Virus record (IMG/VR): IMGVR_UViG_2684622669_000020
DNA from: a virus
Lineage: Duplodnaviria > Heunggongvirae > Uroviricota > Caudoviricetes
Direction: 5' to 3' (one strand)
Length of the DNA stretch: 34,356 bases
Shown here: positions 1 through 34,356 of the stretch, in pieces
How positions within the stretch are numbered: position 1 is the first letter of the stretch
How the letters are laid out: every line of letters starts with the position of its first letter
Notes under the pieces: model-generated
The model's input: the letters and a program-made list of their open reading frames with translations, nothing else
Told to the model about the DNA's origin: nothing
Databases searched by the model: none
Translations under genes and position numbers: made by a program

Positions 1-669
1 ACCTTTAGGACCCTGTTCACCCCGTGGCCCTTGCTCGCCCTGAGGGCCGGTGGGTCCTGGTGTTTTTGCAATTTCCTTCGCTTCTTCCAGCGCTGTCAGT
101 GCACCGGACTCGTGCAACTCCGCGTTTTTTGCTGCCTGTTCTGCACGATCTGCATCCAGTGAAACCGAAGACACAATTTGTTCCACGTGCTTTTTATCTT
201 CGGCAACGGCTTCTGCATTCTGCTGTACGTTATCCGCCAGCGTCTGACAGTCTGCCTTTATCTTCTGCGCATCAGCGACGTGTTGCCCGGCCTGTTGTTC
301 GCTTTTCGCTGCAGCTTCCGCGCTCTGCTGCGCCTGCGCCACCATTTCCTCGAAGCGTTTCACCACGTCGGGTTTGAGGTCGCCTTCATTGGGGGCGGTC
401 AGAAAATCATTCAGTGTGCCGGGCTTTGAGTCATCGTATACAGCGATATCACCCACGCAGCACTTGGGGCCGTTCTTTTGCTTGATGTGTACGGTGTATT
501 TGCCTTTTTGCGCTTCAAAGGCATACTGTCCCGCCGCATCGGTTTCAATAACCGCGAATGATTCAGTGACCACCTCACTGGTATTAACCAGTGCATCTAA
601 ATAAATTTTGCATTCCGCCATCGGAACGCCAGCGCCATTAATAAGCGCGCCTGAGATTAATACAGACAT
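1..669 (-). CDS. Side tail fibre protein, N-terminal part (gene continues beyond window start)
   Basis: Uninterrupted minus-strand frame from ATG 669-667 to position 1 (my own translation; absent from the ORF track because no stop lies in the window). AGAGG precedes the ATG. N-terminus MSVLISGALINGAG...VYDDSKPGTLNDFL resembles the prophage side-tail-fibre N-terminal domain as I recall it. Gly-X-Y collagen-like repeats GPTGPQGEQGPRGEQGPKG at 1-57. Confidence 0.7.
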   Translation of the reverse strand, partial: MSVLISGALINGAGVPMAECKIYLDALVNTSEVVTESFAVIETDAAGQYAFEAQKGKYTVHIKQKNGPKCCVGDIAVYDDSKPGTLNDFLTAPNEGDLKPDVVKRFEEMVAQAQQSAEAAAKSEQQAGQHVADAQKIKADCQTLADNVQQNAEAVAEDKKHVEQIVSSVSLDADRAEQAAKNAELHESGALTALEEAKEIAKTPGPTGPQGEQGPRGEQGPKG

Positions 670-683
670 AAAACCTCTGAATG

Positions 684-706
684 ATAAAAAGCCGCCTGCG
701 GGCGGC
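684..706 (-). terminator. Intrinsic terminator after the fibre assembly gene
   Basis: GC stem GCCGCC (691-696) / GGCGGC (701-706) with 4-nt loop, followed on the minus strand by TTTTTAT (690-684); begins 8 nt after the stop at 715-717. Confidence 0.6.
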
Positions 707-714
707 TGTCTGAT

Positions 715-1290
715 TTATTCAAAGTCTGACCAGTCAATATCTGGCGCGTTTTCCGGTTGAATGCGATTTAACTTTATTCGTAATTTCCTGAGGGCTGTCA
801 GCTGTTCCTGTTCTTCTGGCGTCGCTTCACCAAAATCAACGGCATCCTGTAAAACGGCGATTTGCTCTCCCATCTGTTTAAGCAGACCCACTTTCTTCTC
901 TGCCGCCTGATTTATCAGCGCATTACGCCTGGCTTCTTCATCTGTCACCCACTGACTGCCATTCCAGCGTTGGTATTCGCCATCAGGAGAAACAGAAGTC
1001 ACATTTTCAGGAAGGCTTCCCAGTTCAGACACTGTTACAGCTACTCCGGTTTCTGTTGAATAAACCGTTTTCCCTCGGTGGTCTTCCATCAGATGCCATT
1101 TCATTTCATCAGCATTAAACACGGCAGCAAAACCCGCCGGAATATCAGGAGGCGCAATATCTGTTGAATTAGCTGGCAGACCTGTATGAGGTGGAATATA
1201 TGCGTCGCTTTCGCCAATAAATTCATTTGTGCCATCGAGATAATTAAATACACGAATGGTTTGTGCTTCTGCACTCATTTTGAAAGTCAT
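715..1290 (-). CDS. Tail fibre assembly protein (Mu U / Tfa-like)
   Basis: 191-aa ORF directly downstream of the fibre gene with start overlapping its stop (TAATG); size, position and sequence typical of fibre assembly chaperones. Confidence 0.75.
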
Positions 1291-2273
1291 TATGCCAGCC
1301 TCACAATATAGTTATATGCAATGTTTTTGACGGTGTTTTCGGTATTGCCTGTTGGATTTACCGTGATGGTGTGCCCGTGCGCACCCAATGCCACAGTGTG
1401 TGCATGGGCACCAATACCTACGGTGTGGTTATGCTGACCAATATCGACAGTATGAGCATGTGCTCCGGCAGTACTGGAAATCTGATTCCTCCCTGACGCC
1501 TGCACACGTTGTTTTCCGCCGACAGAGTCGCCGCCATAAACACCACCGACACTGTGCGTATGATTTCCTGTGTTATTTGTTGATTTTGTGCCGTGGTTAA
1601 ACGTGCTGACTGTCTTGGTGCCGTAGTCAAATGAACTTGTCGTTTTCGTTCCTAAATCGGTATTTGACGCACTGGCACTGTGGGTATGCGACTTGATGCC
1701 ATCCTGTTCCTGAGACAATACGGCACGACCACTGGCAGGCTTACCCTTGATAGTCCAGCCGCGCATATCAGGAATAACCCCGGACGGATAGGCAACCGCA
1801 AGTTTAGGGTAAGAGCCTTTATCAAAACTTTGCCCCTGCATTAAGGCATAACCGGATGGCACAGAATCAGATGGCCACGGGATTGGTGTCCCGACCGGTA
1901 AAGCCGTACCCTGTAAATCAGCAATTTTTTTTGCTAACGCCTTTATTGCCTTTGGGGTGGCAGCCAGTTCTTCTGAATCACTGTCTGTTGCACTACTGAG
2001 CTGAACGATACCCTTCTTCGTTAATGATGCGTCAGGAACTTTTTTCCCGACATATAAGGCCAGCGCCTCAACCAGTTGATTCTGTTTTTTCGGATCCGGG
2101 GTTACGCCAGCCTCTTTAAGGACGTTAATCACCTCCTGCTGCAAATCGCGCGTTGCCGCCTGATGATTATTCATATATTCGGCGTAAACGATGGTTCCCT
2201 CAATTCCCTGAGTGGGGTCACCATCATGAAATAACTTATCCGGCGTATTCACCGGGGGCATTAAATTCTGCAT
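1290..2273 (-). CDS. Tail fibre protein (Mu S-like) with His-X-His repeat tip
   Basis: 327 aa; N-terminal region [25 protein letters not shown] typical of Mu/P2-type fibres; C-terminal repeats [21 protein letters not shown]. Confidence 0.8.
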
Positions 2274-2845
2274 TATTCCTCCACCTCATACGTGAAATAA
2301 CAGTCTGTAAAAGCCGGTTTAAGGTCTTTAAACGTGTTTTCTAAAATGGATTCACCAAAGGCCGTCAGCGGTTCGCCGGTTGCCGATGCGCCCGTTCTGA
2401 ACCGGTAGACAGGTGTTTTTGTCCCGATAACATTGACCTGCCACGCCCAGCGGATTTCCGGTATCAGCAGACGGTCACCACAGCGGTTTATCCCCACCCG
2501 GAACGGTCGCGGCTCCGTAATGGTGATGGTATAGCCCAGACTGGCGGCAAGGCTTTTGAAGTAAGGGATTGACAGACCACCCGTGGCAGCCATTTTTACC
2601 AGTATGTTTTGCCGCCGCTCCTGTTGTGTTGCCCCTTCACGGGGGACAACACCGTACACGCGCTCCCAGTCGGACAGCGTCATCGATGCCTGCAACGGGG
2701 TGATTTGTGCCAGAACGCGCGCTGCTGACGCCTTCACGGCTTCCATGACGTCAGCCTCGGCTGTCAGTTCTGCGGAAATATATTTCCCGTTCAGGTCATA
2801 ACTGACAGGTGGCAGCATGGCGCGAAATAAATCGACCATATTCAT
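2273..2845 (-). CDS. Baseplate/tail protein (Mu gp48-like)
   Basis: ORF between baseplate J-like gene and fibre gene; start moved to ATG 2845 (MNMVDLF), which has a GAGG upstream and sits 4 nt after the upstream stop. Confidence 0.6.
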
Positions 2846-2849
2846 AAAA

Positions 2850-3929
2850 TCACCCCTCACGTGGAAAAGGCTGAATATCAATATTTCCCGGGCGCAGCCA
2901 TTCCCACGTTGACGCGTTAATAATGGCTTTTACGTTGTCTGCTGGCGTAATGATTCGCCGGTCACTGACACCGGAAATTAATGAAATCTGGGTTTCCAGT
3001 TGTGAAATAATTAATTCTTGCCCCGGCTCCAGTCGGTTCATAAAATCCGTGATAACGTCAGTTATCTGCGGTTTTATCTGCTCAACGGTCAGGCCGCTGG
3101 TTTTTACCCGGACAACGAAATCAACGGCTTTTTTCGTCGGGGCCAGCACCATCGTGTCCTTCGCCGTCACCGGGCGAACTTCCTCAATATGTGCCAGCAC
3201 GGCATTAATCAGTTCCTGCGAGGGGAGGTCATTGGCTGACGTAATGGCCACATCAACCGTTCCCAGTCCACGACGCAATGGCTCCACATATGCCGAGGTA
3301 ACGCCATCCACTTCCAGCGCCCAGCGTTTGTAATCATATTTGTTACCGCCAGCGGGTGGCCTGCGCAGAATATCCAGATAACGCGCCAGCAGGTCGGCGT
3401 CACTTTCCCTGTCCGTTCCGCCAGTCAGGGATTTAATCGTCACCGTGCTGTTGATGCCTTCCGGCGGACTGACCAGCGTTGCCGTCTGCGTTGTGGATAC
3501 GTTCGTCTGTGCGCCCGTGGTGGTGCTTTTTACCGTCACCTCCGCGCTGCCTTCATCACCGATGGTGCAGTCTGCGGTGGTGGCCACGCTGACACCTTCA
3601 CCGCGAATTTCCGCACCGGCTGGCAGCATCTTACCGGGGGTACCGGTAATCACCACCGGACCGGATGAGGCTGTTGCTTTTTTACGAAAAACATTGCGCG
3701 TGCGGCAGTGCAGCTCCAGATATTCAGGGTCTGCCGTGTCAGGAAACACCTGACGGAGGATCCACCCCTGATGCATATAAAGCCCGTCCGCCACGCCGGA
3801 TACGGCATTGGCACGAATGCGGTAATCGCTGTCAGCGCCGGTGTCGATGGTTTCTCCCGGCAGGGCGTTAGCGATATCACGTAGCTGGCGTTCTGTGTTT
3901 TCAGCAACGCCCGGAACAGGAAACGGCAT
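2850..3929 (-). CDS. Baseplate J-like protein (Mu gp47-like)
   Basis: 359-aa ORF in conserved baseplate position; start overlaps upstream stop. Confidence 0.75.
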   Translation of the reverse strand: MPFPVPGVAENTERQLRDIANALPGETIDTGADSDYRIRANAVSGVADGLYMHQGWILRQVFPDTADPEYLELHCRTRNVFRKKATASSGPVVITGTPGKMLPAGAEIRGEGVSVATTADCTIGDEGSAEVTVKSTTTGAQTNVSTTQTATLVSPPEGINSTVTIKSLTGGTDRESDADLLARYLDILRRPPAGGNKYDYKRWALEVDGVTSAYVEPLRRGLGTVDVAITSANDLPSQELINAVLAHIEEVRPVTAKDTMVLAPTKKAVDFVVRVKTSGLTVEQIKPQITDVITDFMNRLEPGQELIISQLETQISLISGVSDRRIITPADNVKAIINASTWEWLRPGNIDIQPFPREG

Positions 3930-4279
3930 TACATAATCCTCACAGGGTGTTCAAACGTCTGCGGTGTGCCCGCGTTATCCGTGACGGTGATTAGCAGCAA
4001 CAACCAGCCGCGCTGCCCCGTTTTTGTGTCAACGGTAATTGCTGTCGCCCGCCCGTCATCGAGCAGGGGCTGAAGTGCCTGGCTGGCATACTGCGCCGCC
4101 AGCCTGTGGACACGGGAAACGTCTTTTTCCCGCTTCAGTTCGTGCAGGCGTGACCCCAGCGACGCATCCGCCCAGTAACTGCCAAGCGGCGTCGCCAGTC
4201 GCAGATAAACCGCGTTATGAAGTGTATAAATCCGGCGGCGTTCGTAGTCGCCGGTTGCAGGTGAAATCGTCTGGTCCAT
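3929..4279 (-). CDS. Baseplate protein (Mu gp46-like)
   Basis: 116-aa ORF, ATG at 4279-4277 (MDQTIS); conserved position between spike and J-like genes. Confidence 0.6.
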   Translation of the reverse strand: MDQTISPATGDYERRRIYTLHNAVYLRLATPLGSYWADASLGSRLHELKREKDVSRVHRLAAQYASQALQPLLDDGRATAITVDTKTGQRGWLLLLITVTDNAGTPQTFEHPVRIM

Positions 4280-4317
4280 GCCGCCAGTCTGGCAGCATGG
4301 ACAGGTCAGAATCAGGT

Positions 4318-4332
4318 GAGGGTGTTCAGCAC
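4318..4332 (-). promoter_or_regulatory. Copy C of repeated late-promoter-like element
   Basis: GAGGGTGTTCAGCAC matches the core of the elements at 16205-16237 and 23629-23662; lies in the 53-bp gap between the gp45-like stop (4333) and gp46-like start (4279). Confidence 0.35.
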
Positions 4333-4986
4333 TTAATTATGCGGCAGGCCGGATATGCCGTGAGGGGTATCGTGTTTGTGTGTTCCGATTTTAACGCCAT
4401 TAATGGTGACGTCAACGGAGGTAATCACACCACCCACATGGTTGATGTTGCCTTCAAAAGTGGCGGCGTATTCCTTGCCTCCACGGATGGCCATGCCACC
4501 GTTGCCGGTGATTTTACCTTCCACCGTCAGCTTATCGCTGGCCGTCAGTAACGGTGTCGTGAATGCGGCGTTCTCCTCTGCCTCAACCTCATAGCGTTTG
4601 CATTTCACCCGGTAAATGTCACATTCTGTTTCAATAATCCGCCCGCGCTTCAGCACAATTTTCGCGCCTTCGTCGGTATACAGGGCCACCTCGCCGGGTT
4701 TCAGTTCCGTCAGGCGATATGCGCCGTGCTCGGTGGCCACGACGACGGTATGGGAGGTATTACCGTTCAGCGGAACGGCAATACCCATTGAGCCGGGCGG
4801 CGGGGATGTGGTGAGGCCGTAATGCTGAAAATACTCCGCACCGTCCAGCTGTTCGCCTGCCAGCCCGTTCAGCTGAAGCAACTGCACTTTGGTCGAACTG
4901 TCCACCGTACCGGTCACCACCCTGAATGCCTGGCGAACGGCGGCCAGTGCCTGCTGTATGCGCTGATTAACCTTGTCCCACATCAT
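4333..4986 (-). CDS. Baseplate spike / gpV-like protein (Mu gp45-like)
   Basis: 217-aa ORF downstream of the baseplate hub gene; beta-rich sequence typical of spike proteins. Confidence 0.65.
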   Translation of the reverse strand: MMWDKVNQRIQQALAAVRQAFRVVTGTVDSSTKVQLLQLNGLAGEQLDGAEYFQHYGLTTSPPPGSMGIAVPLNGNTSHTVVVATEHGAYRLTELKPGEVALYTDEGAKIVLKRGRIIETECDIYRVKCKRYEVEAEENAAFTTPLLTASDKLTVEGKITGNGGMAIRGGKEYAATFEGNINHVGGVITSVDVTINGVKIGTHKHDTPHGISGLPHN

Positions 4987-6194
4987 TTCTCCCAGACCTT
5001 AACAATGGCAACCTCTTTTTTCTTTTTGCCCCTGCGGTGATGGCGTTTCTTCTCGCGCGGGAAGGCGTCAGGTATCCACACGCCGTCCTCCTTAAAGCGG
5101 AGCCGGGTTGTCTGCCCGTTGCGGCCTCCGCTGAACTCACGCCCCATCAGAAAAAAGATGGCATCGATGCCGTGGGGTTCGCTGACAATCCGCACACGCT
5201 GGCCGGGCTGCCACAGGACACCGTCCGCCGTGCGATGGCCTGCAACCAGTGCGACGATATCCAGCCCCGACAGGCGGGCATCACTCATCATTTTTTTTGC
5301 GCGCCAGTTCACCTGCTCCATGTTACCGGTGTCGCCCTGGGTGATTATCTGCGGGCGGTAATAATCCACAGTGGGGTCGGTGGCCACGGCTTTCATGTTA
5401 TGAATACCTGTCTGGCCATTGTCAGTATTACCGCCGTCCCGCCCGGATAACGTGCGCACGCTGCCGTCCTCGTTCCAGATATCCAGTGGCACCACGGCCA
5501 GTTGTTTTTTGCTGTCTGCGCGGCGGGCGTGGCTTTGAGCCAGTACCGTAAGTTCGGAGAAGCAGCCGTTAATGGACCGGGTATCGTCCAGCTCCATCAC
5601 GTTGTTCCCGGTGCCGTCCAGCTTCATAATCAGCGTGTCCACTGGCGTGGTGGTGTAGTCAGGGCCACCCACAACCAGCGTCCCGTCAGGCTCAAACCAC
5701 GGCCATAAGCCGCGACCGGCGGCAGCTTTAGCCAGTGCATCCCACGCACGCATCCCCGGCTCTATAACAACCTTGTCATTACGTGACACACCGGACGCCT
5801 GAATACGGATGCGCTGTATCCCCAGCGGTCTGACAATCCTGTCGATGACCTCGTCCAGTGTCAGCTGGTTGGCGCTGAACACCGGCGCGGCACAGTCCAC
5901 CAGGATGGCGGCATCATCACGCCCGGACAGAGTCAGCGTGCAGCTCTGACGGGATACACTGCGGCGCACGCTGTCCACGCGACCACTGAGGACCGTCTCG
6001 TCTCCCACCTGCAAACGGACCGGCGCACCCCGGACGATATCCGCCGGGAACACCTTTTCAGGCAGTCCCAGCTGAAGCTGCCACCCGTCGGCGGCTTTCA
6101 GGAAATCGCTGTCAATACGATAACTGCTCCAGTCAGAATGCGACCTTCCGGCAATGACCAGGCTGATTTTGTCGTCGTTATTTTGCATAGGCAT
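4983..6194 (-). CDS. Tail protein P / baseplate hub (Mu gp44-like)
   Basis: 403-aa ORF in conserved position after the DNA circulation gene; start overlaps upstream stop. Confidence 0.7.
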   Translation of the reverse strand: MPMQNNDDKISLVIAGRSHSDWSSYRIDSDFLKAADGWQLQLGLPEKVFPADIVRGAPVRLQVGDETVLSGRVDSVRRSVSRQSCTLTLSGRDDAAILVDCAAPVFSANQLTLDEVIDRIVRPLGIQRIRIQASGVSRNDKVVIEPGMRAWDALAKAAAGRGLWPWFEPDGTLVVGGPDYTTTPVDTLIMKLDGTGNNVMELDDTRSINGCFSELTVLAQSHARRADSKKQLAVVPLDIWNEDGSVRTLSGRDGGNTDNGQTGIHNMKAVATDPTVDYYRPQIITQGDTGNMEQVNWRAKKMMSDARLSGLDIVALVAGHRTADGVLWQPGQRVRIVSEPHGIDAIFFLMGREFSGGRNGQTTRLRFKEDGVWIPDAFPREKKRHHRRGKKKKEVAIVKVWEK

Positions 6195-7527
6195 TAATTA
6201 CCATCCCGGCGGTTATGTTGTTCGGGTCACGCAGCTGCGGGTTCAGGCGTTGCAGCTCTGCCGCACGGCTGTAGTCCCCGTACCACTGCCACGCCAGCAA
6301 CAGCAGACAGCTGTCCGCCTGCACCTGCTTCTGTGTCAGCGGTGGGCGGCGTGACAGAACCAGCAGGCCGACATCCTGCACGGATGCCGCCACGTTCTTC
6401 ATGCTCTGAATGATTTCCGGGTACATCAGCCCCAGTGGTGATGCGGTTTCGGTTATCCGTTCGCGTTCGCCTTCATAGCGTTCACGGAACAGCGTGATGG
6501 CGGCCTGTAAGCGGGTGCGCACATCCCCGACCAGTCGCCCGATATCCGCCGGTATAAGCTGTTCTGACTGGGCTTCATCGGACAGTATCACCGTCGCCAC
6601 GCTGGCCAGCTCTGAGGCCGCCAGAACCGCATAAGCCGCTTTCACGTCCTGCACGTCTTCCACGGACGCATCCGGCGGAAGTGCCACAGACGGCGTTTTA
6701 TCACCGCTGACCAGTGCGACCGGCAGCGCGACCAGCTCATCCATATCTGCCATCACCTCATTCCAGCAGGTCATCACGGTCGCAGAACTGGCGACGCGGT
6801 TTTCTCCGGTCAGTCCGGTCGTGGTGGCGGAATCAGTACGCTCCAGCACCGGCACCGCGTGCCCGACATCTGACGTGTGGATTTCCAGCACCTCTGCCAG
6901 CCCGCCGATGAACTTTCCGGGTTCGCTGGCCAGTGACATCATATTGTCGATGGATGAGAGAAAATCGCTTTTGAACGTCAGCAGGGTATTTACCAGCGTG
7001 GCACGCACCGCCTGGATTTTTTTAATCACGCTGTTAATGGTCTTTAAAGGGGCCGTAACAGCGTCAAATAATTCGCTTAACTGTGCCAGTAACTTATCCA
7101 GTTCATCAAATAACTGTTGTGCGAACAGCTCCGGTAACGGGGTGCTGAACAACGCGCTGCCGGTGCGGTTCTCCAGAAAACTCATGTCGATGGTGCAGCT
7201 GTCCGGGCTTTCTGCGTCATGGCGGATGCTGTAGCCGGTCACAATCACCGACGGTACGGAGCCATAAACCGGGTGAATCAGCTCACCATCGCCGCCTTCG
7301 TCCAGGGCGGCGATCAGCTTTTCAAGTTTATATTCGTAATACTCCCCCCACAGGAACGCCGTCATGCGAAACGGTCGCGCCTTGCGTCCGAGGTCGTGCA
7401 AATCCGCCCCGTCAACAAACGGGTATTCATAGACCGCATGGTCGCGGCTGATTTGTTCATCCGTGTTCAGTACATCAAACTGCACGCCACGAAAGGAGGC
7501 GTTTTGCAGGTTTTCAGCCCAGCCCAT
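6178..7527 (-). CDS. DNA circulation protein (Mu N / gp43-like)
   Basis: 449 aa; N-terminus MGWAENLQNASFRGVQFDV typical of the Mu DNA circulation N-terminal domain; follows tape measure. Confidence 0.75.
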   Translation of the reverse strand: MGWAENLQNASFRGVQFDVLNTDEQISRDHAVYEYPFVDGADLHDLGRKARPFRMTAFLWGEYYEYKLEKLIAALDEGGDGELIHPVYGSVPSVIVTGYSIRHDAESPDSCTIDMSFLENRTGSALFSTPLPELFAQQLFDELDKLLAQLSELFDAVTAPLKTINSVIKKIQAVRATLVNTLLTFKSDFLSSIDNMMSLASEPGKFIGGLAEVLEIHTSDVGHAVPVLERTDSATTTGLTGENRVASSATVMTCWNEVMADMDELVALPVALVSGDKTPSVALPPDASVEDVQDVKAAYAVLAASELASVATVILSDEAQSEQLIPADIGRLVGDVRTRLQAAITLFRERYEGERERITETASPLGLMYPEIIQSMKNVAASVQDVGLLVLSRRPPLTQKQVQADSCLLLLAWQWYGDYSRAAELQRLNPQLRDPNNITAGMVINAYAK

Positions 7528-9764
7528 CAGTAAGTTCCTCCCGTACCTCTGTTGCCGTCCTGAAGGTTGTATTTATTCACCGCTTCCGCCACGACCTGAC
7601 CATCGAGCACCAGTTGTGTGGTGAAATTTATGGGGCTGGCAGGTGGTCCCCAGTGCGTGAGGTATTCCGGCTGGGTGATGCGTCCGGGTTGCTTTGATGC
7701 TGATTCAGGCGTTGTGTTTCCAGCGGCTTTGTTCACCTGCTCCGGTGATGGCAGAGCATCAGCTGCGGCTTTCAGCTCATTATCCCGTTTAAGCATTCCT
7801 TCACGGGTAAAGAACAAGGAGCCATCGTCTGCAAAAAACAAACCATGATTATCTGTAAAGTTCTTGATGGTATCGCCAACAACAGCCCCATAAAGTTCTT
7901 CTGCGGCCTCATAGCCTGCGTAAATGGTTACAATTTTTCCGGCTGCGCCCATTATTTTCCCCAGACGTCCCTGATTGCCGGAAGCGACTTCACTGATATC
8001 TTTTACTTTGGATGCCGTATCCCCAATATCATCGGGTTTATCTGCTTCTCCAGACGTTTCATTACCAGTAATAAATTTCAGCCCGGCAAAAGTGACAGCG
8101 GCAGCGGTCATCGCTTTAATGGCGGTGGTGGCAGTTACCACGGATGTGGTTAGTCCTGGAAACTCTTTTCCCGCCCAGGTGATCGCATCAGCTACTGTCC
8201 CGGATGCATCAGCCAGTTTTTTCACACCATCCATTTGTGAAAATTCAATGGTGTTTTTAGCCTGCCCGGTTTTAAAATCATTCGTGTCTGATATGAATTT
8301 AAAATCCACATCACCCGCGCGCTGACCTTCCGGCAGGGTGCGCTGCTGATTAATCGCGTCTTCAACCTTTTTCCGGTATTCCGGGTTGTTACGGTAGGCT
8401 AACAACGCCATCAACGCCTGACGGTCTGCAACCAGCTTTCCGACACCAAAGCCTTCAAGGAGTGTTGTCATCGAATCATAAACAGCCGTCTGCTCGCCTT
8501 TGTCCCGGGCGGATGCCAGTTTCTTTTGCAGCTCCTGATAGCGTTTATCGCTGGCAACAATTTTGTCTATCAGGCTGGACAGCGCGTCTATCGGATTAAG
8601 TCCATTCTCGCGCGCTTCAGTCAGTGTGCCGGAAAAGTCGATTCCCTTACCGTTGTAATTTATCCCCGCAGCCGCTGTTTCAATATCCTTACTGGTCAGT
8701 TTTGCCAGCAAGTTAACCACGTTATTTCCGGCCTCATCACTGCTGCCCGCCGTGATGGCGGCAGCTTCATTCAGCGCCAGAATCTTGACGAAATCATCTT
8801 TGCCTTTCATCCCCGCAGCTGACGCAGCGCCCATTTGCTGGGATAACCAGCGGGCCATGTCGTTCAGTTCAAAGCTGCCTTCTTTGCCCGCTGCAATCGC
8901 CATATTCAGAACGGTGGAAATATCTTCATCCCTGAATCCAAAGGTCTTTTTACCCTTAATCATCACCTTAGCCAGGTCTGTCGCTGATGCACCGGAAGCC
9001 GTGGCGTATTTCATCAGTTCAGGTAGCCACTTACTGGCTGTTTCAAATGAAATGCCATCTTTCAGCAGGGCATCCAGCGTTTCGGCTGCATCCTCTTTCG
9101 TGCCACCACCATAGGTCACCGCGTTACGGATGCTGCTTTTCATCTGCTCAAGACCAGCCCTGCGCCCCTCCAGCCCACCATCACTGAAGGCGGTATTGGC
9201 CATCATTGCCAGCTGGCGTTCGTAGCTCATCTGTCTTTTGACTGGCTGCGCCATAATGGCAGCACCTGCTGCAATACCACCGCCTATTGTCACGGCATTT
9301 CCGCCAAATGCAGCCGCACGGGCAAAGCGCCCCCGTTCAGGGATAACAGGCGTTTTCGCCATCTTCATCTGAGCCTGAGTAACGCCATCCAGTTCACGCT
9401 TGAGTGCCCGGGCTTTTTCCCGGGTGGCCTGCATGGCGCGTTCCTGCTCCTGCGCAGATTCAAAACCGGCGCGGGCCAGACGGTTATAACTGGCAACCGT
9501 CAGATAAATTTCACGCCGGATCTCGCGTTCTGCACGAATACCGAGCGTTTCCCGGGCACGGGCGGCACGCTGTATCTCTTTTGCGGCCTTTTTCGTGCTG
9601 TTAATGCTTTCCTGCTCGGTACGCTTCTGCTCTGCGCCTGCTTTCCGGGTTGCCTTTGTTACACCTTCGGTGGCTTTGATAACCTGTTTTTGTCCCTTTT
9701 CCAGGACCTGCGAGGCTTCGTCCTTCGCAGTCAGGGTCATGCCAACTTTGAAATTACCGGCCAT
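7527..9764 (-). CDS. Tail tape measure protein
   Basis: 745 aa, Ala/Gly-rich, helical, downstream of tube and chaperone; ATG at 9764-9762. Confidence 0.8.
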   Translation of the reverse strand: MAGNFKVGMTLTAKDEASQVLEKGQKQVIKATEGVTKATRKAGAEQKRTEQESINSTKKAAKEIQRAARARETLGIRAEREIRREIYLTVASYNRLARAGFESAQEQERAMQATREKARALKRELDGVTQAQMKMAKTPVIPERGRFARAAAFGGNAVTIGGGIAAGAAIMAQPVKRQMSYERQLAMMANTAFSDGGLEGRRAGLEQMKSSIRNAVTYGGGTKEDAAETLDALLKDGISFETASKWLPELMKYATASGASATDLAKVMIKGKKTFGFRDEDISTVLNMAIAAGKEGSFELNDMARWLSQQMGAASAAGMKGKDDFVKILALNEAAAITAGSSDEAGNNVVNLLAKLTSKDIETAAAGINYNGKGIDFSGTLTEARENGLNPIDALSSLIDKIVASDKRYQELQKKLASARDKGEQTAVYDSMTTLLEGFGVGKLVADRQALMALLAYRNNPEYRKKVEDAINQQRTLPEGQRAGDVDFKFISDTNDFKTGQAKNTIEFSQMDGVKKLADASGTVADAITWAGKEFPGLTTSVVTATTAIKAMTAAAVTFAGLKFITGNETSGEADKPDDIGDTASKVKDISEVASGNQGRLGKIMGAAGKIVTIYAGYEAAEELYGAVVGDTIKNFTDNHGLFFADDGSLFFTREGMLKRDNELKAAADALPSPEQVNKAAGNTTPESASKQPGRITQPEYLTHWGPPASPINFTTQLVLDGQVVAEAVNKYNLQDGNRGTGGTY

Positions 9765-9912
9765 TTTTCTGCTTACCTTTTCTGCGTTTCTTTCTGAGGG
9801 ATTTAAATGACTGGCGGGTGGTCTGTGAGGTGTCCTTCCTTCCTGAGCCGCCGCCGTTCAGCCTGTCAACGGCGGCAAGCCAGCCGTCCAGCTCGGGACG
9901 GCTCATGGTCAT
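9754..9912 (-). CDS. Small ORF in the -1 frame between tail chaperone and tape measure (possible frameshift extension)
   Basis: ATG 9912 to TAA 9756-9754 encodes 52 aa (MTMSRPELDGW...). The same frame is open back to 10032, overlapping the last ~35 codons of the chaperone. Confidence 0.3.
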   Translation of the reverse strand: MTMSRPELDGWLAAVDRLNGGGSGRKDTSQTTRQSFKSLRKKRRKGKQKNGR

Positions 9913-9926
9913 GATTTGCTCTTCGG

Positions 9927-10310
9927 TTATTCCGTAGCGCCCGAGGATGAGGACTGCGAGCCGGAGTCCGGCGAGCCGGGATTCCCGCCGTTCCGCTTTA
10001 CCTTCAGGACGTTGCGTGATGCCAGCAGAATATTAAAATCGTCCGGCGTCATGTTGTCGTGTAACAGCTCCGCCGTCAGTTCTTCCTGCGGAATATCCCC
10101 CAGACGGACCAGCGTTGCCGCCATCACCGCACAGCGGTAGTAATAATCCGCCGCGAAGCCATCCACCGTCTGAAAGCGTTCTTCAGTTTCTTCCAGTGCC
10201 TGCCCGTTATCACGCATGACCGGCAGACGCAGCTCAAAGTTTTTATGAACGGCGCCGTTAAACACCACGCCATCAGACAGCTCGCCGGTCTGTGTATTAA
10301 TCAAAGTCAT
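9927..10310 (-). CDS. Tail assembly chaperone (Mu gp41-like)
   Basis: 127-aa ORF between tube and tape measure; Ser/Gly-rich acidic C-terminus. Confidence 0.6.
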   Translation of the reverse strand: MTLINTQTGELSDGVVFNGAVHKNFELRLPVMRDNGQALEETEERFQTVDGFAADYYYRCAVMAATLVRLGDIPQEELTAELLHDNMTPDDFNILLASRNVLKVKRNGGNPGSPDSGSQSSSSGATE

Positions 10311-10681
10311 CCCGTCACCTTCCTGAGTGCAGCCATTTTGATATCAATTTTCGCTTCACTGTCGACGGTGTATTTCTCACCAACTTCAACAGTAAAGCAG
10401 TCCAGATAGGAGGTGCGCTTACCGCTGTTACTGAGCGGATAAATTGAGATTTTCACACCTTCCAGATTTTCCCAGTCCGGCTCGTTGGTATCAGGGATAA
10501 CCGCCGAAACAGAAATATCGTAGGTGGCAATGCCACGGGCAAAGCCTTTGGCCCTGCCGGTTTTGTTCATGGTCTTGACCAGCTTTCGCCCGGTGTTGAT
10601 CTGAACATCAAAGTCGGTGATCTCGATTTCCTGGCTGTCCACCTCCAGCACAATCGAGCCGACATATTCTTTAATGGACAT
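10307..10681 (-). CDS. Tail tube protein (Mu M-like)
   Basis: 124-aa ORF immediately downstream of the sheath gene. Confidence 0.7.
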   Translation of the reverse strand: MSIKEYVGSIVLEVDSQEIEITDFDVQINTGRKLVKTMNKTGRAKGFARGIATYDISVSAVIPDTNEPDWENLEGVKISIYPLSNSGKRTSYLDCFTVEVGEKYTVDSEAKIDIKMAALRKVTG

Positions 10682-10693
10682 TTACCGCGCTCC

Positions 10694-12115
10694 TTACAAA
10701 ATCATGTCGATGCGACCGGCAAACACATGCAGGCCGTTAACCACATCCGCCGGAACCACGCAGTCGAGACGGTTTGCATCTTTCCCGTTTCGTTGAACGC
10801 GCAGCTTTGCTTTGTTCGCTTCCACGTTCTCCAGAATTTCCGCTTCCTCCAGCTTGATCAGCACGTCATACAGTTCGCTTTCCACTTTTGCGATAGTGCG
10901 GGTGCTGAGTTTTTCGCGCGGGAAGCGAAGGCTGATGCGTTCGCGGCACGCCTTGCGGGTGTAGTCCAGCGTTCTGATGGACGTGATATCCAGTAACGAG
11001 ACGTCAGTCACGCCCTGTGCGTTTACCGTGTACGTACTGACCGCACGCACAATCTGCACCGTGTTACCCGGGCCAACCTCAACCGGCGTCAGGCCGTTAT
11101 GCAGGGCGTTTTCCTGCTCGTTACGGCTTTCACGCTGTGACATTGCGACCACATCCAGCCCGGACAGCGCCAGCGAGTTCAGCGGACGTGCCGGGTCTTC
11201 CTCGCCCGCCATCACAGCGCCGTAGATGGCAGCCAGCACCGCTGGCAGCTTCACGGAGCCGCGATACCAGGGGACGGACACGCGCCCGCTGTTCACACCG
11301 GCGGCCAGGGTGATCCCGTTTCCGAGACTCCCCGTCCAGCCCGCACAGCCAATCGCGCCACGCTGTTCCATCGCGTTCCCGGTTTTCTCCAGGTGCTGCT
11401 TCAGGGCGGCAAGGGCTGGCGCGGTACTGAACGGACAAATCAGAATGTTGTGACCGGCGGCAAAGACCGCATCCAGTGCGGGCTGAATATCCGGGTCCAT
11501 TTCACCGTTCGCCATCGGCGTGGCGCTCACGGTCAGACCACCTGCCGTGGTGGATGCTGACAGGGTGATGTCATTCCCCCAGGCACCTTTGGTCCGGGTG
11601 GTGACCGTCAGCTGAGAGGCTTCCGATTGGTATTCCCCCGTAACCAGAAGCGAAGGCGTCTGCGTCATTGCTTCCACCAATGCCGGAATGATTTTCGACG
11701 GTCCATCACCGGTTTCCACATCCACCGAAACCTGCTCACCGGCAACCCATACCGACAGTGTTCCGCTGCTGATTGCCGTACCGTTGACGGTAACTGCGCC
11801 GGTTGCTGCCTTTCCTGCGCCACTGTCTGCAATACCAATAACATCCAGTTGCAGATAGCTGTTGGCATTAATGGCCGCGCGCGCCATTGCAGCGGCCAGC
11901 GAACCGGCCCCGAAATACAAATCCGCTTCGTCTTCGGAATACACGGAAACGGCATTCAGGGGCGTGGCGGTGCCGCCTGACAGCATCGGGCCAATCACCA
12001 GAACACGCTGTTCGTTACCCGGCAGCGTGTTAACGGCCAGCCGGGTATTAAACTCAAAATGCACACCGGGCTTACGGATGCCGCCCGAAATGGTGTCAAA
12101 CTGAATTTCACTCAT
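10694..12115 (-). CDS. Contractile tail sheath protein (Mu L-like)
   Basis: 473-aa ORF of typical sheath size and position upstream of the tube gene. Confidence 0.8.
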   Translation of the reverse strand: MSEIQFDTISGGIRKPGVHFEFNTRLAVNTLPGNEQRVLVIGPMLSGGTATPLNAVSVYSEDEADLYFGAGSLAAAMARAAINANSYLQLDVIGIADSGAGKAATGAVTVNGTAISSGTLSVWVAGEQVSVDVETGDGPSKIIPALVEAMTQTPSLLVTGEYQSEASQLTVTTRTKGAWGNDITLSASTTAGGLTVSATPMANGEMDPDIQPALDAVFAAGHNILICPFSTAPALAALKQHLEKTGNAMEQRGAIGCAGWTGSLGNGITLAAGVNSGRVSVPWYRGSVKLPAVLAAIYGAVMAGEEDPARPLNSLALSGLDVVAMSQRESRNEQENALHNGLTPVEVGPGNTVQIVRAVSTYTVNAQGVTDVSLLDITSIRTLDYTRKACRERISLRFPREKLSTRTIAKVESELYDVLIKLEEAEILENVEANKAKLRVQRNGKDANRLDCVVPADVVNGLHVFAGRIDMIL

Positions 12116-12350
12116 CGGAATCCACCTGTTTCTCTCTCTTCGCCTTCGCTTTTACCTGCACGGCGTCCTGTTCAGCCGTCACGGTGGTTTCAGGCTCATC
12201 CTTCACCAGAATCAGGTCACCGTCCTGAACGGCGCGCCGGTAATAAGCGGTGTTCTCAACGGTCACCGCTTCCGTGGTGATGTATTTCCGGGCGTTATCC
12301 TCCATCGGGAACTTCATCCCGGGAGCCGCCTTAACCTTCATTTTGTTCAT
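12108..12350 (-). CDS. Small conserved protein (Mu gp38-like)
   Basis: 80-aa ORF directly upstream of the sheath gene. Confidence 0.55.
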   Translation of the reverse strand: MNKMKVKAAPGMKFPMEDNARKYITTEAVTVENTAYYRRAVQDGDLILVKDEPETTVTAEQDAVQVKAKAKREKQVDSDE

Positions 12351-12912
12351 GCTGTTGCTCTCTTAATTCATCCAGACCACAGATATCTGCGCCGTATTGC
12401 GTACCAATTCGCAGTAAATCCGGGTCAGGGTCTGACAGCCTGCCGTGGTAGCGGTTGAAGAGGCGATCCGCTTCTGCGCCACGCTCCGGCCATTTGCCGT
12501 TCTCCAGCGCGTGCTCCACCCAGCGGGCATCGAACTCACAGGCAAACACGGACATTGCCCGTTCTGCCACGCCGGTGTTAAACAGCGTCCTGACCCGCCC
12601 GGGTTCGAAATAATCAATCTCCAGCCCCAAATCCTGACCGGTCAGCAGGCGACGGACGGATTCAACCAGCTGGTTTGTCCCGACTTCATCCCGGACAGTG
12701 CCTCCCTGTCTGGCGCTCTGTTCGCTGCGGGTGTTGTAATCACCCACCACAACCACAAAGCGTCCGGTGGCAATGTATTTCCGGCGTGACGTGGAATAGC
12801 GTTCGGTTTTCACGATGCCGCCGAACGTCACCCAGGCTGCCGGAAGGCTGCGAACAATCCGGCCCGGGTCTTCATCCAGTTCACCGGCATAGGTGCGGAC
12901 ATCCTGCACCAT
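12331..12912 (-). CDS. Mu gp37-like protein (head-tail joining region)
   Basis: 193-aa ORF between the gp36-like and gp38-like genes. Confidence 0.6.
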   Translation of the reverse strand: MVQDVRTYAGELDEDPGRIVRSLPAAWVTFGGIVKTERYSTSRRKYIATGRFVVVVGDYNTRSEQSARQGGTVRDEVGTNQLVESVRRLLTGQDLGLEIDYFEPGRVRTLFNTGVAERAMSVFACEFDARWVEHALENGKWPERGAEADRLFNRYHGRLSDPDPDLLRIGTQYGADICGLDELREQQHEQNEG

Positions 12913-12965
12913 ATGCCCCAGACCACAGCGCAGACGCTCAACCAGCGCCCGTTCAATGTCAGTAA

Positions 12966-13397
12966 TCAGAATGCACCTCCCCGCGTGGACTCACGCCCGA
13001 ACTGACGGGAGCCGGAGCGGATACGCACCTGTGACGATGACTGGATCACGCTGCCGGACGTATCCCGTCCGAGGTTGATTTGTCCTGCCGCGACTTTCTC
13101 CAGAAAGCGGATGGCATCCCGGTAGCGCATCTGAATTTCTTCTGAGCAGATACGGTAATCGGTCGCCAGGTTATAACGGGCGATATCGCAGCAGTAACCC
13201 ACCAGAATCCCCGGGCTGTCAGGCCACGGGGTCCGGTAACGCCCCACCAGATAGCCATCAATCTGGGCACTGGCACGCGCAAGCGCGGAGGCCAGCTTTT
13301 CTTCGTCGATGAATCCTGTCATGTCTTCATCCGTCAGTGTGCGTGCCTCGCGTTCACTGAACGCCCTGATGAACTGTTCCGGTGTGGCGTAAGACAT
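12966..13397 (-). CDS. Mu gp36-like protein (DUF1320-type)
   Basis: 143-aa ORF, MSYATPEQFIRAF..., in the conserved position after the major head gene. Confidence 0.6.
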   Translation of the reverse strand: MSYATPEQFIRAFSEREARTLTDEDMTGFIDEEKLASALARASAQIDGYLVGRYRTPWPDSPGILVGYCCDIARYNLATDYRICSEEIQMRYRDAIRFLEKVAAGQINLGRDTSGSVIQSSSQVRIRSGSRQFGRESTRGGAF

Positions 13398-13400
13398 GGG

Positions 13401-13742
13401 TTACTTCTCCTTTTTGTCCGCTTTTTGTGTTTTCTGTGCGGCGTTCAGCTGTGCGGTCAGTTCACTGACTTTCTGGCGTTCTTCTTCCAGCTGCGCCGTC
13501 AGTTCGCTGACTTTCTGGCGTTCGGCATCCAGCTGTGCGACCAGCTCATCACCCCGGGCCGCGTCGTTCTGGCCGGACGCTTTATCACGCTCCACCACAA
13601 TCAGCATGGGGTCCGCCTTCAGCACCGCCAGCTGTTCCGGGGTGAACGCATCCGCAGGCCATTCCTTCGTGGTTGCGCTGTGTGCCACACCGCAGCGGCG
13701 AAAACCCTCACGGCGGGCGGTAATTTCAATCACCTTTTCCAT
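13401..13742 (-). CDS. Head-region protein with coiled-coil tandem repeat
   Basis: 113-aa ORF containing DAERQKVSELTAQL / EEERQKVSELTAQL, encoded by a 42-bp tandem repeat. Confidence 0.6.
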   Translation of the reverse strand: MEKVIEITARREGFRRCGVAHSATTKEWPADAFTPEQLAVLKADPMLIVVERDKASGQNDAARGDELVAQLDAERQKVSELTAQLEEERQKVSELTAQLNAAQKTQKADKKEK

Positions 13743-13745
13743 GCA

Positions 13746-14696
13746 TTACTCCGTCGTACCATCAGAACCAAATGCCATCTGCCAGAAGCCGTAACCGCCG
13801 TTACAGCGCGCTTCGGCACCAAACCGGAACTTCTTACGCATGAATACGTTGTCGCTGTTGTAGTCCGTCTGCTCCACAAAAACCGGTTTCTTACGCTGCT
13901 GGAAGATCAGCGGCTTGACCGAGCGGGAGGTGTCGAACAGGAACCACGCAGAATCCGATGTCAGCTCCGGCATCACCAGTACTTCGGCGGTATTGCGGTA
14001 CGGGTTCGGTGTGCCGCCCGGGAACTTCTCGGCGGTCATCAGGTAGTTCGCATCATCCTCCAGCGCCGGTGGCACAACCAGCAGATTCGGGCGGATTCTG
14101 AGAGACGCGCCTTCGTCATCTTTCAGGCTGCGCATGGCCGTACGGGCGGCACCGTAGGAGGCTTTCGCTTCAGCAAGCGACCCCACTTTGAGTTTTTTGG
14201 TGCCTTTGTTGGACACCGATTTACCGGCGACCAGGTGGTCGGTATCAAAGAACATCTGGCCGTCGTAACAGGGACTGGTAAAACCGTTATTGATAAGGGA
14301 TGCCACAATATCTGCCGGGAGTTCTGCCGCTGACTGGCCCGCGTCTCTGGCCTGAAGGGCATAACCCATAATCTGGTCGTCCTCGATGTCGTTACGATCG
14401 ACTTCAACCGTGGCTTCCCAGTCCTTGTTGCGGATGGTGTAGTTGAAGGCTTCCAGAGATTTAACGTTTTTATCACCGACCCACTCGCGCATTTTCGGGA
14501 AACGACTCAACCAGCTGTAGTCGTTCTCCTTGCTGCCTGATGGCACTTCCATTGCCACTTTTTGCCAGTCAGTGGGAGTCTGGTCGAAGGCTTTCTGATA
14601 GGTGGTCTTCAGATTAATAAAAATCTGGTTGAGGTTTTTAGCGTTGACTATCACGTTTCGCTCCTTAACTGAAATGAACCCAGACGCCATCGCCAC
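13746..14696 (-). CDS. Major head subunit (Mu T-like)
   Basis: 316 aa; N-terminal and central regions (PLIFQQRKKP..., CNGGYGFWQ) resemble Mu major capsid protein T as I recall it; follows the I gene block. Confidence 0.8.
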   Translation of the reverse strand: MAMASGFISVKERNVIVNAKNLNQIFINLKTTYQKAFDQTPTDWQKVAMEVPSGSKENDYSWLSRFPKMREWVGDKNVKSLEAFNYTIRNKDWEATVEVDRNDIEDDQIMGYALQARDAGQSAAELPADIVASLINNGFTSPCYDGQMFFDTDHLVAGKSVSNKGTKKLKVGSLAEAKASYGAARTAMRSLKDDEGASLRIRPNLLVVPPALEDDANYLMTAEKFPGGTPNPYRNTAEVLVMPELTSDSAWFLFDTSRSVKPLIFQQRKKPVFVEQTDYNSDNVFMRKKFRFGAEARCNGGYGFWQMAFGSDGTTE

Positions 14697-15060
14697 AGAT
14701 GCCGATCACTTTCCCGGCGACAGGACGGGCGCTGCTGTTGTCGGTTTTTGCCACGGTCACGCTGTCTTCCACGTAGCACAGCTTGCCGACCTGCGATTGT
14801 GTGACCGGGTCTGAGGTGCTGTTCGCCATCAGAAAGGCTTTGCCGCAACGCACCAGAACGGTGACATCACCATCGCTGCCGGTGCTGTTATCCGCCCAGC
14901 CATCAGACACGCCCAGCGTAATCTGTGAGGCCGTGGCACTGGCCGGAACGGCATAACCGGATGCGTTAACGGCCACCATATGACCGCCAAAAATTTCGGT
15001 TGCAGCGGCAACCGGCACCGGGTTCAGCTCGCCGTCACGGTAGGGGGTATTGCGATCCAT
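14665..15060 (-). CDS. DUF2190-like protein (possible head decoration/accessory)
   Basis: 131-aa ORF starting right after the I gene stop (ATG at 15060). Confidence 0.55.
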   Translation of the reverse strand: MDRNTPYRDGELNPVPVAAATEIFGGHMVAVNASGYAVPASATASQITLGVSDGWADNSTGSDGDVTVLVRCGKAFLMANSTSDPVTQSQVGKLCYVEDSVTVAKTDNSSARPVAGKVIGICGDGVWVHFS

Positions 15061-16185
15061 TTATTTGTCTCCTGCGTAACGGGCGACATCCTCTGGATCA
15101 ACGCCCATCATTGAACAAATGGCGATATCGACATCGACGTCATCGCCGGTTTTAATCTGCGCCGGAGCCGGTGACGGCGTTTTGGGTGGTTTGCCGCCGG
15201 TCTGGGTGCTGCTGAGTGCGGCAAGCGGGGTGGTTTTATCCAGCCAGGTTTTAAAACCGTTAATATCGCGACGAGCGTAATCTTTCGCCCAGTCTTCCAG
15301 CGTCGGAAGCAGTCGCCCGTCAGACAGCGCCGCCTGAATCAGTGCCCCGGCTTCGGCCTCACCGGACTGTTGCGCCAGTACGGCATAACGTCCCTGAAGT
15401 TCTTCATATGCCGTCAGAGGGATATGCTTCGTCGGGTCATAGGCATTTGCTGACAGGCTGGCGATTTGCTCGTCTTTCTGATTCAGCAGGGCCAGCAGGC
15501 CAACAGAAGCCGCTGCCGTTCCTTTGCCACCGGAAATAGCATCAATAATTTTTTGCAGTTCATTTTTAATGTCTTCCGGCGTTGAGGTTGCCGGGAGGTT
15601 CAGCGTCCAGCGCAGACTGGACAGCAAATCGCTTAACAGTTCTTCATCCACTGTTGTGGTCTCCGTTTCAGTTGACAGACTCGCCAGACGGCTGGCCGCA
15701 GCCAGCATGACCGCGTCCATACCGTCGAGCGCCGGGGTATTGGTCAGCGCAGCATGTAACAGCTCCAGCACTTCGCCGCGCTTGTTGTAGGCAAAAACAG
15801 GGGAAATAAATTTGTACTCACCGGCGGCAATCATGGCCGCCGCGTTCTCCGTCCACTCCACACCAGTGGCATACAGGCCCGCACCTTCTCGCCATTCCAC
15901 CTGGCTGAACCAGCCCGCCGCCGGGGCGGGCTTGCCGTTGTTTACGGCGCGCAGCGTCTGATGTTCGTAATCAATGACAAATGGCGTGGTACGGGCTGCC
16001 ACCTGGGCGACAAGCTGCGCGGCCAGTTCAGCGGTCAGCACCCATTTACCGCTTTCGACTTCATCGGTATGTGGGCGACCATCCACCGCGCTGAACTCGC
16101 CCGCCGGAAACAGCTGGATTTCGCTGTGGGTTGCTTTGGTAATTTCGAGGCTTAATGCCGCAATGTTCATTTTCATACGCGGCAT
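15061..16185 (-). CDS. Head maturation protease/scaffold (Mu I-like)
   Basis: Family resemblance to Mu I. The track start at 16230 is GTG and overlaps the promoter-like motif, so start moved to the first ATG (16185); ATGs at 16176 and 16170 are also possible and none has a clear SD. Confidence 0.75.
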   Translation of the reverse strand: MPRMKMNIAALSLEITKATHSEIQLFPAGEFSAVDGRPHTDEVESGKWVLTAELAAQLVAQVAARTTPFVIDYEHQTLRAVNNGKPAPAAGWFSQVEWREGAGLYATGVEWTENAAAMIAAGEYKFISPVFAYNKRGEVLELLHAALTNTPALDGMDAVMLAAASRLASLSTETETTTVDEELLSDLLSSLRWTLNLPATSTPEDIKNELQKIIDAISGGKGTAAASVGLLALLNQKDEQIASLSANAYDPTKHIPLTAYEELQGRYAVLAQQSGEAEAGALIQAALSDGRLLPTLEDWAKDYARRDINGFKTWLDKTTPLAALSSTQTGGKPPKTPSPAPAQIKTGDDVDVDIAICSMMGVDPEDVARYAGDK

Positions 16186-16204
16186 GATGACGGAAGGGGA
16201 ACAC

Positions 16205-16237
16205 GGGGTACTGTTGAGGGTGTTCAGCACCCCGCCA
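16205..16237 (-). promoter_or_regulatory. Copy A of repeated late-promoter-like element (upstream of I)
   Basis: GGGGTACTGTTGAGGGTGTTCAGCACCCCGCCA; nearly identical to 23629-23662 and sharing a 15-bp core with 4318-4332; ends about 20 nt upstream of the first ATG of the I-like gene. Confidence 0.45.
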
Positions 16238-16268
16238 TAACGCGAAAGGATAAAAGGGGAAATAAAAC

Positions 16269-16293
16269 CGTTTTTAAAACCCTTTTAAAAACG
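16269..16293 (-). terminator. AT-rich perfect palindrome in the G-I intergenic region (possible terminator)
   Basis: CGTTTTTAAAA-CCC-TTTTAAAAACG, 11-bp perfect arms; on the minus strand it is followed by GGTTTTATTT and precedes the promoter-like motif. Confidence 0.4.
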
Positions 16294-16385
16294 ATTCTGG
16301 CGGTATTTATGGGGTGCGGTGCTGTAATGCCTCATCCGTGAGGCGTTTATGTCGTCAGAGTCGATTACAGCGCGTTTGTGGTCAT

Positions 16386-16937
16386 TCAGTCAATCACACG
16401 CGCAAAATAGCGGTTTGCGGTGTTCTCCAGCTCGTCGATGTCGTCCTGCACAAGCTGAAGGAAGGGGCGCGCGGGCATGTTGACTGTATACGCTCCCACT
16501 GTTGCGCTCTGCACAAAATTACTGTTGCGCTTTTTCACAAAGCGGGTGCTGACGCTGCCGTTTTTGTACTGTTTAAAATACAGGTTCTGCGTCCGTGCCT
16601 GATGGCGGATTTCGCCGCCTTCGTTGTGGATACGGGCGTAACGGACGTTTGTCCCGACCGCGGCCTCGTTATTGTTAACCGCAGAGCGGATACTGGCAGC
16701 CAGTCGCCCGGACTTCTGAAGGATTTGCCCGGGGCCGCGTCGCTTCGCATAAGCCGGACTCCAGCCCATCCATTTCGGGCGACCCTGTTGTTCAAAGTTA
16801 GTCTCAACCGCATCCAGCATGGAACCCGCAAGCGCCGTCATCAGGTCGCGCCGGTCCTTCACGGAACGAATCAGTTTCCCCAGCGTGGTGTTATACGCGC
16901 TTAAATCAATCTTAATATCCAGTTTACCGCTGCTCAT
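16386..16937 (-). CDS. Virion morphogenesis protein (Mu G-like)
   Basis: 183-aa ORF directly after the F-like gene, start overlapping its stop. Confidence 0.7.
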   Translation of the reverse strand: MSSGKLDIKIDLSAYNTTLGKLIRSVKDRRDLMTALAGSMLDAVETNFEQQGRPKWMGWSPAYAKRRGPGQILQKSGRLAASIRSAVNNNEAAVGTNVRYARIHNEGGEIRHQARTQNLYFKQYKNGSVSTRFVKKRNSNFVQSATVGAYTVNMPARPFLQLVQDDIDELENTANRYFARVID

Positions 16938-18100
16938 GATGCCTCCGGGGTGTCCTGCATAACCCAGTCTGTCAGCACGTCATCCTCAACCGTCGCCACT
17001 GACCAGCGGTCGCCCGACTGTAACGCATACCGCCACGCGTTGCCGTCCTGCGTGACATGCTCCGCCCGTTCGATGGTCTGCTGCATCAGCACATAGTCGG
17101 CGGCGGTCGGGGGCGTGTCTGTTGCACTGAGGCGCTTCATAACGTCAGCCGTAAGGTTTACCGTCTGCCGTGCAGCGCCTGTGGCGGCGACCTGTTCCGG
17201 TGAACGGATGGCCAGCGGATATCGCTGGCGCGCATCCAGTTCGCTGACGTTCGCCAGTCCCCGGGCAAAATCCGGCCCGGTCAGGGTGCCGGTAACATAC
17301 TGGCGGGCGCTGTGGTAATCGTATTTTTCCAGTTCCGGCTGCCATGCCACTTTGCCGGGGTTAAAACCGAAGCCCGGGTCGGCGGTATACACGGAGCCGT
17401 CCGGCATCTTCAGCCCCATTGTTCTGATGGTCTGGCCCGGCTGACCATATTCCTGTTCAACCTCAACCAGTCGCCCATCGCTGCTCTGCACCGTCAGGCC
17501 ATATTTCTCCACATCAGACGCCGAACGCGCCCGGATACGGCAGCGGCATCCGTACCCGTCCGGCGCGTAGAAATACTCCCAGACCGGGTCATCCGCCCGG
17601 GCGGTAAAACCGTTCATGGCGGCGTGTTTCGGGCGGGTGTGAAGGTCCATCACCGCCACGCGCTCAAAATAAGGCCGGTCGGCCACGTTCGCCATCTGTT
17701 GCTGATAACGCCCGGCGTTATATGACGACTGAATGTTGGTATCAAATATCGTGCGCAACCGGCGCGGCGTCAGTTGTCTGCCGTGCAGTTCGCCGGTGTC
17801 CTCGTCCACAATCAGTTTTTTACCCAGCCAGCCTTTTGACTCCAGCAGTGGTTCCAGTTGTGCAGCAAACTCCCGGAACGTCCCGCCGTCAGCCAGTGCC
17901 GCCGTCAGGCCATCACGGATATCCTTCAGCACATCCAGTTTCAGCACGCCCGCCACCGTGAACGCCCGGGCGTTGGCGATGTCCTTCACATCGTGCCAGC
18001 GGAAGCCGATAACGTATCCCTTGCTTTCGAAATACTTAATCGCTTCTTCCGGTTTCAGGGTGTACGCATACCCCAGGTCAACATCGTCAGCTTTCGGCAT
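16934..18100 (-). CDS. Head morphogenesis protein (Mu F-like)
   Basis: 388-aa ORF after the portal gene; contains the CRCR motif region. Confidence 0.75.
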   Translation of the reverse strand: MPKADDVDLGYAYTLKPEEAIKYFESKGYVIGFRWHDVKDIANARAFTVAGVLKLDVLKDIRDGLTAALADGGTFREFAAQLEPLLESKGWLGKKLIVDEDTGELHGRQLTPRRLRTIFDTNIQSSYNAGRYQQQMANVADRPYFERVAVMDLHTRPKHAAMNGFTARADDPVWEYFYAPDGYGCRCRIRARSASDVEKYGLTVQSSDGRLVEVEQEYGQPGQTIRTMGLKMPDGSVYTADPGFGFNPGKVAWQPELEKYDYHSARQYVTGTLTGPDFARGLANVSELDARQRYPLAIRSPEQVAATGAARQTVNLTADVMKRLSATDTPPTAADYVLMQQTIERAEHVTQDGNAWRYALQSGDRWSVATVEDDVLTDWVMQDTPEAS

Positions 18101-19682
18101 TCAGTCGCCCCCAGATATCCGCCACAAAGAATGCCTGTGTCAGCAACTGCCGCAGCGTTTCATCCGGCAGCTCCGGCCATGCTTCCGCCAGTACGTTCAT
18201 GGCCTCGTCTGCATCCCGGCCTTCCTGTATGGCCTGCACCAGTGGGGCCACCAGTTCATTCATCCCCTGCGCGATGGCCTCTGCCGGAAGCTCTGCCCGG
18301 TCGATGGCGCGCTGTGCCGGGTCGTCCTCCCCGTTGTCCTGCTGACTGAGCGCGGCAACATTCAGCCGCTCACGCAGCTGGCTGAGGCCCGCCTGCACAG
18401 GGAGATGCTGTGCCACCGGCACCAGTACCTCTTCGCCGTCTTTCGGGGTGGGGATACCGGTTTTTTTGCGTACCCACGACACAGGGATATCCTTCATCCC
18501 CACATTGTTGACCAGCACGTTGACGGCTTCCGCCACGCCCTTAATGTCGGCTTCCTGCTGCACATCAAACACCAGACGCGGCAGACGGCGTGGCGGGATA
18601 TCCTGCCAGCCGTTCAGGCTGGCCATCATCTGTATCAGGCTGCTGAACATGCCGGACAGCTGGCGAGCATCGGCGGCCAGAATGTCGTGCCGGACCTCGT
18701 TATGCACATTACCCAGCGCATTGGTGGAGGTTTTACCGTCAGCCTGGCTGGTCAGCGTACTGCCCAGAATCACTTTTGAGGTGGTACGCTCCGCCCATTC
18801 CACCATCGACATGAACGCCTCCGGTCCGCCGGAGGCGGCCTCCTTGAATTCAATCTCGTTACCCTGCGGCAGGGCTGCCACCGCTTCATGACCCAGATTG
18901 ACCAGCGCCTCAAGAATGTTGTCCCGGTCCTCGTCACTGGTGCCCTGTGCATAGTAAGCAATGCGCGCCGGAAGGCCGTAAATCTCCAGAAATTCTGCCA
19001 TATCACGCAGCGCAAAGTTTTTGAACAGATACGGCCAGACCAGTACGCGGAACAGGCCGGATGAACCCAGGAACCCCGACCGGGCGTTGTAACGGTGAAC
19101 CAGCCAGCCGAACGGCCACAGCGCGGAGCCGTCTTTACCATCTTCCCCACGATTGCCGTCATCCAGACGGAGTTCGTCATTGTGTTCCGGCAGGGTAATG
19201 AACCAGTTATGCGGGCGCAGCGTCACCGCATCCGGTAACCACGTTTTATCCACGAACGCCCAGCTGATTTCCTGACAACTGAAACCGTAACCGACACTGC
19301 TCATCCCGTTGAGGATGATGTCCTCCATGTCCGGGATACCGTGCAGCCAGTCATCCACGGCGGCGGCCAGCTCCTTTTCTGCCTTCGAGGCATTGCGGGG
19401 CGGCTCCACCGACCAGTCCAGCGTCAGCAATGCTTTTTTGCGCTTTTCCATCTCGGCGAACAGATGGCCATCACGTTCTTCCATATCCGCAAACAGCATC
19501 GCCTGCGCCGGAAGATAACCGCGTTCGGCAGCTTCCAGAATGCGCGGCAGTTTTCTGATGTTCAGGCCACGGGACGGGTGGTCGGGATAAATGCGCAGCC
19601 GTTCCGCCACTCTGACCGACTGCGTGGTTTTGAGAGCCTCACGTTTCAGCGGGCGTCCGTAAATATCAACAAGCTGTGCCAT
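18087..19682 (-). CDS. Portal protein (Mu H / gp29-like)
   Basis: 531-aa ORF, ATG at 19682-19680, 4 nt after the terminase large subunit stop. Confidence 0.8.
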   Translation of the reverse strand: MAQLVDIYGRPLKREALKTTQSVRVAERLRIYPDHPSRGLNIRKLPRILEAAERGYLPAQAMLFADMEERDGHLFAEMEKRKKALLTLDWSVEPPRNASKAEKELAAAVDDWLHGIPDMEDIILNGMSSVGYGFSCQEISWAFVDKTWLPDAVTLRPHNWFITLPEHNDELRLDDGNRGEDGKDGSALWPFGWLVHRYNARSGFLGSSGLFRVLVWPYLFKNFALRDMAEFLEIYGLPARIAYYAQGTSDEDRDNILEALVNLGHEAVAALPQGNEIEFKEAASGGPEAFMSMVEWAERTTSKVILGSTLTSQADGKTSTNALGNVHNEVRHDILAADARQLSGMFSSLIQMMASLNGWQDIPPRRLPRLVFDVQQEADIKGVAEAVNVLVNNVGMKDIPVSWVRKKTGIPTPKDGEEVLVPVAQHLPVQAGLSQLRERLNVAALSQQDNGEDDPAQRAIDRAELPAEAIAQGMNELVAPLVQAIQEGRDADEAMNVLAEAWPELPDETLRQLLTQAFFVADIWGRLNAES

Positions 19683-19685
19683 TAA

Positions 19686-21326
19686 TTACCATCCTCCTGA
19701 ACCAAAACGCCCGCCACGGTCACGCCCGGTGCTGCGTGGGGTGTGAATCTGAAATTTTGCGCTGCGCGATACCGCCAGCGTCCACAGCATGTGCAGACAG
19801 TCCGGGCCATCATCGTGGTCGGCTTTGGGGTAGTGGCGCAGCTGGTCAATCAGTGTCTGATGTGTGTGACTGATGCGGATCAGGCCGTTGGCCATATGCG
19901 GCTGAAGGGATTCGATACGCAGCGCCTTATCCTCCAGCGGGATGACCGGCAGCGCCGGAACCGGCACACCCAGCGCCGCCGAACGCTCAACCAGCACGGT
20001 ACGCAGAAACTCCTGAAACTGGACGGACTCAAACGACCAGCACAGGCAGTGATATTCACGCTGATACTTGATCACGTCTTCGATAAGTTTATTCGGCAGA
20101 CGTCGGCGGATATCGGCTTCAACCACATCCAGAATGCCGGTAAAGCGGTTAAAGCCCCCCACGAGAATGGCCGACGGGTCGCGGTTTTTGTTTTTCTTCC
20201 CGAGACTGGGGTCAACAGCACCATAAAACACCCATTCATCAAGACGGTTAACCCAGAATTTAATGCAGCCCGCAAACAGCGCATCTTCACCGCTGACCGG
20301 GTCGTTCTGGTATTCAGAATCAAAGGTGTCGTGACCATCACGGACACGGATTTTCATCAGCGCCAGCAGGGGACGCGCCGCCCATGACACCACCGACCCG
20401 GCGAGCATCTCAGCCTCGTTCTGTCGGTAAAGTGCCTCCGCTGCTTCCGGCTGTTTGTTGCGGATGAGTTCTTCCCACTCGTCCCACAGCTTCATATTGG
20501 CAGGCCACTGAATAACGGCCTTAAAGCGGGCTGTTTTCCACATCGGGTTATTGAGTGTGCGCGACAGTACGGAGTCGTAATGCAGGATGGTCCCGATATA
20601 AATAATATCGGTTTTACCGCCAGCCTCGCCCAGCGGCATCACGGTTTTGGTAAGCCAGTCATGCAGCTTGTCGCGCTGCTCCGGGTTACGCACCATCTCG
20701 TCATTCTCGATGTCGTCGAGGATAACCAGGTCAGGACGGTACGGACCGTGGCGCAGACCACGCAGTTTTTTACCACTACCGGCGACGGTCACCTTGATAT
20801 TGTTGGCCGTGACGATAGTCCCCATACGCCAGACGCGACCCTGCCCGCACACCTCCGGGAAATCGTTTTTTAAACGGGGGTTAAACTCCAGTTCAGCCTT
20901 GATGGCTTCCAGCATCGGATAAGCCTGGTCGATACTGTCCATAATGATGACCGGATAATGTTTAATGGCCCGGATAATGGTCCACAGGGTAAACAGCTGC
21001 GTCACCAGCGTGGATTTTGCTTCGCCACGGGGCGCGGCGATGGCGTCGTTCTCCGGGGCCGGGCTTGCCACAACCTGTGGCAGACGGGTGAACAGGTATT
21101 TATGCAGCTCGCTTTTTGCCGGGTTGCGGACGTAGTGCGGGAAATAGTTTTCGACAAAATAATCGTAGCCCGTCACCGGGTCGCAGACTGCCGCCCGGCG
21201 GGCCTGTGTGGCCTGCGGGTTAACATCGAACCCCAGACATTCAGCCTCGATGGTCTGGCGGAGGTTGGCGATGTACTCCTGCAGGCTTCTCTGAAACTCT
21301 TTAATGGAAAGTTTACGTTTTGCCAC
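19686..21326 (-). CDS. Terminase large subunit (Mu gp28-like)
   Basis: About 546 aa with ATPase and nuclease-like regions; track start at 21344 is TTG, so start moved to GTG 21326, which has AGGTG 5 nt upstream. Confidence 0.8.
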   Translation of the reverse strand: MAKRKLSIKEFQRSLQEYIANLRQTIEAECLGFDVNPQATQARRAAVCDPVTGYDYFVENYFPHYVRNPAKSELHKYLFTRLPQVVASPAPENDAIAAPRGEAKSTLVTQLFTLWTIIRAIKHYPVIIMDSIDQAYPMLEAIKAELEFNPRLKNDFPEVCGQGRVWRMGTIVTANNIKVTVAGSGKKLRGLRHGPYRPDLVILDDIENDEMVRNPEQRDKLHDWLTKTVMPLGEAGGKTDIIYIGTILHYDSVLSRTLNNPMWKTARFKAVIQWPANMKLWDEWEELIRNKQPEAAEALYRQNEAEMLAGSVVSWAARPLLALMKIRVRDGHDTFDSEYQNDPVSGEDALFAGCIKFWVNRLDEWVFYGAVDPSLGKKNKNRDPSAILVGGFNRFTGILDVVEADIRRRLPNKLIEDVIKYQREYHCLCWSFESVQFQEFLRTVLVERSAALGVPVPALPVIPLEDKALRIESLQPHMANGLIRISHTHQTLIDQLRHYPKADHDDGPDCLHMLWTLAVSRSAKFQIHTPRSTGRDRGGRFGSGGW

Positions 21327-21352
21327 GTCACACCTGGTATACAAATATCAGA

Positions 21353-21372
21353 CGGCCCGGAAAACCGGGCCG
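21353..21372 (-). other. 8-bp perfect GC hairpin between terminase small and large subunit genes
   Basis: CGGCCCGG-aaaa-CCGGGCCG, 6 nt after the small subunit stop; no clean T-run follows on either strand. Confidence 0.4.
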
Positions 21373-21378
21373 CTGTGG

Positions 21379-21879
21379 TTAACTGAAATTATCCTCAAGC
21401 TCTTTAGCGAAGCCTTCGAGCACCTCAAGAAACGGGGCATACTGTGCCGGGTGACGCTCCTTGATGAACGCGCCGAGCCGCTGCACCACTTCCAGTGCCG
21501 TGGCGAGCCGGTCGGTTTCCGGCAGGATTTTTTTACTGCTGGCCACCGCCTTACTGAGACTGTCGGACAGACTCGCCAGCAGTTCGACGGACTCCTGCGG
21601 CGGGATGTCCGGGTTCTGGTTCAGCCGTTCAAGCGTCGTCTGACACTTCACCACCAGACTGATAAGCACGGTGCGGGCGACACTTTCCAGCCCGTCACCG
21701 GCGAGCGCGTGCGCGGCCCGCAGCTTGTCCCAGTCGTCGCCGTTCTTCATCGCCTGCGTTTTCCAGCGCCGCGCGGTGTCGTGCGGCACGGCGTATTTCA
21801 TGGCGACGATATCCAGCGGAAGCTGGTCAAAGATGTACCCGTTACGGACTTTGTCCCTGATATCCTGTGACCACGCCAT
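21379..21879 (-). CDS. Terminase small subunit-like protein (Mu gp27-like)
   Basis: 166 aa; N-terminus MAWSQDIRDKVRNGYIFDQLPLD...TARRWK...GDDWDK matches my recollection of Mu gp27-family proteins. Confidence 0.65.
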   Translation of the reverse strand: MAWSQDIRDKVRNGYIFDQLPLDIVAMKYAVPHDTARRWKTQAMKNGDDWDKLRAAHALAGDGLESVARTVLISLVVKCQTTLERLNQNPDIPPQESVELLASLSDSLSKAVASSKKILPETDRLATALEVVQRLGAFIKERHPAQYAPFLEVLEGFAKELEDNFS

Positions 21880-22085
21880 TAAGTGTCCTTCTGAGCCTGT
21901 TCAATCAGGCATTTAACTTCGTCGGGATTTTCAAGAACATACACGTTTTTCCCGGTATCCAGCTCAATGATCGTGCCACCATATGCACCGCACTGACGGT
22001 AAAAATGGGTGATGCGTTCAGCGACTACCATGACAGCGCTGGTGCTCCCTGAGCCTGCGCATTCTGTAAATCTGATAATGCTCAC
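21879..22085 (-). CDS. Hypothetical small protein
   Basis: 68-aa ORF between lysis cassette and terminase, start overlapping the next gene. Confidence 0.45.
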   Translation of the reverse strand: MSIIRFTECAGSGSTSAVMVVAERITHFYRQCGAYGGTIIELDTGKNVYVLENPDEVKCLIEQAQKDT

Positions 22086-22105
22086 TGTGTCAGACCTTCA
22101 AAAAA

Positions 22106-22291
22106 TCAGTTCTGTGATGAACACTGCCGGATGCCGTCAATAATCCGGCAGACCTGCGCCGCCGCGTCAAACAGCTGGCCCGCTCTGTTAATGTCTGTGC
22201 ATCCCACCGGAAGCAACATCACCAGAAACAGGGCCAGAACACAGCGCGCGGCTTTACGTGGCGTTCTGTGTGTCCAGTGCTGACGCGTCAT
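22106..22291 (-). CDS. Small lipoprotein (possible o-spanin-like lysis component)
   Basis: 61 aa with lipobox LLPVGC after a hydrophobic stretch; ATG overlaps the endolysin stop (ATGA). Confidence 0.5.
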   Translation of the reverse strand: MTRQHWTHRTPRKAARCVLALFLVMLLPVGCTDINRAGQLFDAAAQVCRIIDGIRQCSSQN

Positions 22292-22833
22292 ACCGCCACG
22301 CGCTCCTTCAGCCAGCCATAAACAAACGATTCGTTAGCCTCGCGTTTCTCTGCCAGTTCCAGATAGCGGTCACCCTGCGTGCAGTTCAGGGCTGTCAGCA
22401 TCACCCGTTCACCGTCCTGACCGCGATTATTCAGGAAGGCACGCAATGCACTGATGGTACGAGGCCCGATGCGTCCGTCTGCGTCCATATCCGGGTACAG
22501 CCTGCCGCGCAGATTGAACACATTCAGCCAGCGCTGAAGCATTCTGGACGCCACGGTTGGCCCCATATTCACACCGGTATCACACAGCTCTGCGGCAATA
22601 TCAGGGGATAATGCGGCGACCTGGTCAAATCGCGGGCCATACCAGTAATCAGCTTCAAGGATGTCCAGCGCCTGTTCACGGGTTAAATCGCGCATATCGC
22701 CACGGTATCCGTGGGCGCGGGCGACTTTTTCCGTAATGCCCCATTTGGTCGGGCCGCCCTTATCATCCGGGTGATTGACGTAACCGCCTTCTTTGCCCAG
22801 AACTTCATCAAAAATTTCATCTTTTGATTTCAT
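22288..22833 (-). CDS. Endolysin, GH108-type muramidase with peptidoglycan-binding domain
   Basis: N-terminal EGGYVNHPDDKGGPTKWGIT matches the GH108 hallmark as I recall it; no signal peptide or N-terminal TM segment visible. Confidence 0.75.
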   Translation of the reverse strand: MKSKDEIFDEVLGKEGGYVNHPDDKGGPTKWGITEKVARAHGYRGDMRDLTREQALDILEADYWYGPRFDQVAALSPDIAAELCDTGVNMGPTVASRMLQRWLNVFNLRGRLYPDMDADGRIGPRTISALRAFLNNRGQDGERVMLTALNCTQGDRYLELAEKREANESFVYGWLKERVAV

Positions 22834-23113
22834 GTGGATGCCTCAGTAACGAAAGAATTTTTGACAAATTCCCGTGCGCCCACACGATAAGCGCACAGAA
22901 AACCAGATTCAGCGCCACAACCAGCCAGCTGGAGTGCGTGTATGTACCGGACAGCCAGCGGAACGGGATGATGATGTATCCGAGCATCAGCCAGTACGCC
23001 AGCCAGGTAATCAGCGGTTTATGCGCCGCACCGTGGCGGCGATATACAAACAACCCCAGCACAATAGCGAGACACAGCCAGACGTTCACGATACCGGCAA
23101 GGCTACTTTCCAT
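22817..23113 (-). CDS. Membrane protein, holin/antiholin-like
   Basis: 98 aa with three hydrophobic segments; overlaps both neighbours in the lysis cassette. Confidence 0.55.
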   Translation of the reverse strand: MESSLAGIVNVWLCLAIVLGLFVYRRHGAAHKPLITWLAYWLMLGYIIIPFRWLSGTYTHSSWLVVALNLVFCALIVWAHGNLSKILSLLRHPHEIKR

Positions 23114-23495
23114 TTCCCCCCCCTCCGCCGCGCAGTCTGGAAAACAGGCCGAACAGCGATGAAATTTCCTGTTGATAAAGAAAAGTCAGTATCTTGATGG
23201 ATAAAGCAGAGACACCGACCGCACACAATGCATCGAGCGGTTTGTCGTTGTAGTGGGTCAGCCACTGCATCAGTGACGCAGCCACGCCAGCCCCCAGAAC
23301 GCCAACCACAAACGCGACGAGCAGGTGGATGGCCATTCGCCAGACCGGGATTTCTTTCTGCTGCGTGACAACAAAAAGCGCCCCGGCAAACGCGCCCACC
23401 ACGACTCCGAAATCGGTATTGGTGAGAAGACCAAACACACTGGCACCACCGATGGTGACTGCCACAGCTCCGCCGCCTGATAAGGGTTCAGACAT
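23103..23495 (-). CDS. Membrane protein, putative holin
   Basis: Start moved to ATG 23495 (MSEPLSGGG...), which has AGGAGA 6 nt upstream; Gly/Ala-rich hydrophobic segments; first gene after the promoter-like motif. Confidence 0.55.
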   Translation of the reverse strand: MSEPLSGGGAVAVTIGGASVFGLLTNTDFGVVVGAFAGALFVVTQQKEIPVWRMAIHLLVAFVVGVLGAGVAASLMQWLTHYNDKPLDALCAVGVSALSIKILTFLYQQEISSLFGLFSRLRGGGGGNGK

Positions 23496-23628
23496 GAGTT
23501 TCTCCTGTAAATCTGAGCCACTGACGGCCCGTAAATAACACCCTGTCAAAGGCACAGAAGCCTTTTGCAGGGCGCTATCCCTTAAGGTGCCTTGTGGTCT
23601 GAGTGGACAGGGTAAATGGTCTGGTGTG

Positions 23629-23672
23629 GTGGGTACTGCTGGGGGTGTTCAGCACCCCGCCACGGCGGGGTG
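23629..23672 (-). promoter_or_regulatory. Copy B of repeated late-promoter-like element (upstream of lysis cassette) with embedded inverted repeat
   Basis: TGGGTACTGCTGGGGGTGTTCAGCACCCCGCCA (23629-23662), two mismatches from copy A; includes perfect inverted repeat CACCCCGCC-ac-GGCGGGGTG at 23653-23672. Confidence 0.45.
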
Positions 23673-23677
23673 ATAAA

Positions 23678-23956
23678 TCAGAAGCGGGAAAGGGAATCCG
23701 GCGTAATAAGAGGTTTATTGCAAAGCGGAGCAGAGGCGTTAGCCTTTTCCATCGCTGCGCGCATCTCGTTTTCGCTGGCGATGATGTCAGCAATGGCACA
23801 CTGCAACGCTTCTTCCTGAACAACCATATCCGGTTGTTCGGCCATTCGGTTTAGCTGGCTGGCCAGATTTTTCATATAAGCGAAGCGGCGTCCGGCAGCA
23901 TCCCGGGCCTGCTCTGAGTAGGCCGTATACTCGCCAAGTGCCGTATAGTTGGTCAT
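23678..23956 (-). CDS. Hypothetical protein between activator gene and lysis promoter
   Basis: 92-aa ORF with AGGAG 6 nt upstream of ATG 23956; lies downstream of the terminator overlapping the activator gene. Confidence 0.6.
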   Translation of the reverse strand: MTNYTALGEYTAYSEQARDAAGRRFAYMKNLASQLNRMAEQPDMVVQEEALQCAIADIIASENEMRAAMEKANASAPLCNKPLITPDSLSRF

Positions 23957-23980
23957 AAGTGTCTCCTTTTTTGAGGCCCA

Positions 23981-24448
23981 TTAATCAAAAAGCCCCACCT
24001 GGGTGGGGCTTTTCAGCGAAGTCTGTTTTTGTCGTCGGTGTATCAGCTGCCATGCATACCTGTCTGAAATCCCGTAACGGGGACAGAGCAGTGCCAGCGC
24101 CTGCCGGTGTGAGCATCCGTCTTTTACATGCTGCTGTAAATCAGCCATAAAACGGGTGTTACGCAGGGCACGTAACGCATGATCGCAACGGGGAATGTAA
24201 AACGGAGCACCGCCAAGAAAGCGGATCAGTTTGTTGATTTCGTCTTCGGTCAGCACATCATGTAACAGGGCATGGACGCCGCCGGTGCGTTCAGCGTGTG
24301 CGCCGGTTTTACCGCTTAACGTCACGCCACCAAAAGAACGGATTAACCGGGTCAGGGCGGGGAAGCCAATCACGCTAATCAGTTGTTGCACGGAGTCGGG
24401 CAGCAGTGCCTGCGCATCGCGAAGATCTGTTTCACTGAAGGTCTGCAT
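23981..24448 (-). CDS. Mor/C-family transcriptional activator (probable late-gene activator)
   Basis: 155 aa; C-terminal region GGAPFYIPRCDHALRALRNTRF...GISDRYAWQLIHRRQ fits the Mor/C-family DNA-binding region; sits between early genes and the lysis/late block. Confidence 0.75.
   Translation of the reverse strand: MQTFSETDLRDAQALLPDSVQQLISVIGFPALTRLIRSFGGVTLSGKTGAHAERTGGVHALLHDVLTEDEINKLIRFLGGAPFYIPRCDHALRALRNTRFMADLQQHVKDGCSHRQALALLCPRYGISDRYAWQLIHRRQKQTSLKSPTQVGLFD
23992..24013 (-). terminator. Intrinsic terminator overlapping the 3-prime end of the activator gene
   Basis: Minus strand GCCCCACC-ca-GGTGGGGC followed by TTTTTGATTAA; the stem and T-run encode the last residues SPTQVGLFD and the stop. 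Confidence 0.6.
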
Positions 24449-24490
24449 GATGGCGTCTCCGGTAGTAACTTACTGTTATTATAGCCATAC
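24449..24490 (-). promoter_or_regulatory. Candidate promoter for the activator gene (consensus -10, poor -35)
   Basis: Minus-strand TATAAT at 24483-24478, about 29 nt upstream of ATG 24448, with GGAG between; no good TTGACA at the -35 position. Confidence 0.4.
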
Positions 24491-24510
24491 ATGATCGCCT
24501 GTACAGACCA

Positions 24511-24536
24511 CAAAAAAGCCCCTGCAAGGCAGAGGC
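24511..24536 (-). terminator. Intrinsic terminator after the GemA-like gene
   Basis: Minus strand GCCTCTGC-ctt-GCAGGGGC (one G-U pair) followed by TTTTTTG, a few nt after the stop at 24544-24546. Confidence 0.55.
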
Positions 24537-24543
24537 TGATTCT

Positions 24544-24957
24544 TTATTGTTTACGTGCTGCTCTGGCTCGTTTTCTGGCGTCTTTTGTCAGCGCCACCAT
24601 CACCCCGAACAGTTGATCATCTGTCAGCCATTCGATCACATGTTGCTTATACATGTGAGATGCCAGTCCTTCCGCATACGCCCAGGAACGACCGGCATCA
24701 GCCAGCAACGCTTCAATTTTGGATAATACTGATTTTCTGCTCATTGCAACACGGGGGCGGCGACCTTGACCGGCGGGTGCCTTGCGCGGAAATCCCTGTT
24801 CGTGCATGTATTCCCGGATGATGCGCAGTTCATCGAGGTTGCAGCGTGTGGTGCTGGTTTTACCGGTCAGGCGGGCCAGCGTCTGGCGATAAAGGACATC
24901 ATCCCACCCCAGATACGCCTGACCGGTTTTAATGGCTCTGATCATCTTTTTCAGCAT
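24544..24957 (-). CDS. gemA: GemA-like early regulatory protein (Mu gp16 family)
   Basis: Start moved to ATG 24957 (GAGGAT upstream); MLKKMIRAIKTGQAYLGWDDVLYRQTLARLTGKTSTTRCNLDELRIIREYMHEQGF matches the GemA-family pattern as I recall it. Confidence 0.65.
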   Translation of the reverse strand: MLKKMIRAIKTGQAYLGWDDVLYRQTLARLTGKTSTTRCNLDELRIIREYMHEQGFPRKAPAGQGRRPRVAMSRKSVLSKIEALLADAGRSWAYAEGLASHMYKQHVIEWLTDDQLFGVMVALTKDARKRARAARKQ

Positions 24958-25243
24958 GTTTGTTATCCTCAAAACGCACGGTAAAACGTGAAACGCCAAT
25001 CCCTGACAGGAACGCAGCGGCACGGTCAAGAGACAGCCACGTCTTGTAATCGCCACGGCGTTCCTGTAGAAAATAGGACACCCCGGCGCGACGATTCACA
25101 GCAAAGAGGTGATACACACCACCGAACCGCTGCACGACGAACTCATCCACGCCACCGCTTTCAGCCTGTTGCCTGAAAGCTGCCATTCCGATTTGTTCAA
25201 TCTTCATAATGACCAAAACATCACTTTTGGCAGACCAAAACAC
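24929..25243 (-). CDS. Hypothetical protein
   Basis: 104-aa ORF; track start is GTG, first ATG is 25207, neither has a clear SD. Confidence 0.4.
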   Translation of the reverse strand: MFWSAKSDVLVIMKIEQIGMAAFRQQAESGGVDEFVVQRFGGVYHLFAVNRRAGVSYFLQERRGDYKTWLSLDRAAAFLSGIGVSRFTVRFEDNKHAEKDDQSH

Positions 25244-25274
25244 ATGTTTTGGTCTGCGTTTGATTACTGTTCAA

Positions 25275-25460
25275 TCAACCCGCGTAATCGGGGCCGTGTT
25301 CCCATCTGGCATCGAGTATTTCCGTTCCATCTGTCCGGCATGGGTTATCAAGTGCCATTTTTCCGCACTCCCCATACTCGACATCGACAAAATCAGCAAT
25401 ATCATTGTCCGTTGCGTTATCAGGAACGTCGATTTCAACCGTTACGGTGATAGTTTTCAT
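25275..25460 (-). CDS. Hypothetical small acidic protein
   Basis: Start moved to ATG 25460 (MKTITVTVEID...) with GGAG upstream; 61 aa. Confidence 0.45.
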   Translation of the reverse strand: MKTITVTVEIDVPDNATDNDIADFVDVEYGECGKMALDNPCRTDGTEILDARWEHGPDYAG

Positions 25461-25501
25461 CAGGTTGTTACTCCGTGATTCAGAAAATTTCATGCCGGGA
25501 C

Positions 25502-25912
25502 TCAGTATGTGAAATAGACAGTTGCCACACCGTTATAGTGGTCAAACGACACAGCGTTTACCTCATAACTGGCCGGGAGCTTCGAGCCAAGAACGTATCC
25601 GGGCCACGTTTTCCATGGAATTTCTCTGCTCTCACTGTCGCCATATACCGTACATCCCAGTGAGCCTACAGCTTCATAAGAACGCTTACCGCACGTTATG
25701 AACCCCAGATGTTGCTTACTGCCCTTAACAGAAATCGGGAGAGCACTGGCTGATGCGTTAGCAGCGTCCCGCTCCTGTTGGCTTGCGATATTCGCAGAGT
25801 TTGCAGCAGCTACAGCAGCTGTGGTCGCAGCGGTAGATGCCACAATAACTGCTGAAGCCTGCGCCTGTTGGGTAATTGTCAGCAATGCCGCCACAAAAAT
25901 CATTTTCTTCAC
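25502..25912 (-). CDS. Secreted protein with signal peptide (moron-like)
   Basis: GTG start at 25912 with AAGGAGGT 6 nt upstream; N-terminus MKKMIFVAALLTITQQAQA-SA is a typical Sec signal; Ala/Thr-rich linker then a two-Cys C-terminal domain. Confidence 0.65.
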   Translation of the reverse strand: MKKMIFVAALLTITQQAQASAVIVASTAATTAAVAAANSANIASQQERDAANASASALPISVKGSKQHLGFITCGKRSYEAVGSLGCTVYGDSESREIPWKTWPGYVLGSKLPASYEVNAVSFDHYNGVATVYFTY

Positions 25913-25924
25913 CTGGCACCTCCT

Positions 25925-26101
25925 TTACATACCGTGATTTTTCCTGCGGTTTTGCGCCGCGCTGGGCTTTTTGCAACAACTGTGCCCCATAACCCCTAAA
26001 AACCCTGTCAACCTCAACCGTCTGTTACTAATCCTCACCCACCGCCAGACATCAAAGCCGTTTCTGCGAGCTAACAGAATTTTTGCCTTACGGTTTTTCA
26101 T
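25925..26101 (-). CDS. Small basic ORF, paralog 1 (MKNRKAK...)
   Basis: 58 codons; ATG overlaps the upstream stop (ATGA); N- and C-termini shared with the adjacent ORF at 26098-26274. Confidence 0.35.
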   Translation of the reverse strand: MKNRKAKILLARRNGFDVWRWVRISNRRLRLTGFLGVMGHSCCKKPSAAQNRRKNHGM

Positions 26102-26274
26102 CGTACTGCGTACCCTTTATTCCGCCTGTTCTGTGACGCAGTAGGCTTACGCTTTGCGGCAAAAGCCACCTGACCAAATGGATGGAGTACCGCTATCTTA
26201 TGGTTGCTAATAACCAGCTCCACCACACGCACAGGTCGCTGTAAAAGAAGGCGTTTTGCTTTACGGTTTTTCAT
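26098..26274 (-). CDS. Small basic ORF, paralog 2 (MKNRKAK...)
   Basis: 58 codons; ATG at 26274, 1 nt after the upstream stop; same start context GATGAAAAACCGTAA(A/G)GCAAAA as paralog 1. Confidence 0.4.
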   Translation of the reverse strand: MKNRKAKRLLLQRPVRVVELVISNHKIAVLHPFGQVAFAAKRKPTASQNRRNKGYAVR

Positions 26275-26275
26275 C

Positions 26276-26467
26276 TCATCCTTCCTCGCTTTTTGCAGTT
26301 TCAAACCACGCATCCTGCCCCACAACATCATCACCACATGGTGGTTCAGATTCTGAATAGCGACCGGCCCACCAGTATTTACCATTACGATGCTTTGCTG
26401 TGCCGCAACGCTGGCATATGAAAATTGACCCATCACGCTGATAATGATGGATGTGCTCGTTACTCAT
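26276..26467 (-). CDS. Hypothetical small protein with Cys motif
   Basis: 63-aa ORF containing CQRCG and a second Cys pair; start overlaps upstream stop. Confidence 0.45.
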   Translation of the reverse strand: MSNEHIHHYQRDGSIFICQRCGTAKHRNGKYWWAGRYSESEPPCGDDVVGQDAWFETAKSEEG

Positions 26468-26688
26468 TGTGCAGCCTCCTGTTTTGCCACTTTAAACGCC
26501 CGTAACATCGGAACCGTTTTACCGGTGATAACGGTTTTCATTAAAAGGCCGCCGCCACTCTGGTGGCGCACTTCAGGAGCAACAAACAGCGCCGCATCCA
26601 CAACCCGACAATAGCGACGGAACTCCCAGAACCAGCAGGTAACAATGATTTTTGCGGTGACTCCGTAGTCATAAAATTCAATATTCAT
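26464..26688 (-). CDS. Hypothetical small protein
   Basis: 74-aa ORF; ATG overlaps upstream stop (ATGA). Confidence 0.45.
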   Translation of the reverse strand: MNIEFYDYGVTAKIIVTCWFWEFRRYCRVVDAALFVAPEVRHQSGGGLLMKTVITGKTVPMLRAFKVAKQEAAQ

Positions 26689-26912
26689 TTGCAGTTAAAC
26701 CTTCTTTTGTGACGTTCTACAGCGGCTTTCATGGCGTTGTGCACGGTTCTTTTAATAATCCGGCGTCCCGCACTGTCATAGAACCGCCACCGGGAAGCCT
26801 CCGGATATTTAGGGAACTCAACCGCCGCGCTACCGTCATTCATCCTGTATTCGTGGCGTTCTCCGGGCGGCTGGTATATTGCTTCGGTAACACTGAGAAG
26901 TTTAAAAGCCAT
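26685..26912 (-). CDS. Hypothetical small protein
   Basis: 75-aa ORF with GGGGAGGG upstream of ATG 26912, 2 nt after the upstream stop. Confidence 0.5.
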   Translation of the reverse strand: MAFKLLSVTEAIYQPPGERHEYRMNDGSAAVEFPKYPEASRWRFYDSAGRRIIKRTVHNAMKAAVERHKRRFNCK

Positions 26913-26914
26913 CG

Positions 26915-27625
26915 TTACACCCTCCCCAGTGCCAGCGGTCTGTTGCTCTGACCATTAACTCCCTGATGCAGCCTGGCGTTTTTTCCGGCGATAAAACCGG
27001 CAGTAGCGGCAAACTCTGCACCCCGGCACGCTTTAGCCGTACGCATATCCCCGTCGCGCAGTCCTTTAGTGCTGTGCAGATTCTTTCTGTAAAGCTCAAG
27101 GCGGCTTTTTTCTTCCGGGGAGACGTCATACACCGCAATGACATCACGGGCACCAAAGACCCAGCCTTCGCAGAACTGGTCGCCACGGGCCACCCGCGTG
27201 GACGGGCCGCAACGTTTGCAGTGTTTATCCTGATATTTCTTGCGCTCTGCCATCATCTGACGGGAAAGCACATCAAACGCGTAAGCCGCGATTTCCGGGC
27301 GGCTGTCAGAGCCATAAAAACGCACGTGACGTTTGAGTGAACCAGAAGCCCGGTACTCACCGGAGATGTAACACTCGACGCCGAAGGCTTTACAGACCAG
27401 GTCACACAGGATGTGCATATAACGCGGCGGCGTACTGGCATCACTCGGCGCACCCGCGCTGGCAGCTTCCTGAATGTCGAACAATTCAGCGTCGTTTTCG
27501 CTGATGCCATGCTGGCGCATATAAGCCTGGGCTTTTGCAATAGCGTTAGCGGCTTCTTCCGGGCTTGATGTTCCTCTGGCAAGGTGTAACAGCTTTTTAA
27601 TTTTGGCGATGTATTTATCTTTCAT
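26915..27625 (-). CDS. DUF2786-like early protein
   Basis: 236 aa; N-terminus MKDKYIAKIKKLLHLARGTSSPEEAANAIAKAQAYMRQHGI matches the DUF2786-type N-terminal signature as I recall it; Cys-rich C-terminus. Confidence 0.6.
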   Translation of the reverse strand: MKDKYIAKIKKLLHLARGTSSPEEAANAIAKAQAYMRQHGISENDAELFDIQEAASAGAPSDASTPPRYMHILCDLVCKAFGVECYISGEYRASGSLKRHVRFYGSDSRPEIAAYAFDVLSRQMMAERKKYQDKHCKRCGPSTRVARGDQFCEGWVFGARDVIAVYDVSPEEKSRLELYRKNLHSTKGLRDGDMRTAKACRGAEFAATAGFIAGKNARLHQGVNGQSNRPLALGRV

Positions 27626-27638
27626 GGTCGTCTGAACC

Positions 27639-27821
27639 TCAGCATCCTGAATTCTGAATTACGCAACTTCCGGCACGGCCTTCAGGAACGTGGGGAGTTC
27701 GTTCTGGCTGCGGCGCTGGATGATCATCTGCTGTCGATTGAGAACTGGTCGCAAGACGATTAAAACAAACGATTGTCAGATTAATTTCGCGGGAGAATTT
27801 TTTTTGCTTAGCGATATTCAT
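27639..27821 (-). CDS. Possible small ORF in AT-rich spacer
   Basis: 60 codons with GAGGAAG upstream of ATG 27821; low-complexity sequence, so uncertain. Confidence 0.3.
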   Translation of the reverse strand: MNIAKQKKFSREINLTIVCFNRLATSSQSTADDHPAPQPERTPHVPEGRAGSCVIQNSGC

Positions 27822-27875
27822 AAATAAACTTCCTCAGAATCAGGCGCAGACCTGTTTACCTGCGCCATAAAAAAA

Positions 27876-28274
27876 TCAGAAATCAGAATCGAAATCGAAA
27901 ACGTCAGTTAATTCCCGCTTCAGTGAAACGCGCTCAGAATAAAAGCCATTGCTCTCACTGCACCATCTGACGGTCACACAGCCTTTTGATGTACCGAACT
28001 TAAAGAAACTCCATGTCTGATGACCTTCCCCGACATCACATTCTTCTGTAACCACTTCAGCCTCTGTTAGCGGTTCGCCTTGCAGGTCGTCAAGGTTTCC
28101 GACGATGTCCTCAATCCAGACTTTTTCGCAGCAGTCCTGAAAGTGAAAAAACGTAAACACGGTCCCCCATACTCCGCAGGAATAATCACCACGAAAAACA
28201 AGTTCATCGTTTTCATTCTTAAATACTTCTTTAAATGTACGCCCAAGCATTTCATTGATAACGGTAACGCTCAT
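27876..28274 (-). CDS. Acidic hypothetical protein (moron-like)
   Basis: 132 aa, GGAGAA SD; about 26 Asp/Glu versus about 10 Lys/Arg by eye; AT-rich gene flanked by AT-rich spacers with hairpins. Confidence 0.6.
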   Translation of the reverse strand: MSVTVINEMLGRTFKEVFKNENDELVFRGDYSCGVWGTVFTFFHFQDCCEKVWIEDIVGNLDDLQGEPLTEAEVVTEECDVGEGHQTWSFFKFGTSKGCVTVRWCSESNGFYSERVSLKRELTDVFDFDSDF

Positions 28275-28354
28275 TTCTGTTTCTCCAGATTCAGGCGTAA
28301 GCCAGCCCCGACGGGTTTACGCCTGTTTTAAATAACAATTAAAAACAAATTAAA

Positions 28355-28546
28355 TTAATGCGGTGCTTTCAGTGTTTCGACTTTAACGAAATAAGGCTCG
28401 ACATTAATTTCAACCACACAACCACATTTAAAATCTCTGGCAGGTGAAACGGTTTTCACCACACGACCACCACGCAACGCCGGATGTGCAGTGTGCATGA
28501 AGCGAGTCCCTACTGGATACTGCTTATTAAAGTTCTTCGCATTCAT
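28355..28546 (-). CDS. Hypothetical small protein
   Basis: 63-aa ORF with GGAGG upstream of ATG 28546. Confidence 0.5.
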   Translation of the reverse strand: MNAKNFNKQYPVGTRFMHTAHPALRGGRVVKTVSPARDFKCGCVVEINVEPYFVKVETLKAPH

Positions 28547-28760
28547 GGCGTGGCCTCCAGCCCTTCAGGTGAGCGTTAGCGCAGAACTCCGCACGATGTT
28601 CAGCCCAGATGCGGCGCAGGGTGCTACACGGGCTTTGCGCTGCCTTGCGCCACAGTTTTTCTGCCTCGTCATAATCGCCGCGTTGTTCTGCTCTGGACGC
28701 GCCCAGCGAGTACGCCGCGCAACGATTTCCGGCTCTGTACTCTTTGATATCCTGATGCAT
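28527..28760 (-). CDS. Hypothetical small helical protein
   Basis: Track ORF trimmed to ATG 28760 (MHQDIKEYRAG...), 1 nt after the upstream stop; 77 aa; weak resemblance to small TPR-like regulators. Confidence 0.45.
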   Translation of the reverse strand: MHQDIKEYRAGNRCAAYSLGASRAEQRGDYDEAEKLWRKAAQSPCSTLRRIWAEHRAEFCANAHLKGWRPRHECEEL

Positions 28761-28761
28761 G

Positions 28762-29406
28762 TTAAACTCCTGCAATATCCAGCGGGATTGCGCGGTATTC
28801 ATCAGAATCACCGACGCGCTCATACACGCGGATATAGCTTCTGCTGCCAACCACCTGGACGGCTTCACCAATCAGTTTCATGGCGTTATCCCAGCGTTCC
28901 TCCGTAATATCGAGACGACGCAGAGCCAGAACGCGCCCGGTGTTAATGTTGCCTTCCTTGTCCGTGCTGAATGCCTCACTGATGATGGCTTTAATTTCAG
29001 GGCGCGCTCCTTCCGTCCAGTCAGCCAGGCAGTCATCAATCAGTGCCTTCGCGGTCTGAATGCGTTCATCAAGCGCGATACGGTCCTGCATAGCGCGCTG
29101 AATCTTGTAACGCCCGTCAAAGCTGTAAAGCGTGATATTGCCTTTTTTGCCGCCTTTCACAGCGCCGTATTTCTCCGCCGACAGGTCAATAAACGCCTGA
29201 ATATCACCAAACGCACGCAGTTTCAGTTCACGCAGTGAGGCAGAGGCAGCAATCACCATCTCCACAAGCTCACCGACCAGCTGCTCACGGTCGCGGTCAA
29301 TATCTTTGATAAGGCTTTCAGGTGTCATTACGCCACGGGCATCCACCCAGTAACCTTCAGGCGCTTGAGTTTTCGTGTATTGCTTAACTTTATTTTCAGT
29401 CGTCAT
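28762..29406 (-). CDS. Conserved Mu-like early-region protein (possibly DUF3164 family)
   Basis: 214-aa ORF with GAGGTAAT SD upstream of ATG 29406; no similarity to Mu Gam as I recall it. Confidence 0.6.
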   Translation of the reverse strand: MTTENKVKQYTKTQAPEGYWVDARGVMTPESLIKDIDRDREQLVGELVEMVIAASASLRELKLRAFGDIQAFIDLSAEKYGAVKGGKKGNITLYSFDGRYKIQRAMQDRIALDERIQTAKALIDDCLADWTEGARPEIKAIISEAFSTDKEGNINTGRVLALRRLDITEERWDNAMKLIGEAVQVVGSRSYIRVYERVGDSDEYRAIPLDIAGV

Positions 29407-29435
29407 AATTAAATTACCTCAGTAATATTTACAGA

Positions 29436-29672
29436 TTAATTTGTGTTATGTGCGCAAGGCGCAACGTTTTCAGAAAAAAGATTCACGCCGTTATAGTCAT
29501 TTCTGAGCGTTTCCTTGATAACATCATGTAATCTTGTTGCCACCTGAAACTCCTTTTCGGAAGCTCCGTCCTCCGAATAACTCCCCGTGGTCTGGGTTAA
29601 AACACAGCCTTTTTCATCGGTATAGATAATTACTTCTAACTTAACCGCCATGTTTTTCTCCTTTAAAATCAA
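29436..29672 (-). CDS. Hypothetical small protein
   Basis: 78-aa ORF (alternative ATG at 29651) in the early-gene array. Confidence 0.4.
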   Translation of the reverse strand: MILKEKNMAVKLEVIIYTDEKGCVLTQTTGSYSEDGASEKEFQVATRLHDVIKETLRNDYNGVNLFSENVAPCAHNTN

Positions 29673-29832
29673 ATGATTTAAAAATAATTTCGTTCATAAA
29701 ACAGTGAGTTTTTATGATAATGTCGGAAACCTGCTCTCCCGTGACATCAGGCGGCAACTGATACGTCGCGACGGTTTTCTCCGGTTTACCTGGCCTGTCC
29801 AGGCTGAAAGTTAATTCAAGCTCCAGTGACAT
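29641..29832 (-). CDS. Hypothetical small protein
   Basis: 63-aa ORF in the early-gene array. Confidence 0.4.
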   Translation of the reverse strand: MSLELELTFSLDRPGKPEKTVATYQLPPDVTGEQVSDIIIKTHCFMNEIIFKSFDFKGEKHGG

Positions 29833-29842
29833 TTTTCACCTC

Positions 29843-30094
29843 TCAATGCATTTGTGTCTCTTGAGGAATATACGGACATCCCTGTGCCAGTTGTTTCACG
29901 TAGTCATGGTAGATTTGCAGATCAAGCCGTTCATTTCCGTGTTTCTCCTTCAGAACCGTACAAATAGCACCGACAGTCCCCAGAGTTCTTGCTGCTTCTT
30001 CGAGTGTGGCATTGTCGCCATTTTCCACCCGAATAAGGTTATGGCACTGGTTATTACCCAGGTCGGTAAATACTATTGTTAATTTCACGCTCAC
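29843..30094 (-). CDS. Hypothetical small protein
   Basis: 83-aa ORF, GTG start with GAGGAA 8 nt upstream. Confidence 0.45.
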   Translation of the reverse strand: MSVKLTIVFTDLGNNQCHNLIRVENGDNATLEEAARTLGTVGAICTVLKEKHGNERLDLQIYHDYVKQLAQGCPYIPQETQMH

Positions 30095-30109
30095 TTTTAA
30101 TTCCTCGTT

Positions 30110-30349
30110 TTATTGCCATACGACGGTGCAGCCGTCGATACAGGACGTTTTAACCACGCGGCGCAGGCCGCTGAATCTCTGGATGATTTCCGTTACCGGC
30201 CATACAGGACCCCCCACGGGCGGGCAGGCATAAACCACAGGTAAACGGTGATGCTGTCCCGTTACACGGCCACCGGTGGTGTGGATGGCCACACGGGCAC
30301 GGGAACGGACGGCGTTAATGGTCTGCTTGTCCATCGTCTTGTTCTCCAT
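30110..30349 (-). CDS. Hypothetical small protein downstream of B
   Basis: 79-aa ORF; ATG overlaps the B stop (ATGA). Confidence 0.45.
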   Translation of the reverse strand: MENKTMDKQTINAVRSRARVAIHTTGGRVTGQHHRLPVVYACPPVGGPVWPVTEIIQRFSGLRRVVKTSCIDGCTVVWQ

Positions 30350-31242
30350 CAGTGAATTAACATTTCTGCGAAATCATCAATAGCCTGCACACTGACCGGC
30401 GCATCGCTGATATCACAAATCCGGTAGACCCCACGCACAAGTTTAAACAGGCGTCGGGCATTGCCCCGTGAGCGTGTGTAAAGTGCTTCACAGATTTCAG
30501 GCGCTGCTGCTTCCGGCATCAGTTCGGCGGCTATCTGGATGAAATCCTTCTGCGCCAGCGTATCGCCGAGGTCCAGCGAAAGAGCCACCCGACTGTATAG
30601 CTGCGCGAACTCCCCACGATTGCCTTTAAGATTAATCAACAGGCGCGGCATACCAGCCAGGGCAACACCGACGCCCGCCTTGTCATGCAGACGACGCAGA
30701 ACTTCCAGCGCACGATAGGGGAGCAGTTCGGCTTCATCCACCATCAGCAGGCGACCGGAGTCACGCAATTCGTGTACGCAGGCATTAATCAGTTCGTGAA
30801 TATTGCCGCGAACCTTTACCCCCAACTGGCGGCACAGTTCCTCCAGCAGTGTCCTGGCTGTATAGCCCGGGTCAGCCTCAATCAGTATTGCGTCCCGGTT
30901 TCTGGCGGCGTATTCGCGCAAAATCATTGTTTTGCCAAGACCTGCCGCGCCATACAACACGCTAATTTCACACTCCAGATGAGCATAGGCCAGCGCCTCC
31001 AGCCCTTTGGCGGCCATACCTGTAGTCACAAAACTTGCTTTTACACGCCGGTTGTTTTCTTTTTCCCGTTCACGGCTGACAAAGGCAGAAATTCGCTCTT
31101 CGATATCAGTGATATCGCCCTGATATTTACCCTGCAAATACTGGTTGATAACGGCGCTGCTACGACCAATAGCACGGGCAACGTGGGTCTGCGTATAGCC
31201 GCGACGGGCCATTACGTCATTTAATTGCGTAATTAAACTCAT
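30349..31242 (-). CDS. B: Transposition ATPase B (MuB-like)
   Basis: 297 aa; N-terminal HTH then Walker A GAAGLGKT and D-E motif MVDEAE; directly downstream of the transposase. Confidence 0.85.
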   Translation of the reverse strand: MSLITQLNDVMARRGYTQTHVARAIGRSSAVINQYLQGKYQGDITDIEERISAFVSREREKENNRRVKASFVTTGMAAKGLEALAYAHLECEISVLYGAAGLGKTMILREYAARNRDAILIEADPGYTARTLLEELCRQLGVKVRGNIHELINACVHELRDSGRLLMVDEAELLPYRALEVLRRLHDKAGVGVALAGMPRLLINLKGNRGEFAQLYSRVALSLDLGDTLAQKDFIQIAAELMPEAAAPEICEALYTRSRGNARRLFKLVRGVYRICDISDAPVSVQAIDDFAEMLIH

Positions 31243-31259
31243 ATTAAATACCTTTTAAA

Positions 31260-33335
31260 TTAACGGTTGTTTGTGCCGTCTTTCTTTAAATTGCGGTCAC
31301 GCTCGGATGCAAAGAAATAAAGTTCTTCTTTTTTCTTTTCCTCCTTACGCTCCAGACCAAATCCAAAATTAAAGTCAGGTCTCTGCGTAATAGCCGGGGT
31401 AAGCTCGCGTTTAGCCTCTTCGATTTTCTGCGTGGCCCGTGCAATGCGGCCTCTGGCGCGTTTCTCCTGCTGCTGTTCGATAACAGCTTTCGGGAACGCA
31501 TCAACCTTATTACCGTTCCAGATGGCATCGCAGATATAAGAACCGTCCATCCGCCTGACAATCACGCTGTTTGCGTCGTGAATGTCGTAACAAACCCTGA
31601 CTTCATTTCCGTGCTCTGCTGCCAGTTCTGTGGAGAAATAGATGTTTCTGAATAACACCACTTCACCGCGTCGCACCGTGCAGATGCTTTCCGGTCGGAA
31701 CATTTCATGCAGTTCTTCCGGCGACAGCATGTCGATTTCAGCCTTTTGCTCTTTTATCAGTTTCCGGCGATACGCTGCCGGGCTGTAATGTTCGCCATCC
31801 TCTTTGCGGGGAAGGCTGCTGTGTGGCCGGTTGTTATACCGTTTCACCTCCAGCTCTATTGCGGCCATCAGTTGCTCAAAAGTGGGGACTTCTCCCATCG
31901 CTTTAACCTGCCGCTTTGTCAGCTCTTTCCCTTTGTGGGTGGCCTTAATGGCTGACTGTGTGATGCGTTGCTGCATCATCACCGTTTCCTTGTCTGCATT
32001 TTTTGAGCAGTACGTCTGGAAACTCAGGGCCACATCTTTGGGTATTCCTTTGTTTGCCCGTTCTATTACCCCGCGCCCCTGCGGGTTACCAGGTATCCCC
32101 GTGTGATGCTCCACACCCAGCCGGGGCAGAATCCCGGTAATATCGGCATCAAGCACCCGGTTTTTTTCACCGCCCCCGTTATCGGAGTAATAAATCAGCG
32201 GTATTCCGTGTTGTGACATGCCATGACGCAATGCATCAGCAACGGCTATCACGTTCTCCGACAGGGACAGCGACCAGCCCACAATAAAGCGTTGCCCCGC
32301 ATCCATAACCAGCGTCACTTCTGGCCGGAATGTATTCCCGGTGGCAGGGTTGAATGCCATCAGTTTCATACAGTGACCATCCCCGACCCATACCGCATTA
32401 ACCGGTAATGTGCTCCAGTCGCGCCGCACAAAGGGATTGAGCGAACGCCAGGCTGAGCCGGTGGAGCGGAAACGCTCCTTAACAATCACCGGGACGTTGC
32501 TTAACACCCGTCTTACTGCGTGAACTGAAGGCAGTGCTGCCAGCATTCCCGCATCGTTCGCGTGTTTTTCATGCCACCAGGCTGAAAACTCGCGATACGC
32601 ATATTCAACGGTCGGGCGCTTCCATGAGCGATAGAACATAAAGAAATCGCTCAACCACCAGACCTGCTCCCACGGTGTTCCCTTATGATGACCGGGAGCC
32701 AGTAACGCCAGTAACTGATTGGCATCACCGCGCGCCATCAGCCAGGCGGAATACCATTCCTGTAAACTCCCTGTACTGACGCCAGTTCGCTTACCCTGTC
32801 GGGCATTGGCGGTATTACCGGCCACAATAACGCGCTCGGGCAAAGCCCCCTGGCGGATACCATCAACGATGTGTTTTATCGCTGCTGTCCTGGACATTCC
32901 TGCGTATTCACGCAGTTTATGCACTTCGGTAGCCAGCAATATCCGCGCATCAGCGATGGCCTTTTGCTTGTCGGTCAGTGCCTGAACTTCGCGTAATGCC
33001 AGTTCCGGGCATTTGACCATCACTTCCAGTTCATCGCGAATGGTGACGTTCTTAACTGCCTTCTGCTCAACCACGGCGGGCAGTTGCGCATCTTCCAGAA
33101 CCTGATGGGTCAGGCGTTGACGTAAAACCTTCTGAACATCTTTAGGTAAACTGGATATATGGTACTCATATATTTTCCCCTGAACTCCAGACTTCCTTCT
33201 TCTTGTCCAGTTCGCTCGTTTAGCTTTTTGAGTGATCCCCTGTACAGTTTTCGGTAGCCCTTGAAGCCCTGTTAGTTCATTCAACGTAAACCATTCAGGT
33301 TCGAACTTGACTTCATAGTCGTTGTTCTTATTCAT
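31260..33335 (-). CDS. A: DDE transposase (MuA-like)
   Basis: 691 aa; N-terminal domain resembles the repressor N-terminus (LxGLxGLPxTxQGIxQKAKRxxW); central integrase-like catalytic region; followed by B. Confidence 0.9.
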   Translation of the reverse strand: MNKNNDYEVKFEPEWFTLNELTGLQGLPKTVQGITQKAKRANWTRRRKSGVQGKIYEYHISSLPKDVQKVLRQRLTHQVLEDAQLPAVVEQKAVKNVTIRDELEVMVKCPELALREVQALTDKQKAIADARILLATEVHKLREYAGMSRTAAIKHIVDGIRQGALPERVIVAGNTANARQGKRTGVSTGSLQEWYSAWLMARGDANQLLALLAPGHHKGTPWEQVWWLSDFFMFYRSWKRPTVEYAYREFSAWWHEKHANDAGMLAALPSVHAVRRVLSNVPVIVKERFRSTGSAWRSLNPFVRRDWSTLPVNAVWVGDGHCMKLMAFNPATGNTFRPEVTLVMDAGQRFIVGWSLSLSENVIAVADALRHGMSQHGIPLIYYSDNGGGEKNRVLDADITGILPRLGVEHHTGIPGNPQGRGVIERANKGIPKDVALSFQTYCSKNADKETVMMQQRITQSAIKATHKGKELTKRQVKAMGEVPTFEQLMAAIELEVKRYNNRPHSSLPRKEDGEHYSPAAYRRKLIKEQKAEIDMLSPEELHEMFRPESICTVRRGEVVLFRNIYFSTELAAEHGNEVRVCYDIHDANSVIVRRMDGSYICDAIWNGNKVDAFPKAVIEQQQEKRARGRIARATQKIEEAKRELTPAITQRPDFNFGFGLERKEEKKKEELYFFASERDRNLKKDGTNNR

Positions 33336-33531
33336 AACGTGATGGCCAAATTTCTTCTGGCTTTTTACCGATCACACTAGCGACAATCATTTCTGCTTTG
33401 GGCCATTTTGTACGTAGAACATTACCCAAACTTCTTGATTTCATTCCATGCTCTCGTGAAAGCCGACTAAAGTTTGTTCCTTTCTTTTCTAGTTCCGCCT
33501 TGATATCTGACGGATGCATATCTTGTCTCAC
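33328..33531 (-). CDS. ner: Ner-like DNA-binding protein
   Basis: 67 aa; C-terminal KWPKAEMIVASVIGKKPEEIWPSRYE closely matches the Mu Ner C-terminus; GTG start with GAGGTAGAG upstream (alternative ATG at 33519); overlaps the transposase start. Confidence 0.8.
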   Translation of the reverse strand: MRQDMHPSDIKAELEKKGTNFSRLSREHGMKSRSLGNVLRTKWPKAEMIVASVIGKKPEEIWPSRYE

Positions 33532-33777
33532 GTCTCTACCTCTTCACATAAATCAACAGATATGAGATCTTGAGTGATTACTCGCATGTGTACGCGATTG
33601 AGTTACTCACCTGCGTGAAGAATACTAGATTTAAACAATGTTTAAGTCAACATGTTTAAATCTATATTTAAAACATTTTAGTAAGCAGGTGGCTTATCAT
33701 TTTGTTTTTGAAGTAATTTTTGTGTTTTAAACAAAAGCTCTGTTTCATGCTCTTTTGTTTAAATCTAAGGGGTTAGA
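33532..33777. promoter_or_regulatory. Divergent c/ner operator-promoter region with repeated TGTTTAAA sites
   Basis: AT-rich 246-bp spacer between divergent c and ner; at least six copies of TGTTTAAA / TTTAAACA, including the near-palindrome TTTAAACAATGTTTAAG. Confidence 0.5.
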
Positions 33778-34356
33778 ATGAAACAAGAATGGGTTGCCGC
33801 AAAAGACCTGGTAGGGCTTCATGGTTTACCTGCCACAATTCAGGGAATTCACCAAAAAGCCAAAAGGGGCGGATGGCGCAAAGAGAAAAGAATTACACCT
33901 GGTGTGAAGGGACATCAGGTATACTTCTACTTGCCTGATTTGCCTGAAAAAATACGCTGCTCCTTGGTGTCGAAAGACAGAGAAACTCCAGTGAGGAATG
34001 ATTTAAACAAAGGGTTGATATCAATACTGGAAATGACATCCGCAGAAGATCAATTCAATCTTTTTCGCGCTTTGTGTGAATTTGGCATCAAAGGAGTCCT
34101 AGAACACCTACAACAACCCACCAGGCAAGCTACGCAGGCCGACAGCGACCAGGACGAACAGGAGAATGCCATCAGAAGTCTAAACATCAGGGAATCGCTT
34201 AAAGACGTTATATGTATGGCTCTAGATGGTAATGAAGAAACCGACAAAGAGATTTTGCGACGCATCGAATCTCGTGCACGGGCTGGGTCGCCAGGTGGTC
34301 AGACCGTTGCCACGCCGGAGCAAGAAACGAAGCCTGTAAGCAAAAAATCAGCATGA
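33778..34356 (+). CDS. c: Mu-type repressor c
   Basis: 192 aa; N-terminal domain similar to the transposase N-terminus; divergent from ner; AGGGG SD; stop codon is the last 3 nt of the window. Confidence 0.8.
   Translation: MKQEWVAAKDLVGLHGLPATIQGIHQKAKRGGWRKEKRITPGVKGHQVYFYLPDLPEKIRCSLVSKDRETPVRNDLNKGLISILEMTSAEDQFNLFRALCEFGIKGVLEHLQQPTRQATQADSDQDEQENAIRSLNIRESLKDVICMALDGNEETDKEILRRIESRARAGSPGGQTVATPEQETKPVSKKSA

Follow-up and report, generated by a model that had tools for sequence, protein, structure and literature searches.

Transposable phages of the Mu type are recognized in part by the short target-site duplication flanking their insertions, which measures 5 bp in Mu and 6 bp in B3 (PMC8705779). 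Sp18 is a published Mu-like prophage of Escherichia coli (PMC2669165), and Sp18 and related Mu-like phages of STEC occupy variable insertion sites, including sites within other prophages (PMC10132054). The stretch of DNA analyzed here (34,356 bases; the window) is very probably one Mu-type transposable prophage, apparently intact, in a bacterial chromosome. With equally high confidence, the window represents approximately 93% of a 36- to 37-kb temperate myovirus that would use Mu-type DDE transposition for integration and replication, an estimate that presumes a source element built like L003, the closest complete relative (36.8 kb). The lineage is a new member of the Mu-type transposable phages and is not Mu, D108, or Sp18. 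The 4-bp target duplication of its relatives is the sole unusual trait of an otherwise ordinary kind of element.

Gene content and extent of the element

All gene classes named in the original prediction were found, in the predicted positions and on the predicted strands (Pfam, PHROGs; Table 1). The order is c, ner, A, B, a kil-like gene, approximately 20 small early genes, GemA, Mor, lysis, terminase, portal, F, G, and I, followed by T, sheath, tube, tape measure, DNA circularization, baseplate, fiber, and Tfa; c alone is on the plus strand, and all other genes are on the minus strand. Homology to Mu-family proteins had been proposed as a check of this reading, and the A, B, T, I, portal, F, sheath, and baseplate proteins match Mu-family Pfam models well above the curated cutoffs. 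By its position, the DUF1804 protein may be the small terminase. An Rfam scan detected no families in the window.

Table 1. Features of the prophage by position in the window
Feature	Position	Strand	Evidence
c repressor, 192 aa	33778..34356	+	Pfam HTH_Tnp_Mu_1, E 4.6e-7
Divergent c/ner control region	33532..33777	.	AT-rich, ~6 copies of TGTTTAAA(TCTA)
Ner-like early regulator, 67 aa	33328..33531	-	Pfam HTH_35, E 1.7e-25; 45% identity to Mu Ner
Transposase A, 691 aa, DDE enzyme with MuA architecture	31260..33335	-	Pfam HTH_Tnp_Mu_1, rve, Mu-transpos_C
Transposition ATPase B, 297 aa	30349..31242	-	Pfam AAA_22 and TniB; 31% identity to MuB over 214 aa
Kil-like small protein, position of Mu kil	30110..30349	-	phrog_2679 'Kil protein', E 2e-37
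Semi-essential early region, ~18 small genes	25275..30094	-	Pfam and existing PHROGs of unknown function
DUF3164	28762-29406	-	Pfam
DUF7448	27876-28274	-	Pfam
DUF2786/DUF7168	26915-27625	-	Pfam
GemA-like regulator	24544..25056	-	Pfam GemA, E 6.5e-18
Mor/C-family late-transcription activator	23981..24448	-	Pfam Mor, 29.1 bits vs cutoff 24.9
Lysis cassette (holins, endolysin, lipoprotein)	22106..23555	-	Pfam
Two holins	23103-23555 and 22817-23113	-	Pfam
GH108 endolysin with PG_binding_3 domain	22288-22833	-	Pfam
61-aa lipoprotein, spanin candidate	22106-22291	-	Lipobox LLPVGC in translation
DUF1804 protein	21379..21879	-	Pfam DUF1804, E 2.8e-52
Terminase large subunit (TerL)	19686..21344	-	phrog_38, E 1e-143; annotated terL in relatives
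Portal, Mu gp29/H type	18087..19682	-	Pfam Portal_Mu, E 1e-95; 37% identity to Mu gp29
Mu F-like head morphogenesis protein	16934..18100	-	Pfam Phage_Mu_F; 41% identity to Mu gp30
Mu G-like virion morphogenesis protein	16386..16937	-	Pfam Phage_tail_S, E 2e-26
Mu I-like protease/scaffold	15061..16230	-	Pfam Mu-like_Pro, E 7e-99
Major head subunit, gpT type	13746..14696	-	Pfam Mu-like_gpT, E 4e-96
Head-tail joining: FluMu_N/gp35-like, Gp36, Gp37, DUF2635/gp38	12108..13742	-	Pfam
Contractile tail (sheath, tube, assembly chaperone)	9927..12115	-	Pfam and PHROGs
Sheath	10694-12115	-	Pfam sheath domains
Tube	10307-10681	-	PHROGs (phrog_185/phrog_508 for tube and chaperone)
Assembly chaperone	9927-10310	-	PHROGs (phrog_185/phrog_508 for tube and chaperone)
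Tape measure, 745 aa	7527..9764	-	Pfam PhageMin_Tail
DNA circularization protein, Mu N type	6178..7527	-	Pfam DNA_circ_N, E 7e-28
Baseplate: gp44/P, gp45, gp46, gp47 (Baseplate_J), gp48	2273..6194	-	Pfam
Tail fiber 1, 327 aa	1290..2273	-	Pfam Phage_fiber_2 and Collar
Tail fiber assembly protein (Tfa)	715..1290	-	Pfam Caudo_TAP, E 6e-32
Second fiber gene, 5' part	1..668	-	Sequence; PF08400 on same contig

As predicted, neither end of the element lies within the window. On the right, the window closes with the c stop codon; on the left, the second fiber gene, which is on the minus strand, begins at 668 and extends past position 1. Extending the source contig, as had been suggested, located a TG-type terminus 300 bp beyond c, outside the right edge. 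The second fiber carries a prophage tail fiber N-terminal domain and then collagen-like G-X-Y repeats, and because the contig breaks within this repeat, the fiber-side end of the source copy was not recovered. Only one contig carries the exact Tfa protein, and this contig ends in the collagen-like repeat. The second-fiber homologues of the relatives are full length and are followed by a DUF4376 gene. The target duplication of the source copy is predicted to be CGTA. The host flank on the source contig is only 85% identical to E. coli.

Control region and transposition proteins

A divergent repressor/Ner-type switch is present at one end, and the DNA-binding domain of its repressor is common to A. 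This N-terminal winged-helix domain, 40% identical between c and A over 60 aa (E 2e-12), has PDB matches in the structures of MuA I-alpha and Mu c, the Mu c repressor match (1G4D) having been obtained via A. Additional PDB matches of A were 1TNS, 4FCY, and 1BCO. The sequence similarity of the A core to MuA is weak (E about 2e-4), and A residues D319 and D385 align with MuA D269 and D336. As MAFFT aligned MuA E392 poorly, the third catalytic residue was assigned by a motif match (GVIER/PVER), which suggests E425. The AAA+ transposition activator B adjoins A. The c/ner region contains candidate operators, to judge from its repeats, and by analogy could also be a transposition enhancer. A sigma-70-like site on the minus strand (33650-33622) was at chance level, with 1 found versus 1.3 expected in shuffles.

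Early region and late activator

The early region is mosaic between relatives, with positions 27846-28286 missing from three of them. A PADLOC search returned no match for nine early-region proteins and the partial second fiber. For GemA, the gene caller provides an alternative start that yields a protein of 137 aa (24544-24957). The Mor-C activator of the original prediction stands in part: one Mor/C-family gene is present, as the single activator in the window and not as one of two. No homologue of Gam, and no gin/G-segment, com, or mom, was detected in the window by Pfam, tblastn against Mu, or PHROGs. Likewise, the closest complete relative ends after the second fiber and a DUF4376 gene, and no gene there carries a gin or mom annotation. 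With a single Mor/C activator and no Gam homologue found, the element may have a regulatory cascade unlike that of Mu.

Element ends, insertion sites, and mobility

Collinear relatives with 95 to 97.6% identity were present in 53 of 5,426 complete E. coli genomes, and 280 blocks of the protein collection list the exact c protein. No relative was found among the GTDB representative genomes by search with the A protein; the 23-nt c-side end matched only one representative genome, that of Erwinia tracheiphila, without other DNA similarity. Dozens of RefSeq genomes already contain gene-by-gene annotation of the lineage.

The anticipated TG...CA ends were observed on the c side in the source contig and on both sides in the relatives, in which they read TGTAAC...CCCCACA. 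Repeats occur in the left end at 16-25 (L1), near 90 (L2), and at 141-150 (L3) and in the right end at 16-25 (R1), 38-47 (R2), and, inverted, 68-77 (R3). This layout resembles that of the ends of Mu, with three transposase sites per end and R3 inverted.

Near-identical copies occupy many unrelated chromosomal sites and are flanked on either side by target duplications, as expected of a transposable prophage. In total, 24 different c-side host junctions were recovered, with insertions inside open reading frames (ORFs). Insertions disrupt alx, yigG, tkt, ycgB, and phn genes, two copies sit within other prophages, and the empty sites in K-12 reveal simple insertions in alx and yigG. The lineage appears to have been recently mobile. 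To judge from population genomics, the prophage is probably active.

It is unlikely that the source copy is instead a grounded, defective remnant no longer able to transpose or form particles. Its unrecovered fiber-side end would fit such a remnant, as would two relatives: F163 has lost the terminal base(s) of one end along with 1.3 kb of host DNA, and two fiber genes of Z1323CEC0011 are annotated as pseudogenes. However, the window shows neither frameshifted nor truncated genes, and its large ORFs are all full length, equal to those of intact relatives. Furthermore, the source copy has an intact c-side end, identical to that of copies at 20 or more other sites, and over the transposition module it shares 99.5% identity with a copy inserted elsewhere.

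Target-site duplication

The original prediction of a 5-bp target duplication was not borne out: in all fully resolved insertions of the lineage (11/11), the duplication was exactly 4 bp. The lineage therefore has the duplication that characterizes transposable phages, but at neither the Mu nor the B3 length. Sp18, used as a control, showed a TG...CA footprint and a 5-bp duplication (CCAGG). A 5-bp reading, with the boundary shifted by one base, was rejected, as the fifth base matched in 3/11 insertions on each side, which is the chance rate, and as these matches require contradictory element ends. Literature searches on 4-bp duplications in Mu-like phages found none for any transposable phage.

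It is possible, although we hold this with somewhat less than even confidence, that the MuA-like transposase of the lineage joins the ends to the target with a 4-bp stagger, compared to 5 bp in Mu and Sp18 and 6 bp in B3. The transposase of Sp18 is 44% identical and yet makes 5-bp duplications; the pair would therefore be a natural system for studying what sets the stagger in the transpososome. If unreported, the 4-bp duplication widens the known range of Mu-type strand-transfer geometry. Prophage boundary scripts that expect a 5- or 6-bp scar would overlook 4-bp elements.

Relationship to described phages

The description of the element as Mu-like holds for its Mu-type genes and their order, while the relation to Mu itself is distant (24 to 45% identity where matched by tblastn). 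In comparison with Mu (Muvirus; NC_000929), the order from c, ner, A, B, kil, and the early genes through GemA, Mor, lysis, and terminase to an S-like fiber and Tfa is shared, as are the N-terminal domain common to c and A, the architecture of the ends, and a noncoding gap between G and I, the place of the gyrase site of Mu. The baseplate proteins also retain the order of Mu gp44 to gp48, at 24 to 37% identity (tblastn). In contrast, approximately 30 proteins of the element had no tblastn match in Mu, among them TerL; the GH108 endolysin and the holins also differ. Unlike Mu, the element lacks, within the window, Gam, a separate C activator, the G segment, gin, com, and mom, has a second, collagen-like fiber, and belongs to a lineage that duplicates 4 bp rather than 5 bp. 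On identity, the genus Muvirus (Mu, D108, SfMu) does not extend to the element, as no Mu-type record gave a megablast match, and the Muvirus traits of Gam, a Mor-then-C cascade, an invertible G segment with gin, and com/mom were undetected in the window.

Among the nearest phage records (Klebsiella phage ST405-OXA48phi1.1, Pseudomonas phage VW-6B, Yersinia phages vB_YpM_5/6/Tongde, Mannheimia 3927AP2, and Haemophilus SuMu), A was 42 to 48% identical over >90% of its length, in all cases below 50%, and there was no nucleotide-level match. The Pseudomonas B3-/D3112-like transposable siphoviruses share a gpT capsid (57% identical), DUF3164, and a single Mor-type activator with the element, which differs from them in its contractile tail and Mu-type baseplate and in an A protein that is 32% identical.

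It is very improbable that the element has been described before under a different name, whether as Mu, D108, SfMu, or the O157 prophage Sp18. Host genus and gene order are the same, and Sp18 of E. coli O157:H7 Sakai, like the element, is a transposable myovirus prophage of Escherichia. However, A is 44% identical to Sp18 A over its full length, nucleotide similarity to Sp18 is absent, and BLAST detects only the first ~60 residues of A in MuA. Sp18 also has Gam, a DNA invertase with an invertible fiber segment, and a mom-like gene, which the lineage does not. The nearest phage records reach 46 to 48% for A and 68% for the capsid (Klebsiella phage ST405-OXA48phi1.1), and by megablast no phage record covers >2% of positions 9500-34356 or >30% of positions 1-2900. 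As no close match was found among the 50,697 phage records searched, the lineage has probably not been isolated.

A site-specific, integrase-type myovirus prophage merely carrying Mu-like structural genes can be dismissed with near certainty: structural modules do swap between phage types, and its head genes are similar (57%) to those of D3112/B3-like siphoviruses, but the element has A and B and has no integrase, no integrase/recombinase domain was found by Pfam in any ORF scanned, no excisionase, tRNA, or att-type feature was found in the window, and the 24 different insertion positions are within ORFs and are bounded by short duplications instead of att repeats.

Proposed transposition cycle

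For this Mu-type transposable prophage, the following cycle is proposed. In the lysogen, c would bind the repeated TGTTTAAA motifs between c and ner and keep the early promoter shut. Upon derepression, the leftward operon ner-A-B-kil-... would be transcribed. A (D319, D385, and the putative E425) would then bind the three sites per end and the operator region, reaching the latter via the N-terminal domain it shares with c; the sharing is observed, and an enhancer role is presumed. The AAA+ protein B, by homology, would bring the target DNA, and the 3' ends at the terminal CA would be joined to it with the 4-bp stagger that the footprints of 11 relatives show. The one Mor-family activator would switch on the lysis, head, and tail genes, and DUF1804 and TerL could then perform headful packaging.

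Implications

Mu-like prophages are common in Escherichia, and the finding is mostly of little consequence. As the lineage is widespread and apparently recently mobile and its copies interrupt genes, it is an ongoing source of insertion mutations for E. coli and related bacteria. The early region, with ~18 genes of unknown function that vary between copies, is worth keeping in view.

Gene content and organization

Gene content, a domain shared by the repressor c and transposase A, the element ends, the scattered insertion sites and their 4-bp footprints bear out the original prediction of a Mu-like transposable prophage, and the element is apparently intact and ordinary for this group. The open reading frames (ORFs) of the window form a single long minus-strand run plus one plus-strand gene at the right edge. 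Fifty ORFs were searched against Pfam, and the Pfam-negative ORFs were then searched against PHROGs; all but one of the small ORFs were assigned to existing PHROGs. Together with the ORF survey, these searches matched the predicted gene order in full and agreed with the earlier observations that all genes except c lie on the minus strand, that c ends at the right edge and that a fibre gene runs off the left edge. The GC content ranged from 41 to 62% across the window, with its minimum at the right end. No tRNA was detected in the window, which also had no Rfam matches, and PADLOC returned no matches.

Genes and other features of the window
Feature	Coordinates	Strand	Domains and remarks
c repressor	33778-34356	+	HTH_Tnp_Mu_1 (Pfam); stop codon is the final base of the window
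Ner	33328-33531	-	
Transposase A	31260-33335	-	HTH_Tnp_Mu_1, rve, Mu-transpos_C
ATPase B	30349-31242	-	
Kil-like gene	30110-30349	-	
Small early genes (about 18)		-	Include DUF3164, DUF7448, DUF2786/DUF7168
DUF7448 gene	27846-28286	-	
Two to three small early genes	25483-26275	-	phrog_8805, phrog_1380
GemA	24544-25056	-	
Mor-family activator (single)	23981-24448	-	
Lysis genes		-	Two holins, GH108 endolysin, small lipoprotein
61-aa lipoprotein	22106-22291	-	3' of endolysin; lipoprotein signal LLPVGC
DUF1804, then TerL	TerL 19686-21344	-	
Portal_Mu, F, G, I protease, 131-aa virion protein		-	Head genes, in right-to-left order
Non-coding gap	16231-16385		Between G and I; 155-209 bp
gpT capsid, then gp35-, gp36-, gp37- and gp38-like proteins		-	
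Sheath, tube, chaperone, tape measure, DNA_circ_N, gp44 to gp48		-	Tail genes
Fibre (327 aa), then Tfa		-	Left part of window
Second fibre gene	Starts 668, runs off position 1	-	Prophage tail-fibre N-terminal domain, collagen-like G-X-Y repeats

By homology to Mu, the element would use an operator and enhancer, deliver targets through B, activate late genes through Mor and package DNA by the headful. The 61-aa lipoprotein is a candidate outer-membrane spanin judging from its signal, and no obvious inner-membrane spanin partner for it was seen. In Mu, the central strong gyrase site sits where this element has the gap between G and I. A G+C-rich hairpin, found by eye, follows Tfa upstream of the second fibre gene.

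Transposase A and repressor c

The domain order of A is that of MuA. Its N-terminal domain matches the solved structures of MuA I-alpha (1TNS) and of the Mu c repressor (1G4D) and is 40% identical to the N terminus of the window's own c protein; Mu c and MuA likewise have an N-terminal domain in common. Residues D319 and D385 of A align with D269 and D336 of MuA, and E425 is the most probable third catalytic residue, judging from the local motif (GVIER, compared with PVER in MuA).

Source contig and element ends

An exact-protein match placed the window at positions 2 to 34357 of the 122-kb NCBI contig BBWB01000016.1 (GCA_001515025.1). Neither prophage end is present in the window, and extension along this contig located the c-side (right-edge) end: the c stop codon is followed by 300 bp of prophage ending in ...CCAGAATTGATCACTACCCCACA and then by host DNA (CGTACGGCAAAC...). 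As the contig starts within the collagen-like G-X-Y repeat of the second fibre gene, the fibre-side (left-edge) end of the source copy must lie on another contig. Compared with the closest complete relative, a 36.8-kb element in E. coli Z1323CEC0011 (L003), the window is short by about 1.5 kb on the fibre side (the rest of the second fibre gene and a DUF4376 gene) and by 0.3 kb on the c side. The second fibre differs greatly in length among relatives and is followed by the DUF4376 gene; the relatives in E423 and F163 instead carry opposed fibre and Tfa genes in a G-segment-like pair, and their prophage annotation includes no invertase.

Host DNA at the c-side junction of the source copy belongs to an LptF/LptG-family gene. 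This host flank shares only 85% identity with E. coli, so the source organism is probably not E. coli proper. The interrupted gene (flank sequence L029, 2672-3696), probably a non-essential paralogue, is already divided between two ORFs of 131 and 184 aa.

All copies share the ends TGTAACTTCGCG... on the fibre side and ...ACCCCACA on the c side, i.e., TG...CA. A CAATTCTGG(A/G)C-like motif recurs near both, at distances of 16-25, near 90 and 141-150 from the c-side end and of 16-25, 38-47 and 68-77 (inverted) from the fibre-side end. One end of Mu has L1, then a gap and L2-L3; the other has R1-R2 followed by R3 in inverted orientation. The motif layout here appears to match this arrangement. 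The c-side terminal ~27 nt (GGGGTCCAGAATTGATCACCACCCCACA) is conserved in an otherwise dissimilar sequence of Erwinia tracheiphila ICMP 5845 (L032, 1396-1422), which may represent a distant transposable prophage sharing the L1 site.

Target site duplication

An exact 4-bp direct repeat bounded the TG...CA ends in all 11 insertions with both flanks available, rather than the predicted 5-bp duplication. These insertions are all in relatives outside the window (L001, L003, L008-L017 and L034-L061). The repeats were CACC, GATT, CATC, CGAC, ATCA, ATAT and CATT in complete genomes and CAAG, CGTG, CATG and GGTT in IMG/VR contigs, where CATG and GGTT each pair contigs from one genome or related genomes. 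Under a 5-bp reading the fifth base should always match; it did so in 3 of 11 cases on either side, as expected by chance, and these matches would require element ends to differ between copies. The same procedure applied as a control to Sp18, a Mu-like prophage of E. coli O157:H7 Sakai, recovered TG...CA ends and a 5-bp repeat (CCAGG). The scars described for transposable prophages span 5 bp in Mu and 6 bp in B3 (PMC8705779). No report of a 4-bp duplication was found in the searched literature, which covers older work thinly. Only the 4-bp duplication might surprise a specialist; it falls outside the window, and its consequence is modest.

Distribution and insertion sites

A megablast search against 5,426 complete E. 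coli genomes detected collinear elements with 95 to 97.6% identity in 53 of them, none holding a copy at least 99% identical. Eight copies in complete genomes were read. Five occupied alx, yigG, tkt, ycgB and an FAD-oxidoreductase gene adjoining ydiR/ydiT, one lay between phnL and phnJ, and two were in a P2-like prophage tail gene and the holin gene of another prophage. Eight contigs with an identical c protein gave eight differing flanks (one being the yigG site again), and eight IMG/VR contigs gave eight additional flanks, for a total of 24 distinct c-side junctions, including that of the source contig. Comparison with the empty K-12 sites identified the alx and yigG copies as simple insertions. 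The F163 copy (L004, 2869 and 37430) has a 1.3-kb phnL-phnK-phnJ host deletion beside its fibre-side end, with the terminal T or TG gone and the duplication absent; the pattern resembles an adjacent deletion, which would leave the prophage unable to move. Residence of the Mu-like prophage within other prophages was observed in UMNF18 (P2-like tail gene; L008/L009) and STEC316 (lambdoid holin gene; L010/L011).

Relation to known phages

None of the searched phage records closely matches this lineage, which is nevertheless common in Escherichia genomes, where it is already machine-annotated. At the nucleotide level, no phage record matched more than 2% of window positions 9500-34356 or more than 30% of positions 1-2900. 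By tblastn, A was 48% identical to that of Pseudomonas phage VW-6B, 46% to that of Klebsiella phage ST405-OXA48phi1.1 (capsid, 68%), 44 to 45% to those of Yersinia vB_YpM phages and Sp18-type elements and 42% to those of Mannheimia 3927AP2 and SuMu; the capsid was 57% identical to those of D3112/B3-like phages. Sp18, with a transposase 44% identical to A, generates a 5-bp duplication, compared with 4 bp here. Mu itself matched 20 of 51 window proteins at 24 to 45% identity in conserved order; the remaining proteins were unmatched, among them TerL, the lysis proteins and the products of every small early gene. Gam, a second Mor/C paralogue, an invertase and mom were not found among the window ORFs.

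Variation in the early region

The small early genes at 25483-26275 have 78 to 96% nucleotide identity to unrelated phages (P1-like phages, RCS47, Stx2 phages, TL-2011b/c and Av-05) and look like a cassette swapped between phage types. The DUF7448 gene is missing from the three closest complete relatives, and its exact protein occurred in only four contigs of a large protein collection.

Follow-up and report, generated by a model that had tools for sequence, protein, structure and literature searches.

A probable accessory, collagen-like tail-fibre gene of a Mu-like transposable prophage of Escherichia coli

Introduction

The invertible G segment of phage Mu, present also in SfMu and D108, lies together with gin in a slot between the constant N-terminal part of the S fibre and the right end, and gives the phage two receptor specificities (PMC4406740). 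The N-terminus of S (gp49) of Mu docks on a loop of gp48 (PMC11915804).

Side fibres with a PfN-type N-terminal domain occur on siphovirus, podovirus and myovirus tails. The prophage-encoded EPcl proteins of E. coli, EPclA-D, consist of a PfN domain (PF08400), an Ala-rich coiled coil, a Gly-X-Y shaft and a globular C-terminal cap (Ghosh et al. 2012, PMC3368898); EPclA forms a dumbbell-shaped trimer (PMC3368898). The N domain of lambda Stf forms a 12-mer collar on the tail of Ur-lambda, and a trimeric rod follows it (PDB 9E7M, PMC12617516). The lateral fibres of the podovirus phi24B (gp61) begin with an N-terminal docking domain of ~100 residues and continue through a coiled coil into a long collagen-like shaft, which ends in a small globular domain; they dock on the tail adaptor ring and were argued to be too flexible for transmitting the trigger signal (bioRxiv 10.64898/2026.04.10.717836). 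In the Vibrio myophage XM1, which has a contractile tail and a simple Mu-class baseplate, six trimers of the collar spike gp40 bind the neck; the first ~100 residues of gp40 form an Ig-like domain, and a trimeric coiled coil comes next (PDB 7KJK, PMC10457771). The Mu-type baseplate modules of the prophages phiP27 (L54-L57) and Rac-SA53 (tail1-tail4) end with a fibre gene, tfa, a PfN fibre gene, a DUF4376 gene and the prophage end. In Alteromonas phages, experiments showed that members of the DUF4376 family act as fibre chaperones.

The window analysed here is the whole 34,356-nucleotide stretch of the viral record IMGVR_UViG_2684622669_000020 (Caudoviricetes). A sequence-only reading had noted a second, collagen-like fibre gene at its first bases, where Mu has its invertible segment. 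The results below make it probable that this open reading frame (ORF) represents the 5' portion of an accessory tail-fibre gene, the second fibre gene of the Mu-like transposable prophage itself.

Results

The window carries a Mu-like transposable prophage of E. coli. Matches to GemA, Mor and a repressor domain of the Mu type were found, and gp48, Baseplate_J and gp44-gp46 are also present; moreover, loci sharing the repressor protein of the window carry an AAA ATPase of 297 aa and a 691-aa MuA-type transposase (HTH_Tnp_Mu_1 and Mu-transpos_C). The phage collection contained no isolated phage of this family, and no match there covered more than 2% of the backbone. 'Escherichia phage Chuche' was considered as an isolated member and rejected: it shares the S-tip/tfa cassette but is without Mu-type genes in the stretch examined, where a gene for the small terminase subunit was seen and the genes are ordered as in P2.

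All fibre and chaperone genes visible in the window share one orientation, on the minus strand. The Mu gp48-type baseplate wedge protein (YmfQ family) is encoded at 2276-2842 (PF10076, 2e-30). The first fibre (1290-2273), an S-like baseplate fibre of 327 aa, has Phage_fiber_2 and Collar domains, and its residues 123-327 match the T4 gp37 tip (PDB 2XGF, E 1.2e-77), a tip of the T4 gp37/lambda Stf type. Its tail fibre assembly protein Tfa lies at 715-1290 (PF02413 Caudo_TAP, 6e-32). These domain matches bear out the S-like fibre and Tfa of the sequence-only reading, and the proposed pair of co-oriented fibre genes was likewise found.

The second fibre gene (1-669, minus strand) begins with an ATG at 669-667 and is stop-free to position 1, so that 223 codons of its 5' part are present. 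An exact-protein look-up of Tfa placed window position 1 at base 1 of contig BBWB01000016.1 (GCA_001515025.1), and the truncation is therefore an assembly break. The break falls within a 54-bp tandem repeat coding for the collagen region. As the gene is incomplete in the window, its tip and its chaperone, and also the prophage end, are known only from relatives. The ORF is 96.5% identical over 200 aa to an intact 495-aa gene of E. coli Z1323CEC0011. A Shine-Dalgarno-like AGAGG (674-678, minus strand) stands 4 nt before the ATG, and the ribosome-binding region TTCAGAGG(C/T)TTTATG is kept in relatives with a different upstream cassette. Neither the stop of the frame at the contig end nor the precedent in phiP27 and Rac-SA53 had been mentioned in the earlier reading.

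The PfN (phage_tail_N) domain, a virion-attachment collar domain, comprises residues 1-134 (268-669, minus strand; PF08400, E 4.4e-50) and matches model positions 1-134 of 134 with 169.6 bits against a gathering cut-off of 26.6. Comparison of the N-terminus with side tail fibre proteins, as had been suggested, gave lambda Stf: residues 1-92 match Stf residues 1-92 in PDB 9E7M with ~45% identity (E 2.3e-16), and this identity to a solved domain fixes the PfN fold. The AlphaFold2 single-sequence model of residues 1-135 placed a helix at 100-133, with a mean pLDDT of only 44.9 that makes it unusable. Residues 135-203 (61-267, minus strand) are rich in Ala, Glu and Gln; by composition they are presumed to form a trimeric coiled-coil rod (PCoil), and they align weakly with the coiled coil of XM1 gp40. 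The start of a collagen-like Gly-X-Y shaft follows at 1-60 (minus strand), where the last 20 residues of the ORF, PGPTGPQGEQGPRGEQGPKG, have Gly at every third position, seven in register, before the contig ends. Window bases 1-51 match six register-shifted copies of the 54-bp tandem repeat of the relative. Since the Gly-X-Y run of this 98%-identical relative goes on for ~140 residues and matches Pfam Collagen (PF01391, 1.7e-24), the triplets in the window are not a chance pattern. No signal peptide is visible at the N-terminus. Judged from its sequence, the second fibre protein has the N-terminus of a lambda-Stf-type side fibre, with collagen triplets further on, in agreement with the earlier description of a lambdoid-type ORF from 669 with Gly-X-Y repeats at 1-57.

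The protein is a member of the known PfN/coiled-coil/collagen (EPcl) family. Like EPclA-D, it is encoded by an E. coli prophage, and with a presumed coiled coil it has the same domain order. Its partner, as seen in relatives, would be a DUF4376 chaperone, and it is carried not by a lambdoid or Stx phage but by a Mu-like transposable myovirus. Mu-like prophages are mentioned nowhere in the EPcl paper (PMC3368898). EPcl fibres end in a PfC or PfC2 trimerisation cap. In the last ~150 residues of the closest full-length relative no match to PF06820 (PfC) was found, and the relative in RSHH22 has Gp53-like_C instead; the second fibre is therefore of EPcl-like architecture with a different cap. The N-terminal collar domain, followed by a presumed trimeric rod, is shared with lambda Stf, but the PfN fibre here has a collagen shaft; moreover, the gp37-like tip and Tfa that lambda uses for Stf both belong to the S-like fibre in the window. 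The layout of phi24B gp61 is presumably also the same, whereas the PfN identity to this Stx-phage type is only ~33%. XM1 gp40 shares the N-terminal domain and the presumed coiled coil, with weak sequence similarity (E 3e-4), but its distal part is a tailspike, not collagen. The PfN domains of phiP27 and Rac-SA53 are 66-72% identical to that of the window; however, these prophages integrate at att sites without transposition, their tfa-PfN spacer is 23 nt long, and their PfN fibres are without collagen repeats.

Comparison with sister prophages, whose backbones are 95-97% identical, showed what the slot may hold otherwise. At the same position they carry a fibre/tfa pair facing an opposite-strand tfa'/S'. 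The fibre segment of these G-type sisters is flanked by 20-bp inverted repeats AAACCTTGGTTTGGGAGAAG that are 1.8 kb apart, and a 31-codon serine-invertase remnant MFIGYVRASTNDQDTDLQRNALNCAGYELIF adjoins the same right end. Positions 1-3000 contained no inverted repeat of at least 18 nt; no AAACCNNGGTTT core (residual invertase crossover site) was found in the fibre region, and no invertase between the fibres and the right end in the dual-type relatives, which carry both fibres. Compared with the Mu G segment, the prophage in the window has no inverted repeats, invertase or opposite-strand S'/U'; its two fibres are co-oriented and could be produced together instead of alternately. About the first 52 codons of S are common to the window and the G-type sisters. 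The mosaic joints are located at ~codon 52 of S, within the 12 nt before the ATG of the second fibre and, in the relatives, at the right end. The proposals that the second fibre replaces an invertible G segment and that the region is a mosaic junction are both sustained, and the suggested search for an invertase and inverted repeats agrees with them.

The PfN fibre and the gene after it behave as a cassette. Among the relatives, four different shafts and tips were found behind one PfN domain. A DUF4376 gene follows the PfN fibre in Z1323CEC0011, UMNF18, RSHH22, phiP27, Rac-SA53 and the Salmonella, Yersinia and Shigella loci; it is absent at the B1172 locus. The four-gene layout is also present in phiP27, Rac-SA53 and the Salmonella and Yersinia prophages. 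YmfQ and the PfN gene lay in one joined match in at least 22 complete E. coli genomes among the matches listed; the gp48 allele was found in 38 genomes and the PfN allele in 28. A scan of one genome per species gave 11 loci, which show the cassette in Salmonella and Yersinia but are too few for statistics. A full-text literature search found no description of the fibre/Tfa/PfN/DUF4376 layout in Mu-like transposable prophages. The layout itself is ordinary cassette swapping or mosaicism, known from other enterobacterial prophages and annotated in many genomes.

The tfa-PfN spacer of the window is 45 bp long and contains no element-end sequence. Terminator scanning and folding identified in this gap an intrinsic-terminator-like hairpin (690-707) with a T-run (689-680), together spanning 680-707 on the minus strand; the terminator of the sequence-only reading, placed at 684-706, is borne out, with bounds that differ by a few bases. 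The hairpin is closed by A690-T707 and has six G-C pairs (691-696/701-706) and a loop at 697-700, with minus-strand TTTTTATCATT next (689-679). This fits the pattern of an intrinsic (Rho-independent) terminator, with a 7-bp stem including 6 G-C pairs, a tetraloop and then UUUUUAUCAUU, the termination itself being predicted. The fold has -21.1 kcal/mol (z = -3.3; 1 of 200 shuffles was as stable) and is the best terminator-like site within 1-2500. The Rfam scan of the whole window gave no family at threshold. A non-homologous GC hairpin with a T-run occupies the equivalent position in B1172 and RSHH22; no hairpin was found in the 23-nt gap of phiP27 and Rac-SA53. No sigma-70-like promoter was found on the minus strand of 1-2500. 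With a terminator-like hairpin directly upstream and no such promoter, the expression of the second fibre could therefore be low. The hairpin may have arrived together with the S-tip/tfa cassette, and it probably reduces transcription into the second fibre gene without abolishing it.

These features raise the alternative of a relic: the terminator would keep the second fibre gene silent, and the virion would make no use of its product. Such a relic would fit the canonical hairpin and T-run just before the gene, the lack of a promoter-like site in the scan and a PGAP 'partial' flag on the Z1323CEC0011 gene. However, the PfN-fibre ORFs are intact in all relatives examined (495, 538, 608 and 720 aa); the flags, which lie on both S and the PfN gene, were rejected as a pseudogene sign because both frames are intact. 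The ribosome-binding site is conserved, the matched chaperone gene is retained, and phiP27 and Rac-SA53 carry the same pair without the hairpin. Moreover, diversified tips on a conserved PfN domain are the pattern of a receptor-binding protein under selection. A silent relic is thus improbable, although it survives best among the alternatives.

Somewhat less probable still is that the two fibres compete for the same baseplate site, or that the PfN fibre has functionally replaced S. Such competition would fit two fibre genes that close the tail operon, each with its own chaperone. However, the two N-termini show no relationship; that of S is conserved in the sisters over its first ~52 residues and is the part that docks on gp48 in Mu. 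PfN, a collar domain, attaches to tail rings in lambda, phi24B and XM1, and S is intact in all relatives.

There is little to be said for a lysogenic-conversion 'moron', in which the collagen-like protein would be a surface adhesin benefiting the host cell. Its position would suit a moron, lying as it does behind a terminator at the far right end, the site of accessory genes in Mu; so would the opposite-strand accessory genes at the tfa-PfN junction of a Salmonella relative. Collagen-like prophage proteins have also been discussed with regard to EHEC virulence (PMC3368898). However, the 45-bp spacer is too short for a promoter and none was predicted there, the N-terminus is a virion-docking domain with no visible signal peptide, and the gene is paired with a fibre chaperone.

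The second fibre gene is placed within the element by the right ends of the relatives. The order in Z1323CEC0011 (98% identical) is S, Tfa, the PfN fibre (495 aa), a DUF4376 protein (198 aa), an 80-bp right end and then yigG, the element ending 80 bp after the DUF4376 gene; its fibre has a collagen shaft of ~140 residues followed by a globular domain of ~150 residues. The junction was confirmed by the K-12 empty site and the duplicated AATC. The right end of the element reads ...GCCCAGAAAAAAACGCGAAGTTAC(A), and the same right end follows the fibre region in seven loci at seven different sites; the left end was likewise found in seven loci of relatives at different sites. Target duplications were checked in three relatives (Z1323CEC0011, B1172 and UMNF18): they are AATC, TGAT and GATG, which reads as a 4-bp duplication with TG...CA ends. 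One of these insertions has an empty site in K-12. Four relatives at different chromosomal sites have the PfN fibre cassette inside the conserved right end of the Mu-like element. Because the element right end and the target duplications lie beyond the DUF4376 gene in the relative, the second fibre gene is inside the transposable prophage. The reading that assigns the ORF to an unrelated neighbouring prophage or to a host locus past a Mu right end, named in the sequence-only reading as a refuting condition, may practically be set aside: the window ends before any element end is visible and UMNF18 has another prophage with its own PfN fibre next door, but in each of four independent insertions the PfN cassette is followed by the right end, which does not separate tfa from PfN, the 45-bp spacer has no end sequence, and in UMNF18 the right end follows the DUF4376 gene, the neighbouring prophage being the insertion target.

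Discussion

The function of an accessory fibre belonging to the prophage itself may be considered by analogy with the described systems. Most likely, the second fibre would act as an accessory lateral fibre for reversible adsorption, and dual receptor specificity of the prophage may be inferred. The protein would trimerise, and its long flexible collagen shaft might offer a second receptor-binding tip for a fast, reversible first contact; the gp37-tipped S fibre on the baseplate would then trigger contraction. With a second-tip fibre and a baseplate S fibre, both specificities would therefore be shown at once, with no switching.

The origin could be explained by an ancestor with a Mu-type invertible fibre region, which might have lost the G(-) half and gin by recombination. 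The same ancestor would have gained a self-contained fibre and chaperone cassette, of the sort that ends the phiP27-type tail modules. Closely related transposable phages would have two solutions to the two-receptor problem at one locus. In one form the fibre segment is invertible; in the other a second fibre is constitutive and comes with a chaperone of its own. The recombination joints are sharply defined. The PfN and DUF4376 pair may be regarded as a portable cassette, relevant to host-range prediction and phage engineering.

The PfN domains might dock on a virion ring other than the gp48 loop used by S; the neck is possible by the XM1 analogy. In the siphovirus lambda the collar occupies the gpV/gpM junction, a site that a sheathed tail does not expose. 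A more specific proposal is that the PfN collar domain docks on the neck ring (gp36/gp37 homologues) as the XM1 collar spike does, and that the sister phages represent two interchangeable dual-host-range solutions, G inversion and simultaneous two-fibre display, exchanged by a single cassette swap at the right end. This proposal is tentative and would sooner be doubted than accepted; if true, the contractile virion would carry collagenous neck fibres besides the six baseplate fibres. As the structures of Mu and XM1 have been solved, lambda-type collar docking on a sheathed tail is now directly testable.

The lambda docking site, at the tube/tip junction, is hidden by sheath and baseplate in contractile tails, which counts against the accessory-fibre reading, as does the weak similarity to the neck-bound XM1 gp40. 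When the neck proteins of the prophage were compared with solved structures, no sequence match to XM1 chains was found, which also counts against it. The gp36 homologue (12966-13397) gave Mu gene product J (9KHX); for the gp37 homologue (12331-12912) there was no match. Among the relatives, a Salmonella locus has opposite-strand accessory genes at the tfa-PfN junction.

A second fibre gene in the Mu-like prophage

The second fibre region of this prophage is a well-delimited cassette swap. Genes of the window run on the minus strand, with a Mu-type repressor (33778-34356) on the plus strand. Loci that share the repressor protein encode a MuA-type transposase (691 aa) and a MuB-type ATPase (297 aa); GemA, a Mor-family activator, holin, endolysin, head genes and a contractile tail of the Mu type, with homologues of gp44-gp48, are also encoded. 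The repressor, transposase, ATPase and Mu-type tail therefore identify the window as a transposable prophage of the Mu-like kind that is read from the right. DNA-level matches were E. coli chromosomes (95-99% identity) at many different sites, and the family is widespread. In the assembly collection, 280 blocks carry the exact repressor protein, at many insertion sites (for example, loci L013-L016). A megablast search of the phage collection revealed no isolated phage sharing more than 2% of the backbone, and no isolate of this Mu-like family.

The gp48 wedge protein gene is followed by the S-like fibre gene (1290-2273, minus strand), tfa (715-1290, minus) and the 5' part of the second fibre gene (1-669, minus), which is open for 223 codons from the ATG at 669-667 and preceded by AGAGG at 678-674 on the same strand. 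At its tip (residues 123-327) the S-like fibre matches the receptor-binding needle of T4 gp37 (PDB 2XGF, E 1e-77). Residues 1-134 of the second fibre are a full-length match to the Pfam domain phage_tail_N (PfN; E 4.4e-50), and residues 1-92 align with the same stretch of lambda Stf (PDB 9E7M; E 2.3e-16, about 45% identity). These matches bear out the sequence-only reading, which had proposed a second side-fibre gene starting at 669 with a lambdoid-type N-terminus, and whose coordinates for the layout were right to within a few bases.

The PfN domain is followed by an Ala/Glu/Gln-rich stretch; the final 20 residues of the frame are PGPTGPQGEQGPRGEQGPKG. An exact look-up of the Tfa sequence traced the window to contig BBWB01000016.1 (assembly GCA_001515025.1), whose first base is window position 1. 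Moreover, window bases 1-51 align at six register-shifted places within a 54-bp tandem repeat (6.6 copies) of the closest relative. The frame thus ends at an assembly break within the repeat that encodes collagen, and not at a biological terminus.

The complete gene and its variants in relatives

E. coli Z1323CEC0011 is 97.7% identical to window 35-4000, without net indels. Its second fibre is an intact ORF of 495 aa, composed of the PfN domain, a helical stretch, a Gly-X-Y shaft of about 140 residues (Pfam Collagen, 1.7e-24) and, at the C-terminus, about 150 residues that form a domain without a Pfam match. The fibre stop codon overlaps the start of a gene for a 198-aa DUF4376 protein. Experiments on Alteromonas phages V22 and A5 showed that DUF4376 proteins encoded directly after fibre genes act as chaperones, or transient caps, of the fibres (PMC7289586, PMC10579305).

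Four distal parts are joined to one PfN domain among the relatives: collagen with an unknown cap; very long collagen with Gp53-like_C; a coiled coil with a globular tip, like phiP27 L56; and an enzyme-like-looking domain of about 480 residues. The last is found in B1172 (locus L010, 3737-5563), where PfN is fused to this non-fibrous domain. The domain, which has no Pfam match, looks like an enzyme, perhaps a depolymerase. The B1172 PfN gene is not followed by a DUF4376 gene before the right end. The RefSeq annotation (PGAP) labels the S-like fibre a partial pseudogene in two relatives' loci, L001 and L002 (the latter from UMNF18), and the PfN fibre too in L001 (calls at L001 12155-12704 and 13325-14059; L002 13074-13808). 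Both fibre frames are intact all the same (327 and 495 aa), and the flagged S-like fibre is 99% identical to that of the window.

Probable replacement of the G segment

The backbones of E423, F163 and TUM1881 are 95-97% identical to that of the window, with a different right-end region. After gp48 these sisters carry a fibre gene and tfa, then, on the opposite strand, tfa' and a gp53-like fibre tip. Inverted repeats AAACCTTGGTTTGGGAGAAG / CTTCTCCCAAACCAAGGTTT, 1.8 kb apart, flank their fibre region; these repeats resemble crossover sites of the Din family, for example pix and cix. They are followed by an ORF of 31 codons, MFIGYVRASTNDQDTDLQRNALNCAGYELIF (L009 4424-4516; L012 9256-9348; L008 8931-9023, loci of these sisters), which abuts the same right end and is presumably the N-terminus of a Gin/Pin-type serine invertase. 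The opposite-strand half, inverted repeats and short ORF therefore suggest that the family once had a Mu-like G segment with gin. In the window, as in at least four relatives, the PfN fibre cassette takes the place of the G(-) half and of gin. The earlier proposal that the second fibre stands instead of a G segment holds, since the sisters have a G-like segment there and the window's fibre region has no inverted repeats and no crossover-site core. Inversion in the sisters would need an invertase in trans, or the segment would be frozen.

Homology of the window to these sisters ends at 2118, at about codon 52 of S. B1172 and RSHH22 differ from the window in S tip and tfa; homology to them covers 1948-4000 and is then found only from 321/347 to 681, a block that comprises the PfN domain and 12 nt ahead of its ATG. 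The G+C content of the S-tip/tfa block (41-51%) is lower than that of the baseplate genes (52-61%) and PfN (53-55%). The homology breaks thus indicate two independently exchangeable cassettes: S tip, tfa and hairpin; and the PfN fibre with or without the chaperone. A Salmonella prophage of the same layout (L020 5650-6956) has two opposite-strand genes between tfa and the PfN fibre gene, encoding 178-aa and 249-aa proteins, so the cassette junction is also an insertion point for accessory genes. The repetitive Ile/Val/Gly/Asn-rich pattern of the 178-aa protein is suggestive of a hexapeptide-repeat acetyltransferase.

The hairpin and expression

The tfa stop codon (715-717) is 45 bp from the second fibre gene. 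Between them lies a hairpin (690-707) of six G-C pairs and a tetraloop, followed by UUUUUAUCAUU; among terminator-like sites in the first 2.5 kb it ranks highest (folding z-score -3.3). At the same position B1172 and RSHH22 carry another GC hairpin and T-run (AACGGTCGC...GCGACCGTTTTCAG), not homologous to that of the window, and the sequence common to them and the window starts at TTCAGAGG. That hairpins of unrelated sequence occupy this place speaks for a functional role at the first cassette's end. The hairpin is dispensable for the layout, because phiP27 and Rac-SA53 have a 23-nt tfa-PfN spacer without it. No sigma-70-like promoter was predicted on the fibre strand in 1-2500, and we infer that the second fibre gene would be expressed by partial read-through of the hairpin. 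In the predicted fold of 674-725 (minus), pairing continues beneath the terminator stem. It joins the final codons of tfa, CUUUGAAU, to AUUCAGAG, and the latter overlaps the second fibre gene's Shine-Dalgarno. Speculatively, this fold could couple second fibre translation to ribosomes finishing tfa.

Prophage ends

Both Z1323CEC0011 junctions were aligned to the uninterrupted K-12 yigG. On one side, 80 bp separate the DUF4376 stop codon from yigG sequence, and the second junction lies in the other part of yigG; the alignment puts the ends at TGTGGGGTAG... and ...CGCGAAGTTAC(A), with a short target duplication. The right-end sequence was found in seven loci with different host DNA beside each, always within about 110 bp of the fibre region's last gene, and the left end in seven loci at different sites. 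In the F163 locus, T replaces A after ...GTTAC. B1172 (in ydiS) and UMNF18 have matching 4-bp flanks, TGAT and GATG. With TG...CA ends the target duplication reads as 4 bp (AATC, TGAT, GATG; junctions at L001 10541, L003 5577, L010 5658, L018 2072, L002 10188 and L017 8158). The target duplication of Mu is 5 bp; taken as 5 bp here, one base is ambiguous and the first base is mismatched in two of three cases. The PfN cassette lies inside the prophage in every relative examined. The possibility that this ORF belongs beyond a Mu right end is contradicted, because the right end follows the fibre region in these relatives.

The UMNF18 Mu-like prophage (L002 615-10188; L017 7882-8235) is located, with its GATG flanks, inside the tail fibre gene of another prophage, which has a P2-type tail and its own PfN fibre and DUF4376 pair after the late control D gene. 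Motifs of the ATTCTGG(A/G)C type recur at both ends, with three copies on the left and three on the right including an inverted pair (L001 10541-10620; L003 5577-5730), and are presumably bound by the transposase.

Putative docking and function

Six S trimers of Mu dock via their N-termini on a loop of gp48 (PMC11915804). The PfN fibre should use another site, because its N-terminus is unrelated to S. Three virions of solved structure have PfN-type domains bound to rings of the tail. Ur-lambda has a collar of twelve StfN domains at the gpV/gpM junction, carrying four fibres (PMC12617516); the gp61 N-domains of phi24B on the adaptor ring carry six collagen-shafted fibres (bioRxiv 10.64898/2026.04.10.717836); and XM1, a myophage with a simple Mu-class baseplate, has six gp40 trimers on the neck (PMC10457771). 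The second fibre is weakly similar to XM1 gp40 (E 3e-4). By analogy, the neck would be the most plausible docking site, because the lambda site is buried on a sheathed tail. The phi24B authors argued that the flexibility of a collagen shaft prevents it from relaying a trigger (bioRxiv 10.64898/2026.04.10.717836), and side fibres of Ur-lambda make first contact (PMC12617516). These two points suggest that the PfN fibre is probably accessory and lets the particle adsorb quickly and reversibly to a second receptor; the gp37-tipped S fibre would trigger contraction.

Distribution and known systems

YmfQ (gp48), fibre, tfa and the PfN gene lay in one joined match in at least 22 of the 25 best complete-genome matches. 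The gp48 allele was present in 38 of 5426 complete E. coli genomes, and the PfN allele in 28 complete E. coli genomes (coverage at least 80%). Our literature search found no paper on the four-gene layout in Mu-like transposable prophages. The order fibre, Tfa, PfN fibre and DUF4376 also ends the Mu-type baseplate module of phiP27 (L54-L57), of Rac-SA53 (tail1-4) and of Salmonella and Yersinia prophages. The PfN, coiled-coil and collagen architecture of the second fibre is that of the EPcl family. Recombinant EPclA forms dumbbell-shaped trimers, in which the coiled coil measures about 16 nm and the collagen helix about 30 nm (PMC3368898).

Follow-up and report, generated by a model that had tools for sequence, protein, structure and literature searches.

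The 53-bp gap between the gp45-like and gp46-like baseplate genes of this prophage (4280-4332, genes on the minus strand) is probably a functional late promoter that depends on an activator; from the sequence comparisons presented here we give this reading a probability of roughly 0.78. The original prediction placed a late promoter at this site, internal to the tail/baseplate block, and it was supported by conservation, by co-variation of three sites and by a fixed geometry between a repeated core and a -10 hexamer. The gap promoter, which we call P46, would serve the distal baseplate and tail-fibre genes, i.e. gp46, gp47, gp48, the fibre gene and the fibre assembly gene. Use of P46 by host sigma-70 RNA polymerase would require an activator of the Mor/C family encoded in the prophage, and a dimer of this activator, bound to a dyad centred at -43.5, would recruit the polymerase in the manner of Mu C and Mor. 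Transcription would start at the A of the gp46 ATG, six bases past the hexamer, and the leaderless gp46 message would be translated without a Shine-Dalgarno sequence. In RNA reading through from upstream, a palindrome would fold and bury the gp46 ATG.

The gp45-gp46 gap, its repeated core and the candidate activator

The window, that is the whole stretch of 34,356 nucleotides that was analysed, is a Mu-like prophage in which every gene lies on the minus strand: transposase genes A and B (30349-33335), GemA and the Mor-family gene (23981-25056), holin and endolysin (22288-23555), the head genes with protease gene I (15061-16176) among them, and the tail genes, which end with fibre assembly (715-1290). 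At 13446-13529 (plus-strand coordinates), in coding sequence that separates the major head gene from the genes of the head-tail connector, two 42-nt copies stand in tandem and are 86% identical. The genes on the two sides of the gap had been named gp45-like and gp46-like, and Pfam bore this out for both, the baseplate spike gene at 4333-4986 in the list of open reading frames (Phage_Mu_Gp45, E 1e-23) and the baseplate wedge gene at 3929-4279 (GP46, E 8e-19). The start of the latter is called at the same position by PGAP in a relative, and its 3' end is overlapped by gp47 (2850-3929). NCBIfam returned no match for gp46, for the activator or for a 92-aa open reading frame downstream of the activator gene.

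The TAA stop of the gp45-like gene (4335-4333) directly adjoins a repeated 15-mer, GAGGGTGTTCAGCAC in plus-strand letters, which we located at 4318-4332, inside the gap as predicted. Its strand had been missed: the genes are read in the other direction, where the motif is the reverse complement GTGCTGAACACCCTC. Nor did the earlier account include the dyad, the -10 hexamer, the palindrome or the geometry of a leaderless start, all described below. An exact copy of the 15-mer at 16216-16230 and a copy with one mismatch at 23641-23655 make the one in the baseplate cluster the third, as had been claimed. By our own arithmetic an exact 15-mer is expected to recur by chance in 34 kb about 3e-5 times, and the recurrence of the core is far above chance. 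The equivalence of the three copies holds for the 16 nt that they have exactly in common (repeat family D7) and breaks down for a longer block of 32 nt (repeat family D8), which is common to the gene I and lysis copies and lacking in the gp46 copy. Among the sequences compared, the 16-nt core of the gp46 copy is the part that holds everything conserved at the level of the family.

The two other copies lie in predicted sister promoters, both on the minus strand. The one for protease gene I (16184-16230) comprises the core at 16216-16230, a dyad at 16214-16227 and the hexamer CATCAT at 16184-16189, followed by 7 nt and an ATG (16176-16174). The one for the lysis cassette (23602-23655) has its core at 23641-23655 and the hexamer TACCCT at 23609-23614; its predicted start lies near 23602, and a leader of about 107 nt with the Shine-Dalgarno AGGAG leads to the ATG at 23495. 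The combination of core and hexamer occurs three times only in the window, and an nAnnnT hexamer stood at one fixed offset from the core in all three copies and in none of nine near-matches. These nine were the minus-strand members of 16 one-mismatch matches to CTGAANNCCNYCA, discarded for want of a hexamer at the right distance; the remaining seven lie on the plus strand, in an orientation opposite to the genes. A near-match at 24004-24016 is a portion of a terminator hairpin, and a match with three mismatches at 5872-5886 was no better than the chance level.

In gene direction the core contains an imperfect dyad, CTGAA-CACC-CTCAC (CTGAACACCCTCAC; 4316-4329, minus strand), the predicted site of a Mor/C-family activator, for which the consensus in the family is CTGAA-N4-TTCAG. 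Taking the A of the gp46 ATG as +1, the dyad would span -50 to -37 with its centre at -43.5, figures that are conditional on this predicted start. Its left half is weaker in the gp46 copy, with AAGTG where the other two copies have GGGTG. A different dyad, GGGGTG-N5-CACCCC, fits the gene I and lysis copies; we set it aside since the relatives keep CTGAA-N4-TTCAG, shifted by a few bases.

The predicted -10 hexamer is CAGACT (4286-4291, minus strand; -12 to -7), whose first base comes 38 nt after that of the dyad. It matches TATAAT at three positions only. A consensus scan requiring both hexamers found no site in the gap, and by inspection there is no -35 match upstream of CAGACT, where the region fits TTGACA at no more than 3/6 positions. 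Two other candidates for the -10 element were rejected: CATAAT, in the gap just before the motif, since its distance is not constant in the other copies, and CATGCT, from the conserved CCATGC, since CCATGC is the outer 5' arm of the palindrome and pairs with GCATGG. The hexamer ends 6 nt before the gp46 ATG, with C at -1, and the window's gap contains no GGAG, GAGG or AGGA before the ATG. This distance, the pyrimidine at -1, the missing Shine-Dalgarno and the dyad centre at -43.5 together led us to predict the transcription start at the A of the gp46 ATG (4279, minus strand), with a leaderless mRNA as the consequence, because the ATG then sits at the expected +1 and no Shine-Dalgarno precedes it.

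The candidate activator of the three promoters is the Mor/C-family gene at 23981-24448 (minus strand; Pfam Mor, PF08765, E 1.1e-6, 29.1 bits against a cutoff of 24.9). It stands directly after gemA, and its product, of 155 aa, has in common with Mu C the linker FLGGxxFYIP. No second member of the family was found among the ten open reading frames tested, and from this we infer that a single activator would serve the lysis, head and tail promoters directly, a two-step cascade where Mu has three steps. Its predicted recognition helix varies between the dyad classes of the relatives, which is suggestive only, as the difference is confounded by phylogeny. The lysis copy of the core is located after this gene, the only one of its family in the window. 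Between the two lies the 92-aa open reading frame (23678-23956; no family match). The Mor-family gene shares its 3' end with a terminator-like hairpin, AAAAGCCCCACC-CAGGTGGGGCTTTTT (23985-24016, minus strand), after which come a good Shine-Dalgarno and the ATG (23956) with which this reading frame begins. A second hairpin, CCCCGCC-GTG-GCGGGG (23655-23680, minus strand), comes after its stop; the 3' arm overlaps the bases immediately upstream of the lysis promoter core, and no run of T follows. A terminator has been predicted at the equivalent place in Mu, before Plys.

Conservation of the gap in related prophages

Of 5426 complete E. coli genomes, 59 carried the prophage, at 93-97% identity. 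A search at the DNA level found almost nothing among isolated phages and none close to the prophage; relatives were therefore retrieved by a protein-anchored search. For gp46 homologues the yield was 54 loci in other species plus 80 viral contigs, and for gene I homologues 79 viral contigs. Comparison of the intergenic sequence across relatives had been suggested as a check on the promoter, and the core turned out to be conserved. Among 97 distinct sequences upstream of gp46, 82 had a gap of at least 40 nt after the preceding gene, and in 13 the preceding gene overlapped or abutted, as in Mu. Gap and core were kept in relatives from Enterobacterales, Burkholderiales, Neisseria and Pasteurellaceae, at gp46 identities of 48-99%. 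The gap-bearing set had a dyad directly 3' of the gp45 stop, most often CTGAA-N4-TTCAG, and the first base of CTGA[AC] stood 49-52 nt before the ATG in the enterobacterial, Burkholderiales and Neisseria lineages.

An nAnnnT hexamer ended 6-8 nt before the gp46 ATG in 76 of the 82 distinct gaps, against a background of 4.9% per offset, and 6-7 nt before it in 64; these counts, like the others given here, overstate the number of independent observations because related sequences share descent. The hexamer took the forms CAGACT, CACACT, GACAAT, GAGAAT, TAAATT, CATAGT, GAAAAT and others. Most of the 82 gaps lacked a Shine-Dalgarno, and a GC-rich inverted repeat around the hexamer was conserved in this set. 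Five of the six exceptions to the hexamer were Snodgrassella loci with a normal GGAG. In the relatives with overlapping genes the hexamer was found in 0/13 and a GGAG-type Shine-Dalgarno in 7/13.

Gene I gave much the same picture. Among 71 distinct sequences upstream of it, with protein identities as low as 38%, 67 had the hexamer ending 6-7 nt from the ATG and 3 had a match resembling a Shine-Dalgarno. An unbiased search for 5+5 inverted repeats returned a mode at -43.5 from the ATG in the gp46 gaps; upstream of gene I the same search had its mode at -43.5 as well (22/55), with most of the remainder at -44.5 or -45.5. In the gp46 and gene I sequences listed, inspection found a pyrimidine at -1 before the A of the ATG.

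The three sites also changed together. In eight divergent contig pairs the core in the gap matched the gene I and lysis cores of the same genome and differed from that of the window. The co-varying core is CTGAACTCCCTCAG at all three sites in one pair (L078/L155), CGCTGAACCCnCTCAGCCGCTACCCC in another (L079/L159) and CTGCTGAACCCCCTCAAC in a third (L121/L163). Haemophilus phage SuMu has GTGGAAGTGCTTCCTCA in the gap and GTGGAAGTTGTTCCTCG before gene I. The lysis promoters of eight genomes had an unchanged distance from nAnnnT to CTGAA, with leaders of 45-107 nt and a good Shine-Dalgarno. Since these copies keep the spacing despite their long leaders, the hexamer is tied to the core and not to the hairpin or to the start codon, as would be expected of a promoter.

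In 21 E. coli-type relatives nucleotide diversity was 0.029 in the gap, 0.018 in the core and 0.012 in the palindrome; at third codon positions it reached 0.084 in gp46 and 0.188 in gp45. By this comparison the gap varies less than synonymous sites do and is under purifying selection. As far as the sequences retrieved can tell, the same design is one that recurs in hundreds of related prophages and not in Mu itself.

Several observations on the relatives stand apart from this. In close relatives gp45 was three to five times more diverse than gp46 (up to 0.15 vs 0.03-0.05), an indication that a mosaic junction may lie in the promoter gap or close to it. Two contigs of the Photorhabdus/Xenorhabdus type (L163, ~1982; L176, ~1514) carry two Mor/C paralogues, as against the one activator gene of the window, and a fourth copy of the core with its hexamer (ACTGAACCCCTTCAACC ... 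AATACT), about 600 bp upstream of the lysis promoter, where the window has three copies. In the Pseudomonas branch (L011, L019, L021, L026, L029, L112-L135) the upstream motif is another one, CTGAAA at -41 to -43, and the hexamer, set within a GCGAGG/CCTCGC hairpin, is 7-8 nt away from the ATG: the same theme in a shifted geometry. In E. coli RM9088 an element of the IS66 family (L001, 13111-15726) lies just upstream of the tape-measure gene; together with the missing left part, this insertion marks that copy of the prophage as defective.

The palindrome, the predicted start of transcription and alternative readings

The hexamer of P46 is enclosed by a palindrome, GTCCATGCTGCC-AGACT-GGCGGCATGGAC, an inverted repeat of 12-13 bp at 4274-4302 (minus strand). 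Most of the hexamer forms its loop, and the 3' arm is made up of the discriminator, the ATG and codon 2 (GAC). Folded as RNA it reached -27.5 kcal/mol with a z score of -4.5. RNAalifold on a MAFFT alignment gave no structure owing to gap columns, and covariation was assessed by explicit counting of pairs in 37-39 distinct sequences. Overall 76% were paired, compared with 68% after shuffling, and for all twelve pairs the covariation score was 0.258 (shuffled 0.153). For the inner six, 76.5% of the cells were paired (shuffled 62.9%) and the score was 0.383 (shuffled 0.196). Pairing and covariation were above all 500 shuffles and all slid controls, whose covariation did not exceed 0.12. The mismatches, 37 of the GU type and 23 of the AC type, did not discriminate between a role as RNA and one as DNA. 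Many gene I promoters of other lineages carry the palindrome, and the gene I promoter of the window is without it.

A transcript that starts at the ATG excludes the 5' arm, so the hairpin could form only in read-through RNA; if the palindrome does act as RNA, the region must also be read through from upstream. One DNA element would then be both promoter and RNA silencer of the read-through start codon, tying translation to its own promoter. Our preferred guess is that the palindrome makes translation of gp46, and of gene I elsewhere, depend on the gene's own promoter in this way; it may act at the DNA level instead. Its role is the least certain step of the explanation.

The hairpin also speaks for reading the gap as a post-transcriptional element with no promoter in it. 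Here gp46 would be made from a long polycistronic late RNA, the AUG-burying hairpin would be a translational operator of the Com/mom kind, which some factor opens or circumvents, and the core a binding site for RNA or protein. In Mu, a stem-loop in the late mom transcript sequesters the start codon and Com regulates its translation, a precedent to which the inclusion of the AUG in the 12-13 bp stem, the low z score, the covariation beyond shuffled and slid controls and the G-U pairs opposite the AUG in seven sequences can be added. We nevertheless regard this reading as unlikely. There is no Shine-Dalgarno for such an operator to expose; the lysis copies keep the spacing of core and hexamer with neither hairpin nor ATG, and so does the gene I copy of the window, which has no hairpin; the invariant A and T are the key positions of a -10 element and do not co-vary as base pairs would; and only by coincidence would the dyad centre fall at exactly -43.5. 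A search of Rfam found no family match. The likeness to Com/mom has further limits, since gp46 lacks a Shine-Dalgarno, no com homologue was seen near it and its stem includes the -10 hexamer.

If P46 is a real promoter, its transcript might still carry a leader, either because transcription starts a few bases off the A or because gp46 is translated mainly from read-through RNA. The spacing of 7-8 nt in some lineages and at the gene I copy of the window, as well as the distance of about 11 nt in SuMu gene I, would fit such an arrangement, and leaderless translation is usually inefficient in E. coli, which counts against our explanation. Against such a leader stand the hexamers that end 6-7 nt before the ATG, in the large majority of both the gp46 and the gene I sequences, the pyrimidine at -1 before the A and the missing Shine-Dalgarno. 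We find this alternative improbable; for the gp46 transcript of P46 to be truly leaderless, as we predict, we see odds somewhat better than even.

That the gap is a module boundary or recombination linker between tail modules, or a decayed and functionless copy of the gene I promoter, is hardly credible: the contrast in diversity between gp45 and gp46 does suggest mosaic exchange and the left half-site is weaker at gp46, but a linker has no need of a hexamer at a fixed distance from core and ATG, nor would it change in step with the other two sites from genus to genus, and synonymous sites are less conserved than core and palindrome.

Relation to Mu and other systems, and the start of gene I

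Two of the three copies in the window, those for lysis and gene I, occupy the places of Plys and PI in Mu, whose GenBank record has C-dependent late promoters before lys, before I, inside N and before com/mom. The suggestion that Mu places its tail promoter upstream of P, so that the placement in the window might differ, proved right on both counts. Mu PP (27287-27353) is located within N, some 335 bp before P, and P46 lies two genes further downstream; gp45 and gp46 of Mu overlap and leave no gap. Neither in nor near N or P of the window did we find a core with a hexamer, and the window has no equivalent of Pmom.

In architecture the likeness to Mu is closer than in sequence. PMC2582627 describes binding of Mu C to a 16-bp imperfect dyad that is centred at -43.5 and overlaps the -35 region, and C-activated promoters with -10 hexamers and no typical -35. 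PMC4390567 likewise describes binding of a Mor dimer to two 5-bp inverted repeats in a 16-bp element of Mu Pm centred at -43.5, where the dyad of the window would also be centred if transcription starts at the ATG, and a recent structural preprint has the same arrangement (doi 10.1101/2025.05.02.651988). Mu late promoters and those predicted in the window have in common the regulator family, an imperfect dyad, a -10 hexamer and the lack of a typical -35. The Mu late core itself, CCATAACCCC, followed by about 20 nt and then the hexamer, is unrelated in sequence to CTGAA-N4-TTCAG.

Further differences concern the cascade and the transcripts. The single Mor/C-family gene of the window has the position of Mor, after gemA, in Mu. 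There, Pm drives a middle operon that encodes C, whereas the activator of the window appears to act directly on the late promoters. Mu late transcripts have leaders and annotated ribosome-binding sites; gp46 and gene I of the window have their ATG at the predicted start. A palindrome enclosing the -10 hexamer is a feature of the window, unlike the late promoters of Mu.

Leaderless mRNAs that start at the A of the AUG and have no Shine-Dalgarno are familiar from lambda cI, transcribed from PRM, and from tetR of Tn1721. Both are regulatory genes. Those predicted here encode late structural proteins (protease I, gp46), depend on an activated promoter and belong to a design that seems to have been kept across a large clade of phages, unlike lambda cI and tetR. 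Our literature search found no mapped or leaderless late starts for Mu-like phages, BcepMu, SuMu, DMS3, JBD30 or D3112, and no promoter paper for BcepMu or SuMu. Three features seem undescribed in the literature searched, with an earlier mention being possible: a site between gp45 and gp46, a +1 that coincides with the ATG at two late operons, and the palindrome.

More tentatively, and at a little short of even odds, the design may extend to a large beta- and gamma-proteobacterial clade of Mu-like phages that includes DMS3: the gene I operon would be leaderless throughout, the gp46 operon as well in the myovirus branch, and the palindrome would silence the start codon in read-through RNA. If this were true, the three-stage late scheme of Mu with its leader-containing transcripts would not be the common design among its relatives, most of which seem to use one activator of the Mor/C type and promoters that start at the start codon. 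It would also offer a defined case for how leaderless translation serves structural genes and for what a palindrome around a -10 element does. With a rule of dyad, N24 and hexamer, late promoters and activator specificity could be read directly from prophage sequence.

These considerations bear on the annotation of gene I. For gene I of the window, the longest open reading frame begins within the motif, with a GTG (16230) at the first base of the promoter core, and the hexamer itself contains an in-frame ATG (16185). What is conserved as a start is the ATG at 16176, which follows CATCAT after 7 nt, and with this start gene I of the window also looks leaderless. A leaderless gene I would fit a low output of full-length protease beside the scaffold protein that is started internally. 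Gene callers that seek a Shine-Dalgarno can misplace such starts. In Pseudomonas phage DMS3 (L217, NC_008717; locus 330-520) the gene I module reads TTGAAccccTTCAt ... CACCAT tggcggc ATG, with this ATG at record position 19037. The GenBank start of gene I is 19163, 126 nt downstream of the homologous ATG, and was probably misplaced owing to the missing Shine-Dalgarno.

What the first reader, a model, noticed from the sequence alone, without database searches (positions are those of the whole stretch)
9754..10035. Probable programmed -1 frameshift extending the tail assembly chaperone
The -1 frame relative to the chaperone is open from 10032 to 9754: it overlaps the last ~35 chaperone codons and continues 58 codons to a stop that overlaps the tape measure start. 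This matches the conserved chaperone frameshift architecture of tailed phages (lambda G/GT). I could not find a canonical X_XXY_YYZ heptamer in the overlap, and an ATG at 9912 could instead start an independent 52-aa ORF.
Basis: partly seen in the sequence, partly recalled or inferred. Interest (0 to 1): 0.6.

Follow-up and report, generated by a model that had tools for sequence, protein, structure and literature searches.

The report
Tail chaperone frameshift in Mu-like prophage
A Mu-like E. coli prophage almost certainly makes a longer version of its tail assembly chaperone by a programmed backward ribosome slip at an unusual short site (A_AAG); this trick is well known in tailed phages but is not annotated for this gene family.

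Summary
On the minus strand the order is tail tube (10681-10307), chaperone "G" (10310-9927, 127 aa; PHROG 508 tail assembly chaperone) and tape measure (9764-7527). The -1 frame is open from 10032 to the TAA at 9756-9754.

In about 45 distinct relatives (33-99% identical chaperones) the same architecture is kept. The -1-frame peptide is conserved for 28 codons upstream of the ATG at 9912, and that stretch has no ATG, GTG or TTG. Codon periodicity of substitutions switches from frame 0 to frame -1 at one codon, Lys105 (AAG, 9998-9996).

That codon is always AAG and is always preceded by a codon ending in A (GUA, GCA, GAA or AAA). This is an A_AAG site; in the window it reads G_GUA_AAG (10002-9996). 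More distant relatives carry the classical A_AAA_AAG at the same aligned codon. A few relatives encode G and T fused in frame.

Predicted products are G (127 aa, 13.8 kDa) and a minor G-T fusion (185 aa, 20.9 kDa). No convincing stimulatory RNA structure was found, and efficiency is unknown. This is a new, unannotated member of the lambda G/GT, P2 E/E+E' and Mu gp41 class. It is ordinary in kind, with a mildly unusual slip site.

The parts
10307..10681 (-). Tail tube gene (124 aa), immediately upstream of the chaperone
   Evidence: PHROG 185 tail tube protein, E=3e-35. It follows the sheath gene 12115..10694, which has Pfam sheath domains.
9927..10310 (-). Tail assembly chaperone 'G' ORF (127 aa, 13.8 kDa, pI 4.6): the frame-0 product
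   Evidence: PHROG 508 tail assembly chaperone, E=2.8e-40. The AlphaFold model is folded over residues 1-106, its last helix (89-106) ends at the slip codon, and the tail 107-127 is disordered. There are weak fold matches to tail assembly chaperones, including Mu FS-gp41.
9996..10002 (-). Proposed slip site G_GUA_AAG. The essential part is the tetranucleotide A_AAG (9999-9996); Lys105 is AAG at 9998-9996.
   Evidence: It is the only in-frame Z_ZZN motif upstream of the conserved -1-frame peptide. A_AAA_AAG sits at the same aligned codon in clades with 33-47% identity. The pattern NNA AAG is kept through V/A/E/K replacements. Codon periodicity switches here.
9754..9996 (-). 'T' segment decoded in the -1 frame after the slip: 80 aa (9.0 kDa, pI 11.5) plus the TAA stop at 9756-9754. 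The G-T fusion is 185 aa (20.9 kDa).
   Evidence: Translation. Fused proteins from 43 loci align without gaps across the junction. The C-terminal 52 aa match PHROG 3114, E=9e-19. In-frame G-T fusions exist in relatives.
9754..10032 (-).
9960..9995 (-). G+C-rich block of 36 nt just 3' of the slip site, nearly invariant in the window's clade. It is a candidate frameshift stimulator and/or a dual-coding constraint. It contains possible hairpins: CGGCGGG/CUCGCCG at 9990-9969 and CGGG/CCCG at 9987-9977.
   Evidence: Nucleotide alignments. Folding is no better than shuffled sequence. Each candidate hairpin is broken in at least one relative. Its role is unresolved.
9904..9912 (-). Two in-frame ATGs of the -1 frame (9912-9910 and 9906-9904). 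The first is the database start of the 52-aa ORF. The second is the Met conserved in all clades.
   Evidence: Pairing with the anti-Shine-Dalgarno sequence is weak: -2.1 kcal/mol, against -7.8 for the G start.
7527..9764 (-). Tape measure protein gene (745 aa). Its ATG overlaps the end of the T frame by 11 nt.
   Evidence: Pfam PF10145 PhageMin_Tail, E=1e-20. PGAP annotation.

Best explanation

Most ribosomes translate the chaperone ORF to its stop at 9929-9927 and make G (127 aa). A minority slip back one nucleotide when tRNA-Lys is decoding AAG (9998-9996) in the sequence G_GUA_AAG, so that the tRNA re-pairs with AAA (9999-9997). Those ribosomes continue with GCG (9996-9994) in the -1 frame and end at the TAA at 9756-9754, just inside the tape measure gene. 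The product is a 185-aa fusion: G residues 1-105 plus an 80-aa basic T domain.

By analogy with lambda G/GT, P2 E/E+E' and Mu gp41/FS-gp41 (established knowledge, inferred for this case), the shared N-terminal domain would coat the tape measure protein. The T domain would recruit the tube protein to start tube polymerisation, and neither protein would end up in the virion.

Shown here: the frame geometry; conservation; selection on the -1 frame starting at this codon; the conserved A_AAG; and in-frame fusions in relatives. Inferred: that the shift is ribosomal, its efficiency, any stimulator, and the protein functions.
For: 1. Position. The pair lies between the tube and tape measure genes in a Mu-like contractile-tail module.

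2. Conserved architecture. The -1 frame is open across the G stop up to the tape measure start in every relative examined: about 45 distinct sequences from E. coli, Citrobacter, Klebsiella, Buttiauxella, Intestinirhabdus, Trabulsiella and metagenomes, with 33-99% chaperone identity.

3. Conserved peptide without a start codon. The -1-frame peptide AGLRLAVLILGRYGITEEQI is conserved upstream of ATG 9912. There is no ATG, GTG or TTG in that frame between 10032 and 9912, nor in the first 68-86 nt after the site in any clade.

4. Fused translations of 43 loci align without gaps across the junction.

5. Substitution periodicity. Upstream of the site, minimum changes per frame-0 codon position 1/2/3 are 53/39/94. 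From the site onward they are 14/34/24. Between +39 and ATG 9912 they are 12/29/12 (6/28/10 in the window clade). So the most variable position becomes frame-0 position 2, which is frame -1 position 3.

6. Site mapping. The clades at 33-47% identity have A_AAA_AAG at the same aligned codon, with a -1-frame TAA immediately 5' of it. In L048, L051 and L081 the -1 frame opens exactly at the heptamer, and in L048/L051 G ends 12 codons later.

7. Nucleotide-level selection. The Lys codon is always AAG. The preceding codon is GUA, GCA, GAA or AAA, so it always ends in A although the amino acid changes. Background in these genes is 15% A at third positions, GTA 9% of Val codons and AAG 46% of Lys codons. 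A prediction was tested and held: the 'LKEKR' variant reads GAA AAG, not GAG AAG.

8. In-frame fusions. G and T are fused in one frame, with the predicted junction, in L059 (an A9 run) and in two lineages with an A6 run (P0064, identical DNA in three independent samples, and P0059).

9. The G model is folded up to residue 106, and the frame-0 tail after the site is disordered and low in complexity.

10. Precedent. A_AAG is the most shift-prone tetramer in E. coli and is used by IS3-family elements; IS1222 uses G_CGA_AAG (PMC4066793, PMC5009743). The verified frameshift in phage Mu's chaperone is recorded in its GenBank entry.
Against: There is no protein or reporter evidence.

The site is not a canonical heptamer. 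In E. coli reporters, tetramers without a stimulator were barely above background (about 0.15%) and reached 5.6% only with the IS3 pseudoknot (PMC4066793).

I found no structure that folds better than shuffled sequence (z = +1.3, 0.0, 0.2). I also found no hairpin that all relatives keep: L048 breaks one candidate and L080 breaks the other. There is no Shine-Dalgarno-like element at the 10-14 nt spacing that stimulates -1 shifts.

ATGs at 9912 and 9906 exist and the second is conserved, so some free T peptide could also be made.

The lineages are related, so the codon-conservation statistics are not independent trials.
Confidence: 0.85

Rival explanations
1. There is no frameshift. The downstream ORF is an independent small gene (52 or 50 aa) translated from ATG 9912 or 9906, as PGAP and PHROGs treat it. 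The open frame upstream of the ATG would be incidental.
For: ATG 9912 is annotated as a CDS start in E. coli RefSeq genomes. PHROG 3114 begins at this Met. The Met at 9906 is conserved in all clades. A few relatives have a decent Shine-Dalgarno sequence before it: L048, L002 and L065, about -6 kcal/mol.
Against: The 28 codons upstream of the ATG are conserved as -1-frame protein and show -1-frame periodicity (12/29/12 changes), yet contain no start codon. Anti-SD pairing before the ATGs is -2.1 kcal/mol or weaker in most of the window clade, against -4 to -9 for real starts. The first ATG is absent in L075 and in the sister clades. This reading does not explain the conserved NNA AAG or the A_AAA_AAG in relatives. 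In-frame G-T fusions exist.
Confidence: 0.07
2. A programmed -1 shift does occur, but at another place in the overlap. Candidates are G_GGC at 9942-9939, or a non-standard site within the G+C-rich block 9995-9960.
For: The A_AAG tetramer alone is weak in reporters (PMC4066793). The 36-nt block after it is unusually invariant.
Against: A shift at 9942 would leave out the conserved AGLRLAVLIL peptide. The -1-frame periodicity and conservation begin right at the Lys codon, where KA[ED] is conserved. In the sister clades the -1 frame opens exactly at A_AAA_AAG, and those clades lack the G+C-rich block. No other in-frame Z_ZZN exists.
Confidence: 0.05
3. The open -1 frame is a chance by-product of G+C-rich sequence, or a sequencing or pseudogene artefact, with no product.
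For: Alternative-frame ORFs of more than 100 aa are common in this window.
Against: The arrangement recurs in 56 complete E. coli genomes and in about 45 distinct diverged sequences from several genera. The -1 frame is under purifying selection.
Confidence: 0.01

Closest known systems
Phage lambda G / G-T tail assembly chaperone frameshift (slip site G_GGA_AAG; Levin et al. 1993; Xu et al. 2004, 2013, 2014, as summarised in PMC5009743)
   Same: The gene pair sits between the tail tube and tape measure genes. [quoted passage not shown] The T part has no start codon of its own for its conserved N-terminal region. The A-site codon is AAG. The window's heptamer GGUAAAG differs from lambda's GGGAAAG by one base.
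   Different: The tail is contractile and Mu-like, not a siphovirus tail. Neither G nor T has detectable sequence similarity to lambda G or T (no Pfam or NCBIfam hit). The P-site codon (GUA) cannot re-pair properly in the -1 frame, so the site acts as a tetramer rather than a heptamer.
Phage Mu gp41 / FS-gp41 (verified -2 frameshift; GenBank AF083977 Mu_41/Mu_56; Xu et al. 2004)
   Same: Same genome type (transposable Mu-like phage). Same position between tube gene M and the tape measure gene. There is weak co-linear profile similarity (hhalign E=8e-4, probability 24%) and a weak fold match (Foldseek probability 0.96, TM 0.47, E=0.07).
   Different: Mu shifts by -2, whereas the window shifts by -1 at A_AAG. 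The T parts show no evident similarity. One distant relative of the window's family (L064) does carry its T-like domain in the +1/-2 frame, as Mu does.
IS3-family transposase frameshifting at A_AAG tetramers (IS3; IS1222 G_CGA_AAG) and B. subtilis cdd A_CGA_AAG (PMC5009743, PMC4066793)
   Same: A single-tRNA slip of tRNA-Lys from AAG to AAA. The preceding codon ends in A and cannot itself re-pair.
   Different: Those sites depend on a downstream pseudoknot or hairpin, or on an upstream Shine-Dalgarno-like sequence. No such element could be demonstrated here. The biological context is different (transposition).
E. coli dnaX and IS911/IS150-type A_AAA_AAG frameshifting
   Same: Sister clades of this chaperone family (L002, L052-L058, L060-L062, L065) carry exactly this heptamer at the homologous codon.
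   Different: The window itself has GGUAAAG, not AAAAAAG. The dnaX stimulators (an SD-like element 10 nt upstream and a hairpin) are not evident.

Membership tests
G/GT-type tail assembly chaperone with programmed frameshift (lambda G/GT, P2 E/E+E', Mu gp41/FS-gp41) | Gene pair located between the major tail/tube gene and the tape measure gene | tested here: met
   The order is sheath, tube, G, T, tape measure, then DNA circularisation protein.
G/GT-type tail assembly chaperone with programmed frameshift (lambda G/GT, P2 E/E+E', Mu gp41/FS-gp41) | A second ORF overlaps the 3' end of the first in another frame and ends next to the tape measure start | tested here: met
   The -1 frame is open from 10032 to 9754, overlaps G by 34 codons, and its stop lies 11 nt inside the tape measure ORF.
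G/GT-type tail assembly chaperone with programmed frameshift (lambda G/GT, P2 E/E+E', Mu gp41/FS-gp41) | A slippery sequence in the overlap at a conserved position | tested here: met
   There is no canonical X_XXY_YYZ in the window. A Z_ZZN tetramer, A_AAG, is conserved in all relatives, and the canonical A_AAA_AAG sits at the same codon in distant clades.
G/GT-type tail assembly chaperone with programmed frameshift (lambda G/GT, P2 E/E+E', Mu gp41/FS-gp41) | The two-frame architecture is conserved in diverged relatives, and the shifted frame is under protein-coding selection inside the overlap | tested here: met
   About 45 distinct sequences with 33-99% identity. The periodicity switch occurs at the site.
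G/GT-type tail assembly chaperone with programmed frameshift (lambda G/GT, P2 E/E+E', Mu gp41/FS-gp41) | Homology of the first ORF to recognised tail assembly chaperones | tested here: inconclusive
   PHROG 508 'tail assembly chaperone', E=3e-40, but that is a family label rather than a functional test. There is no Pfam, NCBIfam or PDB sequence hit. The hhalign match to Mu gp41 has probability 24%. Foldseek hits to chaperones are weak, E>=1e-3.
G/GT-type tail assembly chaperone with programmed frameshift (lambda G/GT, P2 E/E+E', Mu gp41/FS-gp41) | The fusion protein is made at a low fixed ratio, is required for tail assembly, and is absent from virions | not testable with these tools
   This needs western blots or mass spectrometry, reporter assays and genetics. 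The only indirect support is the in-frame G-T fusion genes in relatives.
Tetranucleotide A_AAG -1 frameshift signals (IS3/IS1222 type) | An in-frame Z_ZZN motif (A_AAG) that allows A-site tRNA-Lys to re-pair in the -1 frame | tested here: met
   GUA AAG in frame 0 at 10001-9996.
Tetranucleotide A_AAG -1 frameshift signals (IS3/IS1222 type) | A stimulatory element: a downstream hairpin or pseudoknot 5-9 nt away, or an upstream SD-like sequence | tested here: inconclusive
   G+C-rich hairpins can be drawn 5-8 nt downstream. They are no more stable than in shuffled sequence, show no covariation because they are invariant, and each is broken in some relative. The nearest SD-like GAAGG lies only 1-2 nt upstream, which is the wrong spacing for a -1 shift.
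dnaX-type A_AAA_AAG heptamer frameshift | The heptamer A_AAA_AAG in frame 0 | tested here: not met
   The window has G_GUA_AAG. Only relatives have A_AAA_AAG.

The most novel reading that the evidence does not exclude
This chaperone family may be a natural series of recoding-site turnover at one homologous codon. It includes the classical A_AAA_AAG; degraded sites where only A_AAG survives (G_GUA/GCA/GAA_AAG and A_GUA_AAG, as in the window); lineages with G and T fused in frame (A6 or A9 runs) that still keep the old G tail open in another frame; and a member with T in the +1/-2 frame, as in Mu.

If the window's tetramer site still delivers the required few per cent, it must rely on an unrecognised stimulator. 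Candidates are the invariant 36-nt G+C-rich block 9995-9960, the CGG codon that follows the site, or the nascent peptide. That stimulator would be new for phage chaperone frameshifts.
Probability: 0.3. Interest if true: 0.5.

Novelty: new member of a known kind. Interest (0 to 1): 0.3.

Why it matters
Practically, it corrects annotation. In E. coli RefSeq genomes, in Klebsiella phage ST405-OXA48phi1.1 and in PHROGs, the two ORFs are listed as separate hypothetical proteins (PHROG 3114 'unknown function'). They should be one chaperone gene with a joined frameshift product.

Scientifically, it adds a well-supported comparative case of a tail-chaperone frameshift that works from an A_AAG tetramer rather than a canonical heptamer. 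Automated predictors and a careful human reader both miss this type of site. It also offers a compact family in which changes of slip-site type can be followed at a single codon. It does not change the understanding of tail assembly.

Tried and rejected
- Pfam and NCBIfam on G, the -1 ORF and the fusion gave nothing. The PDB sequence search gave nothing and Foldseek against the PDB gave nothing meaningful.
- blastn and tblastn against GenBank phages found only 3-4 distant records, none with an annotated frameshift.
- The genome contigs and metagenome scans with the chaperone profile added few loci, 3 and 7. The viral-contig scan with the profile was the productive one.
- RNA folding of three stretches downstream of the site, and of the Klebsiella-phage counterpart, gave z-scores of +1.3, 0.0, 0.05 and 0.2 against shuffles. 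There is therefore no thermodynamic support for a stimulator.
- Hand-drawn hairpins and a possible pseudoknot were considered: GGCGGG/CUCGCC, plus loop CCGG pairing with the downstream CCGG. They are not supported. There is no covariation. L080 breaks the first stem and L048 breaks the alternative CGGG/CCCG hairpin and the pseudoknot stem.
- I considered that the first base of the heptamer (G) is also selected, giving G_GNA_AAG. This is rejected because L080 has A_GUA_AAG.
- Transcriptional slippage was considered. It is possible for relatives with A8 runs but not for the window, which has only three A's.
- A search for fused homologues with the word-indexed protein search returned only short ORF calls. 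The exhaustive HMMER search found the fusions.
Full report
**Context.** The window is an almost complete Mu-like transposable prophage of E. coli. It carries a Mu-type transposase (33335-31260; Pfam HTH_Tnp_Mu_1 and Mu-transpos_C), a MuB-like AAA protein, a FluMu_N protein and a DNA circularisation protein. On the minus strand the tail module reads:
- sheath, 12115-10694 (Pfam sheath domains);
- tube, 10681-10307 (PHROG 185);
- a 127-aa ORF, 10310-9927 (PHROG 508 'tail assembly chaperone', E=2.8e-40);
- a 52-aa ORF, 9912-9754 (PHROG 3114, unknown function);
- the 745-aa tape measure protein, 9764-7527 (PF10145).

Near-identical DNA occurs in 56 of 5426 complete E. coli genomes. There PGAP lists the tube, the chaperone and the 52-aa ORF as three separate hypothetical proteins.

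**The observation.** One search confirms the coordinates.
- The -1 frame has a TAA at 10035-10033 and is then open from 10032 to the TAA at 9756-9754.
- It overlaps the last 34 chaperone codons and extends 57 codons beyond the chaperone stop.
- It ends 11 nt inside the tape measure ORF.
- No canonical X_XXY_YYZ lies in the overlap. The only in-frame Z_ZZN tetramers where the -1 frame is open are A_AAG (9999-9996) and G_GGC (9942-9939).

An open alternative frame of this length is not unusual in this window. The case therefore rests on comparison with relatives.

**Comparative evidence.** I collected relatives from IMG/VR, species-representative genomes, metagenomes, Logan assemblies, RefSeq E. 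coli and GenBank phages. They give about 45 distinct sequences, with chaperones 33-99% identical to the window's. They come from E. coli, Klebsiella, Buttiauxella, Intestinirhabdus, Trabulsiella and uncultured sources. In every one with the standard arrangement, the -1 frame is open from near the end of the chaperone to the tape measure start.

The -1-frame peptide is conserved well upstream of the annotated ATG. The window reads KAERRESRLAGLRLAVLILGRYGITEEQIMTMSRPELDGWL. The Klebsiella phage, whose chaperone is only 38% identical, reads KADARTAGLSGLRRATLILGRFGISGDRIEGMTVSELTSWL. The window has no ATG, GTG or TTG in this frame between 10032 and 9912. No clade has one in the first 68-86 nt after the proposed site. 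This conserved part can therefore be translated only by ribosomes arriving from the chaperone frame.

Fused translations (chaperone up to the Lys codon, then the -1 frame) of 43 loci align without gaps across the junction.

**Selection test.** I anchored 14 diverged representatives on the Lys codon and counted minimum changes per frame-0 codon position 1/2/3.

| Region | Changes at position 1/2/3 |
|---|---|
| 117 nt upstream of the site | 53/39/94 |
| From the site to the chaperone stop | 14/34/24 |
| From +39 to ATG 9912 | 12/29/12 |
| From +39 to ATG 9912, window clade only | 6/28/10 |

Upstream, the pattern is the normal third-position excess. In 30-nt sliding windows the most variable position is frame-0 position 3 up to -1. 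It is frame-0 position 2 from the window spanning the site onwards (pairwise version). Frame-0 position 2 is always non-synonymous in the chaperone frame, and it is the wobble position of the -1 frame. Purifying selection therefore reads the -1 frame from the Lys codon on, 84 nt before the annotated ATG.

The AlphaFold model of the chaperone agrees. It is folded over residues 1-106, its last helix (89-106) ends at the slip codon, and the frame-0 tail 107-127 is Ser/Pro-rich, of variable length and predicted disordered.

**Where the shift happens.** More distant clades (L002, L052-L058, L060-L062 at 38-47% identity; L065 at 33%) carry the classical A_AAA_AAG in frame 0 at exactly the aligned codon. 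In most of them (L002, L052-L058, L060-L062) a -1-frame TAA lies immediately 5' of it, so the -1 frame opens at the heptamer.

In the window's clade the same place reads G_GUA_AAG (window 10002-9996). Variants are G_GCA_AAG, G_GAA_AAG and, in one E. coli relative, A_GUA_AAG. In L048, L051 and L081 the -1 frame opens exactly at this heptamer. In L048 and L051 the chaperone ends 12 codons later, which confines the shift to 13 codons or fewer.

The invariant part is A_AAG. The Lys codon is always AAG. The preceding codon always ends in A, although it encodes Val, Ala, Glu or Lys. In these genes only 15% of third positions are A, GTA makes up 9% of Val codons and AAG 46% of Lys codons.

I used one case as a prospective test. 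Protein P0026 has Glu at that position, and its DNA turned out to be GAA AAG, not GAG AAG.

A_AAG is the most shift-prone tetramer in E. coli, which has a single tRNA-Lys with anticodon UUU. It is the natural site of IS3-type elements, for example IS1222's G_CGA_AAG (PMC4066793, PMC5009743). The window's heptamer differs from lambda's G_GGA_AAG by one base.

**Products.**
- G is 127 aa, 13.8 kDa, pI 4.6.
- The predicted fusion is 185 aa, 20.9 kDa, pI 9.3. Its junction is ...NVLKVK|AERRESRLAGL... and it has a very basic C-terminus.

Some relatives encode exactly such a fusion in one frame. L059 has an A9 run instead of A8. Two separate lineages have A6. P0064 has identical DNA in three independent samples (L076-L078), and P0059 is carried by L079. 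Both were found by an exhaustive HMMER search with the T part. These show that the fused polypeptide is a viable protein, although homopolymer sequencing error cannot be excluded for L059.

**What is not resolved.** In E. coli reporters, tetramers without a stimulator are close to background, and A_AAG reached 5.6% only with the IS3 pseudoknot (PMC4066793). The 36 nt after the site (9995-9960) are nearly invariant in the window's clade and G+C-rich, and hairpins can be drawn 5-8 nt downstream. Against a stimulator role:
- folding energies equal those of shuffled sequence;
- the pairs never vary, so there is no covariation;
- each candidate hairpin is broken in some relative, L048 for one and L080 for the other.

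The block is also constrained by coding in both frames. I therefore cannot say what sets the efficiency, or what the efficiency is. Slow decoding of the following CGG codon, which would allow a P-site slip of tRNA-Lys, is a further possibility that these data cannot separate.

**Rivals.**
- Independent initiation at ATG 9912 or 9906 is the database view. It fails to explain the conserved, start-less 28 codons upstream and the conserved slip motif. Its Shine-Dalgarno pairing is weak, -2.1 kcal/mol against -7.8 for the chaperone start. It may still occur in addition to the shift.
- A shift elsewhere in the overlap is unlikely, because conservation and periodicity begin at the Lys codon and no other slippery motif exists.
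- Chance or artefact is excluded by the comparative data.

**Comparison with what is known.** Functionally and architecturally this is the conserved tail-chaperone frameshift of tailed phages (Xu et al. 2004, as cited in PMC2628397 and PMC5009743). Phage Mu itself has a verified -2 shift at the same genomic position (GenBank note). The window's chaperone is at best a very distant homologue of Mu gp41 (hhalign probability 24%; Foldseek TM 0.47). It uses a -1 shift at a different kind of site.

I file it as a new, so far unannotated member of a known kind. Its slip site is of the IS3/IS1222 tetramer type rather than the canonical heptamer type.

**Verdict.** It is ordinary in kind. It is useful for annotation and as a clean example of a non-canonical chaperone slip site. 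Interest is 0.3.

Noticed in passing
L076-L078 (Logan SRR29097619, ERR10497653, SRR36121040) and L079 (SRR32022546), gene at locus 1501-2013 in L076 and L079; L059 at about 2768: In two separate lineages the chaperone and the T domain are fused in one 170-aa ORF. The A run is A6 (CTT AAA AAA GCG) instead of A8, and the DNA is identical in three independent samples. The old Ser/Pro-rich G tail nevertheless stays open in the +1 frame and stops at the usual place. L059 has A9, which also gives a fusion. This raises the question of how, or whether, these phages make the short form: by a +1/-2 shift, by transcriptional slippage on the A run, or not at all.
   Followed up: partly
L064 (IMGVR_UViG_3300037067_021325), around locus 2501-2950: In a relative with 31% identity, the T-like domain (MVALIKLGFRLDEVLSMSEHEMWGWI...) lies in the +1/-2 frame relative to the chaperone and begins with its own ATG. 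That is the frame relation of phage Mu's verified -2 shift.
   Followed up: no
window 9979-9971 and 9964-9956 (minus strand): There is a 9-nt direct repeat, CCGGCTCGC, 15 nt apart inside the overlap. It encodes RLA...RLA in the -1 frame and GS.../GS... in frame 0, and it is part of the invariant G+C-rich block after the slip site.
   Followed up: no
window 13401-13742 (minus strand): A 113-aa FluMu_N-domain protein (PF17891) contains a tandem duplicated peptide: ERQKVSELTAQLEEERQKVSELTAQL.
   Followed up: no
P0049 and P0040 (E. coli locus tags O5699_01130 and O5699_01135): One E. coli assembly has fragmentary ORFs in which the end of the chaperone and the T part are read in one frame (...NVLKVKAERRESRLAGL...). 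This is the predicted junction. It is probably a degraded or mis-assembled copy of the prophage.
   Followed up: no
window 10307-10681 and 9927-10310; L001 annotation: RefSeq/PGAP calls both the tail tube protein and the tail assembly chaperone of this prophage family 'hypothetical protein'. Neither Pfam nor NCBIfam has a model for them. Only PHROGs (185 and 508) names them.
   Followed up: yes

Follow-up and report, generated by a model that had tools for sequence, protein, structure and literature searches.

Introduction

The late promoters of bacteriophage Mu (Plys, PI, PP, and Pmom) are served by a phage-encoded activator of the Mor/C family. These promoters contain -10 hexamers and lack -35 hexamers, and the binding site of the C protein is a 16-bp imperfect dyad that is centred at -43.5 and overlaps the -35 region (PMC2582627). 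The Mor-dependent promoter Pm involves the same protein family and the same dyad position, the Mor site being a 16-bp element centred at -43.5 (PMC4390567). In Mu the two activators form a relay in which Mor precedes C, and Pm drives the gene of this next activator.

In this study we analysed a stretch of 34,356 nt, referred to as the window, which is a Mu-like E. coli prophage with all genes on the minus strand. A sequence-only reading had proposed that a conserved element upstream of its lysis cassette and of the head gene I represents activator-dependent late promoters. Our results lead us to assign a probability of about 0.78 to the interpretation that the element marks three activator-dependent sigma-70 late promoters, which we named P_lys, P_I, and P_gp46. 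The predicted late regulation is of the Mu type and thus ordinary in kind; its recognition sequence differs from that of Mu and is new in detail.

Results

The genes and predicted elements of the window are listed in Table 1. In 54 of 5426 complete E. coli genomes there is a prophage that matches the central 10 kb with 90-99% identity, and a megablast search of deposited phages revealed no close DNA relative, except for a 540-bp match in two Yersinia phages. The element itself was matched in 55 of the 5426 genomes, at one or two places each and at every place in unannotated DNA, a distribution that rules out a host interspersed repeat of the REP/BIME type. The genomes with a match include EPEC E2348/69, whose place, the only one inspected, lies in a prophage of the same family.

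Table 1. Genes and predicted regulatory elements of the window, in gene order
Feature	Position	Strand	Remarks
Transposase A	33335..31260	-	followed by B and early genes
GemA	25056..24544	-	5' of the Mor-family gene
Gene of 155-aa Mor/C-family protein, presumed late activator	23981..24448	-	Pfam PF08765, 29.1 bits (cut-off 24.9)
orf92 (92-aa ORF)	23956..23678	-	between activator gene and lysis genes
GC-rich hairpin CACCCCGCC-GT-GGCGGGGTG	23653..23672	-	directly after orf92; overlaps upstream edge of P_lys site
P_lys, predicted activator site	23638..23653	-	GCTGAA-CACC-CCCAGC; predicted -51..-36; 24.9 bits
P_lys, -10-like hexamer TACCCT	23609..23614	-	predicted +1 near 23602
Two holins and GH108 endolysin	from 23495	-	followed by terminase, portal, F, G
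Gene G	16937..16386	-	last gene before I
P_I, predicted activator site	16213..16228	-	GCTGAA-CACC-CTCAAC; predicted -51..-36; top matrix score, 29.8 bits
P_I, -10-like hexamer CATCAT	16184..16189	-	predicted -12..-7; 23 bp after dyad
P_I, predicted +1 (16177/16176) and ATG of I (16176-16174)	16174..16177	-	hexamer and dyad-centre geometry agree
Protease I	16176..15061	-	followed by head and tail genes, tape measure, N, P
gp45	4986..4333	-	directly before gp46
P_gp46, predicted activator site	4315..4330	-	GCTGAA-CACC-CTCACC; predicted -51..-36; 26.3 bits; between gp45 stop (4333) and gp46 start (4279)
Hairpin GUCCAUGCUGCC-AGACU-GGCGGCAUGGAC	4274..4302	-	encloses -10 hexamer and gp46 start codon
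P_gp46, -10-like hexamer CAGACT	4286..4291	-	predicted +1 at 4279, the A of the gp46 ATG
gp46 (baseplate)	4279..3929	-	followed by baseplate and fibre genes

The sequence-only reading had described a repeat of about 34 bp that occurs in two copies with two mismatches. This repeat is real, as 30 of 32 bases are identical between 16206-16237 and 23631-23662 (2 differences), but it is 32 nt rather than 34 nt long and its coordinates had to be shifted by 1-2 nt. In 100 dinucleotide-preserving shuffles, no 32-nt repeat with up to three mismatches was found. On the plus strand the block reads GGGTACTG(T/C)TG(A/G)GGGTGTTCAGCACCCCGCCA; since the genes are all located on the minus strand, its functional form has to be read as the reverse complement, TGGCGGGGTGCTGAACACCC(T/C)CA(A/G)CAGTACCC. 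A third copy, initially recognised as a 15-bp core at 4318-4332, is also real and proved to be more than a core: the 16 nt TGAGGGTGTTCAGCAC at 4317-4332 are common to it and the I copy, and it scored as a full site in the matrix scan described below. The three copies are located in the G-I gap, in the gap between orf92 and the first holin gene, and between gp45 and gp46. The lys copy lies ~107 nt upstream of the holin ATG, and the I and gp46 copies end ~30 nt before the respective start codons. The first reading is thus refined by a smaller predicted functional core, by the minus-strand orientation, and by a third full putative promoter, the one before gp46.

Related phages were collected via the activator protein at 99, 83, 66, 56-53, and 49% identity, and the corresponding contigs were fetched. 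A search with a single-protein locus gave only near-identical prophages, and the diversity of the collection comes from the homologue search and the contig look-ups. Homologues of gp46, the Klebsiella phage ST405-OXA48phi1.1 (activator 41% identical), and the Haemophilus phage SuMu (34%) were added. We then aligned 23 sites, which come from the window, from relatives in Escherichia, Salmonella, Serratia, Xenorhabdus, Aeromonas, and Yersinia, and from a Klebsiella phage; as these sites are partly orthologous, their counts are not fully independent. Outside Yersinia, the activators behind these sites are 41-100% identical to that of the window.

The unit conserved across these relatives is a 16-bp imperfect dyad, GCTGAA-N4-YTCARC, which is followed 23 bp further on by a -10-like hexamer, NAnnnT. 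The hexamer, which takes the form [T/C/A]AnnnT, was present at the fixed distance in 23 of the 23 sites. Invariance is confined to CTGAA, to the C in TCA, and to two hexamer positions, its A and its T, and the flanks vary. With the hexamer set to -12..-7 and +1 inferred from it, the dyad extends from -51 to -36 and is centred at -43.5. In the sigma-70 -10 element, positions -11 (here A) and -7 (here T) are the most important ones. In one relative, an Aeromonas prophage (L148), the dyad is perfect (GCTGAA-CCCC-TTCAGC), and in the window the right half-site is degenerate, with four of six matches to TTCAGC.

All three -10-like hexamers of the window are poor matches to TATAAT (2-3/6), and the assignment of start sites therefore rests on geometry. 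The -35 hexamers at the window sites (AGTACC, AGTACC, and TGATTC) have only one or two of six bases in common with TTGACA, and at these sites scoring gave neither a sigma-70 consensus promoter nor a terminator. As far as it can be derived from hexamer and dyad, the geometry of the element is that published for the C- and Mor-dependent promoters of Mu. The proposal of late promoters thus gained computational support from a conserved 16-bp dyad, a -10-like hexamer at fixed distance, the lack of a -35 hexamer, and positions like those of Plys and PI.

The P_lys site is kept upstream of the lysis genes in relatives, even in those with different holin and endolysin types, and its predicted leader of ~107 nt ends at the holin ATG with a Shine-Dalgarno sequence AGGAGA at 23501-23506. 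The site at the gp45-gp46 junction is kept in four of the collected relatives (L001, L149, L150, and L151), in the Klebsiella phage, and in SuMu. In the case of gene I, the start annotated by PGAP in a close relative is at the corresponding position. A sigma-54 or ECF-type reading of TGGC...GCTG/GAAC was considered and discarded by inspection, as the spacings do not fit.

The specificity of the motif was analysed with a weight matrix built only from 12 sites outside the window. A scan of the window with this matrix gave exactly three sites, all on the gene strand, with the scores listed in Table 1; the next match in the window reached 12.3 bits, and the maximum in shuffled windows was 20.4 bits. 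The close relative L001 also contains exactly three sites, and no sites were found in Mu and SuMu (in Mu none of at least 14 bits). Furthermore, the hexamer was present at the fixed offset in all 15 of 15 sites, compared to 13 of 163 other occurrences of CTGAA[CG] in the relatives. As an independent test, the dyad alone was searched in 2.9 million viral contigs, which resulted in 98 usable matches. Fifteen of them adjoin homologues of I, gp46, or the activator gene; 14 of these 15 are positioned directly upstream, and the hexamer was present in 14 of 14. In other contexts the hexamer accompanied 10 of 83 matches, which is approximately the chance level, and these matches lie mostly within coding sequences of unrelated GC-rich phages. 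Of the computational tests able to distinguish an activator-dependent promoter from a generic repeat or an RNA hairpin, all favoured the promoter.

The sequence-only reading had further placed a Mor/C-family gene at 23981-24448. This assignment was confirmed by the Pfam match (Table 1) and by a match to PHROG 836, "late transcriptional activator", with an E value of 1e-42. The gene occupies the position of C in Mu, shortly upstream of the lysis cassette, and a second Mor/C-like gene was not found in the window. The 155-aa protein is only remotely similar to Mu C and Mor, with ~27% identity over 78 residues, and has the FYIPR linker in common with them. A phmmer search of the PDB gave an E value of 0.4, and a profile search of the PDB for this protein is circular. 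The AlphaFold model has a pLDDT of 81, and fold searches with it returned only generic helix-turn-helix matches. As structures of the family we take the Mor crystal structure 1RR7 and that of C in 9L0X.

The site sequence changes along with the activator. At the same three genome positions, the upstream half-site is GCTGAA where the activator is at least 45% identical to that of the window, ACTGAA in the Klebsiella phage (41%), and GTGGAA...TTCCTC in SuMu (34%); the series ends with TTAT...ATAA of Mu C. The dyads of SuMu and of the Klebsiella phage have the spacing of the window dyads, and the SuMu site, GTGGAA-N4-TTCCTC, differs from GCTGAA-N4-YTCARC. These results agree with the earlier suggestion of a distinct activator-site pair, as the Mu C-box sequence is absent from the window and the half-site is altered in phages with more distant activators. 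The Mu C box proper, c(C/A)ATAACCCC at -42..-33 with TTAT...ATAA half-sites, was rejected as a description of the window sites, which read GCTGAACACCC. An alignment of CTGAACCCC with the Mu CATAACCCC box was rejected as well; it matches at seven of nine positions, but lies 10 bp further upstream. The actual correspondence with Mu is that of the 16-bp dyad.

From the repeat, its conservation pattern, geometry, and positions, and its co-occurrence with the activator subfamily we infer activator binding, activator dependence, and the exact transcript starts. In the proposed mechanism, the 155-aa protein would be made from an early or middle transcript and would bind the dyad at -43.5 via its C-terminal helix-turn-helix domains, thereby replacing the missing -35 contact and recruiting the host sigma-70 RNA polymerase. 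P_lys would drive the genes from holin and endolysin through terminase and portal to G, P_I the head and tail genes, and P_gp46 the baseplate wedge and tail-fibre genes. As the window contains a single Mor-family activator gene, the cascade would lead from the early genes via the activator to the late genes, without the separate Mor step of Mu.

It is also conceivable, though unlikely, that the sites are late promoters or operators that are read by another factor, such as the product of orf92, a different early protein, a host factor, or an occluding repressor. The orf92 product (phrog_7152, E value 2e-42) belongs to a family of unknown function, and its gene is kept between the activator gene and P_lys in most of the relatives examined. 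Moreover, the link between the 155-aa protein and the sites is one of co-occurrence alone, and the fold searches did not go beyond the generic helix-turn-helix matches mentioned above. However, Mor/C activators are characterised by just this combination of a 16-bp dyad at -43.5 and no -35 hexamer, and the half-site diverges in parallel with the Mor-family protein. Phages with a different early-gene content keep both the site and a Mor-family protein, and the Xenorhabdus, Aeromonas, and SuMu relatives keep the sites although they have no orf92-sized gene at this position. In the E. coli, Salmonella, and some other relatives, orf92 separates the activator gene from P_lys; its product is a possible co-factor and could even be the true binder of the sites.

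A further explanation is that the element acts as a nucleic-acid hairpin, formed either by GGGGUG-CUGAA-CACCCC or by the longer GGGGUGCUG...CAGUACCCC, and serves as a terminator, attenuator, processing site, or stability element. The I and lys copies fold somewhat better than shuffled sequences (z scores of -2.5 and -2.1), and in some close relatives the lys copy has arms of 12 bp. In addition, an unrelated phage family has the same 16-mer as the stem of a genuine intrinsic terminator. Against this explanation, pairing of the palindrome over the 23 sites was found in 47% of the cells compared to 45% in shuffles (89 of 500 shuffles reached this level), and the gp46 copy does not fold (z score of -0.4). 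The flanks of the element vary already among close relatives, where GGGGTG/CACCCC is in some cases extended to the 12-bp arms and in several others broken by a change of CACCC to CTCCC. The invariant bases of the element would form the loop of the hairpin, and the invariant A and T of the hexamer 23 bp downstream would be left unexplained. Finally, neither strand has a T-run after the element, no terminator was scored at either full copy, and Rfam gave no match in the window. We therefore regard a hairpin function as very improbable, and the GGGGTG/CACCCC palindrome, which is not conserved, was dismissed as a functional unit and considered a local feature.

An exact search of viral contigs with the 16-mer of the window palindrome, GGGGTGCTGAACACCC, gave 120 matches, most of them unrelated. 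About 26 of the contigs (L036 at 6660-6700, L013, L014, L024, and others) represent a family of AT-rich metagenomic phages; there the 16-mer on the gene strand is the stem-loop of the ordinary intrinsic terminator GGGGGTGTTCAGCACCCCC+TTTTATTT, a case of convergence rather than homology.

The least credible explanation is a non-regulatory remnant, left by recombination at module boundaries or by recent gene conversion between intergenic regions: both full copies are at boundaries of module swaps, as illustrated by the holin and endolysin types, which differ among relatives downstream of the lys copy, and the window copies share more flank (TGGCGGGGT, CAGTACCC) than the family consensus needs, which suggests some homogenisation in this lineage, but a fixed dyad core, fixed hexamer A and T, and a fixed spacing, always on the gene strand, represent a functional footprint, and the third copy is situated within the conserved baseplate module.

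If the element is read as a set of activator-dependent promoters, two of the predicted start sites have an unusual position. Two independent rulers, the -10 hexamer and the dyad centre, agreed in placing +1 either on the start codon or one base ahead of it for both I and gp46, and no Shine-Dalgarno sequence was found upstream of these two starts. Counted from the dyad G, the start codon of I follows after 51-52 nt and that of gp46 after 50-51 nt. This spacing was constant among all enterobacterial relatives examined and recurred in 13 additional viral contigs (7 for I and 6 for gp46), and the bases in between vary. An ATG at the predicted +1/+2 without a Shine-Dalgarno sequence was seen for I in 8 phages (by eye) and 7 contigs, and for gp46 in 7 phages and 6 contigs. 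The gp46 gene of SuMu keeps the arrangement with the start codon at the predicted +1, and gene I has an ordinary leader in both Mu and SuMu.

Moreover, a hairpin (Table 1) encloses the gp46 start codon together with the -10 hexamer, with a calculated energy of -24.9 kcal/mol and a z score of -5.5. It was present in six of the six phages examined. All 11 pairs were kept in four of five sequences and 10 of 11 in the fifth, and one double compensatory change was observed, in which the start codon changed from ATG to GTG and the other arm from T to C. On the sense strand the hairpin contains G.U wobble pairs. In contrast, RNA structure around the start codon of I is weak and inconsistent across the relatives.

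The hairpin pairs -23..-12 with -6..+6 and would therefore mask the gp46 start codon in RNA that reads through from P_I. A transcript from P_gp46 starting at +1 would lack the 5' arm, so that its AUG would be free; this suggests leaderless late mRNAs and an unmasking of the gp46 start that depends on the promoter. How much of the baseplate-wedge and fibre proteins is translated would then be set by which promoter made the RNA and not by the amount of RNA. We offer it as a tentative idea, more doubtful than the promoters themselves, that in this enterobacterial lineage of Mu-like phages the P_I and P_gp46 transcripts are leaderless, starting with the A of AUG, and that gp46 translation is gated by the promoter of origin. 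In the Klebsiella phage the gp46 start is GTG, which argues against efficient leaderless translation in that phage.

A known leaderless phage mRNA is that of lambda cI transcribed from PRM. Like the transcripts predicted here, it starts with the A of AUG and has no Shine-Dalgarno sequence. The window differs in that late structural genes and an activator-dependent promoter are concerned and in that gp46 adds a hairpin covering the AUG. In the literature searched we found no description of leaderless late mRNAs in Mu-like phages. If the idea is correct, leaderless starts and the gp46 hairpin would constitute a post-transcriptional layer of late-gene control that is undescribed for Mu.

Discussion

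For a direct comparison, the four late promoters of Mu were read from the annotated Mu record. Their -10 hexamers (TAGACT, CAAACT, TATCCT, and TAAGAT) are of the same weak NAnnnT type as those of the window, and the dyad of Pmom, ATTATG-CCCC-AATAAC, resembles the GCTGAA-CCCC-TTCAGC of the relatives in its 6-4-6 layout and C-rich centre. The promoters of Mu and those predicted in the window phage are located before the lysis genes, before I, and, as a third one, inside the tail/baseplate block. In the window phage the third one is predicted before gp46, two genes downstream of the position of PP in Mu, and a mom promoter, which is present in Mu, is absent. The half-sites are GCTGAA/TTCAGC in the window family and TTAT/ATAA with a conserved CATAACCCC in Mu, and the invariant half-site is the upstream one in the former and the downstream one in the latter. 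PI of Mu has a ~26-nt leader with a Shine-Dalgarno sequence, whereas in the window I and gp46 start at the predicted +1/+2.

The GC-rich hairpin at P_lys, which has no T-run and no terminator score, also has counterparts in Mu. At Pm, a GC-rich hairpin of the upstream unit likewise abuts or overlaps the site, and at Plys a terminator abuts the promoter. Pm drives the gene of a second activator, C, whereas the sites of the window would drive structural and lysis genes directly, with one activator in place of the Mor-then-C relay.

A site before a second activator gene was found only in a Xenorhabdus relative and in one viral contig. The Xenorhabdus relative (L146, 5240-5330) has two Mor-family paralogues, in the positions of Mor and C, and both L146 and the viral contig L161 (at 3241) carry ACTGAA-CCCC-TTCAAC and an AATACT hexamer before the second paralogue. 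This arrangement suggests that relatives with two paralogues run a relay of the Mor-to-C style and that the window phage has one tier.

The activators of PHROG 836 in SuMu, in Mannheimia phage 3927AP2, and in the Pseudomonas D3112/MP22 group are 31-41% identical to the window protein, and the literature searched yielded no published description of the sites of PHROG 836 phages. We therefore offer GCTGAA-N4-YTCARC at -43.5 as the putative operator consensus of this widespread and unstudied subfamily of Mor/C activators. Its prophages occur in E. coli (including EPEC E2348/69), Salmonella, Serratia, Xenorhabdus, Aeromonas, and Klebsiella, and a Yersinia prophage contributed gp46-promoter sites. 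The promoter geometry of Mu appears to be kept while recognition drifts from CTGAA to TGGAA and TTAT/ATAA, and this series may provide natural material for the study of specificity in the newly solved complexes of Mor/C with RNA polymerase. With the consensus it should also become possible to annotate the late operons of Mu-like prophages on the basis of their sequence alone.

Several further features were noticed during the analysis. Upstream of the activator gene there is a perfect TATAAT at 24478-24483 (-), which is accompanied neither by a -35 hexamer nor by a CTGAA dyad; it may serve the activator gene as a middle-type promoter. GemA is followed at 24512-24536 (-) by an intrinsic terminator, GCCTCTGC-CTT-GCAGGGGC+TTTTTT. 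Within the 3' end of gp45 there is a sigma-70-like sequence, TTGACG-16-TAAAAT (10/12), at 4388-4415 (-); it is positioned ~60 nt upstream of the gp46 site and may be due to chance.

In the G-I intergenic region, at 16237-16386 (-), AACGCGCTGTAAT is conserved across relatives just after the G stop codon, as is an AT-rich palindrome, CGTTTTTAAAAGGGTTTTAAAAACG, at ~16269-16293. The pattern TTTTTAAA...TTTAAA of this gap also occurs in Mu, and the Mu record annotates a strong gyrase site in the same gap, of which the palindrome region of the window may be the equivalent. Finally, within a coding region of the head-gene block, three tandem direct repeats of 42 nt, which are ~72-86% identical, were observed at 13436-13548.

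Follow-up and report, generated by a model that had tools for sequence, protein, structure and literature searches.

Gene content between B and gemA

The window, meaning the whole stretch of 34,356 nucleotides (nt) analysed here, carries a c-like repressor with a Mu DNA-binding domain, a Ner-type HTH protein, a B-type AAA ATPase, GemA, Mor, holins, an endolysin and DUF1804, all in Mu order. A 691-aa ORF was taken as A (transposase) by its position and by the PGAP name of its orthologue in relatives, Mu transposase C-terminal domain protein. Between B (30349-31242) and gemA, a tight run of small genes on the minus strand only fills 24929-30349. With starts chosen by RBS support and by the PGAP calls in E. 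coli prophages of 95-97% identity, we counted 17 credible genes, which are given below in order from B with the adjoining features.

30110..30334, minus strand: g01, Kil-family protein by profile, Mu Kil similarity and position, 74 aa, basic, pI 10.8
29843..30094, minus strand: g02, 83 aa, variable cassette 1 (phrog_35084, E 2.8e-60)
29641..29832, minus strand: g03, 63 aa, variable cassette 1 (phrog_38867, E 2.2e-48)
29436..29651, minus strand: g04, 71 aa, acidic, variable cassette 1 (phrog_7438, E 6.5e-51)
28762..29406, minus strand: g05, DUF3164 family, 214 aa, backbone (PF11363, E 4.6e-79, full length)
28527..28760, minus strand: g06, ANR family (AraC negative regulator), 77 aa, backbone (NF033650 ANR_neg_reg)
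28355..28546, minus strand: g07, 63 aa, basic, backbone (phrog_5591, E 3.5e-40)
27876..28274, minus strand: g08, DUF7448 protein, 132 aa, variable cassette 2 (PF24240, E 3.3e-19)
27626..27875, minus strand: conserved non-coding spacer with a hairpin at 27843-27866, containing ORF 27639-27821
26915..27625, minus strand: g10, DUF2786 and DUF7168 protein, 236 aa, basic, backbone (DUF2786, E 1.3e-12)
26685..26912, minus strand: g11, 75 aa, basic, backbone (phrog_9400, E 2.5e-39)
26464..26688, minus strand: g12, 74 aa, edge of variable cassette 3 (phrog_1001, E 2.6e-36)
26276..26467, minus strand: g13, 63 aa, variable cassette 3 (phrog_7369, E 1e-42)
26098..26274, minus strand: g14, 58 aa, pI 12 (phrog_1380, E 1.9e-21, residues 55-112 of the long ORF)
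25925..26101, minus strand: g15, 58 aa, pI 12, mobile accessory gene (phrog_1380, E 3.4e-27)
25502..25912, minus strand: g16, 136 aa, variable cassette 3 (phrog_8805, E 5.4e-83)
25275..25460, minus strand: g17, 61 aa, variable cassette 3 (phrog_8773, E 8.1e-47, residues 12-71 of the long ORF)
24929..25207, minus strand: g18, 92 aa (phrog_7844, E 1.7e-69)
24544..24957, minus strand: gemA, 137 aa, last gene of the early operon (PF06252, E 6.5e-18)
24517..24537, minus strand: intrinsic-terminator-like hairpin and T-run, 7 nt after the gemA stop (pattern scan)

Thirteen of the 17 genes have fewer than 100 codons. Overlaps of 4-29 nt occur at six junctions, or at seven with the kil start placed at 30349, and four more have a gap of 2 nt or less; coding density is about 90%. 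An earlier note made from the sequence had described a dense array of about 20 small, overlapping ORFs from B to gemA; the description stands, and the number is reduced to 17, the ORF at 27639-27821 being non-coding.

All 17 genes matched PHROG families (E 2e-21 to 3e-91), most of which are without known function, and in comparison with relatives third codon positions take most of the substitutions, with 3/8/50 at the three positions for g01, 3/18/32 for g11 and 14/10/56 for g18. Judged from these family matches and this substitution bias, the array genes are more than chance ORFs. It is extremely improbable that most of the small ORFs arose by chance or are decaying relics of a defective prophage, a reading to which the non-coding ORF and the omission of g11, and sometimes g03, by PGAP in relatives (in L001, g11 falls in a gap at 5530-5755) would lend some weight: every family match reaches E 2e-21 or better, the genes are free of stops in relatives, a plausible RBS precedes each start, the array is packed on one strand, and the prophage retains the ORF at the A position, B and lysis genes with intact domains.

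The array is already catalogued, with all credible genes in existing PHROG families and near-identical arrays annotated in RefSeq E. coli. At least 12 of its genes are without known function and none matched a defence model in PADLOC; the unassigned ORFs may reasonably be regarded as good candidates for new functions.

Kil, DUF3164 and the absence of Gam

The assignments of DUF3164-, DUF2786- and GemA-like proteins made in the earlier note were confirmed by the profile matches listed above, gemA also matching Mu GemA directly (phmmer, E 5e-6). They are not the only ones that can be made, as Kil, an ANR-family regulator, DUF7448 and DUF7168 are recognised as well. The supposed lack of a Kil has to be withdrawn, since g01 matches phrog_2679 'Kil protein' (E 2.2e-37; phrog_2743, E 0.008), aligns with Mu Kil by BLASTP (36% identity over the C-terminal 25 aa, E 1e-5) and is the first gene after B, as kil is in Mu. 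An alternative ATG at 30349 would extend it to 79 aa with a 1-nt overlap with the B stop. A jackhmmer search tied g01 to ORFs in 38 DUF3164-type and 53 Gam-type loci that follow B at a median distance of 13-14 nt, 15 of them exact Mu Kil ORFs. By profile, weak direct similarity and position, g01 is thus a member of the Kil family. Mu Kil kills or deforms the host cell. The likeness of g01 to Mu Kil is weak and limited to the C-terminal third.

Gam, which the earlier note also could not find, is absent from the array as judged by profile: Pfam gave no PF07352 match, and a Gam HMM built from 53 sequences reached a best E of only 0.72 on the six-frame window. DUF3164 was present in 80 of the 80 loci seeded on it and Gam in 0 of them; altogether, none of 84 DUF3164-bearing loci had Gam and none of 81 Gam-bearing loci had DUF3164, in two sets seeded on those genes with flanks of up to 8 kb, which do not make an unbiased census. 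Two pairs of loci, L087/L148 and L076/L167, have homologous neighbours on either side of the slot and differ only in whether DUF3164 or Gam fills it. Four families were seen directly upstream of DUF3164 as well as of Gam, and three directly downstream of each. Phages of opposite type share B up to 73% identical, whereas the B of the window reaches only about 32% identity with any Gam-type B. Comparison of DUF3164 with Gam by hhalign gave a probability of 0.2-0.3%, and the AF2 model of DUF3164 (pLDDT 81) had no fold match in PDB or BFVD. Because the two do not co-occur in the fetched loci, occupy the same slot and lack sequence or fold similarity, the comparison supports DUF3164 as a positional, mutually exclusive and non-homologous replacement of Gam.

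By this slot equivalence, DUF3164 might have a Gam-like role in DNA-end protection or nuclease inhibition. We give somewhat less than an even chance to the reading that it is unconnected with Gam's role and is an accessory factor of a transposition/replication-type early process, or a regulator, in a lineage that needs no RecBCD/end-protection function or uses a virion protein for it. The protein has no similarity in sequence or fold to Gam, Ku or any solved structure and is mildly acidic (pI 5.2), so the shared slot may reflect module shuffling and not shared function; the shuffled order of backbone genes among phages likewise makes slot sharing weaker evidence than it would be in a rigid operon. 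The virion proteome of Gam-less roseophages was found to include a DUF3164 protein (PMC5488378), which one would not expect of an early protein acting solely inside the cell. Against this stand the strict exclusivity in 165 loci, the exchange at the same slot with homologous flanks in phages whose B is 72-73% identical, and the conservation of DUF3164, which in Gam-less phages exceeds that of every other gene in the block (80/80, by seeding). The wide distribution of the gene also speaks for a link with Gam's role: among deposited phages, 209 records from Pseudomonas, Ralstonia, Burkholderia and Vibrio contain it, none of them an Escherichia phage. Five matching Pseudomonas records name the feature DUF3164/PF11363 or, in one, 'kilA anti-repressor protein', and the remaining records label it 'hypothetical protein'; neither the five nor the annotation of LPB1 gives it a tested function.

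Backbone genes and variable cassettes

As the earlier note had proposed, synteny was compared across Mu-like prophages (160 IMG/VR Mu-like loci and 4 E. coli prophages), and the comparison separated a common backbone of kil, DUF3164, ANR, g07, DUF2786, g11 and gemA, whose order varies among phages, from three variable cassettes, g02-g04, g08 with the spacer, and g12-g17.

Among the backbone genes, g07 is the most widely kept small one (55/80 loci) and overlaps g06 by 20 nt. The g10 protein is also found in some Gam-type phages, and g11 occurs in 42/80 loci. g18 is kept in all four close E. coli relatives (95-98% identical) and overlaps gemA by 29 nt; an alternative GTG at 25243 would give 104 aa.

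g06 matches NF033650 with E 1.2e-15 and 57.1 bits (the curated NCBIfam cut-off is 32) and phrog_2227 with E 1.8e-27 from residue 38 of the long ORF, its orthologue is named 'ANR family transcriptional regulator' by PGAP, and it is present in 43/80 DUF3164-type and 0/80 Gam-type loci. ANR proteins are usually accompanied by an AraC-type activator, and T7 gp5.5, a phage-encoded H-NS antagonist, is a functional analogue of the family. The early-region proteins that were scanned showed no AraC/XylS domain. With its 77 aa, g06 has the size of the family, whose archetype is Aar of enteroaggregative E. coli, but unlike Aar it comes from the early operon of a phage. Characterised members bind AraC/XylS-type activators and H-NS by protein-protein contact without DNA binding (PMC5570504, PMC10148876), and we infer a possible anti-H-NS role for g06.

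The first cassette contains g02, found in 1/80 DUF3164-type loci and missing from one relative (L005), g03, found in 2/80, and g04, which overlaps g03 by 11 nt. The phrog_7438 match covers residues 8-78 of the longer g04 ORF, and AAAGGAG precedes the ATG at 29651 as RBS; its alleles are strongly diverged (51%, 99%, 85% and 44% identity to relatives). In the second, the spacer is 95-99% identical in nine close relatives only, and a copy of its first 59 nt follows a different cassette gene in L001, L005 and L011. It showed no codon-position bias on either strand and no family match, and its plus strand has stops in relatives.

The ORF at 27639-27821 was rejected as a gene because it lacks third-position bias (18/10/14 by codon position, 11 synonymous versus 29 non-synonymous), has no family match and was never annotated.

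In the third cassette, g12 occurs in 5/80 loci, and g13, with a CxxC motif, a third Cys downstream and sub-threshold zinc-finger matches, is found in only one of the four close relatives. g14, with an RBS before the ATG at 26274, is a tandem paralogue of g15 (phmmer E 1e-7), and the DNA at 25934-26275 is 88-96% identical to P1, RCS47, Stx2c phages, TL-2011b/c and phiV10; in P1-like plasmids and lambdoid or Stx phages, g15 lies in an ea-type accessory region. g16 has a hydrophobic N-terminus with a signal peptide (…AQA/SA) and an Ala-rich linker, is predicted to be exported, and has relatives in only five phage records.

Two cassette products are very acidic, g08 (net charge -15, pI 4.3) and g17 (net charge -11, pI 4.1), and their size and charge would suit a DNA mimic; T7 gp5.9 and lambda Gam, inhibitors of the DNA-mimic type, are the model for this comparison. 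It is nevertheless unlikely that one of them supplies a Gam-like anti-RecBCD function. Neither has a family match to known inhibitors, and because each is rare (1/80 loci), cassette-borne and missing from some 95%-identical relatives (g08 from L003 and L004), they cannot be the general solution of the lineage.

Probable early transcript and comparison with known phages

The hairpin after gemA has a 9-bp stem with 6 GC pairs, followed by TTTTTTGTGG, and is the probable end of the early transcript. The pattern scan gave no better terminator candidate inside the array, where promoter-like and terminator-like patterns were no more frequent than in shuffled sequence. Read purely from strand, spacing and consensus scans, the array most likely forms the distal stretch of a single long early transcript, which would start upstream of ner, pass through A and B and end at this hairpin, the short genes being translationally coupled, we infer, by their overlapping or abutting stops and starts. 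The block has two layers, a backbone common to many Mu-like phages (kil, DUF3164, ANR, g07, DUF2786/DUF7168, g11, g18 and gemA) and three cassettes of accessory genes exchanged with other phages, including the tandemly duplicated gene for a 58-aa basic protein common to P1-like and Stx phages.

The array is very probably the semi-essential early (SEE) gene block of a Mu-type transposable prophage of E. coli, of the Gam-less, DUF3164 type. Like the SEE region of Mu (Mup05-Mup16: kil, gp6-gp9, gam, gp11-gp15, gemA), it consists of small packed genes that lie on one strand between B and mor, with kil directly after B, and gemA and mor at the distal end. Unlike that region, it has DUF3164 in the slot of Gam and 17 genes instead of 11, and Mu gp6-gp9 and gp11-gp15 have no counterpart. 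Since Kil, GemA and Mor are the only products with detectable homologues in Mu, the outcome that the earlier note had set against its own reading, namely that all ORFs would match Mu early proteins, was not observed.

No record matching the window over its full length was found. RefSeq E. coli Mu-like prophages (for example in strains B1172, F163, UMNF18 and STEC346) show 95-97% DNA identity over 83-96% of the region and have the same backbone, with the PGAP names DUF3164, ANR family, DUF7448, DUF2786 and GemA/gp16. They differ in cassette content, a 181-aa protein, DUF4752, ead/Ea22-like or other small genes replacing g02, g08 or g13-g17 in some. Pseudomonas Casadabanvirus phages (D3112-like, such as LPB1) and the Burkholderia, Ralstonia and Vibrio Mu-like phages with DUF3164 have the same layout without Gam. 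The order in these phages is A, B, small genes, DUF3164, small genes, GemA and Mor, but their DUF3164 is only 35-65% identical to that of the window and their small genes are unrelated.

Gene model and layout of the early array

The window is a Mu-like prophage on the minus strand. Its gene order is that of Mu's own map, and the array under study occupies the interval between B and gemA.

Features of the early half of the prophage and beyond
33778 to the window end, plus strand: c-type repressor with a Mu DNA-binding domain
33328-33531: Ner-type HTH protein
31260-33335: 691-aa ORF at the A (transposase) position, whose orthologue in relatives is named Mu transposase C-terminal domain protein by PGAP
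30349-31242, minus strand: B-type AAA ATPase (B)
24544-24957, minus strand: GemA
23981-24448, minus strand: Mor
Beyond Mor, away from the array: two holins, a GH108 endolysin and DUF1804

The array lies between B and the mor/C-type regulators and is co-directional with A and B, as is the SEE (semi-essential early) region of Mu-type phages; from the Mu SEE gene set, kil and gemA are present and gam is absent. Part of the kil/gam/gemA set is also missing from other published Mu-like phages (PMC4553209, PMC5488378). By its architecture the array belongs to a known kind of element, and RefSeq already contains annotated arrays that are nearly identical to it.

When starts were chosen by ribosome-binding site and checked against the PGAP calls in 95-97% identical E. 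coli prophages, 17 credible genes were obtained from B to gemA, all on the minus strand and 13 of them shorter than 100 codons (g01 to g18 in order, the number g09 not being used). Overlaps of 4-29 nt occur at six junctions, or at seven if kil starts at 30349, and four more gaps are 2 nt or less. All 17 genes matched a PHROG family (E 2e-21 to 3e-91), and substitutions versus relatives concentrate at the third codon position (first/second/third: kil, 3/8/50; DUF3164, 46/34/272; DUF2786, 16/21/193; g18, 14/10/56). The earlier note had described a dense array of about 20 small ORFs here; the dense packing, the prevalence of genes under 100 codons and the overlaps were confirmed, and the number was corrected to 17. 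Two ORFs were rejected. One, at 27639-27821, has no family match and no PGAP call, and its substitutions (18/10/14 by position; 11 synonymous versus 29 non-synonymous) lack the coding pattern; the other, on the plus strand at 27690-27827, is called by PGAP in two relatives, yet carries stop codons in others and has a substitution pattern that argues against it. Because the ORFs there fail these coding tests, we regard 27626-27875 as a conserved non-coding spacer and count 17 genes rather than about 20. With 17 genes the array is near the upper end of the size range among Mu-like loci: from B to gemA, the median gene number in 133 other loci is 8-9 and the maximum 18. None of the four close E. 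coli relatives has a PGAP annotation for the gene g11 (26685-26912, 75 aa) despite its match to phrog_9400 (E 2.5e-39) and its third-position bias, and this omission is probably a missed gene call.

The array would form the distal part of an early operon with translationally coupled genes. The use of one strand, the overlapping genes and, behind gemA, a site resembling a terminator suggest, indirectly, that it is part of a single early transcript, which probably ends at a strong T-run hairpin (24517-24537) 7 nt past the gemA stop. A promoter-like TGTACA-16-TATAAT is found after the hairpin, at 24478-24505 on the minus strand, just upstream of mor. The presence of both elements before mor suggests that mor is split here from the early transcript. 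Mu differs in this respect, because its gemA and mor overlap in the annotation, whereas the window has a gap containing the hairpin and the promoter-like site. GemA of Mu modulates host gene expression.

Kil, and the gene at the position of Gam

Comparison of 21 window proteins with 14 Mu early proteins (Mup05 to Mup18) by BLASTP and phmmer matched only Kil, GemA and Mor. Thus the outcome that the earlier note had set against its own proposal, that all ORFs match well-characterised Mu early proteins, was not found, as only these three have Mu counterparts. The same note had seen neither Kil nor Gam in the array, and the two halves of this statement fared differently. The first gene after B (g01, 30110-30334, 74 aa) matched phrog_2679 ("Kil protein") with E 2.2e-37 and a second Kil-annotated family, phrog_2743, with E 0.008. 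It is directly similar to Mu Kil, with 36% identity over the C-terminal 25 residues by BLASTP (pairwise E 1e-5) and E 5e-5 by phmmer, and a jackhmmer search started from it retrieved 15 exact Mu Kil ORFs, as well as ORFs starting a median of 13-14 nt after B in 38 DUF3164-type and 53 Gam-type loci (Mu-like loci fetched from IMG/VR with DUF3164 or Gam as seed). The start of g01 is 14 nt past the B stop, so that both size and position are those of Mu Kil (about 74 aa, directly after B). Because sequence, size and position all agree, g01 is assigned to the Kil family, and the absence of a recognisable Kil has to be withdrawn. By analogy with Mu, the g01 product may interfere with host growth or cell shape.

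The absence of Gam, on the other hand, was confirmed. Among 21 ORFs examined with Pfam, which run from the early region up to and including Mor, none matched PF07352 at E ≤0.1, and an HMM built from 53 distinct Gam sequences gave a best E of 0.72 against the full window translated in six frames.

The gene g05 (28762-29406) matched PF11363 (DUF3164) over model positions 1-193 of 194 with E 4.6e-79. Clustered at 50%, this family has 1675 representatives; almost all are stand-alone proteins of about 205-215 aa, and the best 150 of the 1675 include no domain fusion. In the fetched loci, DUF3164 and Gam excluded each other: none of 84 loci with DUF3164 carried Gam and none of 81 with Gam carried DUF3164, both sets having been seeded on the very genes compared. 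By median, both genes begin no more than about 0.5-1.3 kb from the end of B. Four gene families lie directly upstream of both DUF3164 and Gam in the complete set of loci, and three directly downstream of both; in two pairs of loci (L087/L148 and L076/L167) the flanking genes on both sides are homologous (33-73% identity) and the sole difference is DUF3164 versus Gam. The DUF3164/Gam split is not a simple reflection of the backbone: between some DUF3164-type and Gam-type phages, these two pairs among them, B is 72-73% identical, whereas the window B reaches only 32% identity with any B of the Gam type. The Pseudomonas Casadabanvirus LPB1 has the same Gam-less layout as the window. Together, these comparisons of gene content and order give good evidence for a non-homologous displacement of Gam by DUF3164 at one slot, which we consider the one lead worth following.

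Homology of the two proteins received no support. BLASTP of the DUF3164 protein against Mu Gam found nothing, and hhalign gave a probability of 0.3%, or 0.2% with a deeper DUF3164 profile (Neff 4.5, 50%-cluster representatives), the Gam profile being shallow (Neff 2.6). Foldseek of DUF3164 among predicted viral structures returned nothing significant, no Ku-like fold was found in the protein, and a PDB sequence search with DUF3164 and DUF2786 gave only noise (E ≥0.23). The papers found to mention DUF3164 or DUF2786 give no function for either. DUF3164 is carried by Gam-less roseophages, and its product was seen in the virion proteome of these phages (PMC5488378).

Displacement at one slot is no evidence for a biochemistry shared by DUF3164 and Gam; the sets are gene-seeded, and the gene order of the backbone is not rigid. 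DUF3164 plausibly meets the need that Gam meets in Mu. A tentative proposal, to which we give distinctly less than even chances, is that DUF3164 is a structurally unrelated functional replacement for Mu Gam, which would guard the linear host-flanked phage DNA or disable RecBCD-type nucleases in Gam-less transposable phages. This large Gam-less group includes the D3112/B3-like phages of Pseudomonas, Mu-like phages of Burkholderia, Ralstonia and Vibrio, and this E. coli lineage. The proposal is concrete and cheaply testable, and concerns a family of about 1,700 cluster representatives without assigned function. If it is true, nuclease inhibition or end protection by a new fold would explain how a large Mu-like group, including well-used Pseudomonas model phages, manages without Gam, and would offer a further tool, like Mu Gam, for marking or protecting double-strand ends.

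No Escherichia phage is among the 209 deposited phage records in which DUF3164 was found; the DUF3164 gene of this lineage is present in 58 of 5,426 complete E. coli genomes (Mu gam, in 90). The closest deposited-phage match to g05 comes from Burkholderia phages and is 65% identical. It seems that the E. coli lineage has so far been met as prophage only.

Backbone genes and variable cassettes

The window was compared with four annotated E. coli relatives and 80 IMG/VR loci seeded on DUF3164. This synteny comparison across Mu-like prophages, which the earlier note had proposed, did separate core from variable genes, namely a backbone and three zones that differ even between 95%-identical prophages. 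The gene g18 is retained in all close relatives.

Occurrence of backbone genes in the 80 loci seeded on DUF3164
B: 73
kil: 39
DUF3164: 80
ANR (g06): 43
g07: 55
DUF2786 (g10): 43
g11: 42
gemA: 75
mor: 71

Variable zones
g02-g04: between kil and DUF3164
g08 and the spacer: between g07 and DUF2786
g12-g17: between g11 and g18

The partition separates lineage-wide genes from strain-specific add-ons. In relatives the zones hold, besides several short ORFs, a 181-aa protein, DUF4752 and an ead/Ea22-like protein. The alleles of g04 (29436-29651) show 44%, 51%, 85% and 99% protein identity, and its neighbours are 96-100% identical in the same prophages; either g04 is hypervariable locally or it has been replaced. 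The N-termini of g02, g03 and g04 appeared alike by eye, but paralogy with each other or with Mu gp7 was dropped because phmmer --max gave no match at E <0.05.

In the third zone, the DNA of g14 and g15 (25934-26275) is 88-96% identical to that of P1-like plasmids, RCS47, Stx2c phages, TL-2011b/c and phiV10, where it lies among ea-type accessory genes. This identity and context point to recent exchange with unrelated temperate phages. Matches to the query in E. coli genomes were found at 511 places, 251 of them on plasmids, and short matches of the g14/g15 type probably account for the latter.

The 250-nt spacer (27626-27875) lies upstream of the DUF2786 gene, and a hairpin with 8 bp occurs in it at 27843-27866. 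The first 59 nt of the spacer are found again, with 86-88% identity, behind another cassette gene in three relatives (L001, the prophage of E. coli B1172, 7284-7341; L005, 6025-6082; L011, 8629-8686), and judging from this sequence the spacer may be a boundary for cassette exchange.

ANR protein, other small genes and minor features

The gene g06 (28527-28760) encodes 77 aa, within the ANR size of about 10 kDa or less, and matched NF033650 (ANR) with 57.1 bits, the curated cut-off being 32 (E 1.2e-15). A DNA-binding domain is lacking in characterised ANR proteins such as Aar, which bind AraC/XylS activators and H-NS, and binding of AraC-type regulators and/or H-NS is reported for Aar and Rnr (PMC5570504, PMC10148876). 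The usual context of ANR, an accompanying AraC/XylS activator gene, is not strictly defining and was not seen here: no AraC-type domain was found among the proteins scanned at 21.4-34.4 kb (the 691-aa ORF at the A position and late genes aside). It is plausible that the g06 product titrates H-NS, or else a host regulator of the AraC type; a phage-borne H-NS antagonist is a secondary possibility.

The g10 protein combines PF10979 (DUF2786; E 1.3e-12, residues 4-43) and PF23771 (DUF7168; E 3.7e-29, residues 60-187). Among the cassette genes, g08 encodes a DUF7448 protein of net charge -15, g17 a 61-aa protein of net charge -11, g16 a protein with a predicted signal peptide and few relatives, and g14 and g15 are tandem 58-aa paralogues of pI 12 (phrog_1380). 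We infer from their properties that the best candidates for exclusion or host-interaction functions among them would be g16 (predicted to be exported), g08 and g17 (acidic), and g14 and g15 (basic). PADLOC defence models had no match in the ten least characterised proteins, and an Rfam scan of 23.5-31 kb gave one sub-threshold match only.

The only repeats found within the region were the g14/g15 duplication and one palindrome, GCAGACCAAAAC-ACAT-GTTTTGGTCTGC, with a near-perfect 12-bp stem, located at 25211-25257 in the gap before g18 and overlapping the alternative GTG start of that gene. Outside the array, the endolysin at 22288-22833 consists of GH108 and PG_binding_3. Between the holins and DUF1804, the 95%-identical relative B1172 has an M15 metallopeptidase at this place instead (L001, 703-1080); by sequence comparison, this is a lysis-cassette swap between otherwise near-identical prophages.

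Follow-up and report, generated by a model that had tools for sequence, protein, structure and literature searches.

The DUF7448 gene of the Mu-like prophage studied here is a real exchangeable cassette in a recombination hot spot, with hairpin repeats at its limits. The protein that it encodes is already covered by a catalogued, uncharacterised Pfam family, and the setting of the cassette is similar to that of the PeSL cassettes in T4-type phages but promoterless. Taken together, the cassette anatomy and the family assignment are highly probable. The best explanation overall, in which a promoterless early-region cassette encodes an acidic decoy or inhibitor, is more tentative, and we give it somewhat less than an even chance. 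Among the observations counted in its favour are the early or accessory positions of the gene in unrelated phages, the acidity of the family as a whole, and the loci at which the gene is associated with tRNA arrays.

The window, by which we mean the whole stretch of 34,356 nucleotides that was analysed, was identified as a Mu-like transposable prophage based on its landmark genes and their matches in Pfam and PHROG (Table 1). The DUF7448 gene is located in the early accessory region, between the genes for MuB and GemA/Mor, and is also flanked by the c repressor, MuA, and DUF3164. The positions of these landmark genes place it in the semi-essential early region. In Mu, transcription of this region starts at Pe, the early promoter.

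Table 1. Positions of the prophage landmarks and of the elements of the DUF7448 cassette in the window
Feature	Position	Strand	Remarks
Repressor with Mu DNA-binding domain	33778-34356	+	Sole landmark on the plus strand
MuA	31260-33335	-	Prophage landmark
MuB-like AAA+ protein	30349-31242	-	Prophage landmark
DUF3164	28762-29406	-	Prophage landmark
ORF63 (phrog_5591)	28355-28546	-	Conserved left flank of the cassette slot; GC 0.443
Upstream boundary element	28275-28354	-	AT-rich stretch, type-1 hairpin, core CGCCTGAATC, GGAGAA Shine-Dalgarno sequence
Type-1 hairpin CAGGCGTAA...TTACGCCTG	28292-28325	-	Folding energy -17.5 kcal/mol, z -2.4; inverted repeat I10
GGAGAA Shine-Dalgarno sequence	28281-28286	-	6 nt ahead of the ATG at 28274
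DUF7448 CDS, 132 aa	27876-28274	-	Pfam PF24240, phrog_2650; acidic, predicted all-beta
Downstream boundary element	27822-27875	-	U-run, type-2 hairpin, core CGCCTGATTCTGAGGAA, start region of the next ORF
Type-2 hairpin GGCGCAGG...TCTGCGCC	27843-27866	-	Folding energy -14.0 kcal/mol, z -2.95
Core CGCCTGATTCTGAGGAA	27830-27846	-	Direct repeat D4 with 28281-28297
ORF60, 60 codons	27639-27821	-	Cassette or remnant, from the ORF list; GC 0.464
DUF2786/DUF7168 gene	26915-27625	-	Conserved right flank of the cassette slot
GemA	24544-25056	-	Prophage landmark
Mor	23981-24448	-	Prophage landmark

A sequence-only reading of this DNA had described the gene as part of an AT-rich, moron-like island, and the low GC content is borne out by the numbers. 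The GC content of the ORF is 0.441, as compared to 0.540 for the window, which corresponds to the 5th percentile of equal-sized windows, and that of the entire region at positions 27,626-28,354 is 0.442, at the 4th percentile. At third codon positions, it is 0.44 in the DUF7448 gene versus 0.54-0.59 in the core genes. The quantitative GC analysis, which had been named as a possible refutation, thus shows that the difference in composition is real. It is not unique to the DUF7448 gene, since ORF63 and ORF60 are also AT-rich (Table 1). All small accessory ORFs in the early region have GC contents of 0.40-0.46, whereas the core genes have values of 0.52-0.58. The same reading placed the gene between AT-rich spacers in an otherwise overlapping array. 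Spacers of 80 nt and 54 nt are present beside the gene, among neighbours that are overlapping or closely packed, but the 250 nt downstream contain ORF60 and are not spacer only. ORF60 is annotated in some RefSeq genomes and missing from others. Read on the opposite strand, positions 27,623-27,760 encode the C-terminal 46 amino acids of an antisense CDS of 72 aa, which STEC346 carries intact (87% identity in tblastn, E 3e-23), and the ORF60 sequence is possibly a remnant of this antisense gene.

The presence or absence of the gene across related prophages, which had been suggested as a check, was examined with megablast. Among 5426 complete E. coli genomes, 58 contain the locus; the DUF7448 gene is found in 15 of these and absent from the other 43 in an otherwise collinear region. 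No match to the region was obtained in a megablast search against the phages in GenBank. In the annotated examples, the slot is limited by ORF63 on one side and by the DUF2786 gene on the other, and its content differs between the loci. The slot contains DUF7448 alone (L002), or ORF60 alone, which represents a DUF7448-empty site (L003). In two loci (L001 and L090), it contains DUF7448 along with a 181-aa ORF, here called B181, and the ORF60 sequence, and in another (L087) B181 and the ORF60 sequence. Two other loci contain a 177-aa ORF, C177, which is combined with ORF60 in one of them (L089) and with a 121-aa ORF, E121, in the other (L088). A multiple alignment of the filled slots and the empty site in L003 places the junction exactly within the repeat CGCCTGA(A/T)TCTG(G)AGGAA. 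The arrangement seen in the window, with DUF7448 followed directly by ORF60, is found together with an identical protein in four public contigs. Two of the four were recovered with their flanks, and other early accessory genes differ between this pair.

The cassette boundaries have a common organization, with an AT-rich run, a GC-rich hairpin, CGCCTGAAT, a Shine-Dalgarno sequence, and the ATG codon, in this order, ahead of every cassette. In the related prophages, this element of roughly 35-60 nt is present in 21 copies at 10 loci, one at each cassette boundary. The GGAGAA Shine-Dalgarno sequence and the stem-loops on either side of the gene, both of which had been proposed from the sequence, were found at the positions listed in Table 1. 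Two types of hairpins could be distinguished, a common one with the stem GGCGTAA/TTACGCC and another with the stem GGCGCAG/CTGCGCC. The two pair changes between them are compensatory, and therefore the stem itself is conserved. The second type is located 3' of DUF7448 in five of the five loci that contain the gene. In the window, exactly two occurrences of the gapped hairpin pattern were counted, as compared to an expectation of zero, and the 10-mer core occurs 13 times with at most one mismatch, as compared to an expectation of 4.9. Beyond this phage lineage, the hairpin element is essentially missing from a bacterial collection with one genome per species: only the match in Citrobacter murliniae looks genuine, and three other matches are likely due to chance.

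The boundary elements were also searched for signals of transcription. A consensus scan for sigma-70-like promoters (at least 9 of 12 matches) identified none at positions 28,275-28,354, and the number of promoter-like sequences in the region is at chance level. Neither hairpin was called in the terminator scan, and there is no U-run after either of them; the hairpin at positions 27,843-27,866 is instead followed by GAUUCUGAGG. The hairpins were therefore rejected as intrinsic terminators, as no U-tract on either strand was accepted by the scan. A search against Rfam yielded a single match, to Lnt, that was below the threshold (E 0.29). An integron attC cassette was likewise rejected, since the hairpins lack the RYYYAAC/GTTRRRY cores and no IntI integrase is encoded nearby. 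The only recombinase identified among the scanned early-region proteins is the Mu transposase.

Morons were described in lambdoid phages as units of "more DNA", each of which is an independent transcription unit inserted in a prophage. Similar to the morons, the DUF7448 cassette is inserted between genes that are adjacent in its relatives, and its base composition is deviant. It differs in that neither a promoter nor a terminator of its own was detected and in that it is located inside a lytic early operon, for which reason no expression is expected from the repressed prophage. The earlier suggestion of a moron thus holds for the insertion and the composition but not for independent transcription, and the cassette, for lack of a detectable promoter or terminator, falls outside the strict definition of a moron. 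Of the elements described so far, the PeSL element of the T4-type phages is the closest analogue of the boundary element. In these phages, recombination between repeated motifs that consist of a promoter and a stem-loop shuffles small ORFs (PMC2839356, PMC4122927). In both systems, a short, repeated intergenic stem-loop motif flanks small, non-essential ORFs that lack an assigned function in a hyperplastic region, and the junctions of insertions, deletions, and replacements are placed within the motif. However, the Mu-like element consists only of a hairpin and a Shine-Dalgarno sequence, with no detected sigma-70 promoter or U-tract terminator.

These features show that the slot between ORF63 and the DUF2786 gene gains, loses, and permutes small AT-rich ORFs through recombination between the repeated boundary elements. 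As no promoter was detected in the boundary element, transcription of the cassettes would require read-through from the early promoter of Mu, and the DUF7448 cassette is presumably transcribed in this manner within the early (Pe) operon when lytic growth begins. The hairpins would probably serve as boundaries for recombination and/or for the stabilization of mRNA rather than as terminators.

The 132-aa protein belongs to the Pfam family DUF7448 (PF24240), with an E-value of 3.3e-19 and a score of 69.6 bits compared to a gathering threshold of 27. The match covers residues 8-117 of the protein and positions 2-103 of 104 in the profile. It also matches phrog_2650 (E 1.2e-33). A profile search of 1.84 billion representative sequences returned, at 50% identity, at least 5,203 clusters whose E-values do not exceed 1e-3, and 3,940 of these were retained at 1e-10. 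A literature search on DUF7448, PF24240, and phrog_2650 retrieved no paper and no experiment on a member of the family, which counts against a decoy function. The acidity and the several cysteine and aromatic residues that had been noted in the protein are reflected in a pI of 4.29, a net charge of -15.3, 26 Asp and Glu versus 11 Lys and Arg residues, 6 Cys, and 20 aromatic residues. All 187 examined DUF7448 domains are acidic, with a median net charge of -13.4, a maximum of -4, and a median pI of 4.33, and nine acidic columns are conserved across the family.

For a phage protein of this small size, the sequence conservation is high, and it is concentrated in two motifs. In an alignment of 188 sequences, the residues His44, Cys48, Cys49, and Glu50 of the first motif, HxQDCCE, are each conserved in 98-99%. 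In the second motif, GxSNGYYSE, Gly106 is conserved in 97% of the sequences, Ser108, Gly110, and Tyr112 in 97-98%, and Asn109, Ser113, and Glu114 in 92-95%. In total, approximately 35 columns are conserved in at least 80% of the sequences, including Lys97 and Arg103, and these are concentrated in two predicted loops. The protein in the window carries both motifs, the second in the form SNG(Y/F)YSE. Two AlphaFold2 runs yielded the same all-beta topology, with pLDDT values of 86.9 and 83.6, and both motifs are placed in predicted loops between the strands, where the pLDDT is the lowest in the core. The protein is predicted to be cytoplasmic, strongly acidic, and all-beta.

Searches for relatives outside the family gave few leads. 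Foldseek identified no match in PDB below an E-value of 0.02, and phmmer and a profile built from 65 sequences identified nothing below 0.6 among all PDB sequences. BFVD yielded only uncharacterised viral proteins, some of them DUF7448 proteins and others remotely matching ones from the giant viruses mimivirus, tupanvirus, and pithovirus. Neither the DUF7448 protein nor the proteins encoded by the alternative cassettes had a match in PADLOC or NCBIfam. When 65 and 96 members of the family were scanned against Pfam with relaxed settings, no second family emerged, except for YAcAr in two proteins. Homology to a structural or metabolic protein, which would have spoken against an anti-defence role, was also looked for and none was found. 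The proposal that the protein is a DNA mimic agrees with its high negative charge, which is shared by the family, but not with the structure search, as no known DNA-mimic fold was recovered: the folds of Ocr, ArdA, Ugi, and Arn are absent from the lists of structural matches. Mimicry at the level of the protein surface is still conceivable. Immunity proteins against nuclease toxins (PIM7, PDB 8owu_E; Tsi3) differ in that the identity is 12% and nothing significant was obtained with Foldseek, in that no cognate toxin gene is located beside DUF7448, and in that the DUF7448 family shows much stronger conservation than is typical of immunity proteins.

The DUF7448 product would most likely act as a stoichiometric decoy or inhibitor. 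On a host nucleic-acid enzyme that is widely conserved, for example a nuclease that targets DNA or tRNA, such a decoy would fill the surface that binds nucleic acids, and this action would make DUF7448 a host-takeover or counter-defence factor. That the acidic protein serves as a decoy for, or an inhibitor of, such an enzyme is possible, with a probability of about one third at best, and as a counter-defence candidate it is reasonable but unproven. The pattern of conserved residues in the two loops is a better fit to a ligand-binding or active site than to a charge mimic, which argues against the decoy. The main rival is accordingly a ligand-binding or enzymatic role, in which DUF7448 is a small-molecule binder or enzyme, such as a sponge or a hydrolase, and the HxQDCCE and GxSNGYYSE loops would form a pocket or a metal site. 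The near-invariance of the residues in both motifs and their location in predicted loops between strands are consistent with such a site. We regard this reading as plausible in outline and rather doubtful as it stands, and similarly doubtful is a nucleotide-derived ligand, such as an immune signal derived from NAD+ or ADP-ribose or a cyclic nucleotide.

The signal sponges Tad1, Tad2, and Acb2 are small, stand-alone early proteins with conserved pocket-like motifs that are found in unrelated phages of Gram-positive and Gram-negative hosts. DUF7448 is also small, stand-alone, early, and widespread, with conserved pocket-like motifs, and its wide spread across phyla resembles that of the known sponge families. 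However, it has no sequence or fold similarity to the sponges, and no match to a known enzyme was identified either. Two of the 96 longer members (P0086 and P0133, one per order) are fused to a YAcAr SLOG domain, which supports a small-molecule function, but the fusions are few and their scores of 28.4 and 26.5 bits are borderline with regard to the Pfam gathering cutoff of 28.2 bits. YAcAr domains have been predicted to utilise NAD+ in phage conflict systems (PMC7824862). An ADP-ribosyltransferase triad of the H-Y-E or R-S-E type was considered and rejected. The conserved residues in DUF7448 are merely 2-11 positions apart, and such a spacing would be incompatible with the ADP-ribosyltransferase fold.

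The distribution of the family was examined with tblastn, which identified DUF7448 in 159 phages in GenBank at approximately 35-48% identity. These include Bacillus phages of the Herelleviridae (79 records), temperate podophages of Pseudomonas, T5-like phages of the genus Epseptimavirus, and phages of Acinetobacter and Sinorhizobium, as well as jumbo phages of Ralstonia and Burkholderia. In IMG/VR, more than 520 candidate stretches with DUF7448 were confirmed. The copies in the E. coli and the Bacillus phages are about 45% identical, a level seldom seen among inhibitors that are directed at particular defence proteins, and this argues against a decoy. The genomic positions in unrelated phages, Bacillus Herelleviridae included, are early or accessory: the gene is located between cI and Bet in the early-left operon of the Pseudomonas phage Ab31, among unannotated genes in the Bacillus phage SBSphiJ6, and in the tRNA region of the T5-like phage Bas26, where gene bas26_0124 is placed between two tRNA-Ser genes. 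A search of plasmids yielded 22 matches, all in records of non-mobilizable plasmids, mostly from Bacillus and Clostridium, and also from Lysinibacillus, Ralstonia, and, in one case, Escherichia fergusonii. No match was found in mobilizable plasmids, which was likewise counted against the decoy, as anti-restriction genes of the ArdA/Ocr type, unlike DUF7448, do occur on such plasmids. The family is restricted to phages, it is acidic and strongly conserved, and a relative with a solved structure was not found.

At 37 of 83 DUF7448 loci, tRNA genes are located within 4 kb, and 26 of the 83 have at least ten tRNA genes, although 80 of the loci are the best-scoring ones and a sampling bias is possible. 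At the tRNA-array loci, the gene is typically placed inside the array and on the same strand, and the next tRNA gene mostly starts 2-9 nt past its stop codon. These loci represent at least four clusters by protein identity, and the flanking tRNAs vary between the lineages. Phage tRNAs are documented counter-measures to defences that cleave tRNAs (PMC10264068, PMC11555353). The same-strand placement inside tRNA arrays in several lineages would also fit a helper of phage nucleic-acid metabolism that takes no part in conflicts, acting for example with phage tRNAs or in replication; such a helper would be dispensable and therefore variably present. Here, the neighbouring genes are informative for more than one reading. 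They include genes for DnaB, primase, ribonucleotide reductase (RNR), an RNase H-like protein, RNA ligase, and an RNA-repair HAD domain, which would be suitable company for a helper, while the frequent genes for nucleotide metabolism (RNR and dCMP deaminase) and RNA ligase, and a single occurrence of Apyc1, have been counted for the small-molecule binder. Across 82 viral neighbourhoods, no conserved protein partner was found and no target is indicated; the largest clusters of neighbours are spurious ORFs over tRNA genes, the RNase H-like protein (13 loci), and dCMP deaminase (8 loci). While sequence conservation this strong is common among proteins with housekeeping functions, the lack of a consistent partner gene, the absence of nearby tRNA genes in the temperate Mu-like and Ab31-like phages, and a net charge of -13, which speaks against direct binding of RNA or DNA, make the helper an unlikely explanation.

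The copy in the window differs in a few positions from the rest of the family. Of the near-invariant residues, it has retained His44, Cys48, Cys49, Glu50, Gly59, Thr95, Gly98, Ser108, Gly110, and Tyr112, but not Gly106. Position 106 is occupied by a serine, as compared to glycine in 97% of the family, and position 60 by an asparagine, as compared to an aspartic or glutamic acid in 91%. An acidic C-terminal tail, DVFDFDSDF, is also present, and such an extra tail is found only in the enterobacterial subgroup. Sister alleles in E. coli carry either C48G together with N109E, or C48D, or N109L. The activity of the allele in the window is therefore uncertain. The substitutions at positions 106 and 60 and the sister alleles that lack Cys48 or Asn109 could be taken to mean that the gene is decaying cargo that hitch-hikes in a recombination hot spot, and this would agree with its absence from most of the related prophages and with a dN/dS ratio of 0.24 relative to the copy in L001, which is higher than the 0.04-0.12 of the flanking genes. 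However, this ratio is well below one and indicates purifying selection, if looser than that on the flanking genes. Furthermore, the ORF is intact and has a good Shine-Dalgarno sequence, the identical protein is found on four independent contigs, and its score in Pfam exceeds the threshold by a wide margin. Decay is thus quite improbable. The persistence of the C48G, C48D, and N109L alleles under purifying selection also weighs against a small-molecule site that includes these residues.

The broadest version of the counter-defence reading is that DUF7448 represents a phage-wide class, either an acidic decoy of tRNA or DNA or a binder of immune signals, with a target whose conservation extends from the Firmicutes to the Proteobacteria. 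Many lytic phages would transcribe the gene together with their tRNA arrays, as part of one anti-tRNA-nuclease module, and Mu-like prophages would exchange it in the form of a cassette with hairpins at its limits. We consider this speculative and, on balance, improbable in its entirety.

For the biology of the Mu-like prophages, the results mean that early accessory genes are shuffled at a short hairpin boundary element, which is a simpler, promoterless counterpart of the PeSL element. The boundary element can be used to collect additional candidate accessory genes, such as those for B181, C177, and E121. Among the phage-specific families that lack an assigned function, DUF7448 is one of the larger ones, and it is unusually conserved across the phages of Gram-positive and Gram-negative hosts. 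Its early or accessory position, acidity, two conserved loops, lack of a structural relative, association with tRNA arrays, and absence from mobilizable plasmids constitute a testable profile, which makes the family a well-defined candidate for screens of anti-defence and host-takeover functions.

The variable presence of accessory genes in the Mu-like prophages is not confined to the slot that holds the DUF7448 gene. Other small AT-rich ORFs of the early region (window 29436-30094) also come and go, as seen when two public contigs, L095 and L096, are compared: L096 encodes the identical DUF7448 protein and lacks the ORFs of 83 and 63 amino acids. The entire MuB-to-GemA interval is therefore a mosaic. 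In related E. coli prophages (L001 and L088), the slot itself is occupied by alternative cassettes, whose proteins of 181, 177 and 121 amino acids have no match in Pfam, NCBIfam or PADLOC. All three start with the residues MKDKVW, and the product of the DUF2786 gene starts with MKDKYI, which suggests that recombination also takes place inside the first codons.

Putative ORF60 is overlapped by a possible remnant of a coding sequence on the opposite strand, and the RefSeq annotation at this site differs among genomes, with a gene placed on one strand, on the other, or on neither. An intact, 72-amino-acid version of the antisense coding sequence is present in E. coli STEC346 (prophage locus L090, 1762-1980).

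Features of the early region and of the alternative cassettes
Feature	Sequence	Coordinates	Strand	Remark
Putative ORF60	window	27639-27821	-	overlapped by possible antisense coding remnant (region 27623-27821, both strands)
C-terminal 46 codons of 72-aa antisense CDS	window	27623-27760	+	87% identity
181-aa alternative cassette ORF	L001	3778-4323		
177-aa alternative cassette ORF	L088	628-1161		
121-aa alternative cassette ORF	L088	1241-1606		
83-aa AT-rich ORF	window	29843-30094		missing in L096
63-aa AT-rich ORF	window	29641-29832		missing in L096

The DUF7448 protein of the window ends in an acidic tail with an aromatic last residue, DVFDFDSDF-COOH (residues 124-132, window 27876-27905), which is reminiscent of SSB-type C-terminal tails. 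Within the family, only the enterobacterial Mu-like subgroup has this tail, and -DF is the ending of many of its proteins.

In other viruses (loci L004 and L017-L081), large phage tRNA arrays repeatedly contain the DUF7448 gene, in the same orientation as the tRNAs. At least 10 tRNAs lie within 4 kb of the gene in 26 of the 83 loci, and in most array-embedded loci the stop codon is followed by the next tRNA after 2-9 nt. The flanking tRNAs vary by lineage (Asp-gene-Asn, Cys-gene-Lys or His-gene-Phe), with Ser on both sides in the T5-like phages.

The metagenomic family members include a tandem DUF7448 duplication with a degenerate first copy (P0040) and two fusions with a YAcAr/SLOG domain, which precedes DUF7448 in one and follows it in the other (P0086 and P0133). 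Several members have N-terminal extensions similar to the "ADWLxxxG" repeat-companion domain found in proteins of planctomycetes and myxobacteria. Remote structural matches in BFVD to mimivirus, tupanvirus and pithovirus proteins that are uncharacterised (Foldseek E-values of 1e-4 to 5e-3, TM-scores of 0.5-0.6) hint that the DUF7448 fold extends to the giant viruses of eukaryotes.
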